Assembly (NCBI GenBank): GCA_963617165.1
Contig: CAVEOF010000004.1
Span: forward strand, 3,264-67,263
Length of the DNA: 64,000 nucleotides
Reading direction: 5' to 3'
From: Coriobacteriaceae bacterium
Lineage (GTDB): Bacteria > Bacillota > Clostridia > Oscillospirales > CAG-272
The position numbers and the translations under genes were made by a program. Each line of letters begins with the position of its first letter. The first letter of the stretch is position 1. Of this stretch, positions 1-64,000 are shown in pieces. Under the pieces are notes generated by a model that was not told the origin of the DNA, made no database searches, and saw only the letters and a list, made by a program, of their open reading frames with translations.

Positions 1-501
1 GGTCGCGTGCAGCTCCTTCAGCAGCTTGTACTGACAGCAGAGGTGAGGGTACAGCTCCCGCCCGAAGGCAAGATCCCCCTCGCGGAACACGAAGTCGACG
101 ACCGCGACGATGAAGGGGTTCGAATAGGAGAAAATGTCCTTTTCCGCCCCGCGCCCCATGGCGAAGTGGCGGATGTAATCGTAAAGGAATTCCTTGTGCT
201 TGAAATAGCGTCCCTCCGCGATGTGATGGGCGACGGGACAGCCGATGGCGTTGTACGCGCCCGCCCACGGCACATTGGGCAGAAACTCGGTGACGACATG
301 CCCGTCCTCGGTCTTCTTGATGTGCTTGCGGTAGGTGAAGAAGCGGAAGTAGTAGGTCTCTTCCATCTGCTTGTCGGGAATGTCGATGTGCGGGACGTTC
401 TCCGAGAGGAAGGCGAGCGCTAGGCTGTCGGGGATCTCGTTGACCGTGGTCTCGGGGCACTCTGCGATAAACTTTTCGATATATTCGGCAATGGGTCTCA
501 T
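1..501 (-). CDS. N-terminal part of a probable glycoside hydrolase (alpha/alpha-toroid, GH63/MGH1-like); gene runs off the left edge
   Basis: Absent from the ORF track because it is open at the window edge. My translation from ATG 501-499 on the minus strand gives MRPIAEYIEKFIAECPETTVNEIPDS...MEETYYFRFFTYRKHIKK...LKELHAT with no stop. AGGAGAG Shine-Dalgarno lies about 5 nt upstream. The neighbour is another glycosidase. Family assignment is from motif memory only. Confidence 0.55.
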   Translation of the reverse strand, partial: MRPIAEYIEKFIAECPETTVNEIPDSLALAFLSENVPHIDIPDKQMEETYYFRFFTYRKHIKKTEDGHVVTEFLPNVPWAGAYNAIGCPVAHHIAEGRYFKHKEFLYDYIRHFAMGRGAEKDIFSYSNPFIVAVVDFVFREGDLAFGRELYPHLCCQYKLLKELHAT

Positions 502-520
502 ACGGCTCTCCTTTTTGAAA

Positions 521-1396
521 TCAAAACAGCTCGCGACCGTGCTTTGTCGCACAGCCGACGTACTCGCGCTTGCCACGTCTGCCGTTGAACCACACCGTCC
601 AGAGGTCGCGTGCCTTGTCGTACAGCATGGAGGGCTTGTAGACCGAATCCTCATCCCACGTGTCGGGGGTCGCCGTGACCATGGGATTGTTTTCGCTGCG
701 CACGAAGTCATGGATGCCGTCGGGGCTCTTCGCCGCGCAGATGCAGGCGGTGTCGATGTCGCGGTAGCCGATATAGAACATGAGATACCCCATGTCCTCC
801 GTGTGGATCATCTGACATCCGCCGACACGGTCCTGCTCGAACTCGAGCGTGCCGTGACCGAAGATCGGGTTGTTTTCATACTTTTTGAAGTGGATGCCGT
901 CCGTGCTCTCGGCGTAGCAGAGGACGTTCGGCTCGTACGTCTCGCCCGCGGCGTACCACATCTTATAGACGCCGTCCTCGAACAGGACGCAGGGGTTCAT
1001 CACCGAGTCCTTTTCGAAGTCCGTCTCGGGGGAGAGGATCGGATCCTTCAGAACACGCTCGAAGTGAATGCCGTCCTTGCTCTCGGCGTAGCCGATGTAG
1101 CTCTTGCCCTTCGACTGTCCCGTGTACCACATTTTATATACGCCGTCGATCTTCAACACGCAGTTGCGGTTGACGCGCTCGTCTTCCCAGTCGGTGTCGG
1201 GGTTCGGCGCGAGGGTGATGATCGGCTCTCCGAAGCGGATCCCGTCGTCCGAAAAGGCGACGGCGACCGATTTGTGATCTCTCCAGGAAAAGTCCATGCG
1301 GTACTTTTCACCGTCGTGCGTCACGTAGACGTCGAAGCAGACGCCCCGCTCGGGTCCGCCGAAGATCGGATTGCCCGTGTATTTCTCAAAAAACAT
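521..1396 (-). CDS. Five-bladed beta-propeller glycosidase (GH43/GH130 superfamily, DUF377-like)
   Basis: 291-aa ORF. Blade signatures recur: DDGIRFGE, SKDGIHFER, STDGIHFKK, SPDGIHDF, and VYKMWYTG, VYKMWYAAG, WTVWFNG. Confidence 0.6.
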   Translation of the reverse strand: MFFEKYTGNPIFGGPERGVCFDVYVTHDGEKYRMDFSWRDHKSVAVAFSDDGIRFGEPIITLAPNPDTDWEDERVNRNCVLKIDGVYKMWYTGQSKGKSYIGYAESKDGIHFERVLKDPILSPETDFEKDSVMNPCVLFEDGVYKMWYAAGETYEPNVLCYAESTDGIHFKKYENNPIFGHGTLEFEQDRVGGCQMIHTEDMGYLMFYIGYRDIDTACICAAKSPDGIHDFVRSENNPMVTATPDTWDEDSVYKPSMLYDKARDLWTVWFNGRRGKREYVGCATKHGRELF

Positions 1397-1470
1397 AAAA
1401 GATGCCTCCCTGCAAGCTTTGTTTTCCCCATTATATCATAGAAAAAGCAAGATTGCAAGGAGGTGTTCCG

Positions 1471-1510
1471 AAAATCGTTATTTTATGGAAAAAATCGTTA
1501 TTTTATGGAA
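1471..1510. repeat. Perfect tandem duplication of a 20-bp unit AAAATCGTTATTTTATGGAA (1471-1490 and 1491-1510)
   Basis: Read directly. It lies in the spacer between the glycosidase start (1396) and the last gene of the phage-like cluster (1578). Confidence 0.95.
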
Positions 1511-1577
1511 TTTTTCCTCTCGCGAAAGGGGTCTTCGGAACCTTACCGCGCCCGAAAGGCACGGGGAAGGGCGCCCC

Positions 1578-2432
1578 TTACGCGCTCATGTCCTCCTTCG
1601 TCACACGGTTTCGGGGCGAGGAGGACAGAAACGCGCGGATGAGCCGCTCCTTCATCGAGAGCCACGGGAGCTTGATCTCCGTGACGTAGCGGTACCCGAC
1701 AAGGTAGCCGCGCAGACCGACGCCGAGCAGCGCCGCGAGCTGAAAGATGCCCTCCGCGATCTCGGCGGCGCCCATCTCCTTGACGGACACGGCGACCGAA
1801 ACGGTGAAGAACAGGGAAAAGAGGGAGGGGATGAGCCCGCCGAGAAGACGGCGCGCCCGCGAGGCGGCGGGATCTTTCACCCGCTCGCATTTTTCGGATG
1901 CCCCGCCCGCGAGCATTCCCTCGGCGGAGAGGGAGAGGGGGCGGATCGCCTTCACCCGCAGATAACGCAGACGGTCAAGGAAGCCGACGGGCTTCCCGCC
2001 GAGAAAGGCGAGATAATCGTCGTAGGTTTTCCCGTAGGCGAGAAGCCGCCGTTTCCTGCGGTAGACGAGCTCGTCCTCCGCGTACCGCCCGAGGAATTCG
2101 GCAAAGTCGCCGAGCCTGTCCGCCTCCACCTGCCCGAGCGCGTCGGAGAGCAGGGCACTCGCCGCGCTCCCCCTCTCCCCGAGGAGAGCGAGAGACTCGC
2201 CCTCCCCCTCGAGAGAAAAGTAAATGACCGACGCGCACATCGCGAAGAGGAGCGCCCGCAGGGTGAATTCCTCCCCGAAGATCTCGGCGAAGCCGATGTC
2301 GGTAAAGGTGAAGATCCCCGCCATCAACAGCGCGAGCGCCGCGATGGCTTTTCCGATATGCTCGATCAGCGCGCGCTTGCCGCGGTCGGCGAGCTCTCCG
2401 CCGGCGAGAAGGGTGTCTTCAAAGCTTTTCAT
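1578..2432 (-). CDS. Membrane protein of unknown function (distal gene of the phage-like cluster)
   Basis: ORF 1578..2522. I prefer ATG 2432 (MKSFEDTLL) because it overlaps the stop of the upstream small ORF as ATGA (tcat at 2429-2432). Hydrophobic segments: AIAALALLMAGIFTF, LRALLFAMCASVIYF, LIPSLFSLFFTVSVAV, IFQLAALLGVGL. Confidence 0.6.
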   Translation of the reverse strand: MKSFEDTLLAGGELADRGKRALIEHIGKAIAALALLMAGIFTFTDIGFAEIFGEEFTLRALLFAMCASVIYFSLEGEGESLALLGERGSAASALLSDALGQVEADRLGDFAEFLGRYAEDELVYRRKRRLLAYGKTYDDYLAFLGGKPVGFLDRLRYLRVKAIRPLSLSAEGMLAGGASEKCERVKDPAASRARRLLGGLIPSLFSLFFTVSVAVSVKEMGAAEIAEGIFQLAALLGVGLRGYLVGYRYVTEIKLPWLSMKERLIRAFLSSSPRNRVTKEDMSA

Positions 2433-2665
2433 CGGCGTACCCCTCCCCTTCGTGTCTTTTTGCGGTTCCCTTCCGCAGAGCGGGCGCCCTCGCAAGCGAA
2501 GCCGAAGCCTTCGTGTCCGCAAGCGTAGCCTTTACGCTCGCAAGCGATGCTTTTGCGGGACGGAAAACTTTCGGGGCTGCCGTCGGCGCCTTCGCCCCCC
2601 GTCACCGCACCGAGGGGAAGGGCGCCGCGCGGATCTCCCCCGACGGACAGATCACGGCTTGTCAT
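2429..2665 (-). CDS. Small Cys/Gly-rich protein (78 aa), unknown function
   Basis: Internal ATG (2665) of ORF 2429..2704 with GGGGGAG about 7 nt upstream. The product starts MTSRDLSVGG and contains ACERKGYACGHEGFGFACEG. Its stop overlaps the next start as ATGA. Composition is only weakly protein-like. Confidence 0.35.
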   Translation of the reverse strand: MTSRDLSVGGDPRGALPLGAVTGGEGADGSPESFPSRKSIACERKGYACGHEGFGFACEGARSAEGNRKKTRRGGVRR

Positions 2666-3011
2666 TTTTTCGCTCCCCCTTTCGGAAGAAGTAGGAGCCG
2701 ACAAGGTTGCCGCACAGCCCGAAGAAGGAGACGACGATCATCTCGTCGGCAATGCTCGAAAGCAGCCAAAAGAGGCAGAAGGCGAAGAGCCAGAGCTGCC
2801 ACACCGCGGGCGAGGTGAGCCACCGCTTCACCCATCGGTAGAGGGGAAGCGCGGAGAAGAGAAGGAGCAGGAGCACGAAGCCCGAGAGCGCCGCCCTCTC
2901 TCCCGCCGCGCGGAAGAGCGGAAAGTAGGCGAGCGTCGCCCCCGCGGGCGGCAGGACGGAGAAGAGCAGTCCGAGCAGGGAATAGAGAAGACGGCTTCCG
3001 TTACGCTTCAT
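2652..3011 (-). CDS. Small integral membrane protein (119 aa, about 4 TM)
   Basis: ORF track. Hydrophobic stretches: LLYSLLGLLFSVL, FVLLLLLFSALPL, WQLWLFAFCLFWLL, VVSFFGLCGNLVG. It overlaps the upstream gene end (3001-3011). Confidence 0.6.
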   Translation of the reverse strand: MKRNGSRLLYSLLGLLFSVLPPAGATLAYFPLFRAAGERAALSGFVLLLLLFSALPLYRWVKRWLTSPAVWQLWLFAFCLFWLLSSIADEMIVVSFFGLCGNLVGSYFFRKGERKNDKP

Positions 3012-3585
3012 CGGGGGCTCCTTCGAGCGCCGCGCGCATCTCTTCCATGCGCCGCGCGACGAGCTCCTTCTGATACTGCGGCAGGGAGGAGGACGAGAAG
3101 ATGTCGTAGAGCAGCTCCACCTCTCCGAGAAGGAGAGATTTCAGATGCCCGATCTCGTCGGATCGCTTTTGCAGCTCCCCGAGCGCCTCGCCGAATCCGC
3201 GCACCGAATCGGCACACTCACGGAAGGAATCAAACATAATTTGTAATTGATTCTTTACAAATTCCGCGTTTTCTGCAGATTCCTCGCCGATTTTTTTGCT
3301 TTCTTCGCCGATCTCCTTTACCTTGTCGGAAAGGACACCGACCCCACCGCGAAGCAGGGGAAGCATCCCGCGCTTATAGGAAAAGGCAATGACGAGGGTA
3401 CCGAGCGCGGCGAACGCGCCGAACACGGCGCCAAGGTTCTGCGCGATGTCGCGGTAGAGAAGGGCAAAGGGATTTTCCTCCGCCTCCTCCCCCGCGATCT
3501 CGGCGCTCTCGGCACAGACGCCGACGGCAAAGAGGGCGGCGATCAGTGCGAGCAAAAGACAAAAGAGAAGAATTCGTTTTTTCAT
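3001..3585 (-). CDS. Membrane-anchored coiled-coil protein (194 aa)
   Basis: N-terminal signal/TM segment MKKRILLFCLLLALIAALFAVGVCA, a second TM LGAVFGAFAALGTLVIAF, then a helical charged C-terminal half. Confidence 0.6.
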   Translation of the reverse strand: MKKRILLFCLLLALIAALFAVGVCAESAEIAGEEAEENPFALLYRDIAQNLGAVFGAFAALGTLVIAFSYKRGMLPLLRGGVGVLSDKVKEIGEESKKIGEESAENAEFVKNQLQIMFDSFRECADSVRGFGEALGELQKRSDEIGHLKSLLLGEVELLYDIFSSSSLPQYQKELVARRMEEMRAALEGAPDEA

Positions 3586-3646
3586 TCTGTGATCCTTTCA
3601 TAAAAAGATGGTTTGCGTCCGCCGTCAGGCGGTTTTGACGCGCGGT

Positions 3647-4033
3647 TCAGAGGATCGTCGCTTTGCCGAGTCGCTCTTCGAGCGCCGCGAGCTTCTTTTC
3701 CGCCACGCCGAGACGGGAGTCGAGAAGAGCGAGCGCCTCCCCCGCCGCGAGCACCTCGTCGTCCGCACCGAGCTTGCCCCGCTCGACGCGGATCGGTGTG
3801 CAGACGACGGTCCTCCCGGGGAGAAAGAGCAGGGGCTTCGTTTCCCCCTCGGCGAGCGCCTCGCGCGGAAAGTCGGCGGCACCGCCGCGAAGAGGGAGAA
3901 TGCGTTTTCCGAGGCGCACCGTTCCCTCGACCCCTTCGCCGAAGCAAAGGTGCAGATCCGCGCCCGCACGGTCATAGCCGACGGAGGTGAGAAAGGCGCG
4001 CGCGCCGAGGATCTTGTAATGGAATTCGGTCAT
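3647..4033 (-). CDS. Phage structural protein, unknown role (128 aa, C-terminal coiled coil)
   Basis: ORF track. It follows the fibre-like genes in the same operon. C-terminus: LALLDSRLGVAEKKLAALEERLGK. Confidence 0.5.
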   Translation of the reverse strand: MTEFHYKILGARAFLTSVGYDRAGADLHLCFGEGVEGTVRLGKRILPLRGGAADFPREALAEGETKPLLFLPGRTVVCTPIRVERGKLGADDEVLAAGEALALLDSRLGVAEKKLAALEERLGKATIL

Positions 4034-4147
4034 CGGGCACCTCCTCCGACGGCTGTGCGCGGGGGACGACTCTCCCGTATACGCGCGCTCGTTTGATGAT
4101 TTCGCTTCATAAATGGTTGTCCTTTCTTTTAGTGTAGCGTCCGTGCA

Positions 4148-4624
4148 TCATGCCGACGCAACGCCGCGCACGACGGCTTGCTTCGTTCCGTCGTACCAGA
4201 GGAGGACGGTATAATGCTTTCCCGCGAGGGGAGTGAACACCCCGCCGCTCGTGTCGTCGCCCGTGAATTTGCACTCCTCGTCGGTGTAGAATTCGGGAGC
4301 CTCCGTGCCGGAGTCAAAAACAAGGATCGCGTAAAAGTCCGCCTCCGGCGTGTCGGGGAAGTAGTATTCCACCGCCCCGTCCTCGATCGTCGTAATGCGG
4401 TATTCGACCCCCGTCTCGAGGACACCGTAGGAAAGCGCGCCGCTCTTGACGCATCTTTCTCCGACGGGCTTTAAGGCGGAAAAGGTGTTTTTGCCGTTCC
4501 CGACGCGCAGCTGTACGCGCCCGTTCGCCATTTTCAGGAAGGCGATCTCCCCGTCCTTGAGGGGGACGTCGTGTGCCGTCCATTCCGCAGAGCTCCCGCG
4601 GAGAAACTGGAAAAAATGATACAT
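4148..4624 (-). CDS. Phage tail-fibre/receptor-binding-type protein with an Mtd_N / hyaluronidase-N-like opening motif
   Basis: N-terminus FLRGSSAEWTAHDVPLKDGEIAF resembles the conserved R-G-t-a-aeW-...-vL-.GE motif at the start of many phage fibre proteins. This is from motif memory. Confidence 0.55.
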   Translation of the reverse strand: MYHFFQFLRGSSAEWTAHDVPLKDGEIAFLKMANGRVQLRVGNGKNTFSALKPVGERCVKSGALSYGVLETGVEYRITTIEDGAVEYYFPDTPEADFYAILVFDSGTEAPEFYTDEECKFTGDDTSGGVFTPLAGKHYTVLLWYDGTKQAVVRGVASA

Positions 4625-4643
4625 AGCCTGAAGATCTCCTTAT

Positions 4644-5777
4644 TTATAATCTGTCGGGACGCTCGCTCGGCTTGCCGCAGTCAATGGTGAGGCGTATCTG
4701 ACCGCTCGTGAGTGAGGTGTGCCACGAGAGCAGATTGCGAAGGTAGGTGCCGAGGGTCGAGGTGCCGAAGTACACCGTCTCGAAGAAGGTGCCGTCGGTA
4801 AGAGAGGTGAAGAAGGCGTCCAGCGTTTGCTCCTCGGTCACGCCCGTCTTGTAGGCGGAGGGAGAAAAGGCATTTTCTTCGACCTCGGTGATCTTATCCT
4901 CTATTCCGTCAAGTTTGGTTGACAAATTCCCGTCTCCGCAGGGAATCACCGTGAGAATATCGCCGCTCTTCACGTCGGAGAAGAAATCGGAGACCGTATA
5001 ATTTTCCTTGATCCCCGTCTCTGTCGAACCGGTGAGGATCGTCGCCTTTACCTCGTCGATCTTGTCCGATGCCTCGCTTTTCGCACTCGTGAGATCACCC
5101 TCGATCTTCGTAAGACGCTCCTCGAGCTTGCCGCCGTCCGTCACGAGGTAGTCGGCAAAGGCGCCGCTCTTGATGTCGTCGAACATGTCGGCGAGGGTGT
5201 GCGTCCCGGTAATGCCGGTGCGGATGCTTTTTTCACGGAGCGTCGTCTGCAATGCCGCGATGTTCTCCCGCATCCCCTTCATGATGGGGCCGAGGATGCC
5301 CGAGGAGGTGACGAGCACCTCGGAGAGCGCGCCGTTTCGCACGCCGGCGAGGAAGTCCGCGAGCGTCGGGAAGCCGGGGACCCCCGACGGCATTTTCTTC
5401 ATATGCTCGTATGAGGTCGCGTCGTCGATCTCTCCGTCGATGCGGTCAAGACGCGCGGAGAGCTTTTCTTCCCCCGTCGACAGATACCCCGCGAGCGCGC
5501 CGCTTCCGATGTCGGAGAAGAGATCGGCGAGGGTGTGCCCCTCTCCGAGTCCCGTCGGCACCGCGTCGGCGAGAGAGCCGTCGCCCGAGGCGGCAATGTC
5601 GTCGAGCAGGGAATTGAAGCGTTCGATGAGGAAGAGAGGCAGACGGTCGAACGCCTCCTTCATTTCCGCCGCCGTGTACCCTCTGCCGCCGAACGCGCCC
5701 GAGGCGTTCGGTCGGGAGGGAAGAGAGGAGACGCGAAGGGCGGCGATCTCCGCGTTTTTGATTTTTTCGGTCGTCAT
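4644..5777 (-). CDS. Phage tail-fibre-like protein with five internal repeats of about 45 aa
   Basis: ORF 4644..6083. I prefer ATG 5777 (MTTEKIKNAEIAALRV) with GAAAGGAA upstream, directly after the stop of the 904-aa gene (5792). Repeat cores: HTLADLFSDIGSGALAGYL, PTLADFLAGVRNGALSEVL, HTLADMFDDIKSGAFADYL, YTVSDFFSDVKSGDILTVI, QTLDAFFTSLTDGTFFETV. Confidence 0.65.
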   Translation of the reverse strand: MTTEKIKNAEIAALRVSSLPSRPNASGAFGGRGYTAAEMKEAFDRLPLFLIERFNSLLDDIAASGDGSLADAVPTGLGEGHTLADLFSDIGSGALAGYLSTGEEKLSARLDRIDGEIDDATSYEHMKKMPSGVPGFPTLADFLAGVRNGALSEVLVTSSGILGPIMKGMRENIAALQTTLREKSIRTGITGTHTLADMFDDIKSGAFADYLVTDGGKLEERLTKIEGDLTSAKSEASDKIDEVKATILTGSTETGIKENYTVSDFFSDVKSGDILTVIPCGDGNLSTKLDGIEDKITEVEENAFSPSAYKTGVTEEQTLDAFFTSLTDGTFFETVYFGTSTLGTYLRNLLSWHTSLTSGQIRLTIDCGKPSERPDRL

Positions 5778-5791
5778 AAGAGTTCCTTTCG

Positions 5792-8506
5792 TCAGGTTTC
5801 GCCCGCCCGTATCCTTCCGCGCACGCGGAAGCGGTAGGCGATGGTATAAATTCCGAAGGGAGAGCGCGAGGCATCCGACGTGACGGCGATCTGCTGTTCC
5901 GTAAACCGCCTCGTCCGCAGGGCGAGCGGGACGGTGAAGGTGTCGTTTTCCGAGAGCGCGAGCGCCGAGAAGTCCACGTCCGAGAAGGAGAGAAAGCTCG
6001 CGGGCAGGATCGCCTCCTCCCGCAGAAGCTCGCGGTCGGTCGCGACGGAGAGCGAGAGACGGGAGGACGCATAGCTCTGACATTTCAGAACGAGCGAATT
6101 CTTCACCATGTCTTTTGCAAGGTGGGGAATTCCGCAGTCGTCGAGTGCCGTCATAAGCTCGTAGTGGGGCGCGTGCCTGTCAAAATCGTAAAAATCGGGG
6201 TGGATCACCCGTGAATACCGCGCTTTGTAGGCGTCGGCGTCAAAGTCGCTCCCGTTTTTGATCCGCTCGGGCGGGACGCCCCGCTTGTCGGTGTTGAAGA
6301 CGCAGATGTCGCCGTTTTCGGTACCGAAGAACAAAAGCTCGTCGATCGAGCGGAAGGCGACGGCGGGATGATAGGTGCCCCCCGTGAATTCCTCGGTCGG
6401 ATAGACCTCGAAGCGGTCCTCCCCCGATCCCGTGAAGTACACCGTCTCCCCGTCCTCCTCCGTGACGCTGTAAACGGTGTCGGTCACGGGCGCGTCGGGC
6501 GTCGGATAGGCAAGATAGCCCTCCCTCGCCGTCGGCGCGTAGCGGTAGACGCGCGTATCTCCCGTATAGGTCCCGATGCCCGAGAGGTAGTACCACTCGT
6601 ACTCGGTGCCCCCCGTTTCGTGGCGGTAGGTCGCGCGGGAATCGGCGAGGTAGACCCTGCCGCCGACCGCCGCGACGAGATAGCCGCAGAACACGTCGAG
6701 CACCACGGAAGAAAGATCTTCCGTGAGAAGTTTCGCGTTGACCGCGTGTGAGCGGCAGACGATGCTTCGCGCAAGGTTCAGCGTCTGCTTCGAGAGCGCC
6801 GAGATGCCCGTCTCCGAAACGAACAGGGGATCGTCGAAAAAGGAGATCGCCCCGCCGCACGCCGAGATCCCCGCGTGAATGTAGGAGGTCGGATAGATCT
6901 TCGGCAACAGGTCGATGCCCGTCTCCTTCGGGGTGTGGTAGTAGATGCTGCCGCCCCCGTCGTCTCCTTTTTTGAAGACGACCAGAGCGTCGCCCGTCGA
7001 GAGGAGCGCCTTCGTCGGATAGGCGCCCACCCCGTCGTTGAAGTAATTCAGAACGCCGAAGTAGGTCGGGTCGTTTTGCCCCGTGTTTCCTCTCGCGCTG
7101 TAAAACACCGTGTTCGGGAAGGCGGGATTCCCCGAAAGGAAGACCCGCCCGTCGAATACCTCGGCGGCAAGACACCGCGAGATCGCCGAGGCGCCCCCGT
7201 CGGAAAAGCTCCCCTCGGAGAGAAAGTTCGTCCCCGCCGCGCTTTCCGAGTATTCGGAGGCGGAGAGGGTGCCCGTGATCGAGACCTCCCGGTTCTTCAT
7301 GAAATTCCGATTGTTCAGAGCGAGAAGGAGCCCCGCGATGTGTGAGCCCTCGGTGACGGTGGTCACGGTGTAGTCCGTCAATCCGTCGATGCTGACCGAG
7401 ATCGAGGAGGCGGGCTCGCAAAGGGGCAGATACATGGTGAGCGAGGGGCTCCACGTGTAGGTGTCGATCTGATGGTCGGTGCTCGACGGCGCCCCCTCGA
7501 TCTTTTCGTATTCCGCCATGCCGTAGGCATAGTGGATCGTCATCGCGGGACAGCCCGTGAACGCGTCCGCCCCGATCTTTGCAAGCTTCTTTCCGAAGTG
7601 AATGACCGTGAGCGAGGTGCAGTTCCGAAAGGCTTCGTCCCCGATCTCGTACAGCTCCTCGGGGAGATAGACCGTCGTGAGATTCGGACAGCCGGAAAAC
7701 GCCTTTTCTCCGACGGTGAGGACGCCCGCCGACATGCGCACCTCCGTGACGGGGGTAAGCCCCGAGAAGGCGTCCTTCGCGACGTGCGTGACGCGGTAGG
7801 TCCTTCCTCGGATGGTCGTGAAGTACGGAACGTAGATCACACCGCCGCTCGCGCGTCCGAGCCCCGAAAGCTCGCAATACCCCGCCTCCTCGTCGATGAT
7901 GTTGTACAAGAGCCCCGGGGAGCCGTAGGCGAAGAGAGAAGGGGAACCGACAGAGTAGCGCTCCTTGAATTTGCACGTCAGAAGGTTCCGCTGCTCGTAT
8001 GCTTCACCGTTGATGTAGGTCGTCGGGACGTAGGGGGAGTATTGCCCCACGCCGTCCCCGACGATCTTCGCCTCCCCGCTCTCCGACACGCGGAGCATGT
8101 TCGTGCCGTCGAGGATAAAGAGGCAGGAGCCCGAGGGGAAGGAGACGCTCTTATGAGCGGCAAGCGTCGCGATGGCGCGCGGCGTCGTGAGCGTGTCCCG
8201 CTCCGCGACGGGAAAGCGGTAGAGCAGTGTCCCCGCGTGGACGAGCAGATAGTCGGTCTCTCCCGCTCTCTGCCTATGAAGTCCGTAGATCCTCTTTCCG
8301 AGCGAGAGGATCTTGCGAAAGCCGGGGACGCTCTCCGTAAGCGCCGCGCCGACCCCGTCGTAATCCCGCCACATGTTCGTCAGACGGGAGAAGCGGTTGC
8401 CCGAGATCCGACTTCCGTCCCCGGAAAAGTCCACCCCGCGCATTGCCGTATAGCAGCGGCTGTATTCGGTTCCGCTTTTGTAATTATAGCTTGATCTGTA
8501 ACTCAT
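5792..8506 (-). CDS. Large virion protein (904 aa) with embedded BspA-type leucine-rich repeats; candidate tail nozzle or receptor-binding protein
   Basis: ORF track. LRR_5-like segment: HVAKDAFSGLTPVTEVRMSAGVLTVGEKAFSGCPNLTTVYLPEELYEIGDEAFRNCTSLTVIHFGKKLAKIGADAFTGCPAM. Its position after the MCP and an adaptor-like gene mirrors the podovirus order adaptor then nozzle. That role is an inference. Confidence 0.6.
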   Translation of the reverse strand: MSYRSSYNYKSGTEYSRCYTAMRGVDFSGDGSRISGNRFSRLTNMWRDYDGVGAALTESVPGFRKILSLGKRIYGLHRQRAGETDYLLVHAGTLLYRFPVAERDTLTTPRAIATLAAHKSVSFPSGSCLFILDGTNMLRVSESGEAKIVGDGVGQYSPYVPTTYINGEAYEQRNLLTCKFKERYSVGSPSLFAYGSPGLLYNIIDEEAGYCELSGLGRASGGVIYVPYFTTIRGRTYRVTHVAKDAFSGLTPVTEVRMSAGVLTVGEKAFSGCPNLTTVYLPEELYEIGDEAFRNCTSLTVIHFGKKLAKIGADAFTGCPAMTIHYAYGMAEYEKIEGAPSSTDHQIDTYTWSPSLTMYLPLCEPASSISVSIDGLTDYTVTTVTEGSHIAGLLLALNNRNFMKNREVSITGTLSASEYSESAAGTNFLSEGSFSDGGASAISRCLAAEVFDGRVFLSGNPAFPNTVFYSARGNTGQNDPTYFGVLNYFNDGVGAYPTKALLSTGDALVVFKKGDDGGGSIYYHTPKETGIDLLPKIYPTSYIHAGISACGGAISFFDDPLFVSETGISALSKQTLNLARSIVCRSHAVNAKLLTEDLSSVVLDVFCGYLVAAVGGRVYLADSRATYRHETGGTEYEWYYLSGIGTYTGDTRVYRYAPTAREGYLAYPTPDAPVTDTVYSVTEEDGETVYFTGSGEDRFEVYPTEEFTGGTYHPAVAFRSIDELLFFGTENGDICVFNTDKRGVPPERIKNGSDFDADAYKARYSRVIHPDFYDFDRHAPHYELMTALDDCGIPHLAKDMVKNSLVLKCQSYASSRLSLSVATDRELLREEAILPASFLSFSDVDFSALALSENDTFTVPLALRTRRFTEQQIAVTSDASRSPFGIYTIAYRFRVRGRIRAGET

Positions 8507-8523
8507 ACTTTACAAAACCTCGC

Positions 8524-9351
8524 TTATGCCCATTGCAGAACGTCGCGGTAGGCGGTGTCCAGATTCGGAGAGCCGGTGTATTTTAAGGCGCTGATCCCCG
8601 TGCGATAGAGATTCATGTAATACTGCGAGCGCTCGGGCTCGTCGTCGAGCCAGAGGTAGGAGGCGGTGAGCAGGGGCAGAAGATGTGCGGCGGGGGCGGG
8701 CACGTCGATGACGCCCGCCGGGGCGTCCGACACGATCTTCGACGGCGCGCGCCGATAGCGGAGCGTGACGCTCCCGCGATAGTCCCGCGGCAGCATCAGC
8801 GTGTCGCCGTAGACCGACGCCCCCGCGATCGGCGTGCCGTCCCCGTCCCGCACGATGCCGTCGGGGCAGAGAAAATCGGCGGCAAGCGCGCGAAGGGAAA
8901 AGGAGCGCAGGGGCGCGAGGGTCGGAATGTCCTCTTTCTCGGGCGGGCAGGCGTCAAAGACGGCAAAGTCCCGCACGGTGTAGTCGTACGCACCGCAAAA
9001 TAAGAGGTACTCCGCCTCTCCCCGGTACTCCTTTACGAGCACGGAGGGCGCGTCGAATTCGCGGGGCGTCTCTCCCTCGGGGCGGTAGCTTCCCCGTCCG
9101 CCGACGCGGAAGCTGTAGCTCTTTCCCGAAAGGGGGACGGAAAGCTCCGTCCCCGCAGGATGAAAGATCTCCCTTCGGCTCTCCCGCGGCACTGCCGCCT
9201 CGCAGAAAAAGTTCAGCTCGCCGACGGCGGGATATTCCGTGACAAGGAGAGCAAGCGCCCGCCTCGCGGCATATAAGAACCGTTCGCCGTCCCCGACGCC
9301 CCCCTCAAAGCCGAGGGCGGCGCATTCTTCGGCAAGTTCCCGATAGGTCAT
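8524..9351 (-). CDS. Phage protein (276 aa), candidate head-tail adaptor
   Basis: ORF 8524..9462. I prefer ATG 9351 (MTYRELAEECAAL) with GGAGGA upstream, 20 nt after the MCP stop. The role is inferred from position only. Confidence 0.5.
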   Translation of the reverse strand: MTYRELAEECAALGFEGGVGDGERFLYAARRALALLVTEYPAVGELNFFCEAAVPRESRREIFHPAGTELSVPLSGKSYSFRVGGRGSYRPEGETPREFDAPSVLVKEYRGEAEYLLFCGAYDYTVRDFAVFDACPPEKEDIPTLAPLRSFSLRALAADFLCPDGIVRDGDGTPIAGASVYGDTLMLPRDYRGSVTLRYRRAPSKIVSDAPAGVIDVPAPAAHLLPLLTASYLWLDDEPERSQYYMNLYRTGISALKYTGSPNLDTAYRDVLQWA

Positions 9352-9371
9352 GGGAGGATCCTCCTTTCGGA

Positions 9372-10427
9372 TTACAGTGAGGTCGCGCCGGTGACGGCGT
9401 CCTTGCTGTCGACGGCAAGCAGAATGTGCTTGTAGGTGCCGAAGCCCACGCCGAAGCGGCATCTGCCGTTCCAGAGATAGTTGCCCGTGTGGTTGTCCAC
9501 CCAGTTCGTGACGGTGAGGGGCACGCGGTTGTAGAACATGTTGCCCGAGAGGTTCTTGTTCGCCTCCGAGGACATGATCATCACGCGGTCGTCACTCGTC
9601 TGCCAGTTCGGGAGCACGACGATGTTCCAGTTGCCGTACTGAAGGTTGATGTCGTTATAGCCGTTGCCGAGCGCACCCTCCGAGCCCGCGACCTTCTTCG
9701 CGATGATCTCGGCGGCGGGACGGTTGCCCGGCAGGATCAGCGTGTCGGCGGTGTAGCCGAGCGCCTCGCCGTTCTCGTCCTTCATGTTGCGGAGCTTGAC
9801 GGCAAGCTCGCCGAGCGCTTCCTCAAAGACGGAGGCGGAGCGGGTGCGGCTGTCCGTACCGCTCGCAAAGATGTTGCCGTAGAAGTAGTTCGACTGCACG
9901 CCCTTCGTGTCTCCGATGCCGTAGTCGTGTGAGGAGGAGAAGAGCGCCTTCCCGTCGGGCGCGCTCAGGTCGAGCGTCGCCTTTGCGAAGCTGCCGCTCG
10001 TCGACGTGCCGTTTGCCAGCGCGTATTCGCAGATCTTGTGAATGGTCTTGTAGTAAGCGCGGGTGAAGTTTTCGGCACGGCGCTTCGCGTCCGCACCGAT
10101 GCCGTAATTCGCATCCTCCATCATCTCGGCGGTGATGACGAATTCCTTCGTAAACTGGATGTGCTCGATGAATTTGCGGTAGGTCTCCGCAACGGTGTCG
10201 TTCTCCGCGCCGTTGCCCTCTTCGGTGGCACGGAAGACGTCGAATTCGTTCTGCCCGACGATCGTCTCGCCGAAGCGGTTGCTCTTTTCGATGTTGAAGA
10301 GCCAGTCGGCGATGCCGCCCTTCTTCGTCAGAAGGTCGCTCTCGTGCTCGATGACCATTTTGATCGGCGTCTCGAGCTTGCCGATGGCGGCGTTCGCGGT
10401 ACCGGAATATTTCGAATAAAGTATCAT
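9372..10427 (-). CDS. Phage major capsid protein
   Basis: 351 aa. It sits after scaffold- and decoration-like genes and has typical size. Sequence features (FIEHIQFTKEFVITAEMMEDANYG ... NWNIVVLPNW) resemble HK97-fold/Mu gpT-like coat proteins, from motif memory. Confidence 0.75.
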   Translation of the reverse strand: MILYSKYSGTANAAIGKLETPIKMVIEHESDLLTKKGGIADWLFNIEKSNRFGETIVGQNEFDVFRATEEGNGAENDTVAETYRKFIEHIQFTKEFVITAEMMEDANYGIGADAKRRAENFTRAYYKTIHKICEYALANGTSTSGSFAKATLDLSAPDGKALFSSSHDYGIGDTKGVQSNYFYGNIFASGTDSRTRSASVFEEALGELAVKLRNMKDENGEALGYTADTLILPGNRPAAEIIAKKVAGSEGALGNGYNDINLQYGNWNIVVLPNWQTSDDRVMIMSSEANKNLSGNMFYNRVPLTVTNWVDNHTGNYLWNGRCRFGVGFGTYKHILLAVDSKDAVTGATSL

Positions 10428-10451
10428 GGTTTTCTTTCCTTTCCAAATGTT

Positions 10452-10862
10452 TTATCGGAAGTTCACGCGCACGGTGTCGCCCGACGCCGCGGCATGGCAG
10501 AGGTCGACGATCGTGGCGACGCCGCTCGTGGTCGTGGCGGTGACGCCGTACGCCGCGCTCGAGGTGCTGTCGACGGCGAGGGTGACGACGCTCCCGACGG
10601 CAAGACCCGTGGGTGCCGCCGAAAGGGGTGCTTCGAAGATCACGTCGGGCGTGACTGCATAGACGGGGACGGTCGCCTCGCCCGCCGCCGCATCCGCGGC
10701 GGCAATGTAGGTCGGCTTTGCGGTCGCCGCCGCATGGGTCAGGGCGCCCGAGGTGAGGACGAGTGCGTCGCCAGCGTGATAGGCGGTCGACGCCGTGGCG
10801 GGCAGACGGAAGATCTCGGGAACGTTCGTTCCCGCGTTCAGAATTTTGACAGGTCGGAACAT
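10452..10862 (-). CDS. Small Ala/Thr-rich head protein (decoration- or DUF2190-like)
   Basis: 136-aa ORF between the scaffold and the MCP. Low-complexity A/T/V-rich beta-type sequence. Confidence 0.45.
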   Translation of the reverse strand: MFRPVKILNAGTNVPEIFRLPATASTAYHAGDALVLTSGALTHAAATAKPTYIAAADAAAGEATVPVYAVTPDVIFEAPLSAAPTGLAVGSVVTLAVDSTSSAAYGVTATTTSGVATIVDLCHAAASGDTVRVNFR

Positions 10863-10876
10863 GGTGGTATCCTTTC

Positions 10877-11395
10877 TTATTTCGTGACTTTTTGATAGAG
10901 GCGGTGAAGCTCGGCGTCGCCGAGACCGAAGAACAGCTCCCGCGCCGCGGAAAGCTCTCCCTCGCTCATGCCGTCGCCCGTCGCGCGTACCGCCTTCGGG
11001 ACCGCGCTGTGAAGATGGGCGCGGTTGTCCTCCCGCGGGATACGCCGCGGGGTCGTGGTGGCAAGGTATGCCTCTCTCGCACTCAGACCGAGATCGCGCA
11101 GAGCGCCGTAGCGCGCGGGATCTTCAAGCTCGGTCAGGTCGCCGAGGGAGGAAAGCTCGGGGAATTCCCGCTTTAAGGCGAGAAGGTCCTCCGCCGCGAG
11201 CGCGGCGTAATCGACGGAGGGCGCATTTTTCTTTTGCGTCTTTTCCGCGGGCGCCTCCGCCTCTTGTGCATCCCTCGCTTCGGGTGTGCTTTCTTCGGGG
11301 GAAGGGGTGTCGGTCGGTGCGTCGGTGTCCGCCGCCTCCGACGCGTCCGCAGAGAACGCGTCGGGCAGACTCTCGTTTGCGATCTCGCTCGTCAT
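10877..11395 (-). CDS. Phage scaffolding-like protein
   Basis: 172 aa with an acidic disordered N-terminus (DASEAADTDAPTDTPSPEESTPEARDAQEAEAPAE) and a helical C-terminus. Located upstream of the MCP. Confidence 0.5.
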   Translation of the reverse strand: MTSEIANESLPDAFSADASEAADTDAPTDTPSPEESTPEARDAQEAEAPAEKTQKKNAPSVDYAALAAEDLLALKREFPELSSLGDLTELEDPARYGALRDLGLSAREAYLATTTPRRIPREDNRAHLHSAVPKAVRATGDGMSEGELSAARELFFGLGDAELHRLYQKVTK

Positions 11396-11398
11396 GGC

Positions 11399-11536
11399 TT
11401 AGCCCTTCTTTCCGACGCGCAGGTCTGAGCCTGCCGTCTTCGTTGCCTTCGGGTCGCCCGACGCGACGTTTTTCGGCGCCGCGATCTTGCCGCCCTTGTT
11501 GGTTGCGTAAACAGAATCCTTCGTAGGTCTTTTCAT
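11399..11536 (-). CDS. Small basic protein (45 aa), unlisted in the ORF track
   Basis: My translation: MKRPTKDSVYATNKGGKIAAPKNVASGDPKATKTAGSDLRVGKKG. GGAGA lies about 5 nt upstream of ATG 11536. It fills the gap between two head genes. Confidence 0.4.
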   Translation of the reverse strand: MKRPTKDSVYATNKGGKIAAPKNVASGDPKATKTAGSDLRVGKKG

Positions 11537-11602
11537 CGTAATCTCCGTTCCGCGGCTTTCACCTTTCGGAAAGCCGCTGATTTGTTAAGTTTTCTTTGCG
11601 TA

Positions 11603-12349
11603 TCATTGCTTTTCCGCTTCCTCTTTGAGACGACGGCGCAGATAATCGGTGTAGGATTCGTTCGGCTCGCGATCGGACTTTACGGTCTCCGATCCGCTTG
11701 CCTTCCCGTTGACCTTTTCCGCGTAATCGCCGAAGGCGCTCGCCTCCTCGTCCGAAAAGCCGTAGCTCTTCGCGTATGCGGCGGCACCCTCTCGTCCGAG
11801 CCCCTCCGTGAGGATGGTGCGGTAGAGGGCACGCCGTATCTTTTCCTTGGCAAGTGCGATGCCGCCCTCGGCGGCTGCTCTTGCCGACGCCTCGTCAAGC
11901 CCCATGCCGAGCGCCCGCCGATAGGCGGCGTCCGCGTCGAGCGTCTCGCTGTCCGCGATGGTCTTGTACGCCCGCTCGAGCAGGTCGTTTTGCGACTTCC
12001 GATAGGCGGAAAGATAGCTTTCGTAGCCGCGGCGATTGGCTTCTTCTCCCTCGCTTGCCGCGCGGTAGGCGGCGTTTTTCGCCCGTGCCCGTTCCGCGTA
12101 TGCCACGCCGTCGAGATAATCGCCGTAGCCCGAGGAGGACAGCCCGAGGGCGGCGAGGCGTTCGGCTCTCGCGCCGTAGGTGCTCTTCGCTCTTTCGTAG
12201 TCCGCATCGATGTCGGCAAGCCGTTCGTCGAGTGCGGCACCCGTGTCGGTGCCGTAGGAGGACAGCCATTTTTCATAGCTTTCCGCCGAGTTCGAGAGCT
12301 GCTTGTTGCGCACGTACTGTTTGAGAAAATCTTCGAGTGTTTCGCTCAT
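11603..12349 (-). CDS. Phage head-module protein (248 aa, Ala-rich helical), unknown role
   Basis: ORF 11603..12457. I prefer ATG 12349 (MSETLEDFLKQY), which forms an ATGA overlap with the portal stop (tcat at 12346-12349). Confidence 0.6.
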   Translation of the reverse strand: MSETLEDFLKQYVRNKQLSNSAESYEKWLSSYGTDTGAALDERLADIDADYERAKSTYGARAERLAALGLSSSGYGDYLDGVAYAERARAKNAAYRAASEGEEANRRGYESYLSAYRKSQNDLLERAYKTIADSETLDADAAYRRALGMGLDEASARAAAEGGIALAKEKIRRALYRTILTEGLGREGAAAYAKSYGFSDEEASAFGDYAEKVNGKASGSETVKSDREPNESYTDYLRRRLKEEAEKQ

Positions 12350-14151
12350 ACGGTCTCCTTTCTTTGTAGGTCGGACGTCGCTTTTTCGAGCGTGTCGCCG
12401 AAGTATTCGACGTTCTCTCTCGCGTAAGGGTAGTGCGCCCGCTCCTGACACTGCCAATACCGAAGCAGGGTCATCGGGTCGGACGGATCGCCGAGCGCGC
12501 CCGCGCGCAGATTTTCGAGGTTCTTTTCCCAGATCTCCTCGCGTCTGCCCTCGATGCCGCCGTTCGGATCGATGGAGAAGAGGTAGCCGTCGTCGTAGTA
12601 ATATTCACCCGTTTTCGTGTCGTAGTCGAGAAAGTCGTAACGGTTGAACATCGCGTCGTGGATCCGCCCGTAGGCGTCGCGGTAGGAGAGCTTGCGCGGC
12701 TCGTCCGCGAAGGCGAGAAAGTGTCGGAAGATCAGACGGTCGATGTCCGCGTAGGCGGTGTGCTTCATCTTCCGCTTGGATTCGAGACGTCCCGACGCCT
12801 GTCGGATGCGCAGCTCCCGCGCGTACCCCGATTCGTTGCCCGTGTAGTTGATCCCCTGATAGGCGTCCGAGATGCCGAGCGTGCGCTTGGCGTGTGAGTA
12901 CAGGCGCTCCGCCTCCGCGATGTCCTGTGAGATGTCGGGGGTGGTGTCCACCTTGCCGTATTGCGAGAGGCTCTCGCCGGGCTTCATGCGGATCACCTGA
13001 CCGAACACCGAGTTGTTCAGGCTGACGGTCGCGTCCTCGGGGAGGACGGGCGTGATGCCCGCGCGCAGAAGCTTCTGAAGGATCCGCGTCTCCACCTTGT
13101 TGATCGCCTGCTGCTCGGGACGGATGTATTCGCAGTCCGACTGACCGAACAGGCTTTTTTCCCCCGAGGTGTTCTTGCGGATGACGATGGGAAAATCCTT
13201 CGGCACGTAGTAGGGAAGCCGCGTCCGCTCCATGCGGAAGCCCTCCCCCTCGGGGATCGGACAGCCCGCGGCGTCCAGCACGGGGGAGAGAGAAGAGATC
13301 ACCGTACCGTCCGAGAGCGCGATGTCCCGGTCGAGCACCTCGTGCGTCTCGTCGGCGAGTACGAGGGCGGGTGTCTTACAGACGCAGAGCTCCGCCTCCC
13401 GCCCGCAGTTTCGGCATACCTTCCGCTTGCGGCGGTAATAATTCGGGAGGTCGAGAAGCGCGAGCTCTCCCGAGAAAATGAATTCTCCGACCTCTCCCTC
13501 CTCGTCTCTGTAAAAGCAGAGAATGACGGTGACCGCCTCACCGGCATCCGCGGAGGGGAGCTCCTCCCACTCGATGTCCGCTCGCGCGAGGTCTTCTTCG
13601 CTCACACCGTATCGGCGGACAAGCTCCGCCTTCGTCGTGACGAAGCGGAGAAAGCAATAGTCCATGTCCGAGATCTTCGTGATGTTCGGCTGTGGAATGA
13701 AGTCGCGTGGAGAGAGGCAACAGACGCGGATGCCGCCGAGGTCGCCGCCCCGCCCGACGGGATTTTCCCATTCGACGAGGAAGACGCTACCTCCGTAAAT
13801 GTAGGTATAGCGCTCGTCCATGTCGTTCATTTCTTCAAAGGGGAGCATGTCGCGCACGGAGGCGCAGAGCCGCTCGACGGATTTTGCGTTGCGGTCCTTT
13901 TTCTCGCTGTAACAGCTTGCCTCGACCTTCGGGGGCGGAATTTCGGAGGAGACCTGACTTTCGACGATCTCGTAGGTGATGTTTCGCACGGTGCCCGCCC
14001 GCTCTTTCGACCCGTCAAGCTCGTCGGAGCCGCGGTATTGCTGCATATGACGCAGAAAAAGCGCGTCGGTCTCGGCAAAGCGGTCGCGTGCGTTTTCGTA
14101 AAGAGTGCGGAAATATTCCGTCCGCGCGGATTGGCTTTGTTCTTTGTTCAT
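12346..14151 (-). CDS. Phage portal protein
   Basis: 601 aa, immediately downstream of the large terminase with an ATGA overlap (14148-14151). Size and position are typical. Contains a CxxC-x6-CxC knuckle (KVCRNCGREAELCVCK). Confidence 0.75.
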   Translation of the reverse strand: MNKEQSQSARTEYFRTLYENARDRFAETDALFLRHMQQYRGSDELDGSKERAGTVRNITYEIVESQVSSEIPPPKVEASCYSEKKDRNAKSVERLCASVRDMLPFEEMNDMDERYTYIYGGSVFLVEWENPVGRGGDLGGIRVCCLSPRDFIPQPNITKISDMDYCFLRFVTTKAELVRRYGVSEEDLARADIEWEELPSADAGEAVTVILCFYRDEEGEVGEFIFSGELALLDLPNYYRRKRKVCRNCGREAELCVCKTPALVLADETHEVLDRDIALSDGTVISSLSPVLDAAGCPIPEGEGFRMERTRLPYYVPKDFPIVIRKNTSGEKSLFGQSDCEYIRPEQQAINKVETRILQKLLRAGITPVLPEDATVSLNNSVFGQVIRMKPGESLSQYGKVDTTPDISQDIAEAERLYSHAKRTLGISDAYQGINYTGNESGYARELRIRQASGRLESKRKMKHTAYADIDRLIFRHFLAFADEPRKLSYRDAYGRIHDAMFNRYDFLDYDTKTGEYYYDDGYLFSIDPNGGIEGRREEIWEKNLENLRAGALGDPSDPMTLLRYWQCQERAHYPYARENVEYFGDTLEKATSDLQRKETV

Positions 14152-15512
14152 ATCGGTTCTCCGTATTTTTTCAAGAGATAATTCCGCGCTTCGGCATCTG
14201 CCGCCTCATAGTCCTCCCACATGTCCGCCGTCCATACGGTCCGCCCCGCGGCGGGCGCCTTCTCTGCGGGCCGCGTGTAAAAGACGGCAAACCCGCGCAG
14301 GGCGTCGGGCGCGTGCGTGATCTCGTGCGGTTCATTCGCACAATCGCTCGGACGCCGACGGTCGATCTGCAAGGCGGGCAAGCATCGGATGATCTCGGTG
14401 CAGAAGCAGAAGATCTTCAGCCCGACCCGCCCGCCTTTCTCGGCGAGAAGCTCCTTGATCGCGAGCCAGCCGCTCTCGCGGTCGTTCGAGGTCTTGGTAA
14501 AGGTCACGCCGAAGGAGGAAAAGAGCGCCGCCTTGGACTTTCCCGTCTCCTGCGAGCGGGAGAAGAGATCGGGCGGCGCGAGCGTCGCATAGATCTCCTC
14601 CGACGCGGGCGTGCGGGAGAGGATCGCCTCGGCGGCTTTTCCGATGGGAAGATCGGACTCGCAATACTCGCGATAGACGTAGGCACATCCGTCGGGAGAA
14701 AGCGCGATCCAAAGACAGGCGAGGCGGTCAAGCCCGTAGTCGATGGTACGGTACTTGCGCCATGAGGAGGGGATCGTAAATGGCTCCGCAACGTGGAGCC
14801 GCCTCGAAAATTCGGGGAAATACTGCCCGTCGAAGATGTCCCACTCCCCGTAGAGGAGCGCCTTTCTCTCCCGCTCGGGCAGGGCGAGGAGCCGCTTTTT
14901 GTACATCGGGTCGGCGCGCATCAGAAATCCGTTGTCCTCGATCCGCGCGGGGAGGAATACGCGGCGAAGACCGTCCCGCCCCGTGAAGGGAATCCCCGCG
15001 GGGGAAGGATCGATAAAGCGTGCCTTGACCCATGCGTGCCCGATGCCACCGGGATTTGTCGAGGACTTGATCTGCCGAGGGAAGTCCGTCGCCCCGCGCA
15101 GGCGGGATAGCAGATAGATGTATTGCCCTTCGGTAAAATGCGTCAGCTCGTCAAAGCGGATGACGTCGTATTCGGCACTCTGGTATTGGTACACGTCGTT
15201 TTCCGTGGCACAGTACCCGAAGTCGATGAGCGACCCGTTCGCAAAGCTGCCCGTGTGGGAGGAGGCGTGATAGGAATATACCTCTTTCGGATAAAGAGAA
15301 AGACTCGTTCGGATGAGGGATTTTTCAAGCTCGGGTAGCGTCCGCCTCAGGATCAATTGCTTCGAGCGCGGATACTTCATCGCGTAAAGGAGTGCGTCCA
15401 CCAGTTGCCCGTAGGACTTTCCGCCTCCCGCCGCCCCGCCGAACAGAACCTCGGACTCTGTCGCATCAATAAAAGATTTTTGTCTTTTTGTAACTTCAAG
15501 TTTACACTTCAT
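14148..15512 (-). CDS. terL: Terminase large subunit
   Basis: 454 aa. Walker A is GGAAGGGKS and Walker B-like is YDVIRFDELTHF. The C-terminal half is nuclease-type. ATGA overlap with terS (15509-15512). Confidence 0.85.
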   Translation of the reverse strand: MKCKLEVTKRQKSFIDATESEVLFGGAAGGGKSYGQLVDALLYAMKYPRSKQLILRRTLPELEKSLIRTSLSLYPKEVYSYHASSHTGSFANGSLIDFGYCATENDVYQYQSAEYDVIRFDELTHFTEGQYIYLLSRLRGATDFPRQIKSSTNPGGIGHAWVKARFIDPSPAGIPFTGRDGLRRVFLPARIEDNGFLMRADPMYKKRLLALPERERKALLYGEWDIFDGQYFPEFSRRLHVAEPFTIPSSWRKYRTIDYGLDRLACLWIALSPDGCAYVYREYCESDLPIGKAAEAILSRTPASEEIYATLAPPDLFSRSQETGKSKAALFSSFGVTFTKTSNDRESGWLAIKELLAEKGGRVGLKIFCFCTEIIRCLPALQIDRRRPSDCANEPHEITHAPDALRGFAVFYTRPAEKAPAAGRTVWTADMWEDYEAADAEARNYLLKKYGEPI

Positions 15513-15847
15513 GCTTGCGACACGACTTCGAGGGTCAGGGCGAGGCTGTTATCTTCGGCGGGAGCTTCGCTCTCCTCCGTGAGAAGAAACTTTACGAACG
15601 AAGGGTCATAGTGACGGCATAACGCTTGGTCAATCAGATAATCTCTGCGGATTTCGTTGCACTCTCTATACACCCTGTCGAAGGCTTCATCCTCGCGGTA
15701 CGCACAAAGCTCTGCGACACGACAGCCCGATATCCTCGCGAACTTTTCAAAGCTCGGGGCTCCCTCGCCGTCAAACTCCGTAAAATAGCGGAGCATCCTG
15801 CGGGCGAGCCTTTTGCGGGCGGCGCCGCTCTTCGATCCGTCCTTCAT
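15509..15847 (-). CDS. terS: Terminase small subunit (candidate)
   Basis: 112-aa ORF translationally coupled to terL. HTH-like FEKFARISGCRVAELCAY. First gene of the cluster. Confidence 0.5.
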   Translation of the reverse strand: MKDGSKSGAARKRLARRMLRYFTEFDGEGAPSFEKFARISGCRVAELCAYREDEAFDRVYRECNEIRRDYLIDQALCRHYDPSFVKFLLTEESEAPAEDNSLALTLEVVSQA

Positions 15848-15919
15848 CCCGGTCTTCCTCCTTTCCTTTCGGTCTGCCTTCGGGCGGGCGTTCCGGACCG
15901 CTCTCTCAAAGGCATCTCC

Positions 15920-15928
15920 AGTATAACA
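15920..15928 (-). promoter_or_regulatory. Candidate extended -10 promoter (TGtTATACT) for the phage-like operon
   Basis: The minus strand reads ttttttGTTATACTgg, about 73 nt upstream of the terS ATG and directly after the terminator T-run. No good -35 element. Confidence 0.35.
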
Positions 15929-15960
15929 AAAAATCGCCGCCCCGTAAGTATGGGCGGCGA
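15928..15960 (-). terminator. Rho-independent terminator (stem TCGCCGCCC/GGGCGGCGA, then TTTTTT on the minus strand)
   Basis: Read directly: 9-bp GC stem, 9-nt loop, T6 run. Lies between the ABC-F stop (16212) and the terS start (15847). Confidence 0.7.
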
Positions 15961-16211
15961 CCGAAAGTCAAAGGATATTGGATAGGGTTTTCAGGCAGGT
16001 TGCATAAAGATCGTAAAGCTTTTCCGAGTGCGGCGCATCGGAGGGACGGAACGGTCATTTTTCAAGGGGAAAATTCGCATGACTCACTCGCGTTTTTTAT
16101 GGGATTTTTATAATAAAATGTAAGTGCATGTTAAATTATCTTAAATTTCGGGAAAATGAGAGATCCGCCGACGGGAGATCGAAGCGCAAGTGACGGACTT
16201 TTATATCTCTT

Positions 16212-18137
16212 TTACATCACGAGCTCATAGAGGGAGAGGAGCTCCTCCTCGATCTCGCTTTTGCGTCGGTCGAGCTCGGCGGCGCGCACGTAGTCGGTCT
16301 GTGCCTCGCCGAAAAGCTCGCGGTCGATCTCGTCCGATTCCGCCTCGAGGGCGGCGATGCGCTCTTTTGCGCGCTCGAGCTTTCGCTCCGCGGCGCGGCG
16401 CTCGGCGTTTTCCTTCTTCTTTTGCTCATAGGCGAGCTTCGCGTCGGTCGGCGGGGGAGGGGGTGTTTCTCCCTCCGTGAGTGCCGCACGCTTTTCGCGC
16501 AGCTCCATGTAGGCGGTGTATGCGTCCTCGTAGCTCTCGAGCGGGTAGTCGAACATGCCGTCCTCCCGCTCGGGCGCCAGCTCGATGATCCGCGTCGCCA
16601 GTCGGTTGATGAAATAGCGGTCGTGCGAGACCGCGATGACCGTCCCCTCAAAAGCGGAGAGTGCATTCTCGAGCGCCTCGGAGGAACCGATGTCGAGGTG
16701 GTTGGTCGGCTCGTCCATCACGAGGAGATTCACCTTTTTCAGAATGAGCTTGGCAAGCGTCAGCCGCGCGCGCTCTCCTCCCGAAAGGGCGGAGATCTTT
16801 TTCGTGATGTCGTCCGCGCCGAAGAGAAAGAGCGCGAGCGTCGAGCGGAGCTCGAGATCCTTCTTCTCGGGATAGGTGTCGTGCATCTCCTCGAAGACGG
16901 TCTTTTCTTCGGAAAGTCCGCGGTTCTCCTGATCGTAATACCCGATCTTGATGTTATAGCCGAGCGTCAGCTTTCCGCCCGTCGGCGAGAGCCGTCCGCA
17001 GATGAGGCGCATCAGGGTGGATTTTCCGCACCCGTTCGGGCCGAGGAAGAGGACGCGTTCTCCCTTCTTAATATAGAAGGTAAGATTGCGGAGCAGAGGC
17101 GTCCCGTCGTAGGAGAAGGAAAGCCCCTTCGCCGTCAGAACGTCCCCCGCACTGTCCTCGGAGGAGAAGGAGAGACGGATGCTCTTCGGGTCATCCGGCA
17201 GCCTCTCGATCTTTTCCATGCGGGCGAGCTGCTTTTCCTTCGAGCGGATCGTGACGAAGTTGTGCTCGCGGTTGCACCGCCGCTGAAATTCGATGTTCGC
17301 GCGGATCTTCGCGATCTCCTTTTGCTGTTCCTTGTAGCGCTTTTCGACCGAGGCGCGCTCCTCCTCCATCGCTTCCTTCGCCCGCGTATAGCTCCCGGGG
17401 AAGAGCTTTGCCCGTCCGTATTGGATCTGTAGGGTCTTTGTCGTCGTGCGGTCGAGAAAGTAACGGTCGTGCGAAATGATGAGGACCGTCTTTTTGTAGT
17501 TCGCAAGAAAGCTCTCGAGCCACGCGAGCGCGTCGATGTCAAGATGGTTGGTCGGCTCGTCGAGCATCAGCACGTCCGGCTCGGTCGCGAGCAGACGCGC
17601 GAGGGCAAGCCGCGTATATTGCCCGCCCGAGAGCGTGGCGATCTTTTGCGTCAGCTGTCCCTCGGTAAAGCCGAGGCGAAGCAGCATTCCCCGCGAGAGG
17701 GAACGGAAGCGACTTCCCCCGCCCGCCTCATAGCGTCGGCGCACTTCGTCAAGCGAATGAGAGAGGGCAGAGAGCCTTGCCTCGTCGGCCTTCGGCGTGG
17801 AGGCAAGCTCACATTCGAGACGGTCGATCTCCGCTTCGTCCGCGAGCAACTCGGGAAACGCCGTTACCATGTAGTCGAGCATGGTGTGGTCGGCGGGGAG
17901 GGCGGAGAGGTCGGGATTCTGCTCCAACATGCCGATGCGGTGTCCTTTTTGCAGATAGACCGCGCCCCCGTCGGGAGACAGCGCGCCCGCAATGATGCGG
18001 AAGAGTGTGGTTTTTCCCGCACCGTTGACGCCGATGATGCCCACCTTGTCTCCGTCATTGACGGCGAAGGAGACATCGGACAGGATCACGTCGGTGCCGA
18101 AGGCGAGAGAAAGATCGGAGACAGAGAGTGCGATCAT
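16212..18137 (-). CDS. ABC-F family ATPase (Uup/YbiT-like translation factor, no TM domain)
   Basis: 641 aa. Two ABC cassettes (GVNGAGKTT...LSGGQ...LMLDEPTNHLD and GPNGCGKST...LSGGE...LVMDEPTNHLD). C-terminal coiled coil after a PPPPP linker. Confidence 0.9.
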   Translation of the reverse strand: MIALSVSDLSLAFGTDVILSDVSFAVNDGDKVGIIGVNGAGKTTLFRIIAGALSPDGGAVYLQKGHRIGMLEQNPDLSALPADHTMLDYMVTAFPELLADEAEIDRLECELASTPKADEARLSALSHSLDEVRRRYEAGGGSRFRSLSRGMLLRLGFTEGQLTQKIATLSGGQYTRLALARLLATEPDVLMLDEPTNHLDIDALAWLESFLANYKKTVLIISHDRYFLDRTTTKTLQIQYGRAKLFPGSYTRAKEAMEEERASVEKRYKEQQKEIAKIRANIEFQRRCNREHNFVTIRSKEKQLARMEKIERLPDDPKSIRLSFSSEDSAGDVLTAKGLSFSYDGTPLLRNLTFYIKKGERVLFLGPNGCGKSTLMRLICGRLSPTGGKLTLGYNIKIGYYDQENRGLSEEKTVFEEMHDTYPEKKDLELRSTLALFLFGADDITKKISALSGGERARLTLAKLILKKVNLLVMDEPTNHLDIGSSEALENALSAFEGTVIAVSHDRYFINRLATRIIELAPEREDGMFDYPLESYEDAYTAYMELREKRAALTEGETPPPPPTDAKLAYEQKKKENAERRAAERKLERAKERIAALEAESDEIDRELFGEAQTDYVRAAELDRRKSEIEEELLSLYELVM

Positions 18138-18173
18138 GGCATGTCCTTTCAGATTCGGAAAGTTTCTTTTGTT

Positions 18174-18202
18174 ATTCTACCATAAATGAAAAGGAAAATC
18201 AA
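18174..18202 (-). promoter_or_regulatory. Sigma-A-type promoter for the ABC-F gene (TTGATT-17-TAGAAT)
   Basis: Read on the minus strand: TTGATTttccttttcatttatggTAGAAT, about 35 nt upstream of ATG 18137. Confidence 0.55.
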
Positions 18203-18440
18203 GTGCCGCCGCATACGCAAAGAGTATAATTGCATATTTATGCATATAATTTGCATCGAAACGGGGGCGCAACAGGCGATCCTCACAGAAAAATCAACGA
18301 CTCTTATCGAAAAAACGACCGGATGTCTTCGAAAAATCGGAGAATGTCCGAAAATCATGCGCAAAATGCACAAAAAACGGCAGACCATCCCATCGCATGC
18401 ATAAAAATTCAATAAATACGAATTTTTTTGCAAAAAATGC

Positions 18441-18469
18441 TTGACAAATACAGAAAAGGGGTGTATAAT
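18441..18469 (+). promoter_or_regulatory. Consensus promoter TTGACA-17-TATAAT for the amino-acid ABC transporter operon
   Basis: ttgacaaatacagaaaaggggtgtataat, read directly; 55 nt upstream of ATG 18524. Confidence 0.7.
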
Positions 18470-18523
18470 GAGTCCATCAAAAACAGACGGGCACATCGCC
18501 CGAGAAACGGAAGGTAAACTCCA

Positions 18524-19351
18524 ATGAAAAAAATTCTCTCTTTGCTCCTTTGTCTTGTCCTTATGGCGGGCTGCGCTCTGACGCTTGCCTCCTGCGGGGA
18601 AGAACAGCTCGTCGTGTACACCGAGGCGGGCTTTGCCCCGTTCGAGTACATGCAGGACGGGAAAATCGTCGGCGTCGATGTCGACATTATGGAGCTTGTC
18701 GCGAAAAAGCTTGGGAAAAAGCTCGTTGTCGAAAACGTAAAGTTTGACCAGATCGTCGACGCGGTAAAGGACGGTACGCTGACGAATGTCGGTGCCGCGG
18801 GCATTTCGGTGACGGCAGAACGGCAGAAGAAGGTCGACTTCTCGAAGGAATACTATACGGCGAATCTGTATGTGATCTATAAGAAGGATGCCGCTTCCTC
18901 TTACGAGAGCATGACGACCGACGGTGTGACGGGCGTCTATTGGGATAGCCTGAAAGGGAAAAACATCGCGGTGCAGAGCGGAACGACCGCCGACCTTTTT
19001 TTGAGTGACGAGCTGACGCTCGAAGAGGGAACTCTGAAGGATAGCGGAGCAAAACCCGTGAACTTCGACTTGCTCGCCTCCGCACTCTCCGACATCGGAC
19101 TGAACAGCGACGTGCTCATCATCGACGAGCTCCCCGCGAAGAAGCTTGTGGAAGGAAAGGACGACTTGACCTGCGCACCTCTCTACTGGAAGGATGAGGC
19201 AGGCGAAGCGGATACGGCGGCGTGCGACACCTACGCCATCTGCGTGACGAAGGGACAGACCGAGATCTTGAACGCGATCAACGAAGTCCTTGACGAGCTC
19301 GGCAAAGAGGGCATCGAGGCACTCGTCAACAAGCATCTCGGAATCCAATAA
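18524..19351 (+). CDS. Polar amino-acid ABC transporter substrate-binding lipoprotein
   Basis: 275 aa. Signal peptide with lipobox LASC. SBP_bac_3-type motifs: FAPFEY, GVDVDI, KFDQIVDAVKDG, GISVTAERQKKVDFS. Confidence 0.85.
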   Translation: MKKILSLLLCLVLMAGCALTLASCGEEQLVVYTEAGFAPFEYMQDGKIVGVDVDIMELVAKKLGKKLVVENVKFDQIVDAVKDGTLTNVGAAGISVTAERQKKVDFSKEYYTANLYVIYKKDAASSYESMTTDGVTGVYWDSLKGKNIAVQSGTTADLFLSDELTLEEGTLKDSGAKPVNFDLLASALSDIGLNSDVLIIDELPAKKLVEGKDDLTCAPLYWKDEAGEADTAACDTYAICVTKGQTEILNAINEVLDELGKEGIEALVNKHLGIQ

Positions 19352-19447
19352 AACGAAAAAAGCAACGACGAAAAGGGAAGGGCGCGCCCTTCCTTTTCGT
19401 CGCCTTCTTGTGTTTTTCGGGAAATTACAGATCAAAGGAAATTTGCT

Positions 19448-20146
19448 ATGCTAAGTGACATCGGGCGGATCCTCTCCTCGGGAGAGATGCGCGGATATAT
19501 TTTACAGGGCTTTTTCAACACCCTGCTTCTTGCCGTAACGGCGGCACTTCTCGGATTGGTCCTCGGCTTCATCGTCGCGATCGTCAAGATCGCCGCCGAG
19601 CATAATAAATATATGAAGATCCCCGCCGCGATCTGTCATGTATACACGACGGTCTTCCGCGGGACACCCGTCGCGCTCCAGCTGTTTATCATGGTGTTCG
19701 CCGTGTTTGCGATCCCGGGCTTCAAGCCCTATGCGGCGATCCTCACCTTCGGCATCAACTCGGGTGCCTACGTCTCGGAGAACATCCGCGCGGGCATCGA
19801 GTCGGTGGACAAAGGACAGATGGAGGCGGGTCGCGCCCTCGGTATGAGCTGGGGACGGACGATGATCCGCGTCGTTCTGCCGCAGGCGGTGAAGAACATC
19901 ATCCCCGCCATCGGCAACGAGATGATCGCCCTTTTGAAGGAGACCTCCATCATCATCATGATCGGCGCGACCCCTGGGACGATCACCTTCGACCTAAACG
20001 CGGCGGCGAACACGATCTACCGTCAGATCCCGAACTATCTCGCGAGCGGTCTGATCGTCGGTGTCTGCTATCTCGTCATTGTCTATCTCATGGTGCTCGG
20101 CGTCAAGGTCGTGGAAAGGAAGTTAAAAGCAAGTGATCAGCGTTAG
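19448..20146 (+). CDS. Amino-acid ABC transporter permease (His/Glu/Gln/Arg/opine family)
   Basis: 232 aa, multi-TM. EAA-loop-like [28 protein letters not shown]. Confidence 0.85.
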
Positions 20147-21056
20147 AAATATCTATAAAAATTTCGGCAAGCTCTCGGTGCTTCGCAGTGTCTCCTGCGA
20201 GATCGAAAAAGGGGAAAAGATCGCCATCATCGGACCCTCGGGTGGCGGAAAGAGCACGTTGCTCCGCTGCATGAACCTTATGGAGGAGCCGACCTACGGC
20301 GAGGTGTGGATCGACGGCGAGCTTTTGACCCCCGTGGATCCCTATCTGCATTTCGACATCATCCGCAAGTCGGAGAGCTATAAAAACCTGCTTGCGGCAC
20401 GCCGTTCCGAGCATCCCGAGGAGGATGCCGCGGCGGCGGATGAAGCGGTGATCCGCAACATCAAGGAGCACGATCTCCTAAAGCCGAAGGAAGGCAAGGA
20501 CTATCGGAAGGCGATCGCGGCGCTCGAAGGGGAAAAGCGCATCCCCATCGACCTTGCCCGCCGTCGCATGGGCATGGTGTTTCAGCATTTCAATCTCTTC
20601 GCGAACCTCACCGTCCTCGGCAATCTCATGCTCGCCCCCACCGAGCTTCACCTCCTGACCAAGGAAGAGGCAGAGAAGAAGGCGATGGGGCTTCTCAAGA
20701 GGATCGGACTCGCCGATAAAAAGGACGAATACCCGGGACGTCTCTCGGGCGGACAGAAGCAGAGGATCGCCATCGTCCGCGCGCTCATGATGTCTCCCGA
20801 GGTCATGCTCTTTGACGAGCCGACGAGCGCCCTCGACCCCGAGATGGTCGGGGAGGTCCTCGACCTCATCCGCGACCTTGCCGACGAGGGCATGACGATG
20901 GTCATCGTGACGCACGAGATGGGCTTTGCCAAGGAGGTCGCCGACCGCGTGCTCTTTATCGCCGACGGCGGAATCGCCGAGGAGGGCACTCCGGAGGAAA
21001 TCTTCTCCCACCCGAAAACGCCTCGCCTTCAAGAGTTTTTAAGTAAGGTTTTGTAA
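20133..21056 (+). CDS. Amino-acid ABC transporter ATP-binding protein (GlnQ-like) with an insertion of about 65 aa
   Basis: GTG start overlapping the permease end. Walker [10 protein letters not shown], signature LSGGQKQR, Walker [12 protein letters not shown]-loop VTHEMGF. 84 residues separate IDG from GMVFQ, against about 18 in E. coli GlnQ as I recall it. Confidence 0.85.
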
Positions 21057-21068
21057 ATAAATATATGC

Positions 21069-21103
21069 AAAAAGGAAGTCTTCTCGACTTCCTTTTTGTT
21101 TTT
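21069..21103 (+). terminator. Rho-independent terminator after the ABC operon
   Basis: AAGGAAGTC-ttctc-GACTTCCTT followed by tttgttttt. Confidence 0.75.
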
Positions 21104-21202
21104 GCATCGGGTTGTGAGATTCCTGACGGGAATCGATAGTCGCTTTGCCTTGTGTCTCTGCCGATTGGTACGAGAGCATCGATATCAACAGAAATAAGAG
21201 AA

Positions 21203-21502
21203 TCAAGAGACACGGGGAGATTCCGCGGGGACGCTTTTTTCATACAGCACTTCGGGGGCGATATCGATTTCTCCGTCAAGCCATGTAGGCACACCGTAAT
21301 CGATGTAGACATCCTTAAATACCTCAAGGTCGGCGAGCGGTGCAAACGCAGGTTTGGAGAGCAAAGGCGTGCAGTCGAATATCTTCGCTTCTCCTGTATT
21401 GAAGCGCACCCATAGCTTGTAATCGTTCATCGGGCGGACTCCGCAAAGCTTCAACATCGGCGCGGCATTTTCTGCATAAGCAATTCCGTTCTTTATAATC
21501 AT
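21203..21502 (-). CDS. DUF2442 domain protein
   Basis: 99 aa. MNDYKLWVRFNTGEAKIFDCTPLL...VYIDYGVPTWLDGEIDIAPEVLY matches my memory of the DUF2442 fold family. Confidence 0.6.
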   Translation of the reverse strand: MIIKNGIAYAENAAPMLKLCGVRPMNDYKLWVRFNTGEAKIFDCTPLLSKPAFAPLADLEVFKDVYIDYGVPTWLDGEIDIAPEVLYEKSVPAESPRVS

Positions 21503-21533
21503 CGGGATGCTCCTTTCCGAAACGTATCGTGGT

Positions 21534-21800
21534 TTATCGAAGAGGTTCTATTTTCCTGAAAGCAATTCCTTGCACGGCATGATTCCATGCTTCGTATAGC
21601 TCCTCTTCATGAATCAATGCCCAAGCCTGTACCAACTTTAATTGTTTTACGGGAAGACTTCCTGCGAGCAATTCGCCGTCTACTCCGACCGCGGCCTCAT
21701 ATTCCGCATAATAGACGTGAAAATGCGGCTTGTGATGTTGGTTGTTATCGTTGTATATCATCTTGATAACGATATTATAAAATCGGCACAACTCCGGCAT
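21534..21800 (-). CDS. DUF4160 domain protein
   Basis: ORF 21534..21821. I prefer ATG 21800 (MPELCRFYNIVIKMIYNDNNQHHKPHFHVYYAEYE) with AGGAG upstream. The HxPHFH motif is typical of DUF4160. Confidence 0.6.
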   Translation of the reverse strand: MPELCRFYNIVIKMIYNDNNQHHKPHFHVYYAEYEAAVGVDGELLAGSLPVKQLKLVQAWALIHEEELYEAWNHAVQGIAFRKIEPLR

Positions 21801-21873
21801 GATACGACTCCTTCGAAACATTCTACTCTTATTTATATGTTAGCATATTTCGTTTCGATTGTCAACGGGAATT

Positions 21874-22806
21874 TTATTGCCTCTCCAAAATGGCGAGCAG
21901 CTTTGAAAAGTCCTCGGGAAGGGGACACTCGAAGCTCATGACCTCCCCCGTCCTCGGGTGGCGGAAGGTCAGGCGCTTTGCGTGGAGTGCCTGCCCGTGC
22001 AGAAGGGCGGCGTGCTCCTTTTCGAAACGGGTGTGCCCTCCGCCGTACAGCGTGTCGCCGAGCAGGGGATGCCCGAGCGATGCCATATGGACGCGGATCT
22101 GATGCGTGCGCCCCGTTTCGAGATGCAGCTTTAAGTAAGTGACGGCGCCGAAGTCGCCGATGACCTCATAATGCGTGACTGCGCGGCGGGCGGTGTGCGA
22201 GCCGTCTCGGATGACCGCCATTTTCTTGCGGTCGACGGGATGCCGCCCGACGGGGAGGTCGACCGTGCCCCGCTCGTCGCGGAACCCGCCGTTTGCCAGG
22301 GCGTGATATTCTCTTTCGATGTGATGCCCCTCAAGCTCGGCGGCGAGGGCGCGGTGCGCCGCGTCGTTTTTCGCCACAACGAGAAGACCGCTCGTGTCCT
22401 TGTCGATGCGGTGCACGATGCCGGGGCGGAGAACTCCGCCGATGCCCGACAGCTCCCCCTTGCAGTGATAGAGAAGCGCGTTGACGAGCGTCCCGTCGGG
22501 ATTGCCCGCGGCGGGATGCACCACCATGCCCTTCGGCTTGTTGATGACGAGAATGTCCCCGTCCTCGTAAACGATGTCGAGAGGGATGTCCTCGGGGAGC
22601 GCTTCCGCTGGGACGGGCTCCGCCTCCGTGACGGAGATGACGTCTCCCGCGCGCACCTCATACCGCTTCGGAAGGCAAACGCTGTTCACGGTGACTTCCC
22701 CCGTCTCGATCCTCTTGACCGCCGCGGAGCGGGAAATCAAAGCGAGGCGGGAGACGGCAGCGTCCAGCCGTTCTCCCGCCTCGGTTTCGGATATGTGAAA
22801 TATCAT
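21874..22806 (-). CDS. rluD: 23S rRNA pseudouridine synthase, RluD family
   Basis: ORF 21874..23172. The real start is ATG 22806 (MIFHISETEAGERLD), forming an ATGA overlap with the lspA stop. S4 domain, then catalytic HRIDKDTSGLLVVAK. Confidence 0.85.
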   Translation of the reverse strand: MIFHISETEAGERLDAAVSRLALISRSAAVKRIETGEVTVNSVCLPKRYEVRAGDVISVTEAEPVPAEALPEDIPLDIVYEDGDILVINKPKGMVVHPAAGNPDGTLVNALLYHCKGELSGIGGVLRPGIVHRIDKDTSGLLVVAKNDAAHRALAAELEGHHIEREYHALANGGFRDERGTVDLPVGRHPVDRKKMAVIRDGSHTARRAVTHYEVIGDFGAVTYLKLHLETGRTHQIRVHMASLGHPLLGDTLYGGGHTRFEKEHAALLHGQALHAKRLTFRHPRTGEVMSFECPLPEDFSKLLAILERQ

Positions 22807-23312
22807 GTGTCCTGTTTTTCCTTCTTTTCGTGAAGAATGTCGAGGATGAGAGAGAGGACGAGCAGTCCCGCTCCCACGCAGACAAAAGAATCCGCACCGT
22901 TGAAGACGGCGAAGTGAATCAGACGGAAATCGATAAAATCGATCACGTACCCGAGCGCGATGCGGTCGATCATGTTGCCGATGCCCCCCGAGACGATCAT
23001 CGAGAAGGCGACCGTCGCAAGCGTCGTGCGCGCGTAACCGAAAAAGAGGTAAAGCGCGATGCCGACGATGGCGACCGACGAGAGGATGAGAAAGACCCAT
23101 CTCGCGTCCTTCATCATGCCGAAGGCGGCGCCCGTGTTCTCCACGTAGGTCAGGTGCAATACGTTCTCCCAAAGGGGGACGGTGTCGACGGGCATCAGAT
23201 ACCGTACGGCGAGAAGTTTCGTCAGCTGGTCGAGCGCGATCCCGCCGAGGATGATGCCGATCATCAGAAAATAGGTGCGAAGTGGCAGTTTTTTTATCAT
23301 GGGGTTCCCCAC
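22803..23312 (-). CDS. lspA: Lipoprotein signal peptidase II
   Basis: 169 aa, 4 TM. Motifs: NTGAAFG, GGIGNMIDR, FAVFNGADSF. Confidence 0.85.
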   Translation of the reverse strand: MGNPMIKKLPLRTYFLMIGIILGGIALDQLTKLLAVRYLMPVDTVPLWENVLHLTYVENTGAAFGMMKDARWVFLILSSVAIVGIALYLFFGYARTTLATVAFSMIVSGGIGNMIDRIALGYVIDFIDFRLIHFAVFNGADSFVCVGAGLLVLSLILDILHEKKEKQDT

Positions 23313-23337
23313 TTTCTCGAATTTTCAGACGCCTGCG

Positions 23338-23610
23338 TCAGAGCGCGGGCAAAAACATCTGCGCGATGGCGATCAGAAGATAGGCGAGACTGAAAGACCA
23401 GTCGATCGGAGAGTCCTGCCCGATGTTGAACCGCACGAGGAGCGCCCGCACGGGGACGATAAACGGCTCGGTGATGATGGCGAGAAAATTCAAAAGGCGG
23501 CTGTCCTCGTCGAAGATGAAGAAGGACAGCAACATGCGAAGCAGCATAGCGAAGGAAACCGCGGACAGAAGCAGGTTGATTGTCCGCGCGAAAATATCGA
23601 GGATGACCAA
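23338..23610 (-). CDS. yggT: YggT family membrane protein
   Basis: 90 aa with two TM segments. Position next to sepF is typical (ylmG). Confidence 0.7.
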   Translation of the reverse strand: MVILDIFARTINLLLSAVSFAMLLRMLLSFFIFDEDSRLLNFLAIITEPFIVPVRALLVRFNIGQDSPIDWSFSLAYLLIAIAQMFLPAL

Positions 23611-23644
23611 GACGGCTCCTTTCCGTATTCAAAGAATGCGTGAT

Positions 23645-24049
23645 TTATTTTTCGCTGACGTCGACGTCGCGGGGGGTGACGATATAGGTCGTCTGCGCCA
23701 CCTGCTTGATCTCTCCGTCGGTCGAGTAGGTGACACCGTTCAGAAAGTCGAGCATACGGATGACCGACGCGCGGTCAAGCGCCTCGAGGTTCAGAACAAC
23801 GGTGCAGCCCGCGAGCAGATAGTCGGCGATCGTGCTGACGTCGCCGAAGGAGTCGGGACGGACGACCTTCAGCTCAATGTTGTTTTCCGTTCCCGTTTTG
23901 ATAGACGAGGCGACGGGCGTCGGCTCGGGCGCCGGCGCGGGGGTCTCTTCTCTCACGGGAGCGGCGGCGGTCTCGTCGTAATCCCGGAAGGAGATCTCCT
24001 CGGTCTGTTTTGCTTTTTCTTTCAGTTTGTCGGCCCATTTTTCAAACAT
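23645..24049 (-). CDS. sepF: Cell division protein SepF
   Basis: 134 aa. Conserved C-terminal domain: VVRPDSFGDVSTIADYLLAGCTVVLNLEALDRASVIRMLDFLNGVTYSTDGEI. Confidence 0.85.
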   Translation of the reverse strand: MFEKWADKLKEKAKQTEEISFRDYDETAAAPVREETPAPAPEPTPVASSIKTGTENNIELKVVRPDSFGDVSTIADYLLAGCTVVLNLEALDRASVIRMLDFLNGVTYSTDGEIKQVAQTTYIVTPRDVDVSEK

Positions 24050-24062
24050 TTTGTTTTCCTCC

Positions 24063-24758
24063 TTACCTGTGGACGAACAGACGGCGACCGACGCGCACGA
24101 GCGTCGAGCCCTCCTCCACCGCGACGCCGTAGCTGTCGCTCATTCCCATGGAGAGAACGGGGGAGTCGGTATCATAGCCGTATTGTTCACCGATGGTATC
24201 AAAAATTTTTTTGGTGATACGGAAATAGGGACGGGATGCCTCGGGATCCTCCGAGTACGGACCCATCGTCATGACGCCGCAGAGCGACAGGTGAGAAAAT
24301 CCGCGCACCGCCTCGTAAAAGCGAAGCGCATCCTCGGGATCGATCCCGCTCTTGCTTTCTTCCTTCGCGCTGTTGATCTCGATCAGCACGGGCATCCGGA
24401 TGCCGAGCGCGGCGGCGCGCCGTTCGATCTCCTCGGCAAGGGGAAGGGAGGAGAGGGAGTGGATCATCGCGGTGACGGGCAGGATGCTCTTGACCTTGTT
24501 CGTCTGCAAATGCCCGATCTCGTGCATCCGCACGTCGTACCCCGCCCCGTCGAGCAGGCGCTTTCTGCGAAGCACCTCCTGCGGTCGGTTTTCCGCCATG
24601 TCGCAGACACCGAGGGCGGCGAGGGCGAGAAGCTCCTCGTCCGATGCGCTCTTGGTCACGGCGACGAGCGTCACCTTGTCGTCCCGCCCCGCACTGTGGC
24701 GCAGGATGGTGTCGTTCACCGCCTCGAGATTTTCACGAAGATAAGAGAAGGATTCCAT
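24063..24758 (-). CDS. yggS: YggS/PLPBP family pyridoxal-phosphate homeostasis protein
   Basis: ORF 24063..24779 (TTG). I prefer ATG 24758 (MESFSYLREN) with GAGGA upstream. VTLVAVTKSA, HLQTNKVK and MGMS motifs. Confidence 0.8.
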   Translation of the reverse strand: MESFSYLRENLEAVNDTILRHSAGRDDKVTLVAVTKSASDEELLALAALGVCDMAENRPQEVLRRKRLLDGAGYDVRMHEIGHLQTNKVKSILPVTAMIHSLSSLPLAEEIERRAAALGIRMPVLIEINSAKEESKSGIDPEDALRFYEAVRGFSHLSLCGVMTMGPYSEDPEASRPYFRITKKIFDTIGEQYGYDTDSPVLSMGMSDSYGVAVEEGSTLVRVGRRLFVHR

Positions 24759-24883
24759 AATTTCCTCACGAGGGGACAATGCCTCATCATGTAGTATAGC
24801 CTATTATAGCATAAGAAAGGAAAAGATTTCAAGTCCTTTTGAAAAATATTTTCAAAGCGGCAAAAGAGAGTGCCAGAAAAGCC

Positions 24884-24912
24884 TTGATTTTGTGCCCGAA
24901 ATGTGTTATACT
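24884..24912 (+). promoter_or_regulatory. Promoter TTGATT-17-TATACT (with TGt extended -10) for mrnC-hisS
   Basis: ttgattttgtgcccgaaatgtgttatact, read directly. Confidence 0.6.
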
Positions 24913-24967
24913 GGTATCAATTTACAGCGTGCGGCAAACGGTACGGCAGGTCGCGGAAAGGAGCCCC

Positions 24968-25390
24968 ATGCACGAAAAGATCACGGGCGCATCCTTGCCC
25001 GCCCCCCTCGCGCTCGCCTATCTCGGCGACGCGGTCTATTCTCTCTACGTCAGACGCCGCCTCATCGCGGGCGGATGCGAGAAGTCGGGAGAGCTAAACG
25101 AGGCGGCGCTCGGCTACGTGACCGCAGAGGCACAGGCGACGCTCATGCGGAGGATGGAGCCTCACCTCACGGAGGACGAGCACGACGTGTTCCGTCGCGC
25201 TTCGAATTCGAAGAAGCTCCGCCGCCCGAAACATGCGAGCGCGTCGGATTACCGCCTCGCCACGGGCTTTGAGGCGGTGCTCGGAATGCTCTTCTGGATC
25301 GGGGACACCCCCCGCATCGACGAGCTCTTACACGCCGCCGAAGAGGGCGCCCCGCAGGATGACGCAGAAATCAAAGAAAAGGAAGACTGA
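24968..25390 (+). CDS. mrnC: Mini-ribonuclease 3
   Basis: ORF 24839..25390. I prefer ATG 24968 (MHEKITGASLPAPLALAYLGDAVYSLYVR) with GGAAAGGAG upstream. LGDAVY RNase III signature; about 140 aa. Confidence 0.8.
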   Translation: MHEKITGASLPAPLALAYLGDAVYSLYVRRRLIAGGCEKSGELNEAALGYVTAEAQATLMRRMEPHLTEDEHDVFRRASNSKKLRRPKHASASDYRLATGFEAVLGMLFWIGDTPRIDELLHAAEEGAPQDDAEIKEKED

Positions 25391-25392
25391 CA

Positions 25393-26637
25393 ATGATACG
25401 CAAGATCAAAGGTACGATGGACCTCTTTCCCGAGGATACGCTCCTCTTCCGCCATATCGAAGCCGTCATGAGAGAGGAGGCGGAGGCATACGGCTACGGC
25501 GAGATCCGCACGCCGATGTTCGAGAACACCGAGCTCTTCGTGCGCGGCGTCGGCGATACGACCGACGTGGTGCAGAAGGAAATGTATACCTTTGCCGACA
25601 GGGACGAGAACCGCTCGATCTCCCTTCGCCCCGAGGGCACGGCGTCGGTGGTGCGCGCCCTCATCGAGGACGGCAAGTGCTCCGAGCCGATGCCCCTCAA
25701 ATACTATTATATTATCTCCTGTTTCCGCCACGAAAAACCGCAAGCGGGCCGCAGCCGCGAATTTTTCCAGTTCGGCACCGAGATGTTCGGCGCCGATACC
25801 CCCGCCGCCGATGCGACGGCGATCTCTCTCGCCGCGTCGGTGCTCCGCCGCCTCGGACTGTCGGACGTCAGACTGCATCTCAATTCCATCGGCTGTAAGC
25901 ACTGCCGCCCGAATTACCGCGCCGCACTGGTGGAGCATTTCAGAGCGCACGAGGCGGAGCTTTGCGACACCTGTCACGAGCGCCTCGAAAAAAATCCTCT
26001 CCGCCTTCTCGATTGCAAGAATCCCGCCTGCCACGCCGTCGCCCTGACCGCGCCCCGCACGGTGGACTACCTGTGCGACGAGTGCCGCACGAAATTTGAA
26101 GGCTTGAAGGCATGTCTCGACGGCATGGGCATCCCCTATACCGTCGATCCCTCCATCGTCCGGGGACTCGATTATTACACGAATACCGTTTTCGAGTTTA
26201 TCGCCGAGGGCATCGGCGCGCAGTCGACCGTCTGCGGCGGCGGGCGCTACGACGGACTCGTCGCCTCCCTCGGCGGTCCCGACCTTTCGGGCATCGGCTT
26301 CGGCATGGGGCTGACGCGCGTGATCCTCGCGATGAAGGAAAAGGGACTCTGCGATCTTCCCGCTCCCGCGCCGAAGGTGTATATCGCCGCGCTCGGCAGT
26401 CGCGCCGCTCTTCGCGCCGTCGTCATTACCGAGAGGCTCCGCCGCTCGGGCGTGTACGCCGAGTGCGACCTCGTCGGCAGAAGTCTGAAATCGCAGATGA
26501 AATACGCCGATAAGATCCACGCCGCCTATACGCTGATCCTCGGCGACAGCGAGATCGATACGGGACGCGCGAACCTCCGCAACATGGCGGACGGAACGCA
26601 GACCGAGGTCGATATTGACAACTTTGATTTCCATTGA
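25393..26637 (+). CDS. hisS: Histidine--tRNA ligase
   Basis: 414 aa. GTMDLFPE, RPEGTASVVRA, FRHEKPQAGRSREFFQFG and GGGRYDGL motifs. Confidence 0.92.
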   Translation: MIRKIKGTMDLFPEDTLLFRHIEAVMREEAEAYGYGEIRTPMFENTELFVRGVGDTTDVVQKEMYTFADRDENRSISLRPEGTASVVRALIEDGKCSEPMPLKYYYIISCFRHEKPQAGRSREFFQFGTEMFGADTPAADATAISLAASVLRRLGLSDVRLHLNSIGCKHCRPNYRAALVEHFRAHEAELCDTCHERLEKNPLRLLDCKNPACHAVALTAPRTVDYLCDECRTKFEGLKACLDGMGIPYTVDPSIVRGLDYYTNTVFEFIAEGIGAQSTVCGGGRYDGLVASLGGPDLSGIGFGMGLTRVILAMKEKGLCDLPAPAPKVYIAALGSRAALRAVVITERLRRSGVYAECDLVGRSLKSQMKYADKIHAAYTLILGDSEIDTGRANLRNMADGTQTEVDIDNFDFH

Positions 26638-26764
26638 CCATAGTTTTCCCGCTTTTATCGCGCTTGTTTTCGCGAAAAGCGGGAAAATCCGAAAAAATGC
26701 GTGCTCGCCGCAAAAACGGTCGGCGGCGCATTTTTCTTTCCGCAAAAAAACGGAGGGTAACGCC

Positions 26765-28936
26765 ATGAGCAAAGAGAAAAAAAGAATTCCGCCCGACAGA
26801 TCCCTGTTTTTGCCCGTCAGCCCCGAGGACGTCAGGGCGCGCGGGTGGTCGGAGGTGGATTTTGTCTACGTGACGGGGGATGCGTATGTCGACCATCCCT
26901 CCTTCGGCGTCGCCATCATCGGCCGCGTCCTCGAGGCGGACGGCTTCCGCGTCGCCATCCTCTCCCAACCCGATTATAAGAGCACCGCGGACTTTACCCG
27001 CTTCGGCAGACCCCGCCTCGGCTTTCTCGTCACGGCGGGGAACATCGACTCCATGGTCGCGCACTATACCGTTTCGAAGAAAAAACGTTCTTACGATTAT
27101 TACAGCCCCGGCGGTGTCATGGGGCGCCGCCCCGACCGCGCGCTGATCGTCTACTGTAACCGCATCCGCGAGGCATACGGCGACGTACCGATCCTCGTCG
27201 GCGGGTTGGAGGCATCTCTTCGCCGCTTCGCCCATTACGATTATTGGGACGATCGCGTCCGTCGGAGCATCCTTGTCGATTCCCGTGCCGACATCCTCAT
27301 GTACGGCATGGGGGAGAACATCGTCCGCCGCCTTGCCGCACTTCTCGACCGCGGCGTCCCCGTGAAGAAGATCCGCGACGTCCGCGGTACCGTCTACCTC
27401 GGCAAGCGGGGGGACAAGGTGTTTTTCGACAGCGTGGAGGTCGGGGATTACGATACCCTGAAGACCGATAAGCGCGCGTATGCCGACGCCTTCCGCCTTC
27501 AATACATCAATACCGATTCGGTCGCGGGGCGCGCCGTGATCGAGTATTACGGCGATAAGATGCTCGTCGAGAATCCGCCGATGCCACCGCTCGAGAGGGA
27601 GGAGCTCGACCGCGTGTACGCGCTCCCCTACGTGAGGGATTATCATCCGGATTACGAGGCGCTCGGGGGCGTCCCCGCCATTACCGAGGTGAAGTTTTCC
27701 GTCACGCACAACCGCGGGTGCTTCGGCGCCTGCAACTTCTGCGCCATCGCCTTCCACCAAGGGCGCGAGGTCCGCTCCCGAAGCGAGGAGAGCGTCCTCG
27801 AAGAGGTGAAGAAGATCGTCGCCCTCCCCGATTTCAAGGGGTATATCCACGATGTCGGCGGTCCGACGGCGAATTTCCGCTATCCCTCCTGCGATCGGCA
27901 GAAGACCGAGGGCGTCTGCCCGCGGCGCAAGTGCCTCGCACCCACTCCTTGTAAAAATCTGAAGATCGACCACACCGAGTACGCGCATCTTCTCCGCGAG
28001 ATCGAGAAGATCGAAGGGGTAAAACGGGTGTTCGTCCGCTCGGGCATCCGCTTTGATTATCTGATGTACGACCCCGACCGCACCTTCTTCCGTCAGCTCG
28101 TGACGCATCACGTCTCGGGACAGTTAAAGGTCGCGCCCGAGCATTGCTCCGACCACGCCCTCACCATGATGGGGAAGCCGTGCATCGCCGTCTTCGAGGC
28201 GTTCCGCGACGCGTACTTTTCCTATTGTAAAGAGGCGGGGCTTGAGCAGTATCTCGTCCCTTACCTCATGTCGAGCCATCCGGGAACCACCCCGGAGGAT
28301 GCGATCACCATGGCGCTCTGGCTGAAAAAATGGGGCTACTCACCCGAGCAGGTGCAGGATTTCTATCCCACCCCGGGCACGATCTCTACCGTGATGTATT
28401 ATACGGGCATCCACCCGATGACGGGAAAGAGCGTCTACGTTACCACCGACTACCACGAAAAACAGCTGCAACGCGCACTTCTCCAGTATGCAAAGCCCGA
28501 GAATCGCAACCTCGTGCGCGAGGCACTGCGAAGAGCGGGAAGAGAGGACCTCATCGGCAACGGACCCGAGTGTCTCGTCCGCCCCGCCTTCGGTCAGGGG
28601 GAGAGCATCCCCACCGCCGCCGAAAAACGCAAAGCAAACCTTGCAAAAACGAGAAAGAATTCAAAGAATACTTCCCATCCGAAGAAAAACACGGGCGCCC
28701 CGCCGCAAAGCGCGGGGAAAAAGAAGAGCAAGCTCGAGCGCGTCTTCGGAGACGACGCCGTGAGGATCCTGCGCGAGGCGGAGCGCATGAAGCGGGTGGG
28801 AAGCGCGAAACCGAAGAAACGTGACGCCACCCCTGCGAAGAAGAACGCCCCGAACCCCCACGCGCCGAAGAGGGATCCCCGCGGGAACTTCCCTCCCGCG
28901 AAAAAGGAAAAAAACGGAAAGAAAAAGAACGGATAG
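26765..28936 (+). CDS. YgiQ family radical SAM protein (UPF0313)
   Basis: ORF 26615..28936. I prefer ATG 26765 (MSKEKKRIPPDRSLFLPVS) with GGAGG upstream. N-terminal YVTGDAYVDHPSFG, radical SAM CFGACNFC, Lys-rich C-terminal tail. Confidence 0.85.
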   Translation: MSKEKKRIPPDRSLFLPVSPEDVRARGWSEVDFVYVTGDAYVDHPSFGVAIIGRVLEADGFRVAILSQPDYKSTADFTRFGRPRLGFLVTAGNIDSMVAHYTVSKKKRSYDYYSPGGVMGRRPDRALIVYCNRIREAYGDVPILVGGLEASLRRFAHYDYWDDRVRRSILVDSRADILMYGMGENIVRRLAALLDRGVPVKKIRDVRGTVYLGKRGDKVFFDSVEVGDYDTLKTDKRAYADAFRLQYINTDSVAGRAVIEYYGDKMLVENPPMPPLEREELDRVYALPYVRDYHPDYEALGGVPAITEVKFSVTHNRGCFGACNFCAIAFHQGREVRSRSEESVLEEVKKIVALPDFKGYIHDVGGPTANFRYPSCDRQKTEGVCPRRKCLAPTPCKNLKIDHTEYAHLLREIEKIEGVKRVFVRSGIRFDYLMYDPDRTFFRQLVTHHVSGQLKVAPEHCSDHALTMMGKPCIAVFEAFRDAYFSYCKEAGLEQYLVPYLMSSHPGTTPEDAITMALWLKKWGYSPEQVQDFYPTPGTISTVMYYTGIHPMTGKSVYVTTDYHEKQLQRALLQYAKPENRNLVREALRRAGREDLIGNGPECLVRPAFGQGESIPTAAEKRKANLAKTRKNSKNTSHPKKNTGAPPQSAGKKKSKLERVFGDDAVRILREAERMKRVGSAKPKKRDATPAKKNAPNPHAPKRDPRGNFPPAKKEKNGKKKNG

Positions 28937-29055
28937 TAATTTTTACGAACGCACTTCGAGAAAAACGAGGGCAGAACGCCCGTTCGAAAAAGGGTATGCA
29001 AGATCCGCCGAAATGCACCCGCTTCCTGCAAAAAACGGAAAAGGATAGTTTTGAG

Positions 29056-29188
29056 TTTTCCACATTTTGCGATGTGGATATTGTGGAAAACTTGCCTGTC
29101 CGAGGGGGAAAACCACGGGATCTCCCCCTCCTTCGCGGCTTTCTCGAAGAAAGTTTTCCACAATACCCACAAATTCCGATGTGGAAAA
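29056..29188. promoter_or_regulatory. DnaA-box cluster: five 8/9 matches plus one 7/9 match to TTATCCACA
   Basis: TTTTCCACA at 29056-29064 and 29154-29162 (forward). TGTGGATAT at 29073-29081. TGTGGAAAA at 29082-29090 and 29180-29188 (reverse). ATACCCACA at 29163-29171 (weak). An 8-bp hairpin GAGGGGGA/TCCCCCTC (29102-29130) sits between the two sub-clusters. Confidence 0.7.
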
Positions 29189-29354
29189 CTTTTTTTCACC
29201 CGCCCGTCAAGGGTTGCAAAAATGCGGGAATCGGAAAGAAAAAATCCCGTGATCTTCTCCGTTTTTCCCACCGCATCCCCGCCGCTTCGGGCGGCACATG
29301 AAAATATACATCCTAAAAAATACGAACCCCGCGCCGTCGGACGGAGGAAGAGCC

Positions 29355-31760
29355 ATGCAAGAGCAAACAGAGAGAAAAACAAGATACCTACGGGCGAAGC
29401 GACGCCTCTTCGACATCGTGTACGGAGAGCGTCTGAATCCCGAGCAGAGGACTGCCGTCTTCACGACAAAGGGACCTCTTCTCGTCCTCGCGGGCGCGGG
29501 GAGCGGAAAGACGACGGTGCTCGTCCACCGCGTCGGCTATCTCATCAAGTACGGCAACGCCTATTTTGACGAGAGCCTGCCCGAGGATCTCTCGGACGGA
29601 ATGCTCGCCGCGCTCGAGGCGGCGGCGTCCGAGCCTCCCGAGGTCATCCGCGAGATCCTGCCGCAGTTTATCGAGAAGCCCTGTCCCCCGTGGGCGGTGA
29701 TGGCGATCACCTTCACGAACAAGGCGGCGCGCGAGATCCGCGAGCGGCTCGAGGAGAGCTTCGGCGATCCCGCCGTCACGGCAGAGATCACGGCGGGTAC
29801 CTTCCATTCGGTCTCGGTGCGCATCCTGCGTCGCTTCGGCGAGCGGCTCGGCTACCGCGCGGGCTTCTCGATTTACGACACCGACGATAAAAAGCGCCTG
29901 CTTACCGCGTGTATGAAGGAGCTCGGTCTTGACGAGAAGGTCCTCTCGGTCAAGGCGGTGGCAAACGCCGTCAGCATGGCAAAGGACAGGCTCGAGACCC
30001 CGGAGGAGCTCACCCTCGGCGCCGACCCGCGCGAGCGGGACATCAGGCGCGTGTACGCCCGCTATCAGGAAAAGCTCATGGAGTATAACGCCGTCGATTT
30101 CGACGACATCATCATGCAGACGGTGCGCCTGCTCGAGCGGGACGAGGAGGTGCGGTCCTATTATCAGAATCGCTATCGCTACGTTCTCGTGGACGAGTAT
30201 CAGGATACCAACTACGCGCAGTTTGTCCTGACGAAGCTCCTCTCGGATAAATATCGCAATCTCATGGTCGTCGGCGACGACGATCAGAGCATCTATCGCT
30301 TCCGCGGCGCGACGGTGGAGAACATTCTGAATTTCGATAAGACCTATCCCGACGCGACGGTCGTGAAGCTCGAGCAGAACTACCGCTCGACCGAATGCAT
30401 TCTCGACGCGGCGAACGCCGTCATTTCGCACAACAGCGACCGCCATGAAAAAAAACTCTGGTGCGAGAAGGGGGAGGGCGAAAAGATCGTCGTCAAGGAG
30501 ACGGAGGATCAGATCTCCGAGGGACGGTACATCGTCGATCGCATCACCCGCGCCGTCGCGGGCGGACGGCATTATTCGGATTTTGCCGTGCTTTATCGCG
30601 TCAACGAGATGGCGCGCTCACTCGAGGGCGCGTTCACGAAGAGCGGCGTCCCCTATCGGATCCTCGGCGGACAGCGCTTCTATGATAAAAAAGAGATCCG
30701 CGACATGCTCGCCTACCTTTCGCTCACCGCCTCGACCGACGACGACCTAAGGCTCAAGCGCATCATCAACGAGCCGAAGCGGAAGATCGGCGCCGCCACC
30801 GTGGACGCGGTGGAGAGCATCGCCCGCATGAACGGCATGTCGATGTATACCGTCATGTCCCGCGCCGACGAGTATATCGCCCTCGCCAAGAGCGCGGAAA
30901 AGCTCAAAGGCTTCGTTGCCCTGATCGACGGACTGCGAGAGAGGGAGATGAAGCCCTCCGAGCGCATCGAAGCCATCTTCGAGGAGAGCGGCTACCGCGC
31001 CATGCTGGAGGCGGAAGGCTTCGAGGGGGAGGGCAGGATCGACAGCGTGAAGGAATTCGTGTCTGCCGCCGCCGAGTACGAGGCGCGCTGTGAGGAGAAT
31101 TCGGTCGTTCCCACCCTTCCGGACTTCCTCGAGGAGGTCTCCCTCGTCAGCGACGTGGATAAATACGACGAGACGGCGGACGCCGTCGTGCTGATGACCG
31201 TCCATTCGGCGAAGGGGCTCGAGTTTCCCGTCGTCTTCTTGGCAGGGATGGAGGACGGCGTTTTCCCGGGGGCGCAGAACCTCGGGGAGCGGGAGGAGAT
31301 GAGCGAGGAGCGCCGTCTTGCCTACGTCGCCATCACCCGCGCAAAGGAAATGCTTTATATCACTCACGCAAAGTGCCGTATGATGTACGGTAAGACGGCG
31401 TATAACCCCCTGTCGGTCTTCGTAAGAGAGGAGATCCCGAAGGAGCTTCTCTCCGAAGAGGTACCGAAGGCGCCGCCCCCGCGCACCTATCCGCCCCACG
31501 CGGCGCGGGTCGGGCGGGAGGCACCCCGTCTCTCGGACGAGATGCGCCGCCGCCCCGATATGGCGCCCCGCCCGAGGGGAGCGGGGAACTTCGGCATCGA
31601 AAAATTCCCCGTCGGCACGCGGGTCCTGCACCCCCTGCTCGGGGAGGGAACCATCCTTTCCGCAAAGGATATGGGAGGCGATGTTTTGTACGGCGTCCGC
31701 TTCGCCGACGGGACGGAAAAGAAGCTGATGGCGACCTTTGCCAAGATGAAAAAGCTGTAA
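29355..31760 (+). CDS. pcrA: ATP-dependent DNA helicase PcrA/UvrD
   Basis: ORF 29298..31760. I prefer ATG 29355 (MQEQTERKTRYL) with GGAGGAAG upstream. AGAGSGKTT, VDEYQDTN, VGDDDQSIYRFRGA and TVHSAKGLEFPVVF motifs. Confidence 0.9.
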   Translation: MQEQTERKTRYLRAKRRLFDIVYGERLNPEQRTAVFTTKGPLLVLAGAGSGKTTVLVHRVGYLIKYGNAYFDESLPEDLSDGMLAALEAAASEPPEVIREILPQFIEKPCPPWAVMAITFTNKAAREIRERLEESFGDPAVTAEITAGTFHSVSVRILRRFGERLGYRAGFSIYDTDDKKRLLTACMKELGLDEKVLSVKAVANAVSMAKDRLETPEELTLGADPRERDIRRVYARYQEKLMEYNAVDFDDIIMQTVRLLERDEEVRSYYQNRYRYVLVDEYQDTNYAQFVLTKLLSDKYRNLMVVGDDDQSIYRFRGATVENILNFDKTYPDATVVKLEQNYRSTECILDAANAVISHNSDRHEKKLWCEKGEGEKIVVKETEDQISEGRYIVDRITRAVAGGRHYSDFAVLYRVNEMARSLEGAFTKSGVPYRILGGQRFYDKKEIRDMLAYLSLTASTDDDLRLKRIINEPKRKIGAATVDAVESIARMNGMSMYTVMSRADEYIALAKSAEKLKGFVALIDGLREREMKPSERIEAIFEESGYRAMLEAEGFEGEGRIDSVKEFVSAAAEYEARCEENSVVPTLPDFLEEVSLVSDVDKYDETADAVVLMTVHSAKGLEFPVVFLAGMEDGVFPGAQNLGEREEMSEERRLAYVAITRAKEMLYITHAKCRMMYGKTAYNPLSVFVREEIPKELLSEEVPKAPPPRTYPPHAARVGREAPRLSDEMRRRPDMAPRPRGAGNFGIEKFPVGTRVLHPLLGEGTILSAKDMGGDVLYGVRFADGTEKKLMATFAKMKKL

Positions 31761-31783
31761 ACGAAAAGAAAGGTTACCATATC

Positions 31784-32449
31784 GTGAAAAGATGCTGTAT
31801 ATTTGATATGGACGGCACGGTGCTGAACACGTTGCCGAGCATCACGTTCTTTATGGATCGCACGCTCGCCCGTCACGGACTTTCCCCGATCGGGGAGGAG
31901 AATTGCCGCCGCTTCGTCGGCAACGGCGCACACATCCTCGTCGAGCGCGTGTTCGATTTCCTCGGACTGGACAAAGGAGATACCGCGCTCTTCGAGACGA
32001 TCTATCGGGATTATAAGGAGAGCTACGACGCCGATCCGCTCTATCTGACGGAGCCGTACCCCGGGATCCTCCCCCTTCTGTCCTCTCTCAAAGAGGCGGG
32101 GATCGCCGTCGGCATCGTGTCGAATAAGCCGCATACCGCCGTCCTCCCCCTCGCCCGCCACTTCTTCGGCGACCTTGCCGCGGAGGTGCGGGGGGCGCTC
32201 GACGGCGTCCCGCTGAAGCCCGATCCGACCGCCGTGCGGGAGGTCATGCACCGCCTCGGAAGCACGGAGCACGCGACCGCCTATATCGGGGACAGTGAGG
32301 TGGATGTCGCGACGGGGCGCGCCCTCGGTGCCGCTCGGACGGTCGGCGTGCTCTGGGGCTTTCGGGAGAGGGAAGCGCTTACGGGCGCCGACCTCCTCGT
32401 CTCGCGCGCGGAAGAGCTCCTTCCCGTGGCGCTCTCCCTTCCTTTGTGA
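31784..32449 (+). CDS. HAD-superfamily phosphatase (phosphoglycolate phosphatase-like)
   Basis: 221 aa with a GTG start. Motif I is FDMDGTVLNT, motif II is SNK, motif IV is GDSEVD. Confidence 0.75.
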   Translation: MKRCCIFDMDGTVLNTLPSITFFMDRTLARHGLSPIGEENCRRFVGNGAHILVERVFDFLGLDKGDTALFETIYRDYKESYDADPLYLTEPYPGILPLLSSLKEAGIAVGIVSNKPHTAVLPLARHFFGDLAAEVRGALDGVPLKPDPTAVREVMHRLGSTEHATAYIGDSEVDVATGRALGAARTVGVLWGFREREALTGADLLVSRAEELLPVALSLPL

Positions 32450-32504
32450 AAGATATACAAAACGCGCGCGTGCAATTTGACAAAGAAAGAAAATATTTTG
32501 AAAA

Positions 32505-32544
32505 AAGGCGGAGGGACATGCCACTCCGCCTTTACTTTTGTTTT
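32505..32544 (+). terminator. Rho-independent terminator
   Basis: GGCGGAG-ggacatgccA-CTCCGCC followed by tttacttttgtttt. Confidence 0.65.
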
Positions 32545-32595
32545 CGGGCGTGTTAGAATAAAAACAAAACGATTTCGGATAAGGAGACCCGAGGA

Positions 32596-34995
32596 ATGAA
32601 ACGATCTCGCTTGCTCGTAGCTTTGCTATTTTCGCTTTTGACGCTCACGCTGTTTTTGTTTTGCGCGTGCGCGCCCTCCGATAACGGAGGCGGCGGGGAG
32701 GAGGAGAAGACCTACCGCGTGATGCTCACCGTTCCCGAGGGCGCGACCGTCCTCGGCAAGAACCCCGTCGAGGTGAAGGAGGGCGGCAGCGTCACCTTCC
32801 GCATCACCATCGGAAAGGAATATGTGTTCACGGGCGTGAGCGACGGCGACTACGACCCCGCGAACGGGACGCTGACCGTCTCGGACGTCAGGGAAAAGAA
32901 AAATATCACGCTCTCCCTTCTTCACGTCGGCTACGACACGACCGAATCCTACTACTATTTCTTTAGAGGGACCGAAAAGGATACGACGAGCGTCGACAGT
33001 GACCAGTCGCTCTTTGCGGGAACCGAGATCACCGTGCGCGCAGGGGACGAGAGCCGCCTGTTCGCGGGCTGGTCCTTCTCGAGGCTCGGCGCCGATTCCT
33101 CGGTCATCGTCTCGAAGGAGAGGGAATTCACCTTCCGCCTCTCCCCCGACCTCGCGGTCGGTAAGACGGTGACGCTCTACGCCAATTATACCGATACCAA
33201 CCGCCTCTACTATGACGCGAACGGGGGTACGGTCGACCGCTCGTCGACGAACATCACGGAGGGGATGCGGGAGGACACGCAGAGCAACCCGCTCTACTAT
33301 ACGGCGACCGTCTCGGGCTCCTCGGTGCTCGTCGTGTTGAAGCAGGAGTATCTCGACTATTGCGAGAGCGCTTCCGCCTTCTGGGACGACGGCACCTTCC
33401 GCCGCGAGGGCTATCTTCTGAAGGAATACAATACGAAGCCGGACGGCAGCGGGGAGGCGTACAGCCCGGGCTCCAAGGTGTATCACGTGACGGGGGACGG
33501 CTCCTATCTTACTCTCTATTGCATTTGGGAAAAATGCGCGGATGCCTCCCTCTTCACCGTCGAGAACACGACCTATGCCGCCCCCGTGGATTGGAGCAAC
33601 ATCCCCGAATGGTGTGAGCGCGGCGTGAAGATCACGGGCTATACGGGGTCGCTCGGCACGCTCGCCATCCCCGAGACCATCGGCGGAAAGAAGGTCATCG
33701 GCATCGGTGCGGGCGCCTTCGTGAACGCCTCCTTCGATACGCTCCTTCTCCCGCGCACGCTCGAATTCGTCGAGGACGGCGCCTTCGTCGGCTGCTCCTC
33801 CCTCACGACGCTCTATTTCCCCGACAGCATCTATTCGATCAAAAACGAGGCGTTCGATACCGCCACCTATCGGAATTTCCGTCACTTCATCGTCAACGCG
33901 ACGATGGCGCCCCGCCTTTCACAGACCGGATGGGGCGGTATGTCGATCAAACTCTCCCGCCTCCTCGCGAGCGGGGATATGAACCGCATCGTGATCGTCG
34001 CGGGCTCCTCCTCGTATCAGGGACTCGGCACCGCGTATCTCGAGCGTCTGCTCGATAACCGCTATCGCGTCGTCAATTTCGGCACTGCGAGAACGATGAA
34101 CGGCGCCTTCCTCCTCGAGGCGATCGCGCCATACGTCCACGCGGGCGATACCGTCCTCTTTGCTCCCGAGAACAGTACCTATATGATGGGTGAGAGGGAG
34201 CTGTACTGGAAGACCGTCTACCTGACCGAGGGTATGTATAACCTTTGGCGCAACGTCGATATCTCGAAGTATACGAACGTTTTCGACGCCTTCACCGATT
34301 ACAATCAGAATCATAACCGCTATCAAAATCCCCCGAAGACCTATGAATCGGTGGTAAAGCGCGAGTCCGCCGGGAGGGAGTCCATGGATCGGTACGGTGA
34401 CTGTCAGGATGCGAGACGCGCGTCCTATTGCGGAGAGAGCAGCCAGCAGTATTACGACACCTACTACGTCACCATGAACGAACGCTATAAGTCGAAGGAC
34501 GAAGGAGATTGGAAGGACGCCGGCAATCAGGAGGCAAACAAGGATTACAAAGACCCGAACAACAAGACGTGGGCATCGATCACCGACGCCTACTTCGTCG
34601 AGAGCATGAATCACGCCATCCGCAGCGTCAAGGAAAAGGGAGCGGGTGTGTACTTCTCCTTCTGTCCCGTCGACGCGGATAAGCTCGTCGACGAGGCGAG
34701 AGACATCACGCACTTCGCCGCCTACGACAAGATGATCGCCGACACCTACGAGTTTGACGGCGTTGTCGGCGCTTCGGTCGATTACGTGATGGCGCATAAA
34801 TATTTTTACGACAACGCCTTCCATCCGAACGACTACGGCAGGACCTACCGCACCTACACTCTCTATCGGGATCTTTGCGTGGTTCTCGGGATTTCCTCCT
34901 CCCACGGCATGAGAGACGTCGGTACGGACTTCGCCGGGTGCCTGTTTGAGTCGGGGGAGATGACCCCGCCCGATATTTTCCGAGGTGAATCATGA
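32596..34995 (+). CDS. Secreted multidomain protein: InlB B-repeat (Flg_new)-like modules, BspA-type LRR and a C-terminal DltD/SGNH-like domain
   Basis: 799 aa with an N-terminal signal peptide. B-repeat-like LYYDANGGTV...REGYLLKEYNTKPDGSGEAYSPGSKV. LRR_5-like IPETIGGKKVIGIGAGAFVNASFDTLLLPRTLEFVEDGAFVGCSSLTTLYFPDSIYSIKNEAFD. DltD-like IVIVAGSSSYQGLG...VLFAPE...FHPNDYG, paralogous to the product of 36858..38309. Confidence 0.7.
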   Translation: MKRSRLLVALLFSLLTLTLFLFCACAPSDNGGGGEEEKTYRVMLTVPEGATVLGKNPVEVKEGGSVTFRITIGKEYVFTGVSDGDYDPANGTLTVSDVREKKNITLSLLHVGYDTTESYYYFFRGTEKDTTSVDSDQSLFAGTEITVRAGDESRLFAGWSFSRLGADSSVIVSKEREFTFRLSPDLAVGKTVTLYANYTDTNRLYYDANGGTVDRSSTNITEGMREDTQSNPLYYTATVSGSSVLVVLKQEYLDYCESASAFWDDGTFRREGYLLKEYNTKPDGSGEAYSPGSKVYHVTGDGSYLTLYCIWEKCADASLFTVENTTYAAPVDWSNIPEWCERGVKITGYTGSLGTLAIPETIGGKKVIGIGAGAFVNASFDTLLLPRTLEFVEDGAFVGCSSLTTLYFPDSIYSIKNEAFDTATYRNFRHFIVNATMAPRLSQTGWGGMSIKLSRLLASGDMNRIVIVAGSSSYQGLGTAYLERLLDNRYRVVNFGTARTMNGAFLLEAIAPYVHAGDTVLFAPENSTYMMGERELYWKTVYLTEGMYNLWRNVDISKYTNVFDAFTDYNQNHNRYQNPPKTYESVVKRESAGRESMDRYGDCQDARRASYCGESSQQYYDTYYVTMNERYKSKDEGDWKDAGNQEANKDYKDPNNKTWASITDAYFVESMNHAIRSVKEKGAGVYFSFCPVDADKLVDEARDITHFAAYDKMIADTYEFDGVVGASVDYVMAHKYFYDNAFHPNDYGRTYRTYTLYRDLCVVLGISSSHGMRDVGTDFAGCLFESGEMTPPDIFRGES

Positions 34996-35381
34996 TCTTT
35001 TATACGGTTCCATACGTGCTCGCGGCATTTCTTCTGATGCTTGCTTTGCATATTGCCGCTCTGCTTTTCCACGACCCTGTCGGGAAAATTCTGTCTTATG
35101 TAAATATAGGTTTGCATATCCTCTTCGCGCTTCTGCTCCTTCTCGGAAAGGTGCCGCTCGAGGAGTCGGTGCTCCTCTATATGATCTCGGTCACGGTCTA
35201 TCTCTTCGGAGGTGCGCTATCCGCATGCATCGGCGCAAGCAAAGCGGGAAGTGAGCCCGACGCCGATGCCGCAGAGGAGAGCGGGGAAGCCCCCGATCGT
35301 TCCTCCGATGGGAAGGCGGCGTCCGTGATGTCCCCGACCCCCGCTCCCGACGGAAAGGAGGACACGGCACATGACCTTTAA
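34992..35381 (+). CDS. Small membrane protein (129 aa, 3 TM, acidic tail)
   Basis: ORF track. ATGA-type overlap with the upstream gene; its end overlaps the MBOAT start. Confidence 0.6.
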   Translation: MIFYTVPYVLAAFLLMLALHIAALLFHDPVGKILSYVNIGLHILFALLLLLGKVPLEESVLLYMISVTVYLFGGALSACIGASKAGSEPDADAAEESGEAPDRSSDGKAASVMSPTPAPDGKEDTAHDL

Positions 35382-36828
35382 TTCATGGGAATTTCTGATC
35401 TTCTATCCCGTCGTTCTTCTTCTGTGGTTCACCCTACCGAAGGTGTGCCGCCGCCCGATGCTCCTTGTTGCAAGCTATTTCTTCTATATATGTTATCAGG
35501 CGGAGCTCGTCTTTCTGATCTTCGCGACCACCCTCATTTCGTGGGGCGCGTCCTTCCTCATCGAGCGGAGTCAAAATCGGAAGATGCGCCGCGCCGCGCT
35601 TGCCGTGACGCTGATCGTCTGTCTCGGCGTGCTCTTCTTCTATAAGTATTTCAACTTCTTCACGGGCACGGTGTGCGGGCTGATCTCACTCTTCGGCGGG
35701 ACGGCGGAGCCGATCGTCCTCGACCTCATCCTGCCGGTCGGCATTTCCTTCTATACCTTCCAGACGCTCTCGTACGTGATCGACGTCTATCGCGGGGACA
35801 TCCGCACCGAGAAGAATTTCTTTTGGTACGCGCTCTACGTTTCCTTCTTCCCGCAGCTTGTCGCCGGACCGATCGAGCGTCCCGAAAATCTCCTTCCGCA
35901 GCTGAAGGAAGACCATGCGTGGACCCGTGACGACGCCCTGAAAGGGGCGAAGCATATGCTCCTCGGCTTTTTCAAGAAGGTTGTCGTGGCGGATACCGTC
36001 TCGGTTTATGTCGACGCCGTCTACAATCAGCCGTCGGGCGCGACGGGGCTCGGCGTCGTTCTCGCGACCCTTCTCTTCGCCGTGCAGATCTATTGCGATT
36101 TCTCGGGCTATACCGACATCGCCATCGGTTGCGCGCGCGTCATGGGCATCCGCCTGATGAAGAATTTTGACCACCCGTATACCGCCGCCTCGATCCGCGA
36201 ATTCTGGGCGAGATGGCACATCTCCCTTTCCACGTGGTTCAGAGATTATCTCTATATCCCCCTCGGGGGCAGTCGGTGCAAGAAGTGGCGTCATATGATG
36301 AACCTCTTCATCGTCTTCCTCGTTTCGGGACTCTGGCACGGCGCGAACCTGACCTATGTCGTCTGGGGCGCCGTTCACGGGCTCTATCAGGTGGCGGGAG
36401 CGCTCACGCGTCCCGCGCGTGACCGTCTGCTCACCCGCGTCGGACTTTCGGAGCGCTCGGCGGGTGTGCTCGCGGTACGCAGATGCATCACCTTCCTTCT
36501 CGTTTCCTTCGCGTGGATCTTCTTCCGCGCGGGGAGCATTGCCGACGCGGGCGTTCTGATCGCCGCGCTCTTCACGGGCTGGTCGGCGGCGCCCGCCGCC
36601 GTGCTCTCGGGCATGGGACTGACTCTCGTGCGGATCCTGACGGTCCTCCTTTCGATCCTTGTGCTCATTCTTCTCGACCGTCTTCTGACCCACGGTGACG
36701 AGGCGGACGGCTCCGCCCTGTACGTGAGGCGCGGGGGCTATGTGTATCTTGTGTGGATCATCGCCTTCGCATGGGCGCTTTTGCTCTCGAAAGGGATGGA
36801 GAGTACCTTCATCTACTTTCAGTTTTGA
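35371..36828 (+). CDS. MBOAT family O-acyltransferase (AlgI/DltB/PatA-like)
   Basis: 485 aa, multi-TM. Hallmarks: VGISFYTFQTLSYVIDVY, FPQLVAGPIERP, EFWARWHISLSTWFRDYLYIPLGGS and the conserved His in SGLWHGA. Confidence 0.9.
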   Translation: MTFNSWEFLIFYPVVLLLWFTLPKVCRRPMLLVASYFFYICYQAELVFLIFATTLISWGASFLIERSQNRKMRRAALAVTLIVCLGVLFFYKYFNFFTGTVCGLISLFGGTAEPIVLDLILPVGISFYTFQTLSYVIDVYRGDIRTEKNFFWYALYVSFFPQLVAGPIERPENLLPQLKEDHAWTRDDALKGAKHMLLGFFKKVVVADTVSVYVDAVYNQPSGATGLGVVLATLLFAVQIYCDFSGYTDIAIGCARVMGIRLMKNFDHPYTAASIREFWARWHISLSTWFRDYLYIPLGGSRCKKWRHMMNLFIVFLVSGLWHGANLTYVVWGAVHGLYQVAGALTRPARDRLLTRVGLSERSAGVLAVRRCITFLLVSFAWIFFRAGSIADAGVLIAALFTGWSAAPAAVLSGMGLTLVRILTVLLSILVLILLDRLLTHGDEADGSALYVRRGGYVYLVWIIAFAWALLLSKGMESTFIYFQF

Positions 36829-36857
36829 TCGAAAAGCCGATAGGAAAGGAAGAAAAG

Positions 36858-38309
36858 ATGAAAAAACGAATCGGAAAAACCGTCGGCTGTGTCCTCTTGG
36901 CTCTGCTTTTGCTCGCATCTCCCGCACTGATCGTGGCGGGCGTCGTGTTCTTTGTCCCTCCCCAGTACGGCGATACCTTCCTCGGTGAGCTGGATGAGAA
37001 GTACGACCGCCTCACGGGACTCGAGGGGGAGAAGCTCATCGTCGTCGGCGGCTCCTCGGTCGCCTTCGGCTATGACAGCGCGCTTCTCGAGGAATACACG
37101 GAACGCGAGGTCGTGAACTTCGGGCTTTACGCCGCCCTCGGCACCAAGCTGATGATGGACCTCTCCCGCGCCGGCATCGGACGCGGCGACGTCGTGCTCC
37201 TCGCGCCCGAGCTCGATCCCGAGACGCTCTCCCTCTACTTCAACGCGGAGAGCACGTGGCAGGCGGCGGAAGGGAATTTCTCGATGCTCCGCACCCTCCC
37301 GATGAACAACAAGATGTCCCTTCTCGGCTCGGCGTTCTCCTACGCGGAGGATAAGCTCGGCTACTTCCTCGGGAACAACGCCCCGAAGCCGAGCGGCGTC
37401 TATTCCGCCTCGAGCTTCAACAAATACGGCGACATCGACTATCCGCGGGAGCAAAACGAAATGCTCTCCTACTACGATAAGAATAAGCTCATCACCCTGT
37501 CGCCCGACATCTTCTCGAAAGATTTTGTAGATTATGTAAATGATTATGTGCAATTTTGCAAGAGCAAGGGCGCGACGGTCTATTTCACCTATTGCCCGAT
37601 GAATTCCTCGGCACTCTCCGATGAGACCTCGGAGGAGACGATCGCCGCGATGGAGGACTATCTCGAGCGATCGCTTGCCTGCACGATCCTCGGCAGGGCA
37701 GAGGACGCGATCTTCGAGGCGGGCTACTTCTATGACACGAACTTCCATCTCAACGACGCGGGCGTGATCGCACACACCGCGAGGGTCGTGCGCGACCTGC
37801 TCTTTGAGCTCGAGATCCCGACCTACGTCGCGATCGACGTTCCCCCCGCACCCGCCCTTCCGCACAAGGATACGCAGCTTGTCCTGAAGGACGAGAACGA
37901 GGTGTACTTCACCTTCCGCGCCGAGGAAGACGGGAGCTATACCGTTACGGGACTCTCCGATCTCGGTAAGACGATGCGGGAGCTGACCCTGCCCCGCGCG
38001 TATGAGAACCGCCGCGTTCTCGCCGTCGCGGAGGGCGCCTTCGCCGAAGGCTGCCTGACCTCCCTCCGTCTTCCCGCCCTCGAAGGAGATACCGTCCAAT
38101 TCCAATTTGAGAACGGCGCCTTCCGCGGCGCGGACGCCCTCACCGATCTTTGGCTCTTCGAGCCGGATGCGACGGCGGTCCTCCCGCCGAGCGACTTCGT
38201 CGGCGTAGCCACGGGCTTTTGCGTCCATATCCCCGCGGAGAGCTACTACGCCTCGGATTACAACTGGTCCTCCCTCGGTCTCACCTTCCGCTACGACGCG
38301 GAGAAGTAA
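36858..38309 (+). CDS. Membrane-anchored DltD-like (SGNH-like) protein with a C-terminal BspA-type LRR segment
   Basis: ORF 36753..38309. I prefer ATG 36858 (MKKRIGKTVGCVLLALLLLA) with AGGAAAGGAAG upstream. LIVVGGSSVAFGYD...VVLLAPE...FHLNDAG. C-terminal RVLAVAEGAFAEGCLTSLRLPALEGDTVQFQFENGAFRGADALTDLWLF. Confidence 0.75.
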   Translation: MKKRIGKTVGCVLLALLLLASPALIVAGVVFFVPPQYGDTFLGELDEKYDRLTGLEGEKLIVVGGSSVAFGYDSALLEEYTEREVVNFGLYAALGTKLMMDLSRAGIGRGDVVLLAPELDPETLSLYFNAESTWQAAEGNFSMLRTLPMNNKMSLLGSAFSYAEDKLGYFLGNNAPKPSGVYSASSFNKYGDIDYPREQNEMLSYYDKNKLITLSPDIFSKDFVDYVNDYVQFCKSKGATVYFTYCPMNSSALSDETSEETIAAMEDYLERSLACTILGRAEDAIFEAGYFYDTNFHLNDAGVIAHTARVVRDLLFELEIPTYVAIDVPPAPALPHKDTQLVLKDENEVYFTFRAEEDGSYTVTGLSDLGKTMRELTLPRAYENRRVLAVAEGAFAEGCLTSLRLPALEGDTVQFQFENGAFRGADALTDLWLFEPDATAVLPPSDFVGVATGFCVHIPAESYYASDYNWSSLGLTFRYDAEK

Positions 38310-38436
38310 CAAAGGAATGCCGGCAGAGCCGACCCTCTTGCAACAGCGTAGCGCTCCGCTCCGCATTCATAAGGGGTGAAAAATAAAGATGCTATAGGAT
38401 CGGCAATTTATCGTTGGGAGATCAAAGCATATTTTT

Positions 38437-38466
38437 CGATAATTTGCCGATATCGGCAAGTTATCG
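38437..38466. repeat. 30-bp near-perfect palindrome CGATAATTTGCCGAT|ATCGGCAAGTTATCG; a third half-site CGGCAATTTATCG lies at 38401-38413
   Basis: Read directly; one mismatch between the arms. No adjacent gene that it obviously controls. Confidence 0.8.
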
Positions 38467-38484
38467 AAAAAGCAAAAAACGAAA

Positions 38485-38540
38485 ACCGCAACAAAAGTAC
38501 CGTCCGAGAAACCCGGTACTTTTGTTGCGGTTATTTTTTA
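38485..38540 (+). terminator. Strong hairpin (ACCGCAACAAAAGTACCG / CGGTACTTTTGTTGCGGT) with a T-run, flanked by A-runs (possibly bidirectional)
   Basis: Read directly: about 17-bp stem, followed by tatttttta. Confidence 0.7.
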
Positions 38541-38700
38541 TCCCTTTTTCAAGGCACTTATTATTGCCGGGGATTGCTTTTCATTCTTTTGTCCGGCATT
38601 TGATAAGTGCCATTTTCTTTTCCTCCGAAAGTAACTATAAAAGTGCGGTAGATCGGATCGACACACAAAAAACGTAGCCCGGTATCGTCAATATAACCGC

Positions 38701-38741
38701 GAAAATAAAACAGTCTAAATCGAATCGATCGATTTAGACTG
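38701..38741 (-). terminator. Rho-independent terminator of the tRNA operon
   Basis: Perfect 13-bp stem CAGTCTAAATCGA/TCGATTTAGACTG (38711-38741) followed on the minus strand by TTTTATTTTC. Confidence 0.8.
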
Positions 38742-38746
38742 CGGTT

Positions 38747-38821
38747 TGGTGACTCGTGGCGGAATCGAACCGCCGTTACAGCCGTGAAAGGGCCGTGTCT
38801 TAACCTCTTGACCAACGAGCC
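38747..38821 (-). tRNA. tRNA-Glu (anticodon TTC)
   Basis: The minus strand reads GGCTCGTTGGTCAAGAGGTTAAGACACGGCCCTTTCACGGCTGTAACGGCGGTTCGATTCCGCCACGAGTCACCA. Cloverleaf folds by hand, anticodon loop is CTTTCAC, and CCA is encoded. Confidence 0.9.
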
Positions 38822-38824
38822 GAA

Positions 38825-38901
38825 TGGTAGCGGAAGTCGGATTTGAACCAACGACCTGCCGGGTATGAACCGGACGCTCTAGCCAACTGAGCTATTCCGC
38901 C
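38825..38901 (-). tRNA. tRNA-Met (anticodon CAT), elongator-like; a lysidine-modified tRNA-Ile2 cannot be excluded
   Basis: The minus strand reads GGCGGAATAGCTCAGTTGGCTAGAGCGTCCGGTTCATACCCGGCAGGTCGTTGGTTCAAATCCGACTTCCGCTACCA. It closely resembles Bacillus elongator tRNA-Met as I recall it. CCA is encoded. Confidence 0.85.
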
Positions 38902-38940
38902 ATAGCAAAAATCGAGGATAGCCTCAAACCTTGCTGAAAC

Positions 38941-38969
38941 ATTATATCACGACAGAGGGGAAAAGTCAA
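38941..38969 (-). promoter_or_regulatory. Consensus promoter TTGACT-17-TATAAT for the tRNA-Met/tRNA-Glu operon
   Basis: The minus strand reads TTGACTtttcccctctgtcgtgaTATAAT, about 40 nt upstream of the tRNA-Met 5' end. Confidence 0.75.
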
Positions 38970-39092
38970 GATGTTTTGCAAAGATTTTCGGATTTTTGGC
39001 GATTTTTCTTTTTTTGAAGAGGAGACGGACGAAATTTTGCAACTTCGGGAACAAAAAAATTCGTATTTTGCTCGAAAATCGCGTCAAACTCC

Positions 39093-39121
39093 TTGACAAA
39101 GACGGTTTTCGGGGGTATAAT
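39093..39121 (+). promoter_or_regulatory. Consensus promoter TTGACA-17-TATAAT for serC-serA
   Basis: ttgacaaagacggttttcgggggtataat, read directly. Confidence 0.75.
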
Positions 39122-39177
39122 ATTCATAATTTATATTTAGGAAAGGTTTCGCCGCATACGGCGAGATGGTGCTTCAT

Positions 39178-40278
39178 ATGGAAAGAGTGTATAATTTCTC
39201 CGCAGGCCCCTCCATGCTTCCGCTCGAAGTTCTGAAAACCGCAAGGGAAGAGCTCTTGTGCTACGGGGATTCGGGCATGTCCGTGATGGAGATGAGCCAC
39301 CGATCGCCCGAATTTGAGGAAATTCTGAAAGGCGCCGAGGATTCTCTGCGCACGCTGATGGGGATTCCCGCGAATTACCGCATCCTCTTTTTGCAGGGAG
39401 GCGCCTCGACCCAGTTTGCCTCCGTGCCGCTGAACCTTCTCTCCGAGCATAAGTGCGCCGACTACATCATCTCGGGACAATTCTCGAAGAAGGCGTACAT
39501 GGAGGCGAAAAAGTACGGCGACATCGCCATCGCGGCATCCTCCGCGGGTGCGACACCGACCTTTTCCACCGTCCCCGAGGTCAAACGCTCGGATTTTCGC
39601 CCCGATGCGGATTATGTCCATATTTGCTTCAATAATACCATCTACGGCACAAAATATCATTATATTCCCGATACGGGCAACATTCCGCTCGTCGCCGATA
39701 TGTCCTCCTGCATCCTCTCCGAGCCGATCGATGTCTCGAAATTCGGTTTGATTTACGCGGGCGCGCAGAAGAATGTCGCCCCCGCGGGTCTGACCATCGT
39801 CATCGTGCGGGACGATCTGATCGGCAATGCCCGCCCCGATACTCCCGCCATGCTCGACTATAAGCTTATGGCGGAGAACGACTCGATGTATAACACCCCG
39901 CCTTGCTTCTGCATCTATATGGCGAAGCTCGTTTTCGAATGGATCCTTTCCATCGGCGGACTCGATGAAATGAAGCGCCGCAATGAGAGAAAGGCAAGCC
40001 TTCTCTATGACTATCTCGACAGCCAGAGCTATTATACCGCTCCCGTGGATAAGAAATGCCGCTCGATGATGAACGTCGTCTTCGTGACGGGAGATGCCGA
40101 GCTCGATAAGAAATTTGCAAAGGAAGCCTCCGAGGCAGGGCTTCGGAACCTGAAAGGACATCGCTCGGTCGGCGGAATGCGTGCCTCCATCTACAACGCC
40201 ATGCCGTATGAGGGCGTGGAGAAGCTCGTCGCCTTCATGAAGCGCTTCGCACTCGAAAACCCGCGTTTCGACGCATGA
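39178..40278 (+). CDS. serC: Phosphoserine aminotransferase
   Basis: ORF 39166..40278. Likely start is ATG 39178 (MERVYNFSAGPSMLP). FLQGGASTQF and YAGAQKNVAPAGLTIVIVR (PLP Lys) motifs. Confidence 0.9.
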   Translation: MERVYNFSAGPSMLPLEVLKTAREELLCYGDSGMSVMEMSHRSPEFEEILKGAEDSLRTLMGIPANYRILFLQGGASTQFASVPLNLLSEHKCADYIISGQFSKKAYMEAKKYGDIAIAASSAGATPTFSTVPEVKRSDFRPDADYVHICFNNTIYGTKYHYIPDTGNIPLVADMSSCILSEPIDVSKFGLIYAGAQKNVAPAGLTIVIVRDDLIGNARPDTPAMLDYKLMAENDSMYNTPPCFCIYMAKLVFEWILSIGGLDEMKRRNERKASLLYDYLDSQSYYTAPVDKKCRSMMNVVFVTGDAELDKKFAKEASEAGLRNLKGHRSVGGMRASIYNAMPYEGVEKLVAFMKRFALENPRFDA

Positions 40279-40300
40279 CCGATACGGAAGGAGACTGACT

Positions 40301-41506
40301 ATGAAAAAGATCCTGACCCTGAACCCGATCGCCAAAGTCGGGCTTGACCTTCTCGACCCGCACGCCTACACCGTCGGCGATTCGGTCGCCGATCCGGATG
40401 CGATCCTCGTCCGCTCCGCGGGAATGCATGAGATGCAATTTCCCGAGAGCCTTCTCGCCGTCGCGCGCGCAGGCGCGGGCGTCAACAATATCCCCCTCGA
40501 TACGCTCGCGGAGAAGGGCGTCGTCGTCTTCAATACCCCGGGCGCCAACGCCAACGGCGTGAAGGAGCTGACCGTCGCCGCCCTCATCCTCGCATCCCGT
40601 GATATTGTCGGCGGTACCGAGTGGGCGGAAACGCAGAAAGACAATCCCGACGTCGTAAAAACGGTAGAAAAATGCAAAGCAAAGTTTGCAGGACATGAGA
40701 TCTACGGCAAAACGCTCGGCGTGATCGGACTCGGTGCCATCGGCGGACCGGTCGCAAACGCGGCACAAAAACTCGGTATGAAGGTCATCGGCTTCGACCC
40801 CCTTCTCACCGTAAAGGCGGCGTGGGGACTCTCCGAGACCGTGGCACGCGCCGAAAGCTATGAAGAAATTTACGCAAAATCGGACTACATCACCCTGCAC
40901 GTTCCCGCTACCGCCGACACCCGTGGCATGATCTGTCGGAACACCATCGCCAAGATGAAGGACGGCGTCAGGATCCTGAACCTTGCCCGCGCCGACCTCG
41001 TGGTCGCGGAGGACATCAAGGAGGCGCTCGCCTCGGGGAAGGTCGCGTCCTACGTCACCGATTTTCCGACGCCCGAGACTCTCGGCGTCCGCGGCATCCT
41101 GAACATCCCGCACCTCGGCGCTTCGACCGAGGAGAGCGAGGACAATTGCGCCGTGATGGCGGCGGAGGAGCTCAAGGAATTCCTTGAAACGGGAAATATC
41201 AAGAACTCCGTCAACTATCCGAAGGTCGCCCTCCCGTACTCGGGCGCGGCGCGCATCTGCCTCTGCCATAAGAACCTTGCGGGTATGCTCTCGGGCATCA
41301 CCGCCGCCGTCTCGGGCGCGGGCATCAACATCGAGAACCTCTCGAACGGCTCGCGCGGCGACTATGCCTATACGATTTTGGAGCTCCTCGGAGAGGTCCC
41401 GCCCGCCGTCACGAAAGCGCTCCGCGCGCTCGACGGCATGATCCGCGTGAGAGTGATCGACGCACCGAAGGATCTGCTTTCAGCCAACGCTTCCGCAGAA
41501 GCTTGA
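40301..41506 (+). CDS. serA: D-3-phosphoglycerate dehydrogenase with a C-terminal ACT domain
   Basis: 401 aa. NAD-binding GVIGLGAIG, 2-hydroxyacid dehydrogenase core and HLGASTEESE. Operon partner of serC. Confidence 0.85.
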   Translation: MKKILTLNPIAKVGLDLLDPHAYTVGDSVADPDAILVRSAGMHEMQFPESLLAVARAGAGVNNIPLDTLAEKGVVVFNTPGANANGVKELTVAALILASRDIVGGTEWAETQKDNPDVVKTVEKCKAKFAGHEIYGKTLGVIGLGAIGGPVANAAQKLGMKVIGFDPLLTVKAAWGLSETVARAESYEEIYAKSDYITLHVPATADTRGMICRNTIAKMKDGVRILNLARADLVVAEDIKEALASGKVASYVTDFPTPETLGVRGILNIPHLGASTEESEDNCAVMAAEELKEFLETGNIKNSVNYPKVALPYSGAARICLCHKNLAGMLSGITAAVSGAGINIENLSNGSRGDYAYTILELLGEVPPAVTKALRALDGMIRVRVIDAPKDLLSANASAEA

Positions 41507-41756
41507 TTGAAATTCGGAACGGGCGGTTGCCTTTGCGGAGAATCGGCAAAAACAAAATCAAGCCGGTTTCATGCCTTACCGATTGCCCCCGTATGGCAAG
41601 ATGTCGCCCGGCTCGTATGTTCTTTCTTCGCGGTTGCCGCAAACGGACGGTAAAGCTCCGATTGCGGCACCGCCATTTTTTTGCCGCGGTTGCAATTTTT
41701 TGCTTTTTAAAAGAAAAATAAAAAATAAAAAATAATAAAAAATTTTGCGAAAATGT

Positions 41757-41785
41757 TTGCAATTCGGGGAAAAATGTGCTATACT
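41757..41785 (+). promoter_or_regulatory. Promoter TTGCAA-17-TATACT (TGc extended -10) for typA, preceded by a 60-bp A/T tract
   Basis: ttgcaattcggggaaaaatgtgctatact. The upstream tract at 41700-41750 is almost pure A/T (UP-element-like). Confidence 0.6.
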
Positions 41786-41842
41786 ATCAAAGTTAGAAAA
41801 AAATACCTGTATTTTCAGGCGTGAAGAGGAATTCGGAGTTAT

Positions 41843-43687
<1,845 letters not shown>

Positions 43688-43696
43688 AATTTCCTC

Positions 43697-43725
43697 TTGA
43701 CAAAAGGAAGCTCGGCGCATATAAT
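43697..43725 (+). promoter_or_regulatory. Consensus promoter TTGACA-17-TATAAT driving the FMN riboswitch and ribU
   Basis: ttgacaaaaggaagctcggcgcatataat, read directly. Confidence 0.75.
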
Positions 43726-43747
43726 AGAAATGAAATACAAGTGACGG

Positions 43748-43856
43748 TTTCTTTGGGGATTGGTGAAATTCCATACCGGCAGTAAAGTCTGCGAGGCGAT
43801 ATGCCTGACGGGGTGTGACTCCCCGACCGACGGTAAAGTCCGGAAGAGAAAAGAAA
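43748..43856 (+). promoter_or_regulatory. FMN riboswitch (RFN element)
   Basis: TTTCTTTGGGGATTGGTGAAATTCCATACCGGCAGTAAAGTCTGCGAGG...GACCGACGGTAAAGTCCGGAAGAGAAAAGAAA matches the conserved RFN cores (GGTGAAATTCC..ACCGGC.GTA.AGTC.GCGAG and CCGACGGTAAAGTCCGGA). P1 pairs TTTCTTT with AAAGAAA. Located upstream of a riboflavin transporter. Confidence 0.88.
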
Positions 43857-43908
43857 CGGCGCCCGCTCCGCTCGTTTTGCGGGGCGACACCATACTTTTT
43901 GTGAAAAT

Positions 43909-43947
43909 ATCCCCGCGTGCCCGTTTTCGGTGCCGCGGGGATTTTTC
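43909..43947 (+). terminator. Riboswitch expression-platform terminator
   Basis: ATCCCCGCG-loop-CGCGGGGAT followed by TTTTT, 28 nt before the ribU ATG. Confidence 0.7.
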
Positions 43948-43974
43948 TCGGAAACCGCTCGGAAAAGAGGGGTT

Positions 43975-44649
43975 ATGAAAACTTCGAACAGCAAAAACAA
44001 AAACAGAAAGCTCACGGAGACCGCCGTCGGCATCGCGATGTTTGCGGCGCTCGCCTACGGCGTGACCTTCGTCTTTCGGCTTCCCGTGTCCTTTCTGACC
44101 TTTGACGCAAAGGATGCGGTCATCACCGTCGCTTCCTTTGTCTACGGCCCGATCGCGGGGGTCGTCATGTCGCTTCTCACCGCCTTGCTCGAACTTGTCA
44201 CCGTCAGCGGTACGGGTCTTTACGGCTTTGTCATGAACTTCGTCTCCTCGGCAATTTTCGCCGCTACCGCGTCGGGGATCTATCGGCTGTGGCGCAATCC
44301 GCGCGGCGCGGTGCTCGGGCCGATCCTCGCGGTGTTCACCATGACGGACGCCATGCTCCTCATGAACCTGTGGATCACACCGATTTACATGGGGGTCTCG
44401 GGGGAAGAGGTCGCCGCCCTGATCCCCACCCTCTTCTTTCCCTTCAACCTCGCAAAGGGACTGCTGAACGCCGCCCTTGCCATGCTGCTCTATAAGCCCC
44501 TGTCGGTCGCCCTGTCCCGCGCGGGACTCGTCGGACGCGGGGAAGAGAAGAAGTCCTTCTCATGGAACCGCACGACGCTCCTCATCTCCCTCGCCGCCCT
44601 CCTCATGATCGCCGTCGCCGTCACCCTCTTCCTTCTCTTGAAGAAATAA
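43975..44649 (+). CDS. ribU: ECF transporter S component for riboflavin (RibU)
   Basis: ORF 43930..44649. I prefer ATG 43975 (MKTSNSKNKNRKLTETAVGIAMFAAL). About 6 TM. Controlled by the FMN riboswitch. Confidence 0.8.
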   Translation: MKTSNSKNKNRKLTETAVGIAMFAALAYGVTFVFRLPVSFLTFDAKDAVITVASFVYGPIAGVVMSLLTALLELVTVSGTGLYGFVMNFVSSAIFAATASGIYRLWRNPRGAVLGPILAVFTMTDAMLLMNLWITPIYMGVSGEEVAALIPTLFFPFNLAKGLLNAALAMLLYKPLSVALSRAGLVGRGEEKKSFSWNRTTLLISLAALLMIAVAVTLFLLLKK

Positions 44650-44865
44650 AAGAAGAAAAACATGCCGCAAGGAATAAAAAAAGAAGAAAGCCCGAGCGGT
44701 GCCTTCCCGTCGGTCAAAACCGCTTTCGAAAATCGAGAATACAAACATAAAATTATCTCAAAACCGCGCAAAAATCTTCCGAAAGACTATCCGATAAAAC
44801 AAAAAACAAGCTGCCGCAAACAGGTATTTCAAAAACCGAAAAGCGGCAGACCTTTTTGTATATAT

Positions 44866-44969
44866 TTATTTACAATCCATGCTTAAAAATCTTGAAGACC
44901 GGGCGTTTTTGGGCGGGAGAAGATCTCCTCCGGGATGCCCTCCTCGGCGATGAAGAGCGCGCGGACGAT
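44866..44969 (-). pseudogene. Relic 3' end of a second glnQ-like ABC ATPase gene, including its stop and downstream sequence
   Basis: The minus strand translates to IVRALFIAEEGIPEEIFSRPKTPGLQDFLSMDCK*. Compare ...[37 protein letters not shown] at 20950-21056. The nucleotide match continues past the stop (GTAAATAAATATATaCAAAAAGG). No upstream coding sequence remains. Confidence 0.75.
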
Positions 44970-45078
44970 GCCAAAAGAAGAAAGACAATAAAAACAAAAA
45001 TGAGAGGGGAGGAGCTTGAAAGAAATGTATACGAAGCAGTACGGAAGGAAAGAGATAATGTGCCGTAATGAGCCGACA

Positions 45079-45870
45079 TCATTTTTTATTCATATGCGTG
45101 AGGTAAAAAGAATTCCGGTATTCCGAAGGCGTTTTGCCCGTATGGTATTTGAAAAAATGAAGAAAAGTATTGGTATCCGTGAATTCAAGCGAGGCACCGA
45201 TTTCTTTGATTGATAAATTGGTATTTACCAATAGCCCTTTGGCTTTTTCTACTACAAAATCCGTGACGATTTGTTTCATGTTTTTTCCGTATTCTGTTTT
45301 CATAAGACGAGATAAATGATCGACGCTGTAACGAAAATTTCTCGCAATTTCCGTGATCTTGAGCTTGGGAGAAGAGTTGATTCTTACCCATTCAATAATA
45401 TCTTTTGTCAGTTTCTTTTGGTTTTCATCACCGAGCGTCTGCGAATTGTTCATCAGAAGTTGTGTCAGCAGCAATTCCGTCATCACCGAAAAGGCGTTTG
45501 CTTTGTGAGCGCAATGAAGCATTTCTCTGAAGATATAGTCTTGTTTTATTCCCGAAAACAGGAATTTTCCGTTTGTGAGGATTTCCATGTTCTTTATGAA
45601 AAAATGCACCCAATAAAAGGATGTTTTCCCTTCGCTCGCTTTATATCCTTTGTGATTCACACCCGGTTTCAAAATGATCATATCGCCCTTTTCAAGCTCG
45701 TACAGAATGTTATTTTCTTCAATAAAGATCGTGCCGGAAACCACATATATAATTTCGTAGGTGACTTCTGTGATGCTCGGATGGATCCAGCTTGATGTTG
45801 TTTCAAACAGTCCCATGCCGTTAAAACGAATATAATTATCGTTGAAGACTAACATGTCGGATTTTTTCAC
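45079..45870 (-). CDS. AraC family transcriptional regulator (cupin sensor plus HTH)
   Basis: 263 aa. The C-terminal HTH_18 region reads ITEIARNFRYSVDHLSRLMK...IKEIGASLEFTDTNTFLHFFKYHTGKTPSEYR. Visibly AT-richer codon usage than its neighbours. Confidence 0.85.
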   Translation of the reverse strand: MKKSDMLVFNDNYIRFNGMGLFETTSSWIHPSITEVTYEIIYVVSGTIFIEENNILYELEKGDMIILKPGVNHKGYKASEGKTSFYWVHFFIKNMEILTNGKFLFSGIKQDYIFREMLHCAHKANAFSVMTELLLTQLLMNNSQTLGDENQKKLTKDIIEWVRINSSPKLKITEIARNFRYSVDHLSRLMKTEYGKNMKQIVTDFVVEKAKGLLVNTNLSIKEIGASLEFTDTNTFLHFFKYHTGKTPSEYRNSFYLTHMNKK

Positions 45871-45956
45871 CTCTTATCGATAAATTGCATTGCAATTCCT
45901 TATGTTTGATTATATAATAAAACTATCGAAATTGCAATAAACAAGGAGAAACTCGA

Positions 45957-47756
45957 ATGAAAAATATCAGTTATCGCAATGTGGACATTACCGGCGGTTT
46001 TTGGAAACGGAAGCAGGAAACAAATCGAAAAATCACAGCAAAAGCGATTTATGATCGCTTTTATGACACGGGGAGAATTGCCGCCTTTCGGATGGATTGG
46101 AAGGAAGGAGATCCGAATCGCCCTCATATTTTTTGGGATTCCGACATTGCAAAATGGATAGAAGGTACCGCTGCCATTCTCGACAAAGAAAATATCGGCG
46201 AATTCGAAGAAAAGATTGAATGGCTGATTGACAGAATTGAAGAAAACCAACGGTCTGACGGTTATTTTAATATTTATTTTATCCTTTTCGGAGAAGACAA
46301 GCGCTTTACGGACAGAAGCTGTCACGAGCTTTACTGCCTCGGTCACTTGATTGAAGCGGCGGTAGAATATTATCTCGTAACCGGCAGGAAAAGATTCCTG
46401 AATTTGATGAAAAAATACGTAGATCTGGTATATGACGTTTTTTATGTACATGACAGTGCCGGATTTTCTACCCCGGGTCATGAAGAAATAGAGCTTGCAT
46501 TATTGAAGCTCTATCGGATAACCAAAGACAAAAAAGACTTGGATCTCGCCATGTATTTTATCGATAAACGCGGAAACAATCGGAAAGACAAGACACACAG
46601 CGACCGATTCTTTATGAATTACGGGCAGTCCCATCTCCCTGTTCGAAAACAGGTTACGGCCGAAGGACATGCCGTGAGAGCGTTGTACCTATTTACGGCA
46701 ATGGCAGACGCGGCGATAGAAACGGGAGATCCGACACTTAGGACTGCTTGTGAAAAACTGTTCGATAATATTACGGGAAAAAGAATGTATATCACGGGCG
46801 GCATCGGACAGACGCATAACGGCGAGGCGTTTTCGATCGACTATTTTCTTCCGAATGAGACCGCTTATACCGAAACCTGCGCGTCGATTGCTATGGTTTT
46901 CTTCTGCCAAAGAATGTTGGAACTGACGGGAAATTCAAAATATGCCGATATCATAGAGAAGGAAATTTATAACGGCGCAATTTCGGGGGTCTCTTTGGAC
47001 GGCAGGAAATTCTTCTATACGAATCCCCTGTCGATTCATATCGATAATCGCAACAAAGAGCAAAGCACCGATCTTCGGGATTGGTTCCCGTCGACGCAAA
47101 GGGCGGAAGTCTTTAACTGCTCTTGTTGCCCGCCTAACCTTCTTCGTTTCATAGCCATGATTGGGGACAATATTTACGGTGTAGACGATGACGTGTATTA
47201 TGTCCATCAATTTATCGACAGCAAAACCGACAAAATATCCGTAACTACGGATTTTCCCAACAGCTCCGCCGTTGAAATATGTACCGATGCAAAAGAACTC
47301 CGTGTCAGAATACCTGCGTGGTGTAGCAATTTTTCATGTAATCGGCAGTATACCATCGAAGAGGGGTATGCTGTTATCACCGACACGACAGGAAAAATAG
47401 AGATCAACCTGAATATGACCCCCGTACTCATGGAGGCAAATGCGTTGGTCGATGATGACGCAGGCAGGGTAGCCCTCATGTATGGTCCGTTGGTCTATTG
47501 CATGGAAGGGGTAGATCATAAAGAAAAGCTCTCACGGCTTTTCATTCACGGCGATTTGAATATACGCTCCGAGTTTAATGAATGCTTCGGCGTCAGCACA
47601 TTGAGCGCAGCAGGCTTCAAAAAGACAAATCACGATCTTTACGGAAGATATACCCGGACAAATTTTGAAAAAACCACACTGAAATTCATTCCTTATTTCG
47701 GATTTGCCAATCGGGGGGAGAGTGATATGGAGGTTTGGGTAAAGGTAAAATCATAG
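45957..47756 (+). CDS. Glycoside hydrolase family 127 (beta-L-arabinofuranosidase, DUF1680/HypBA1-like)
   Basis: 599 aa. N-terminal ITGGFWKRKQETN, and the Cys-rich Zn/catalytic motif FNCSCCPPNLLRF. AT-richer than the flanks. Confidence 0.85.
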   Translation: MKNISYRNVDITGGFWKRKQETNRKITAKAIYDRFYDTGRIAAFRMDWKEGDPNRPHIFWDSDIAKWIEGTAAILDKENIGEFEEKIEWLIDRIEENQRSDGYFNIYFILFGEDKRFTDRSCHELYCLGHLIEAAVEYYLVTGRKRFLNLMKKYVDLVYDVFYVHDSAGFSTPGHEEIELALLKLYRITKDKKDLDLAMYFIDKRGNNRKDKTHSDRFFMNYGQSHLPVRKQVTAEGHAVRALYLFTAMADAAIETGDPTLRTACEKLFDNITGKRMYITGGIGQTHNGEAFSIDYFLPNETAYTETCASIAMVFFCQRMLELTGNSKYADIIEKEIYNGAISGVSLDGRKFFYTNPLSIHIDNRNKEQSTDLRDWFPSTQRAEVFNCSCCPPNLLRFIAMIGDNIYGVDDDVYYVHQFIDSKTDKISVTTDFPNSSAVEICTDAKELRVRIPAWCSNFSCNRQYTIEEGYAVITDTTGKIEINLNMTPVLMEANALVDDDAGRVALMYGPLVYCMEGVDHKEKLSRLFIHGDLNIRSEFNECFGVSTLSAAGFKKTNHDLYGRYTRTNFEKTTLKFIPYFGFANRGESDMEVWVKVKS

Positions 47757-47847
47757 GCTTTTGCCAAGCATCGAGATAGAGAAAAAGCAATGGAATACAG
47801 TTCTCGCAAAGGGAAAAACAAAAATAAGGCGCAAAAATATTTCTTCC

Positions 47848-48198
47848 TTAATTCTCGATCTGTCCCGCCGTCAGCCGTATGAGCAGCTCGGTATCGTCGG
47901 GCTGGACCTTCGCCTCGTGTGCCGCGCGGTTGCGGACGACGGCGCCGCACTTGTCACAGCGCTGGATCACGATAAAGCCCTTCTTTGCATCGGGCACGGC
48001 GCCGATCGGACGGAGCACACCGTGGCAGGGATTTGCCCGATCCCCGGGGAGAATGTCCACGTGCAAAGAACAAAGGCAGAACGGGCAGTGGTTGCGTGAG
48101 GTGTACCCGAGGGGAAGCACCTTCTTCCCGCAATTCACACAGACAAACCCGTCGTCCTTTTTTTGAAATCGTTTGGTTTCCATAGCGTTTTCTCGCAT
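47848..48198 (-). CDS. RNHCP domain protein (zinc-ribbon-like)
   Basis: 116 aa containing the literal SRNHCPFCLCSLHVD motif plus CVNCG and CDKCG pairs. The start could instead be ATG 48183. Confidence 0.65.
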   Translation of the reverse strand: MRENAMETKRFQKKDDGFVCVNCGKKVLPLGYTSRNHCPFCLCSLHVDILPGDRANPCHGVLRPIGAVPDAKKGFIVIQRCDKCGAVVRNRAAHEAKVQPDDTELLIRLTAGQIEN

Positions 48199-48213
48199 TT
48201 TGTAAAGAATAGT

Positions 48214-49599
48214 TTATTTTCCGACGCAAAAACGTGAGAAAATGTCCTGCACGATCTCCTCGGTGACGTTCTTTCCCGTTAGCTCGGAAAGATAGGAGAG
48301 CGCCACCTCGATGTCGGTCGACGCCGCATCGGTCGGAATCCCCGCACGGTATGCCGCGAGCGAAAGGTCAAGATGCCGTCCCACCTCGGCAAGCGTCGTG
48401 TACTGCCGCGCCGAGAAGAGGATCGGATCCTCCGAAAGACGCAGGGCACCGTCGGTAAAAAGACGGTCGACCGTCTCGGTAAGATGCGTAAGCTCTCCCG
48501 CCTTGCAGGAGAAGGGGATCGCTTCGGGGAAGTGGGCAGAGAGCACGGAGGGGTCGAATGCCTGTCCGAGGTCGCATTTGTTGAGAAGCGGAATGACCGT
48601 CCCGTGCGCCGCACGCACGGCGTCGATGAGCGCCTCGTCCTCCGCGTCGAGAGGGCGGGACGCGTCCAGCATGAGAAAGATGACGTCCGCCGTCGCGAGC
48701 CGCTCCCGTGAGCGTCCCACGCCGATGCTTTCCACGGGGTCGTCCGTCTCACGGATGCCTGCCGTGTCGCAAAGGCGGAGCAGGACCCGCCCGAGCGGAA
48801 CCGTCCGTTCGAGCACGTCGCGGGTCGTTCCCGGAATATCGGTGACGATCGCGGCATCCTCTCCGAGCAGGAGATTGTAAAGGGAGCTTTTTCCGACGTT
48901 CGGCTTTCCGACAATGACGGCGGAGATCCCCTCGGTGACCGCGCGCCCCGTTTTGTAGGTCGCGAGAAGGGAATTCACCCGCGCGAGAATGTCGGAAATG
49001 CGCTCGGCGCTCTCCTCGTCGGTGAATTCGCCGAGGTCTTCCTCGGGATAGTCGATGCGGGCAAAGATCGAGGAAAGCAGATGCGTCAGCTCGCCCTCTA
49101 TGTCGAGAAGCGCGGAGGAGAGCCGTCCGCGCGCCCCGCGTTCGGTCAGGGTCAGCTGTGCCTCGCTTTTTGCATCGAGGAGAAGCCCGATGGCTTCCGC
49201 CTCGGTCAGCGAGAGCTTTCCGTTTAAGAATGCGCGGCGGGTGAATTCTCCCGCGGGTGCGGGCGCCGCTCCCGCTTCAAGAAATGCCTCGAGCACCGTG
49301 CGGGTGAGCAGGACGCCTCCGTGACAGGTCACCTCGACCGTGTCCTCGCCCGTGTAGGAGTGCGGCGCCGCAAAGCGGGTCGCCATCCCGTCGTCGATCG
49401 GCTCGCCCTCCCGCAGAATTCTGCCGTAGACCTGCTGTCTGACGGGCGCCTCCGAAAGGGGTCTTTTGTTCATCGGAAAAAACACGCGGTCGGCGATCTC
49501 AAAGGCGTCCTCCCCCGACAGGCGAAGAAGAGCGACCCCGCCCTTTCCGGGCGGGGTCGAGATTGCGATGACCGCGCGGTGGGGGTCATTCTTCATCAT
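48214..49599 (-). CDS. mnmE: tRNA uridine-5-carboxymethylaminomethyl modification GTPase MnmE
   Basis: 461 aa. GKPNVGKSSL, DTAGIR and NKCD G-motifs. C-terminal FCVGK. Confidence 0.92.
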   Translation of the reverse strand: MMKNDPHRAVIAISTPPGKGGVALLRLSGEDAFEIADRVFFPMNKRPLSEAPVRQQVYGRILREGEPIDDGMATRFAAPHSYTGEDTVEVTCHGGVLLTRTVLEAFLEAGAAPAPAGEFTRRAFLNGKLSLTEAEAIGLLLDAKSEAQLTLTERGARGRLSSALLDIEGELTHLLSSIFARIDYPEEDLGEFTDEESAERISDILARVNSLLATYKTGRAVTEGISAVIVGKPNVGKSSLYNLLLGEDAAIVTDIPGTTRDVLERTVPLGRVLLRLCDTAGIRETDDPVESIGVGRSRERLATADVIFLMLDASRPLDAEDEALIDAVRAAHGTVIPLLNKCDLGQAFDPSVLSAHFPEAIPFSCKAGELTHLTETVDRLFTDGALRLSEDPILFSARQYTTLAEVGRHLDLSLAAYRAGIPTDAASTDIEVALSYLSELTGKNVTEEIVQDIFSRFCVGK

Positions 49600-50785
49600 T
49601 CTTTTCGGGTTCCGCGGCTTCTGCGACCGGTGCTTCGACGACTTCCTCGTCCGTCGCTTCGGTAACGGTAGCTTCCGCTTCCGTCGCTTCGGCAGGTGCT
49701 ACCTCGTCCGAAAGCTCGGGAGAGAGGGTCACGGTGTCGACGCCGACCACGATGGCAGGCTCGTTTACCGCTTCCTCGGGGGTCTCGGCGACGGGGAAGG
49801 GCGCCTTGACGCGGGGCTTCAGCTCGCTCGTCACATCGTCCTCGTCCCGCTTAAACTCGGTGGCGAGAGGAGTGACCTCGACGGGCTCATCCTCACCGAA
49901 GAGCTCCTTCGGCTTCTTGTCGGTCAGGTAAATGACGATCTTACGGTTGTTGTCCGAGCCGATGGAGTTTGTGGAAACACCCTCGATGCTCTGAACCTCC
50001 GAGTGGATGATGCGTCTTTCGTAAGGCGTCATCGGCTCGAGCATGACACTGCGCTTGTTGCGGAGTGCCTTCGCCGCCATGCGACGGGCGAGCGCGCGGA
50101 GCGCTTCCTCTCTCTTTGCACGGTAGCCCTCGATGTCGAGCGTCACACGGCTCTTGATCTTTTCGCCGTTGACATTCTTCTGCGCGGAGGCAAGGTTGGC
50201 AAGATACTGCACCGCGTCGAGCGTGTCGCCGTGGTGACCGATCAGGGCGGAGGCATCCTCGCCCGTCACCGTGATGCGGCGGGTGCCGTCGTCGCAGGAG
50301 TAAAGCTCCGCGGTGGCATCCAGTCCGAGATTCTTAAGCAGGGTCTTGACGAATTCGAGAGACAGATCCTCTCCCTCGGCGACCTCGAGCTTTTCGAATT
50401 TCAGCTCGGCTTCGGGAATGACGGCGCTGTTCGGCTTTTCTGCCTTCGGCGCGGCGTCGGGCTTGCGGCGCTCGGGCTTTGCCGCCGCGGGCTTTTTCTC
50501 ACCCTCGGGGCGGCGAGGCTTCTCGGTGCGCTCGGGTCTTTCGGCGCGCTCCTTTCTCTCGGGGCGCTCTCTTCTGTCGCGACGCTTCGGCTCCTCTCTG
50601 TCGGGGACCTCCATCGACGCCTTGACCTGTGCCTGCTTGACACCGATGATGCCGAAGATGCCGCGGCTTCCCGCGTGGAGGACTTCAAACGTTACGTCGT
50701 CGAGAGGACCCGCACCGAGTGCGGCTCTCGCATTTTCTTTCGCTTCGGCAACGTCTTTGCCGAATGCAGTGATTTCCTTTATCAT
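49586..50785 (-). CDS. jag: Jag/KhpB RNA-binding protein (Jag_N, KH, R3H) with expanded charged linker and acidic tail
   Basis: 399 aa. N-terminal MIKEITAFGKDVAEAKENA, KH-like GHHGDTLDAVQYL and R3H YERRIIHSEV. Located downstream of yidC. Confidence 0.85.
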   Translation of the reverse strand: MIKEITAFGKDVAEAKENARAALGAGPLDDVTFEVLHAGSRGIFGIIGVKQAQVKASMEVPDREEPKRRDRRERPERKERAERPERTEKPRRPEGEKKPAAAKPERRKPDAAPKAEKPNSAVIPEAELKFEKLEVAEGEDLSLEFVKTLLKNLGLDATAELYSCDDGTRRITVTGEDASALIGHHGDTLDAVQYLANLASAQKNVNGEKIKSRVTLDIEGYRAKREEALRALARRMAAKALRNKRSVMLEPMTPYERRIIHSEVQSIEGVSTNSIGSDNNRKIVIYLTDKKPKELFGEDEPVEVTPLATEFKRDEDDVTSELKPRVKAPFPVAETPEEAVNEPAIVVGVDTVTLSPELSDEVAPAEATEAEATVTEATDEEVVEAPVAEAAEPEKNDEE

Positions 50786-50818
50786 AATAGTGACTGCCTT
50801 TCCGATATCCTATGCGGA

Positions 50819-51955
50819 TTATTTCTTTTTCTTATTGTTGTTTTTATTGCCGGAGTTTTTGTTCCCGGGATTGCCGCTTGTCCGATTCGCGGAGCCTTGG
50901 GCATTGCCCGTCGCCGTGTCCTTCGGCGCGGAGACCTCGAGTCCGCCCGCGGTCTTTTTCGTTTCCTCGGGCTTCTTGATCTCGGGGAGCTCGTCGTAGT
51001 CATCGTCATCGATATAATGAAGCGACTTGACCTTCGGCTGTTCCCGCATAGCGGCTCTCTGTGCGGCGGCGCGCTCCTTTTCGAGCTTCGCCATCTCCTT
51101 GAGTTCCTCCTCCGTATAGGTCGGAAGGGGCATCAGCTTCGAGAGGATGAACTGCTGAAGAATCGAGATGATGGACTGATAGATCCAGTAAAGCCCCAGC
51201 ATACCCGAGAAGCTAAACGCGAAGAAGAGGGTCATGAGAGGAAAGATGAGATCCATCATACGGAGGGACATCTGCGACTGCGCGTCGGTTCCCGCGGGTT
51301 GCATGTTCCCGTTCATCTTCTTCATGAGGAACATCGAGAGCCACTGGAAGGCGGCGGCAAGAATCGGGATGAGCACGAGGATCGTGATGGGGTTAAAGCT
51401 CGGGGTCGCGGCAAGATTGACGCCGAACAGATTGAAATTCGGGATGAGGTCGACGTTCAGTCCCGTCTCCGCGACGGCGGCGGCACCGTTGGTCTTGATA
51501 TAGCCGTTGACCGCATCGACGAGCGCGATCTCGTCGGAACCCGTGTAGCCGACAAGAGTCTTGACCTTCTCGATGACATCGCTGCCTGCCTTACAGATAT
51601 AGCTGATGGGACTGCGGATGACGTTGTAAAGAAAAATAATGATGGGGAATTGGATCAGCATGGGCAGACAGCCGGAAAGCATACTGTAGCCTTCCTTCTG
51701 TTGGAGCTCCATGATCTCCTGCTGTTTCTTTTGCAGGGTAACTCTGTCGTTTCTTCCCGCATATTTTTTTTCGATCTTTGCGATTTTCGGGCGAAGCTTC
51801 GCCATGAGGACTTGGTTTTTCTGCGTCTTGATGCCGAAGGGCAAAAAGATGATCTTGAAGAGAAGCGCGAAGAGCAAGAGCGCGAGCGCGTAGCTGCCCG
51901 TCACACTGTTGAACCATGAGAGTATGGTTCCGAAAAACCCGTAAATATAACTCAT
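50819..51955 (-). CDS. yidC: Membrane protein insertase YidC/Oxa1 family
   Basis: ORF 50819..52075. I prefer ATG 51955 (MSYIYGFFGTILSWF), forming an ATGA overlap with the yidD stop. PLMTLFFAFSFSGMLGLYW. Lys/Asn-rich tail. Confidence 0.88.
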   Translation of the reverse strand: MSYIYGFFGTILSWFNSVTGSYALALLLFALLFKIIFLPFGIKTQKNQVLMAKLRPKIAKIEKKYAGRNDRVTLQKKQQEIMELQQKEGYSMLSGCLPMLIQFPIIIFLYNVIRSPISYICKAGSDVIEKVKTLVGYTGSDEIALVDAVNGYIKTNGAAAVAETGLNVDLIPNFNLFGVNLAATPSFNPITILVLIPILAAAFQWLSMFLMKKMNGNMQPAGTDAQSQMSLRMMDLIFPLMTLFFAFSFSGMLGLYWIYQSIISILQQFILSKLMPLPTYTEEELKEMAKLEKERAAAQRAAMREQPKVKSLHYIDDDDYDELPEIKKPEETKKTAGGLEVSAPKDTATGNAQGSANRTSGNPGNKNSGNKNNNKKKK

Positions 51956-52254
51956 TCGTTTGTTTCCTTTTCTGTTACTTCGGGAGAGGGAGTGTCGGTG
52001 TGTTCCTCCGCCTTTATCCTGTTTTCGGGATTTCTGAAGCCGTGCTCGGGTACGGGGTCGTAACCGCCCTTGCAAAAGGGGTTACAACGTAAGATCCGCC
52101 ACACGGTAAGGAGAAGTCCCATCCAAAAGCCACGTTTTTCAAACGCCTCGAGGGCGTAGGCAGAGCAGGTCGGCGTAAACCTGCAACAGGGCGGTTTGTA
52201 GGGGGAGACATGTTTCTGATACCATCGGACGATGGCGATCATGACGCGCTTCAT
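51952..52254 (-). CDS. yidD: Membrane protein insertion efficiency factor YidD
   Basis: 100 aa. CRFTPTCSAYALEA and RCNPFCKGGYDPVP motifs. C-terminal extension of about 25 aa. Confidence 0.85.
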   Translation of the reverse strand: MKRVMIAIVRWYQKHVSPYKPPCCRFTPTCSAYALEAFEKRGFWMGLLLTVWRILRCNPFCKGGYDPVPEHGFRNPENRIKAEEHTDTPSPEVTEKETNE

Positions 52255-52625
52255 TTGAACATACCGAGTTTTTCAAAAGCGATCTCGAGCTCACGGCGGA
52301 TCTCGGTGCTCTTTTTCGGCAGGGCGGCGGCGCGCGCCGCAATGACGATGAGAAAGCCCGTCTTCATCGGCCGCTCTTTCATGAGCGTGCGGAGTCCCTC
52401 GCGCAGAATTCTGCGGGTGCGGGAACGGACGACGGCGCCTCCGAGCTTTTTAGAGACGGTCAGACCGATGCGGTTCACCGTTCGTTTTTCGGGATGTGCC
52501 TTTGCGAGTCGTTTCGCGGCGTAATCGGGTAAGAGATAGACCGCGACGGAGGGCATGACTGCCCGTTTGCCTTTGGCATACGCTTTTTGATACAGATGGT
52601 TTTCCCGTATGGCTCTGAATTTCAT
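52251..52625 (-). CDS. rnpA: Ribonuclease P protein component
   Basis: 124 aa, basic. RIGLTVSKKLGGAVVRSRTRRILRE. Located downstream of rpmH. Confidence 0.88.
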   Translation of the reverse strand: MKFRAIRENHLYQKAYAKGKRAVMPSVAVYLLPDYAAKRLAKAHPEKRTVNRIGLTVSKKLGGAVVRSRTRRILREGLRTLMKERPMKTGFLIVIAARAAALPKKSTEIRRELEIAFEKLGMFK

Positions 52626-52783
52626 GATGCGACCTCCCCGCGTGTCGCGGGCACTTTCTTTCTTCGGAATTTTCGGACGCTTCGGCAGAGCGGTCTTCGG
52701 GTATCTAACAAAAACCCCGATAAAGGGTATCTGCGGTGCAGTCCCGGTTTATCGGAGGTTTTGTGGGTCACACTGCGTGACGA

Positions 52784-52918
52784 TCAATAAGTGAGACGGG
52801 CTCTTCCTTTGGCGCGTCTTCTTTTCAGAACTTTTCTGCCGTTCGCGGTTGCCATTCTTTTTCTGAAACCGTGTTCCTTGTTTCTCTGTCTTTTCTTGGG
52901 CTGATAGGTTCTCTTCAT
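52784..52918 (-). CDS. rpmH: 50S ribosomal protein L34
   Basis: My translation in the correct frame: [44 protein letters not shown]. The 65-aa ORF in the track (52749..52946) is a different frame. AAGGAGG upstream. Confidence 0.92.
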
Positions 52919-52976
52919 GCTTCGGCACCTCCTTTACAATGAACATAAGTTGCGTATTTGCACAAAAGCAAGGTTT

Positions 52977-53005
52977 ATTATATCTTATTTTTTTCTGTTT
53001 GTCAA
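52977..53005 (-). promoter_or_regulatory. Consensus promoter TTGACA-17-TATAAT for rpmH-rnpA
   Basis: The minus strand reads TTGACAaacagaaaaaaataagaTATAAT. Confidence 0.75.
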
Positions 53006-53054
53006 GAGATTTTTCAAATTTCTTTCTTTTCGACGAGAAAAGCGTCGGTTTGTA

Positions 53055-53083
53055 TTGACTTTCGCCGACGTTTCTGCTAAAAT
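53055..53083 (+). promoter_or_regulatory. Promoter TTGACT-17-TAAAAT for hpt
   Basis: ttgactttcgccgacgtttctgctaaaat, read directly. Confidence 0.6.
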
Positions 53084-53116
53084 AACGGTATCAAAAAACG
53101 AGAAAAAGGACAAACC

Positions 53117-53668
53117 ATGAACCGAGATATTGAAAAGATCATGATCTCCGCCGAGGAACTCGATAAGATCACCACCCGCCTCGCCGCAGAGATCGACCGC
53201 GATTATAAGGACAGCGACAAGAGGCTTCTGATGGTCTGTATTCTGAAAGGCTCTCTCGTCTTTATGGGCGACCTCATGAAGAAGCTGACCATCCCCGTGG
53301 AGATCGACTGCATGAAGGTCTCCTCCTACGGCAGCGGCACGGTGTCGAGCGGTTCCATCCATATCTACCTCGACCTCATCCGCTCGGATCTTCCCGAGTG
53401 CGACATCCTCATCATCGAGGACATCATCGACAGCGGCTGTACCCTCAATTATCTGACCGAGTACCTGCGCCTCAAGGGCGCGCACAGCGTGCGCACCTGC
53501 ACCCTGCTCGATAAGCCCTCCCGCCGCAAGGTCGAGTATACCCCCGATTACGTCGGCGTCGAGATCCCCGATGAATTCGTCGTCGGCTACGGACTCGACT
53601 ATGCCGAGCGCTATCGCGCCCTTCCGTATATCGGGATCTTGAAGCCCGAAGTGTACAGCGAAAACTGA
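53117..53668 (+). CDS. hpt: Hypoxanthine phosphoribosyltransferase
   Basis: 183 aa. PRPP-binding loop DILIIEDIIDSGCTL; GYGLDY. Confidence 0.9.
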   Translation: MNRDIEKIMISAEELDKITTRLAAEIDRDYKDSDKRLLMVCILKGSLVFMGDLMKKLTIPVEIDCMKVSSYGSGTVSSGSIHIYLDLIRSDLPECDILIIEDIIDSGCTLNYLTEYLRLKGAHSVRTCTLLDKPSRRKVEYTPDYVGVEIPDEFVVGYGLDYAERYRALPYIGILKPEVYSEN

Positions 53669-53669
53669 A

Positions 53670-55004
53670 ATGCCGACCGTAGGACTTTATACGCTCGGCT
53701 GTAAGGTGTCGCAGTATGAGACGGAGGCGATCGCGGAGGCATTCGCGAAGGCGGGCTACGAAGTCCTTCCTTATGAGAGCCGATGCGACGTGTACGTCAT
53801 CAATACCTGCACCGTCACGGCGGAGAGCGACAGAAAGTCAAGACAGATCATCCGCCGCGCGAGAAAGGCGAATCCCGATGCCGTCGTCTGCGTGACGGGC
53901 TGTTATGCCCAGACCTCGCCCGACGAGGTCGCCGCCGTCGAGGGCGTGGACATCGTGATCGGCACGGCGGATAAGCTCTCGCTCGTCGCCCGCGCGAAGG
54001 CGCGGCTCGATGCCAAAACGGAGGCGGCAGAGGTCTCCGTGTCTCCGCTCGACGGCGCCCCCTTTGAAAATATGTGCATCACGGGTGCCCCCCGCACCCG
54101 CGTCTATGTCAAGATCGAGGACGGTTGCGAGTGCCGCTGTACCTATTGCGCCATCCCGAACGCGAGAGGGAACGTCCGTTCCAAGCGTCCCGAGGACGTG
54201 ATCGCGGAGGTCGAGGCGCTTGCAAAGAGCGGCACGCGCGAGGTCGTCCTGACGGGGATCGAAACGGCGTCCTACGGCGCAGACTTCAAAAACGGCTATC
54301 GCCTCATCGATCTCGTCGAGGAGCTGGACAGGCGGGGAAGCGTCGGGCGGATCCGCTTCGGCTCCCTGACGCCCGAGCTCATGACGGAGGACTTCGTCCG
54401 CCGTATCGCGAGGCTTTCTTCCCCCGTCCCGCATTTTCATCTCTCGATGCAGAGCGGCTCGGACGGCGTTCTCCGCCGCATGAAGAGAAGATACAACCGC
54501 ACGCAGGCACTTGCCGCCTTGGAGCGCACCCGCGCCGCCATGCCGCGCGTTCACTTCACCACCGATCTGATGGTCGGCTTCCCGGGGGAGAGCGAGGAGG
54601 AATTCCTCGAGACGCTTGATTTCGTCCGTCGGGCGCGCTTTCTGTCGGCACACGTCTTCGCGTATTCGAGGCGGAAGAACACCCCCGCCGCGACCTATCC
54701 GGATCAGGTTCCCGAGGAAGTGAAGCACGAGCGCTCCGCGCGCCTGATCGCTCTCTGTCGGGAGATCGGGGAAGAGCTTTTGTCCGAGACCGTGCGGGCA
54801 GGGGAGCCGCTTCCCGTCATATTCGAGACGAGAGAGGGAGATCTCTTCACGGGACATTCGGATACCTTCACCGAGGTGCGCGTGAGGACGGACGGAGATC
54901 TGCACGGAGAGCTTAGAAATGTACGCCCGATCTCTCACGAAAACGGCATCCTTTACGGCGAGCTTATCGACGAGGAATCTGCCGAAAATACATCAAATAA
55001 GTAA
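53670..55004 (+). CDS. mtaB: MiaB-family radical SAM methylthiotransferase, MtaB-like
   Basis: 444 aa. N-terminal UPF0004 cysteines (LGCKVS, NTCTVT, TGCYAQ), radical SAM CRCTYCAIP and a C-terminal TRAM-like region. Confidence 0.8.
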   Translation: MPTVGLYTLGCKVSQYETEAIAEAFAKAGYEVLPYESRCDVYVINTCTVTAESDRKSRQIIRRARKANPDAVVCVTGCYAQTSPDEVAAVEGVDIVIGTADKLSLVARAKARLDAKTEAAEVSVSPLDGAPFENMCITGAPRTRVYVKIEDGCECRCTYCAIPNARGNVRSKRPEDVIAEVEALAKSGTREVVLTGIETASYGADFKNGYRLIDLVEELDRRGSVGRIRFGSLTPELMTEDFVRRIARLSSPVPHFHLSMQSGSDGVLRRMKRRYNRTQALAALERTRAAMPRVHFTTDLMVGFPGESEEEFLETLDFVRRARFLSAHVFAYSRRKNTPAATYPDQVPEEVKHERSARLIALCREIGEELLSETVRAGEPLPVIFETREGDLFTGHSDTFTEVRVRTDGDLHGELRNVRPISHENGILYGELIDEESAENTSNK

Positions 55005-55032
55005 AGAAAACTATACAATTTGGAGATAAAAG

Positions 55033-56424
55033 ATGGAAAACAGCAAAAAGACAATGGACAAGATCGTAGCGCTCTGCAAGACGCGCGGCTTCATTTTTCC
55101 GGGCTCCGAGATCTACGGCGGACTTGCCAACTCGTGGGATTACGGCCCCCTCGGCGTCGCGTTCAAGAACAACGTAAAGCGCGCGTGGTGGAAGAAATTC
55201 GTGGAGGAATCCCGCTACAACGTGGGACTTGATGCCGCGATCATCATGAACCCCGAGACGTGGGTCGCATCGGGACACGTCGGCGGCTTCTCCGACCCCC
55301 TGATGGATTGCCGTCAGTGCAAGGCGAGACACAGAGCGGATAAGCTCATCGAGGATTACGCGTTCCAAAACGGCACAAACGACAACCCCGCGGCATGGAG
55401 CTTTGAGGAGATGGCGGCGTTCATCAAAGAGAAGAACATCGCCTGCCCGATCTGCGGCGGACACGATTTCACCGAGATCAAGAAATTCAACCTCATGTTC
55501 AAGACCTTCATCGGCGTCACCGAGGATTCCTCGAGCACCGTGTATCTGCGTCCCGAGACCGCGCAGGGCATTTTCGTCAATTTCCCCGCGGTACAGCGCT
55601 CGACGAGAAAGAAGCTCCCCTTCGGTATCGGACAGATCGGTAAGGCGTTCCGCAACGAGATCACCCCCGGCAACTTCACCTTCCGTACCCGTGAGTTCGA
55701 GCAGATGGAGCTCGAGTTCTTCTGCAAGCCGGGCACCGACCTCGAATGGTTCGCCTATTGGAAGGACTATTGCCACAAATTCCTCCTCTCCCTCGGCATG
55801 AAGGACGAGAACCTTCGCCTGCGCGACCATGATAAGGAAGAGCTTTGCTTCTACTCCAAAGCGACGACCGACTTCGAGTTCCTCTTCCCCTTCGGATGGG
55901 GTGAGCTTTGGGGTCTTGCCGACCGCACCGACTACGACCTCGGTCAGCATCAGAAATTCTCGGGCAAGGACATGACCTACTTCGACCCCGAGACGAACGA
56001 GCACTACCTCCCCTACGTTATCGAGCCCTCCCTCGGCGCCGACCGCGTTGCCCTCGCTTTCCTTGTCGACGCATACGACGAGGAGACGATCGGAGAAGGG
56101 GACGTACGCACCGTGCTTCACCTTCATCCCGCTCTCGCTCCCTTCAAGGCGGCGGTGCTTCCCCTCTCGAAGAAGCTCTCCGAGAAGGCGCTCGCCCTCT
56201 TTGACGACCTCGCGAAGTCCTTTGCCTGCGACTTCGACGAGACGGGCTCCATCGGTAAGAGATACCGCAGAGAGGATGAGATCGGTACCCCCTTCTGCAT
56301 CACCTACGACTTCGAGTCGGAAAACGACGGATGCGTCACCGTCCGCGACCGCGACACGATGGAGCAGATCCGTCTCCCCATCACCGAGGTCAAGGCGTAT
56401 ATCGAAAAGCATCTTGAATTTTAA
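55033..56424 (+). CDS. glyQS: Glycine--tRNA ligase (homodimeric GlyQS type)
   Basis: 463 aa. [38 protein letters not shown] and class II motifs. Confidence 0.92.
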
Positions 56425-56492
56425 GAAAAAGGAAAACTTCGGAATGACAGCTTCGGAAGGATGAATTCACTTCCGAATTCCGAGCTTTTCTT

Positions 56493-56545
56493 CAGACGGA
56501 AGCGCCTCCCGTTCATCGCGAACGGGAGGCGCTTCCGTCTGCTTG
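56493..56545 (+). terminator. Long perfect hairpin after glyQS (21-bp stem CAGACGGAAGCGCCTCCCGTT / AACGGGAGGCGCTTCCGTCTG)
   Basis: Read directly. The T-run is weak (cttgtt). Confidence 0.6.
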
Positions 56546-56597
56546 TTGAAATCGCCGAAAAAGCCTGTGCACTATGACTAAAAACGCCCGAATTCTC

Positions 56598-56626
56598 TTG
56601 ACATTATACGCACGCGGTCTTATAAT
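56598..56626 (+). promoter_or_regulatory. Consensus promoter TTGACA-17-TATAAT for the heparinase-like gene array
   Basis: ttgacattatacgcacgcggtcttataat, read directly. The leader contains a TGCCGCC/GGCGGCA hairpin abutting the AGGAGG RBS. Confidence 0.75.
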
Positions 56627-56703
56627 GAAGAATGACATGCACCAAAGAAAAAATGTGCGTGCCGGAAAGACAATTGCCGCCTGACGGCGGCAGGAGGAAA
56701 TCT

Positions 56704-58515
56704 ATGTCAAGAATTTTTGCAGAGCGCGGAATGCGCGCCGACGGGAACATACTTTCGTTTGAAAAGTTCCGCCTCTTCATCGATGAAAAGGATCCGAAGT
56801 TCGACAACGAAAAGCTCGCGAAGGTCGTCGCGAACGCCGAGAAAATGCTCGAAGAGCCGATTCCGTTTCTTCCCGCTTCTCTCTATCGCGAGTTTTCGGT
56901 CAACGGGAACCGCTCGCATTTCGAGGGTCCGTATTTCCGTCGCCGCGACATGGCGTATACGCTTGCTCTCGCGGAAGCTTATGAGAAAAAGGCACGCTTT
57001 TCCGAAAAACTCATGGACGTCGTCTGGGCAATCCTCGAGGAGACGAGCTGGGTGATCCCTGCGCACAACTACAACAATCCTCTATATACCGAATTCGGGA
57101 TTCCTGCCGTTTACGGAGACAGGATGCACGGCATCGACCTTTTCTCCGCTATGACGGGCGCCGTTCTCGCTACGGTTTATCGTTTTGCCGGTGATGCATT
57201 GGATAAAATCACCCCCGTGATTACCGAACGTCTTCTGTATGAGACGCATCACCGCCTGATCGTCCCGTATCTTCATTGCTGCTTCTGGTGGACGGGAGAG
57301 CGAGGAAATAAGACGAACAACTGGAACCCGTGGATTCATTCGAACCTTTTGTTCCTCACCGCCCTCACCGAAAAGGACGAGTATCTCCGTACCCGCATAA
57401 CGAAAAAGTGCATGGAGGGACTCGATAACTTCATCTCCTTCTATCCCGCGGACGGCGGATGCGACGAGGGCCCGAGCTATTTCGGTGCCGCAGGTGCATC
57501 CTACTTCGACGCTCTCGAGCTTCTCTACGACATGTCGGGCGGAAAGATCAACGTCTTCGATCATCCGCTGGTCAAGAACGTCGGCGAGTACGCCGTGAAG
57601 TTCAACATCGCGGGCAACCGCGTCATCAACTTTGCCGACTGCGGTCCCACCTGCCATATGGACGGCGCGATGCTCTATCGCTTCGGACACAGGACGGGCT
57701 CGCGGATCCTCGAGGAATTCGGCAGAGAACAGTCCTATGGCGGCAGTGTCGGCAGCGGCTGGCAACTGTACCGCGGACTCTATAACTACATCACCCCCGA
57801 GGTCAAGGAGGATCCCCACAGGATCGCCGCGACGAAGATCTGGTTCCCCGACCTCAAGGTCATGGCGGCGCGCGAGAGCGAGGACCCGACGAAGGGCATG
57901 TTCGTCGCCATGAAGGGCGGGAACAACAACGAGTCGCATAACCATAACGACGTCGGCAATATCATCGTCTACCATGACGGCAATCCCGTTCTGATCGATA
58001 CGGGCGTCGGCACCTATACGAAGCAGACCTTCTCCTCCCGTCGGTACGAGCTCTGGTTCATGCAGTCCTCCTACCATAACCTTCCCGACGTCGGCGGTGT
58101 CGCCGAGAAGAACGGCGGCGCCTTCCGCTCGAAAGACGAGGTCTACGACGAGGCGACGGGCGGCGTAAAGATGGAGCTGTGCGACGCTTATCCGAAGGAC
58201 GCCGGACTTCTCTCCTACACGAGAGAAACGGTTCTTGCGGGCGGTGTCGTCACGGTCACCGATGCCCTCTCCCTCACGGAAGAAAAGGAGATCGACTTCC
58301 ACTATATGTCCCCCGTGAAGCCGACGCTCGAAGGCAATACCATCGCCCTCGCCGAGGGACGCACGATGACCTTCGACCCCCGCCTCACCCCCGAGATCGA
58401 GGAGTTTGAGGTCAAAGACGGCGGCATCGAGCGCAACTGGAAGTCTCCCGTTCTTTGGAGAATTCACCTTCGTGTAAAAGCCAAAGAGGGCAGGTACACC
58501 CTTACCGTAAAATAA
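56704..58515 (+). CDS. Heparinase II/III-like protein, paralogue 1
   Basis: ORF 56632..58515. I prefer ATG 56704 (MSRIFAERGMRADGN) with AGGAGG upstream. 603 aa. Conserved GGNNNESHNHNDVGNIIVYHDGNPVLIDTGVGTYTK...SSYHNLP. Family call is from motif memory. Confidence 0.7.
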   Translation: MSRIFAERGMRADGNILSFEKFRLFIDEKDPKFDNEKLAKVVANAEKMLEEPIPFLPASLYREFSVNGNRSHFEGPYFRRRDMAYTLALAEAYEKKARFSEKLMDVVWAILEETSWVIPAHNYNNPLYTEFGIPAVYGDRMHGIDLFSAMTGAVLATVYRFAGDALDKITPVITERLLYETHHRLIVPYLHCCFWWTGERGNKTNNWNPWIHSNLLFLTALTEKDEYLRTRITKKCMEGLDNFISFYPADGGCDEGPSYFGAAGASYFDALELLYDMSGGKINVFDHPLVKNVGEYAVKFNIAGNRVINFADCGPTCHMDGAMLYRFGHRTGSRILEEFGREQSYGGSVGSGWQLYRGLYNYITPEVKEDPHRIAATKIWFPDLKVMAARESEDPTKGMFVAMKGGNNNESHNHNDVGNIIVYHDGNPVLIDTGVGTYTKQTFSSRRYELWFMQSSYHNLPDVGGVAEKNGGAFRSKDEVYDEATGGVKMELCDAYPKDAGLLSYTRETVLAGGVVTVTDALSLTEEKEIDFHYMSPVKPTLEGNTIALAEGRTMTFDPRLTPEIEEFEVKDGGIERNWKSPVLWRIHLRVKAKEGRYTLTVK

Positions 58516-58589
58516 GATAGAAAAACGTTTTTATCCGATAGTTCGATTTCAAAAGAAGCCTTTTCATTTTAGTTAGTAAGGAGAATCTT

Positions 58590-60401
58590 ATGTCAAGAAT
58601 TTTTGCCGAACGCGGTATGCATGCCGACGGGAACGTGCTTCCGTTTGATAAATTTCGCCTTTTCATCGATGAAAAAGATCCGAAATTCGATGACGAAAAA
58701 ATGTCGCAGGTCGTAAAACGCGCCGAGAGCCTGCTCAATGAGCCGATTCCCTTATTGTCCGCGTCACTTTATCGCGAGTATGTCGTTATCGGAAATCGTC
58801 GTAATTATGAAGGACCGTATTTCCTTCGCCGTGCCATGGCGCTGTCGCTCGCCATGGCGGAAGCGTATGAAAAACAAGGGCGATTCTCGGAGAAGCTGAT
58901 GGACGTTGTCTGGGCGATTCTCGAGGAGACAAGCTGGGTGGTTCCCGCGCACAACTACAACAACCCTCTATATACCGAATTCGGGATTCCTGCCGTCTAC
59001 GGAGACAGGATGCACGGCATCGATCTCTTTTCCGCGGCGACGGGAGCCGTTCTTGCTACGGTTTATCGTTTTGCCGGGGATGCATTGGACAAAATCACCC
59101 CCGTTATCACCGAGCGTCTGCTCTATGAGACGCACCATCGTCTGATTGTTCCTTATCTCAACTGTTCCTTCTGGTGGACGGGGGAAAGAGGTAACCGCCC
59201 GAACAACTGGAACCCGTGGATTCATTCAAACCTTCTGCTCATCACCGCCCTGACCGAAAAGGATGACTATCTTCGTACCCGTATCACGGGAAAATGCATG
59301 CAGATGCTCGATAACTTCGTTGCCGATTACCCCGCGGACGGCGGGTGCGACGAGGGGCCCGGCTATTTTGAAGTCGCGGGTGCGTCCTACTTTGACTCAC
59401 TCGAGCTTCTCTACGACATGACGGGCGGTAAGGTCAACGTCTTCGACCATCCGCTGGTGCGTGCCATCGGAGAATACGAGGTCAAGTTCAACATCGCCGG
59501 TAACCGTTATATCAACTTCGCCGACTGTGCGGCCACTTGCCGCATCCCCGGTGCGATGCTCACCCGTTTCGGTCGACGTACCGGATCGAAAATTCTTGAG
59601 GAGTTCGGCGAAGAACAGGCTTTGGCGGGTCACCTCGAGGACACAGGGAAACTCTACCGTTGCATTTACAACTATTTTACCCCCACGGTAAAGCCGAAAA
59701 GCGGCAGAGTCGCCGCGACGAAAATCTGGTTTCCGAATTTGAAGGTCATGGTGACGCGCGAGAGCGAGGATCCGACGAAGGGCATGTTCGTCGCCATGAA
59801 GGGCGGGAACAACAACGAGTCGCATAACCATAACGACGTCGGCAATATCATCGTCTACCATGACGGCAATCCCGTTCTGATTGACGCGGGCGTCGGGGTC
59901 TATACGAAGAAGACTTTTTCGTCTCAACGCTATGAGCTCTGGTACATGCAGTCCTCTTATCATAACCTCCCCGACATCGGCGGTGTCGCCGAGAAGAACG
60001 GCAGTACCTTCCGCTCTACGGACGAGACTTACGATGAGAAGACGGGCGGCGTAAAAATGGAGCTCGGCGGCGCCTACCCGAAGGAGGCGGGCATTCTCTC
60101 CTATACGAGAGAGACGGTTCTCTCGGGCGGTACCGTTACGGTTACCGACACGCTCTCTCTCTCGGAGGAAAAGGAGATCGACTTCCACTATATGTCCCCC
60201 GTGAAGCCGGTGCTCGAAGGCAATACCGTCGCTCTCGCCGAAGGTCGCACAATGACCTTCGATTCCCGTCTCGTTCCCGAAATCGAAGAATTCGAGGCGG
60301 AAGACAGGAACATCGAGAACAACTGGAAGTCTCCCGTCCTTTGGAGAATTCATCTTCGCGTAAAAGCCAAAGAGGGCAGTTACATCGTTACCGTACAATA
60401 A
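58590..60401 (+). CDS. Heparinase II/III-like protein, paralogue 2
   Basis: 603 aa, colinear with paralogue 1 and differing only by substitutions as far as I can read. Confidence 0.7.
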   Translation: MSRIFAERGMHADGNVLPFDKFRLFIDEKDPKFDDEKMSQVVKRAESLLNEPIPLLSASLYREYVVIGNRRNYEGPYFLRRAMALSLAMAEAYEKQGRFSEKLMDVVWAILEETSWVVPAHNYNNPLYTEFGIPAVYGDRMHGIDLFSAATGAVLATVYRFAGDALDKITPVITERLLYETHHRLIVPYLNCSFWWTGERGNRPNNWNPWIHSNLLLITALTEKDDYLRTRITGKCMQMLDNFVADYPADGGCDEGPGYFEVAGASYFDSLELLYDMTGGKVNVFDHPLVRAIGEYEVKFNIAGNRYINFADCAATCRIPGAMLTRFGRRTGSKILEEFGEEQALAGHLEDTGKLYRCIYNYFTPTVKPKSGRVAATKIWFPNLKVMVTRESEDPTKGMFVAMKGGNNNESHNHNDVGNIIVYHDGNPVLIDAGVGVYTKKTFSSQRYELWYMQSSYHNLPDIGGVAEKNGSTFRSTDETYDEKTGGVKMELGGAYPKEAGILSYTRETVLSGGTVTVTDTLSLSEEKEIDFHYMSPVKPVLEGNTVALAEGRTMTFDSRLVPEIEEFEAEDRNIENNWKSPVLWRIHLRVKAKEGSYIVTVQ

Positions 60402-60454
60402 AATCGCAAATTTGAGAATAAATATTTATATAAAGACGAAAATTGGAGTCCGAA

Positions 60455-62266
60455 ATGCCGAAGATCTTTGAAGAAAGAAAAGTAAAAGCGAAGGGGAATC
60501 TTCTCCCTTTTGAAGAATTTTTCCTCTACCGCGACCTTCCGCGCGACAGGGCGCCAGACCCCGAAAAGCTCGCAAAGATCATAAAGCGCGCCGAGGGCTA
60601 CCTCACGGAGGAGATCCCGATGCTCCCCCTTTCCCTCTATCGCGAATTCTTCACGAACGGGAATCGCTCCGATTACGAGAATCCGCGGGGCAAGCGCCGC
60701 TCTATGCTGGAGGCACTTGCCATCGCGGAGCATTTCGAGGGAAAAGGACGCTTTGCCGAGAAGCTCGCGGATGTCCTTTGGGCGATCTTTGAGGAGTCCT
60801 CGTGGGTCATTCACGCCCATGCGGTGCACGTCCCCGTCTACGGCGCCTCTCAGTCGGTGCCCACCACCTTCGGCGATCGGATGCACGGCATCGATCTCGG
60901 CTCCGCCGACACGGCGGCACGGGTCGCGATGACGTGGTACCTCTGCCACGACGCGCTCGACGCGATCTCCCCGACGATTGGGGAGCGCCTCCTTTACGAG
61001 CTGAACGAGCGCGCGGTGAAGCCCTACCTCAACGCCGTCTTCGGCTGGTCGGGCGAGCGGGGCAACCGCGTCAACAACTGGAACCCCTACGTGCACGTTC
61101 ATCTTCTGACCGCGACCGCTCTCGCCGTGAAGGATCCCTATCTCCGTGAACACATGACCGAGAAGATCATGACTCTGCTCGACAACTTCGTGAAATTCTA
61201 TTCGCCCGACGGCGGTTGCGACGAGGGCCCCGGCTACTTCACCATGGCGGGTGGCTGTTACTTCGACGCGCTCGAGCTTCTTTACGATATGTCGGGCGGA
61301 AAGATCGACGTCTTCGATCATCCCCTCGTGCGCGCCATCGGCGAGTATGAGGTCAACTTCAATATCGCGGGCGACCGCTTCATCAACTTCGCCGATTGTT
61401 CGGCACGGCTCGTGACCGACGGCGCGCGCCTCGTCCGCTTCGGCAGGCGGGTCGGCTCGGAGGTCCTCGTTTCTTTCGGCGAGTCGCAGATGGCGCTCGG
61501 CGGTTCCCCCGGCGGGCTCAGCTATTGCGGTCTGCGCAATCTTTACGAGCATACGCCCGAAAAGATCATTCCGAAGGCGAAAACGAAGATCTGGTTTCCC
61601 GATCTCAAGGTCATGGCGGCGCGAGAGAGCGAGGACCCGACAAAGGGCATGTTCGTTGCCATGAAGGGCGGGAACAACAACGAGTCGCATAACCACAACG
61701 ACATCGGCAATATCATCGTCTATCATGACGGCGATCCCGTGCTCATCGACTCGGGCGTCGGCACCTATACGAAGCAGACCTTCTCGGCGCGGCGCTACGA
61801 GCTTTGGTATATGCAGTCCTCTTATCATAACCTCCCCGAGATCGGCGGTGTAGCAGAGAAGAACGGCGGCGCCTTCGCCTCTTCGGATGAGGTCTACGAC
61901 GAGGAGACGGGCGGCGTGAAGATGGAGCTCGGCGGCGCCTACCCGAAGGAGGCGGGCATCCTCTCCTACACGCGGGAGACGGTGCTTTCGGGCGATACCG
62001 TCACGGTCACCGATACGCTCTCCCTCACGGAAGAAAAGGAGATCGACTTTCATTTCCTAAGCCCCGTGAAGGCAGAAGGGGGCGACGGCGTGCTTTCCCT
62101 TGCCGCGGGACGCAGGATGACCTATGACCCCTCCCTCACCCTGACCGTCGAGGAATTCAAGATCGGCGACGGCAGACTCGAAAAGGCGTGGAACTCCGAG
62201 GTTCTCTGGAGAATTTCTTTGAAAACTACCAAAAGATCGGGCACCTTCCGCTTCACGATCCGATAA
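60455..62266 (+). CDS. Heparinase II/III-like protein, paralogue 3 (more divergent)
   Basis: ORF 60443..62266. Likely start is ATG 60455 (MPKIFEERKVKAKGN). Same conserved core: GGNNNESHNHNDIGNIIVYHDGDPVLIDSGVGTYTK. Confidence 0.7.
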   Translation: MPKIFEERKVKAKGNLLPFEEFFLYRDLPRDRAPDPEKLAKIIKRAEGYLTEEIPMLPLSLYREFFTNGNRSDYENPRGKRRSMLEALAIAEHFEGKGRFAEKLADVLWAIFEESSWVIHAHAVHVPVYGASQSVPTTFGDRMHGIDLGSADTAARVAMTWYLCHDALDAISPTIGERLLYELNERAVKPYLNAVFGWSGERGNRVNNWNPYVHVHLLTATALAVKDPYLREHMTEKIMTLLDNFVKFYSPDGGCDEGPGYFTMAGGCYFDALELLYDMSGGKIDVFDHPLVRAIGEYEVNFNIAGDRFINFADCSARLVTDGARLVRFGRRVGSEVLVSFGESQMALGGSPGGLSYCGLRNLYEHTPEKIIPKAKTKIWFPDLKVMAARESEDPTKGMFVAMKGGNNNESHNHNDIGNIIVYHDGDPVLIDSGVGTYTKQTFSARRYELWYMQSSYHNLPEIGGVAEKNGGAFASSDEVYDEETGGVKMELGGAYPKEAGILSYTRETVLSGDTVTVTDTLSLTEEKEIDFHFLSPVKAEGGDGVLSLAAGRRMTYDPSLTLTVEEFKIGDGRLEKAWNSEVLWRISLKTTKRSGTFRFTIR

Positions 62267-62315
62267 AAAGACTGCCGCAGGAAGCGCATAAAACGAAAGA
62301 TCCGAACGAGTACGC

Positions 62316-62355
62316 AAAAATGACCGAGAGATCAAGAAACCTCCCGGTCATTTTT
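62316..62355. terminator. Bidirectional terminator-like hairpin between the heparinase array and the convergent araC gene
   Basis: aaaaaTGACCGAGAG-atcaagaaac-CTCCCGGTCAttttt, with one mismatch in the stem. Confidence 0.6.
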
Positions 62356-62388
62356 CATTTGTAAAAAATACGGAATGCGGCAGCTTTT

Positions 62389-63219
62389 TTACGGCGTGGG
62401 CGAGGTCTTTTTCGATGCCCTGCTCGGAAGGATGCCGAAATACTTTTTGTAGGTGCGCGTGAAGTAGGAGAGATTTGCAAACCCCGAAGAGAGCGCCGCG
62501 GTGCTGACACTGCTCCCCCCGACGATCATCACGTGCGCGTTTTTGCAGCGGGCAACGTTGAGATATTCAAAGACCGATTGCCCGATGTATTTTCGAAACT
62601 GACGGCAAAGGTAGTAGCGGCTCACCCCCGCCTCGGCGGCAACGCGGTCGAGCGTGATCTCCTCGGTCAGGTGAGAATTGATATATTCGACGGCATCCCG
62701 CACGTGCCGCATCGCCTCGTTTTCGGAGGCATCCGCGTCGGGGGAACGGACGACGCAATATCCCGCATACAGCGGCACGAGAAAGGAGAGGATCGCCGCC
62801 CGTACCCTCGCCGCCGTGTAATCGTCCCGAGGTGCCGCGATCGCCTCGCCGACGGCGCGGAAACGATCGGACAGCCCGAGGTCCCCCCGTATCACTGTGG
62901 GGAAGGAGACGAACTCGACGGGCAGGCGGTTCTCCTTGCAGAAGCCGCGGTCGACGATCAGACAGTCGTAGCGCAGCTCCCCGTCCGATACCGCGGTGTG
63001 AATGACGTTTGAGCCGATGACGACGAGATCCCCCACCCTGACGTCGTAGCTCTTCGCGTCGCAGATGCACTGTCCGCTTCCCCCCGTGATGCAGAGAATC
63101 TCCATATTGGTGTGCCAGTTGCCCGTATCGTTGCGCCGCGTGCGGATGCGGGTGTCCGAATGAAAAATGTAAGGGAAGGCGGCGCCCTCCAGAAGATGCG
63201 TTTCGTAATAGATCGGCAT
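62389..63219 (-). CDS. AraC family transcriptional regulator (cupin plus HTH)
   Basis: ORF 62389..63273. I prefer ATG 63219 (MPIYYETHLLEG). The C-terminal HTH reads LDRVAAEAGVSRYYLCRQFRKYIG...ALSSGFANLSYFTRTYKKYFGILPS. Confidence 0.85.
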   Translation of the reverse strand: MPIYYETHLLEGAAFPYIFHSDTRIRTRRNDTGNWHTNMEILCITGGSGQCICDAKSYDVRVGDLVVIGSNVIHTAVSDGELRYDCLIVDRGFCKENRLPVEFVSFPTVIRGDLGLSDRFRAVGEAIAAPRDDYTAARVRAAILSFLVPLYAGYCVVRSPDADASENEAMRHVRDAVEYINSHLTEEITLDRVAAEAGVSRYYLCRQFRKYIGQSVFEYLNVARCKNAHVMIVGGSSVSTAALSSGFANLSYFTRTYKKYFGILPSRASKKTSPTP

Positions 63220-63374
63220 AGGAACCTCGCAGGGCAAAATTGTGTTAATACAGGACAAGAAAAAGCCTTGCATCCTTTCCTTTTTTATTATACAATAGAT
63301 TTTGGAAAAGTCAAGAATGAGTTTTTCCGAAATAAGAAAATATCCTCGGCAAAGCCGAAAGAAAGGAAGATACT

Positions 63375-64000
63375 ATGTACCGTTTTCCCATCGGCGTGAT
63401 CCTCGAGTCCTTCCGCCTCCCGCGCAGTGAGGCGATCGCCAAGGCGGCAGAGCTCGGCGCCAAAGGCATTCAGATGTATGCGACACGGGGAGAGAACGCT
63501 CCCGAGAATTTAAGCGCCGCCGACAGAGCGGCATTGAAGGCGGAGGTAGAGAGCCGCGGACTCGTCTTTTCCGCCCTTTGCGGCGACCTCGGTCACGGCT
63601 TCGGCGACAAGGAGCTGAACCCCTCCCTGATCGAAAAGTCGAAGGCGATCCTCGAGCTTGCGAACGACCTCGGCACCAACATCATCACGACGCACATCGG
63701 CGTCGTCCCCGCGGACGAGAACGCCGACCGCTATAAAATCATGCAGGAGGCGTGCTATACGCTCGCCGATTTTGCGAAGCGCCACGGCTCCCACTTCGCG
63801 GTGGAGACGGGACCCGAGAAGTCGGATACCCTCCGTCACTTCCTCGATTCGCTCGGCTCGGACGGCGTTGCCGTCAACCTCGACCCCGCGAACCTTTGTA
63901 TGGTCGTCGGCGACGATCCCGTCCACGCGGTCAAGACGCTTGCAAAATACATCGTCCACACTCACGCAAAGGACGGCGTGATGCTGAAGCCCTCGAATCC
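63375..64000 (+). CDS. Sugar phosphate isomerase/epimerase (xylose isomerase-like TIM barrel), runs off the right edge
   Basis: Absent from the ORF track because it is open at the edge. My translation from ATG 63375: [40 protein letters not shown]...[33 protein letters not shown]...[17 protein letters not shown] upstream. Confidence 0.7.

Follow-up and report, generated by a model that had tools for sequence, protein, structure and literature searches.

Gene content of the block

The 64-kb window (the whole stretch of DNA analysed) carries a block of about 14 kb that, according to ORF calls and comparison, consists of 16 intact phage genes for heads, DNA packaging and short tails. They are arranged as a packaging motor (TerS, TerL and portal), a head group (scaffold-position, decoration-like and capsid proteins), a short-tail group (adaptor, nozzle with a leucine-rich-repeat insert, and fibre proteins) and, last, three membrane proteins. 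The preliminary description listed 17 ORFs. Their coordinates and common direction hold, and all lie on the minus strand, to which the positions below refer, but the count falls to 16 because one 91-aa ORF (nt 2429–2704) has a TTG start, a Gly/Arg-rich composition and, among the cluster loci compared, no homologue beyond the two nearest genomes (L001 and L002), and is not called as a gene in L001, an assembly with an identical portal. It also shows no hydrophobic segment by hydropathy, and is probably not a gene. ATGA could be read at all four of the overlaps reported earlier (nt 15509–15512, 14148–14151, 12346–12349 and 2429–2432), although the fourth involves this doubtful ORF.

The small terminase subunit gene, terS (nt 15509–15847, 112 aa), precedes terL and overlaps it by an ATGA. 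Its product has no direct match in Pfam or PHROG; the family HMM matches (2e-17) the 174-aa TerS of a phage contig (L098), itself Pfam GP3_package, and this profile link supports placing TerS in the P22 gp3 type. TerL (large terminase subunit, nt 14148–15512, 454 aa) matches phrog_979 (E = 2.4e-48), Terminase_3 and Terminase_6N, and the portal protein (nt 12346–14151, 601 aa) matches phrog_156 (E = 4.9e-26), with sub-threshold matches to both SU10_portal and P22_portal. Downstream of the portal gene is a conserved 248-aa protein (nt 11603–12349), syntenic in 67 loci, for which no family was matched in Pfam, PHROGs or NCBIfam. Its family HMM matches L098 at nt 11920–13524 (9e-16); in phage relatives it corresponds to the beginning of a 534-aa protein, followed by a giant polyvalent protein. 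A basic 45-aa protein follows (nt 11399–11536), detected by tblastn at 50–69% identity in chromosomal and viral loci and called as a 45-aa gene in L001, L102 and L103.

Between the portal and capsid genes is a 172-aa acidic protein (nt 10877–11395; 34 D+E versus 19 K+R), syntenic in 76 loci. It had been called scaffold-like, and its position and acidity, the sole basis for such a role, fit that label, but no family match supports it; the protein may act as a scaffold. The 136-aa product of nt 10452–10862 is similar to head decoration or cement proteins (phrog_24113, E = 4e-19; weak matches to phrog_122, head decoration, and to Phage_cement_2). The major capsid protein (nt 9372–10427, 351 aa) is of HK97 type, an identity taken from sequence matches, as the structure model is weak: it matches phrog_371 (E = 1.6e-5) and, by tblastn, annotated phage capsid genes (23–27%), and its homologues carry Pfam Phage_capsid_4.

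The head-to-tail adaptor (nt 8524–9351) was previously given as an adaptor-sized protein of 276 aa; it is adaptor-like, but is 275 aa long and starts at nt 9351. The Pfam SU10_adaptor match (E = 3.5e-5) scores 24.8 bits, slightly below the cut-off of 27, and occurs also in an integrase-bearing faecal phage record (MT836833, L104). For the 904-aa protein (nt 5792–8506), an AlphaFold model (pLDDT 85) returned podovirus nozzles as the best Foldseek matches (cyanophage A4, 7.5e-16; Kp9; T7 gp12; P22 gp10, 8eap_D, 6e-11), and the modelled fold confirms it as a tail nozzle of the T7 gp12/P22 gp10 kind. Inserted in it is a BspA-type leucine-rich-repeat domain (aa 238–325; LRR_5, E = 9e-18), and at least 617 homologues, all of about 900 aa, carry LRR_5.

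The fibre genes that follow vary among loci. A 377-aa fibre-like protein (nt 4644–5777) has a conserved N-terminus, with N-terminal matches in 66 loci, and aligns over at least 60% of its length in just five; about four repeats of roughly 60 aa were judged by eye from the translation, and in compact versions of the cluster the corresponding gene encodes 128 aa. The 158-aa protein (nt 4148–4624) has a tail-fibre-type N-terminal motif (weak matches to phrog_6049, tail fibre, and Mtd_N, aa 6–55); it is found in only about 20 loci and belongs to the variable receptor-binding region, as does a 128-aa protein (nt 3647–4033) with homologues in only seven loci.

Hydropathy places three membrane proteins at the end of the block. 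The first (nt 3001–3585, 194 aa; syntenic in 62 loci) has an N-terminal signal/transmembrane segment, a second transmembrane segment and a long cytoplasmic region, and its family HMM matches the third-from-last late gene of phage relatives (E down to 2e-9). The second (nt 2652–3011, 119 aa, four hydrophobic segments) is holin-like by size and position, and matches phage relatives at the end of their late operon (1e-32 to 1e-37). The third (nt 1578–2432, 284 aa, three to four hydrophobic segments) is the final cluster gene in the window and in L102 and L103; it matches the terminal late gene of phage relatives (1e-31 to 3e-38), one phage homologue having a sub-threshold match to SLATT_4.

Searches of the cluster against Pfam, PHROGs and NCBIfam matched no tape measure, tube, sheath, integrase, repressor, polymerase, primase or endolysin family, in agreement with the earlier remark that long-tail, lysogeny, replication and endolysin genes are absent, and no long-tail or lysis-enzyme gene came to light among the ORFs of unknown function. 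Homologues of a tail needle and a tailspike were likewise not detected in the cluster. The block is flanked, as first described, by an ABC-F ATPase on one side and a glycosidase-type (GH32/GH130-like) protein on the other. Elsewhere in the window the sampled genes serve housekeeping and glycan utilisation, and none matches a phage family; the locus has neither att-like repeats nor a flanking tRNA.

Promoter, leader and candidate regulator

Upstream of terS is a conserved promoter-like element with fixed spacing, TACTTAC-N18-TATACT (nt 15920–15950), which has an extended -10 (TGT before the hexamer). The TACTTAC part falls within the loop of a GC-rich hairpin; with the T-run behind it, this hairpin resembles the ABC-F terminator. 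The motif, with the same spacing, lies 50–310 nt upstream of terS in 66 fetched loci; terS genes account for 67 of its 74 matches in the 3.4 Mb searched, and it occurs once in the window. It was not found in the phage relatives, and appears to represent host-type regulation specific to the chromosomal family. A 72-nt 5' leader (nt 15848–15919) is predicted to fold with a closing helix, UGCCUUUG / CGAAGGCA, around a hairpin with a GGUCCGGAAC loop. In all eight leaders folded, the closing helix joins the conserved 5' end to a point just before the ribosome-binding site, and helices formed with a leader's own arm are longer than those with permuted arms (7.35 bp vs 6.12 ± 0.14). The candidate regulator is a winged-helix protein whose own gene has the same promoter in some genomes; counting against it, the protein was found near the cluster in only five loci, and not in this window.

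Distribution, inheritance and selection

Matches were found in 182 species-representative genomes, almost all of them metagenome bins, and each of the 80 loci fetched carries an intact cluster. Gene order is common to the fetched loci, with a permuted order in one genome (L078), a point against the domesticated reading, and every cluster member has the same reduced gene set. Homologues number at least 1895 for the portal and at least 1735 for the capsid. When clustered at 50% identity, the whole portal family is reduced to a single representative scoring 1071 bits, against 667 for the next relative, which points to a tight clade. Two host contexts recur: the ABC-F gene is directly upstream in about 46 loci, and MutS2 with a pantothenate-kinase-like gene in 13 others and in L102 and L103, where the downstream neighbours are host genes and include no integrase or lysin. 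The cluster is thus syntenic across the fetched species genomes, which favours fixation on the question of a fixed or a patchy site raised in the preliminary description.

Genes of the block are intact and constrained. In the species loci examined, terL (75/75), portal (79/79) and capsid (73/73) are undisrupted in every case and the nozzle in 70 of 71, extending to other species the earlier observation that no ORF is broken. The dN/dS ratio is 0.03–0.44 across all cluster genes (capsid 0.03–0.05, terL 0.04–0.09, terS 0.13–0.16, the 128-aa variable-region protein 0.23–0.36), below the value near 1 that had been set against domestication, and dS resembles that of ABC-F. These data bear on the proposal that the block is a decaying prophage remnant in which disruptions have still to accumulate. 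Lysogeny, replication and lysis-enzyme genes are missing, as in deletion remnants, but core genes are intact in 70–79 independent species genomes, purifying selection acts throughout, the chromosomal family has a conserved promoter of its own and all members share one reduced gene set. Conservation and selection together refute the remnant reading, to which we attach almost no probability.

Divergence of the cluster largely tracks that of its neighbour. Mantel correlations with ABC-F divergence are r = 0.77 for terL, 0.79 for the portal and 0.67 for the nozzle (each p about 5e-4); capsid divergence does not follow ABC-F (r = 0.15, p = 0.06), which counts against a domesticated locus. Codon usage is that of the host (RSCU correlation of cluster and host genes 0.96; GC3 0.79 in both), and in 51 species cluster GC follows flank GC (r = 0.94, range 0.42–0.67), the cluster being 2.7 points higher. 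By sequence comparison, the block has been passed on with the chromosome in at least 80 uncultured gut Clostridia species.

A capsid-forming satellite, also suggested in the preliminary description, would make its own heads, depend on a helper phage for induction, replication or other functions, and spread horizontally. Capsid-forming islands (cf-PICIs) are small and hold packaging and virion genes with their own TerS, and the present locus is likewise small, with packaging and virion genes alone and its own TerS; related temperate phages circulate in the same habitats. However, cf-PICIs lack an adaptor, nozzle and fibres of their own, all of which are found here, and the locus has no integrase, excisionase, replication or regulatory module, no att-like repeats and no flanking tRNA. 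Its fixation in two host contexts, co-divergence with ABC-F, and GC and codon usage ameliorated in every host, together with its own tail genes, effectively reject a satellite, which we regard as very improbable.

Phage relatives and known particle systems

Viral contigs of 36–45 kb (GC 0.34–0.50) have the same module order as the cluster. In the sampled 41.8-kb contig IMGVR_UViG_3300029705_000297 (L098/L113) the module is accompanied by genes for a serine integrase, a reverse transcriptase and a 2597-aa polyvalent protein. MT836833 has a tyrosine integrase downstream of the tail genes, and in Bacillus phage PK1 the lysogeny and recombination modules are complete. Temperate gut podophages share with the cluster the 45-aa protein and the terminal membrane-protein trio, with identities of 65% for terL, 50% for the portal, 52–58% for the capsid and 31–45% for the nozzle, but they lack the TACTTAC promoter and, in L098/L113 and MT836833, carry an integrase. 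Complete temperate relatives exist, at 50–65% identity, as had been foreseen as an objection to domestication, but they fall outside the chromosomal family and therefore mark its origin without refuting domestication. The T7-like order noted earlier stands as regards podovirus architecture and nozzle fold (matched by both T7 gp12 and P22 gp10), but the sequence links are to P22 and SU10 rather than T7: TerS is P22 gp3-like by its profile link, and the adaptor and portal matches are SU10-type. Sequence identity to P22, SU10 and T7 virions is about 10% or less, and the cluster nozzle differs in its BspA-type leucine-rich-repeat insert.

We consider it probable that the block descends from a temperate short-tailed phage and has been domesticated as a host-owned maker of DNA-filled, podovirus-like GTA or viriform particles. 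This GTA-like reading, one of those first proposed, is strongly favoured by chromosomal fixation, purifying selection and the lack of long-tail or lysis-enzyme genes among the uncharacterised ORFs. A dedicated regulator, for which the winged-helix protein is a candidate, would switch on the TACTTAC-N18-TATAAT promoter, giving a transcript that would begin with the structured leader. The P22-gp3-type TerS with TerL would then fill capsids by headful; since neither excision nor replication functions are encoded in the block, what they package would have to be chromosomal DNA, and the particles presumably carry host DNA. Adaptor, nozzle and fibres would complete the particle, the nozzle repeat domain and variable fibre genes setting target specificity. 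Release would fall to the three terminal membrane proteins, which would derive from the lysis-cassette position in that ancestral phage and may act with a cell-wall hydrolase encoded elsewhere; no peptidoglycan hydrolase was found in the cluster or the 64-kb window, which counts against a particle locus. Gene transfer would be the most likely use of the released particles.

RcGTA-type agents of Alphaproteobacteria resemble the cluster in vertical inheritance, purifying selection, GC slightly above that of the host, dedicated host-integrated regulation and loss of phage replication and integration genes. RcGTA differs in being siphovirus-like (it has a tape measure and a tail tube) and in coming from a different phylum; its regulators, CtrA and GafA, are unrelated, and no homology is implied. 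PBSX, a defective prophage of Bacillus subtilis, is likewise a phage-derived particle retained by a Gram-positive host, packages host DNA and has a late operon controlled by a dedicated factor, but it is myovirus-like, keeps a repressor and lysis cassette, and kills instead of transferring.

A domesticated locus could make particles that are not gene-transfer vehicles, as PBSX-like killers or for another use such as DNA release, and we hold this to be unlikely. The comparative evidence is the same as for gene transfer and none of it separates downstream uses; selection on target binding, which either use requires, is seen in the nozzle repeat domain and in the variable fibre genes. TerS, TerL and the portal are, however, under strong purifying selection, and a particle that only kills would not need them, although DNA is packaged by PBSX too. 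No killer particle of podovirus type is known, which counts against a killing role. The same question is kept open by the authors of FpGTA for their element (PMC12946183).

FpGTA, a podovirus-like GTA-like element of Faecalibacterium prausnitzii, was published in 2026 (Nat Commun; PMC12946183), so that a podovirus-type GTA, expected in the preliminary description to be new, is not, and the cluster is a new family of a known kind. Compared by annotation, FpGTA too is a podovirus-type structural cluster of gut Clostridia, chromosomal and near-ubiquitous; its order is TerS, TerL, portal, scaffold, capsid and nozzle, the nozzle annotation refers to the same P22 gp10 structure (8EAP), and integrase and replication genes are absent (PMC12946183). 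The annotation of FpGTA assigns its capsid protein to the N4-gp56 family and places a Prp-like protease gene between those for portal and capsid (PMC12946183), whereas the cluster has no NCBIfam N4-gp56 match and no Prp gene. FpGTA is divided between two operons, its genes for fibres, holin and endolysin being 125 kb distant (PMC12946183); in the cluster a single 14-kb operon includes the fibre genes and those for three membrane proteins, and no endolysin is seen. As a precedent for the present reading, GTA-like packaging was also observed in several lineages of uncultured gut Clostridia, without identification of their gene clusters (PMC12946183). The particles of FpGTA, their 8.5–9 kb DNA and their proteome were shown experimentally (PMC12946183); particles of the present cluster are predicted from its genes. 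A head of the ancestral size could hold the whole 14-kb locus, a possibility that counts against a GTA.

Gene content and predicted roles of the cluster

The phage-derived cluster occupies 14.3 kb of the minus strand (nt 1578-15847) as a run of co-directional ORFs separated by short gaps. The preliminary description had reported 17 ORFs; the number is revised here to 16 genes, since the 91-aa ORF at nt 2429-2704 is unconserved and is uncalled in a second assembly of the same organism that carries an identical portal. The four ATGA junctions it had listed all read ATGA on the minus strand, and the protein given there as 276 aa is 275 aa in length. In public annotation the cluster proteins are labelled 'hypothetical' or 'leucine-rich repeat protein', and NCBIfam left nine of the ten proteins searched without a name.

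Profile searches identified the large terminase (phrog_979, E = 2e-48; Terminase_3), the portal (phrog_156, E = 5e-26, with sub-threshold matches to SU10_portal and P22_portal) and the capsid protein (phrog_371, E = 1.6e-5). The 275-aa protein resembles an adaptor (SU10_adaptor, 24.8 bits, below the cut-off of 27), the 136-aa protein matches phrog_24113 and, weakly, decoration/cement families, and the 158-aa protein carries a weak tail-fibre N-terminal motif. The capsid assignment is also backed by tblastn matches to annotated capsid genes and by the presence of Pfam Phage_capsid_4 on homologues. The AlphaFold model of the capsid protein was poor (pLDDT 54, from a shallow alignment of sequences 78-95% identical) and gave no significant Foldseek match, the top, non-significant hits being HK97-fold capsids that include SU10; the model is given no weight in the assignment. 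A phmmer search with the capsid protein, and PDB-sequence profile searches with the portal and capsid alignments, returned no match. The product of the first gene (TerS, 112 aa) has no direct family match, and is linked through its family profile (2e-17) to a 174-aa TerS encoded by a related phage contig, a member of Pfam GP3_package, the family of the P22 small terminase. Loss of the DNA-binding domain from TerS, as in RcGTA and FpGTA, is not claimed: the two proteins differ in length (112 versus 174 aa), but their pairwise alignment is weak (E = 0.01) and a helix-turn-helix-like stretch is still present by eye in the 112-aa protein.

The 904-aa protein carries a BspA-type LRR_5 domain at aa 238-325. 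It gave a good AlphaFold model (pLDDT 85), the first PDB matches of which (Foldseek) were podovirus tail nozzles, namely those of cyanophage A4 (7.5e-16), Klebsiella Kp9 and T7 (gp12), with P22 gp10 (8eap_D) at E = 6e-11. The T7-like podovirus resemblance suggested previously is borne out by structure for this protein, and the leucine-rich-repeat domain is an insertion within the nozzle fold. A domain of the same kind is found in a 799-aa host surface-type protein encoded elsewhere in the window (nt 32596-34995, plus strand), and the next large protein (nt 36753-38309, plus strand) has similar repeat-like stretches by eye and no Pfam match; host genes of this sort are a possible source of the nozzle insert. 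The adaptor gene is followed directly by that of the gp12/gp10-fold nozzle, with no long-tail genes, an arrangement typical of podovirus tails. The fibre region (nt 3586-5777, minus strand), between the nozzle and 194-aa genes, ranges from about 0.7 to 3.4 kb across species and varies in gene content and in the length of the fibre, with only the fibre N-terminus conserved, as expected for receptor-binding determinants. Each of the last three genes specifies a membrane protein; the first of these has two hydrophobic segments, the second four and the third three to four.

No tape-measure, tube, sheath, integrase, repressor, polymerase, primase or cell-wall hydrolase family was detected among the cluster ORFs in Pfam, PHROGs or NCBIfam, so that the absence of lysogeny, replication, long-tail and lysis-enzyme genes noted from the sequence holds in these databases. 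Rfam searches of the cluster and its surroundings matched no known RNA family, and there is no flanking tRNA.

Conservation, selection and chromosomal inheritance

At least 1895 portal homologues were found, the best 120 almost all at 62-68% identity, and a search in which each bacterial species was represented by a single genome revealed a relative in 182 genomes. Eighty of these, those with the best portal loci, were fetched and, with one mislabelled exception, are bins of uncultured Clostridia/Eubacteriales from the guts of humans and ruminants. When all window proteins were searched against them (tblastn), the whole cluster was recovered with its gene order unchanged in essentially all loci. 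Median identities to the window proteins were highest for capsid (75%) and TerL (71%), followed by portal (62%), nozzle (41%) and adaptor (34%); the neighbouring ABC-F ATPase stands at 68%. One fetched locus (L078:1-12526) has a permuted order, with adaptor, nozzle, fibres and membrane proteins followed by TerS, TerL, portal and a 231-aa protein; all of its ORFs are intact, it has no TACTTAC motif, and its capsid genes lie beyond the fetched stretch.

Among loci uncut by a contig end, full-length genes were found for terL in 75/75, portal in 79/79, capsid in 73/73 and nozzle in 70/71. Comparison with the three nearest relatives gave dN/dS values of 0.03-0.44 for every gene (0.03-0.05 for capsid and 0.04-0.09 for terL, against 0.05 for ABC-F), at a dS similar to that of ABC-F; none approaches the value near 1 expected of an unselected locus. 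A decayed prophage remnant, one of the interpretations raised initially, is excluded by this combination of intact genes and selection across about 80 species.

The cluster is flanked, as first described, by an ABC-F ATPase gene and a gene for a GH32/GH130-like protein. In about 46 loci, the ABC-F gene is the immediate upstream neighbour of terS. A second context, with a divergent MutS2-like gene and a pantothenate-kinase-like gene, was seen in 13 other species loci and in two further chromosomal loci, L102 and L103. Downstream neighbours vary but are all host genes (a glycosidase in the window, a DinG-like helicase in L103 and a large uncharacterised protein in L102), and neither integrase nor lysin was found downstream of the cluster in these three. 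Over 42 genomes, pairwise identities track those of ABC-F (Mantel r = 0.77 for terL, 0.79 for portal and 0.67 for nozzle; each p ~5e-4), and clusters defined by the portal nest inside those defined by ABC-F. The capsid is an exception and fails as a marker of co-divergence (r = 0.15 over the 42 genomes), being highly conserved overall with a few fast lineages, down to 54% identity. In the window, codon usage of the cluster matches that of the host genes (RSCU r = 0.96; GC3 0.79 for both), and across 51 species, cluster GC follows flank GC over the range 0.42-0.67 (r = 0.94), the cluster being on average 2.7 points higher. In a library clustered at 50% identity, the portal family is reduced to a single representative (1071 bits), with the next relative at 667 bits. 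The ABC-F gene was called as two genes (190 and 451 aa) in the second assembly of the organism (L001:6014-7941), whereas it is a single intact 641-aa ORF in the window, which is probably an assembly or frameshift difference.

These data also bear on a third interpretation, that the cluster is a capsid-forming satellite. Satellites of the cf-PICI type have integrase, regulatory and replication modules, and carry head genes but no tail genes. Here such modules are absent, and adaptor, nozzle and fibre genes are present. With its own tail genes, a fixed position, host-matched composition and no integrase, replication or control module, the cluster is very unlikely to be a satellite.

The sampled remainder of the 64-kb window shows no phage family match, and includes glycan-utilisation genes as well as housekeeping genes such as those for an amino-acid ABC transporter, sepF, lspA, a PcrA-type helicase and mnmE-jag-yidC-yidD-rnpA. 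The last group (nt 48214-52625, minus strand), identified by eye from translations, has the usual origin-proximal order, which puts no more than about 35 kb between the cluster and the likely region of the replication origin. A low-GC island at nt ~44700-47800 (GC 0.41-0.46, compared to 0.56-0.62 around it) carries an AraC-type regulator and a GH127 beta-L-arabinofuranosidase, and looks like a recent acquisition. An FMN riboswitch (nt 43745-43859, plus strand; 106.8 bits) lies upstream of a gene for a multi-pass membrane protein (nt 43930-44649), presumably a riboflavin transporter.

Promoter, leader and candidate regulator

In 66 fetched loci, terS is preceded at a distance of 50-310 nt by the motif TACTTAC-N18-TAnnnT, and the window has it too (nt 15950-15920, minus strand), as the single occurrence in 64 kb. 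The TAnnnT part is mostly TATAAT and forms an extended -10 element, usually with TG two bases ahead. Sites at terS account for 67 of the 74 matches in the 3.4 Mb searched, and the motif is absent upstream of terS in the phage relatives. It is a family-specific, promoter-like element, and its -35 element is not known to match an alternative sigma-factor consensus.

A further four matches lie about 70 nt upstream of a gene for a small winged-helix protein (HTH_36 / DnaD_N-like, 129-201 aa). This gene is found near the cluster in five genomes, at L015:1589-1975 (minus strand), L046:3863-4465 (minus), L089:1375-1773 (plus), L017:~463-1101 (minus) and L065:5-160 (minus), and in four of them the TACTTAC promoter stands ahead of it. 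Its position behind the same promoter as the cluster suggests that the protein is a candidate self-activating regulator. It was not found in the window at E<0.01.

The leader that follows the promoter (nt 15848-15919, minus strand) starts with a conserved UUGCCGAGG-like stretch that base-pairs with a segment immediately preceding the ribosome-binding site, and the helix shows compensating changes between species. Helices formed by a leader's own arms averaged 7.35 bp, compared to 6.12 +/- 0.14 bp for permuted arms, and 40 of 62 leaders had a helix of at least 7 bp, compared to 22.4 +/- 3.1 when the arms were permuted. Inner hairpins of the leader have conserved loops, UCCGGA in some clades and AGUCAUGAA in others. 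The leader matches no Rfam family.

Phage relatives and comparison with gene transfer agents

Cultured phages are distant from the cluster. The best terL match was the temperate Bacillus phage PK1 (43.5% identity), which carries recombinase, repressor, recombination and sigma-factor genes. Closer relatives are numerous viral contigs, 36-45 kb long and with a GC of 0.34-0.50, that share the module order of the cluster: the 45-aa protein, scaffold-position protein, decoration-like protein, capsid (52-58%), adaptor, nozzle (31-45%) and fibre, ending, as detected by family profiles, with the same membrane-protein trio. The same order of head, adaptor and nozzle, with a tyrosine integrase after it, is found in MT836833, a phage record of 10.8 kb from human faeces. 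One of the 36-45 kb contigs, the 41.8-kb temperate podophage contig L098/L113 (IMGVR_UViG_3300029705_000297), carries a serine integrase adjoining terS and also encodes a reverse transcriptase. It further specifies a 534-aa protein, the start of which matches the 248-aa protein of the cluster, and a polyvalent protein of 2597 aa that contains LPD3, LPD38 and nuclease domains. In L098, the nuclease domain of the polyvalent protein (nt 13540-21333) is of the barnase/EndoU type, and the reverse transcriptase lies near two paralogous small genes (phrog_9958; nt 1167-7378), a combination that looks like a diversity-generating retroelement.

Compared with this contig, the window element is without the integrase, reverse transcriptase and polyvalent protein, and retains the virion and packaging genes together with the terminal membrane-protein trio. 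The shared module order and the missing genes indicate that it is a reduced form of a temperate podophage lineage. A functional temperate prophage was considered and rejected: integrase, repressor, replication and lysis modules are absent from the window cluster and from L102 and L103, and prophage-type modules are present in the relatives L098, MT836833 and PK1.

The classification of the cluster was assessed by published criteria for GTAs and viriforms (PMC9662315; Lang et al. 2012). It is a caudovirus-derived set of structural and packaging genes in a cellular genome, without genes for replication, integration or excision, and is flanked by host genes in the window, L102 and L103. Evolution in concert with the host is seen in its vertical inheritance, purifying selection and host-like composition, with the exception of capsid co-divergence. 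The best reading is that of a host-maintained particle-production locus of the GTA/viriform kind, and the domesticated GTA-like interpretation favoured at the outset is supported as far as sequence comparison goes. Particles of such a locus would be expected to package chromosomal DNA, because the element can neither excise nor replicate by itself and its small terminase is of the P22, headful type; the membrane-protein trio, being at the end of the ancestral late operon, would presumably release them.

The expectation that a podovirus-type GTA would be new has been overtaken by FpGTA, a podovirus-type GTA-like element of Faecalibacterium prausnitzii described in 2024-2026, the particles of which measure 40 nm and contain 8.5-9 kb DNA, with portal and capsid protein as the dominant components of their proteome (PMC12946183). 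The two elements are alike in that the FpGTA nozzle is annotated with the P22 gp10 entry 8EAP, the same entry that matches the window nozzle (6e-11). They differ in several respects, as judged from the annotation (RCH50844-RCH50853) and description of FpGTA. The FpGTA capsid (RCH50849.1) is annotated as N4-gp56 family, whereas the window capsid has no NCBIfam match at E<=0.01 and matched no N4-like phage in a tblastn search of 50,697 phage records. FpGTA has a Prp-like cysteine protease gene between portal and capsid, but none was detected in the four ORFs there in the window (Pfam, PHROGs, NCBIfam), and its fibres, holin and endolysin are in a second operon, unlike the window cluster. There is no Faecalibacterium genome among the best 80 of the 182 portal loci. 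In the literature searched, the FpGTA paper alone deals with a podovirus-type GTA-like element in gut Clostridia, and none covers the window family, which appears to be a new and very widespread family within a kind that has one published example, from one genus.

GTA-like packaging of 4-10 kb fragments has been reported in CAG-115, Onthomonas, UBA11524, UBA1829, UBA1206, HGM11616, QANA01 and UMGS856, and of four MAGs searched in that study (Onthomonas, Gemmiger and two Faecalibacterium), a candidate operon was found in one Faecalibacterium MAG only (PMC12946183). The window family, identified in at least 182 species-level genomes of human and ruminant gut origin, is a concrete, testable candidate for such packaging in uncultured gut Clostridia, for which that study did not find the genes; it has a defined gene set, a defined promoter and an identifiable phage ancestor. 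A fuller reading, to which we give somewhat less than even credence, is that it represents an ancient GTA family that extends over a large uncultured radiation of gut Clostridia, domesticated separately from FpGTA, with its own circuit (TACTTAC promoter, structured 5' leader and self-regulated winged-helix activator) and a membrane-protein-only lysis module, and that it may be the machinery behind the 4-10 kb packaging observed for Oscillospirales and Christensenellales lineages in particle DNA from human faeces. If active, the family would give abundant uncultured gut anaerobes a major route of chromosomal gene flow, and it would offer a clean natural example of what is lost (integrase, reverse transcriptase, polyvalent anti-defence protein) and what is retained (head, tail, packaging, membrane trio) when a temperate podophage is domesticated.

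The family also matters for annotation, as its genes are labelled hypothetical and fragments of the locus are filed as viral contigs. Portal and capsid matches in IMG/VR were mostly short fragments of the same chromosomal element, including many 'viral' contigs of 4-17 kb (L082-L097, L107-L111 and L117), one of them with the host ABC-F gene, so that virus-mining pipelines count a chromosomal element as virus.
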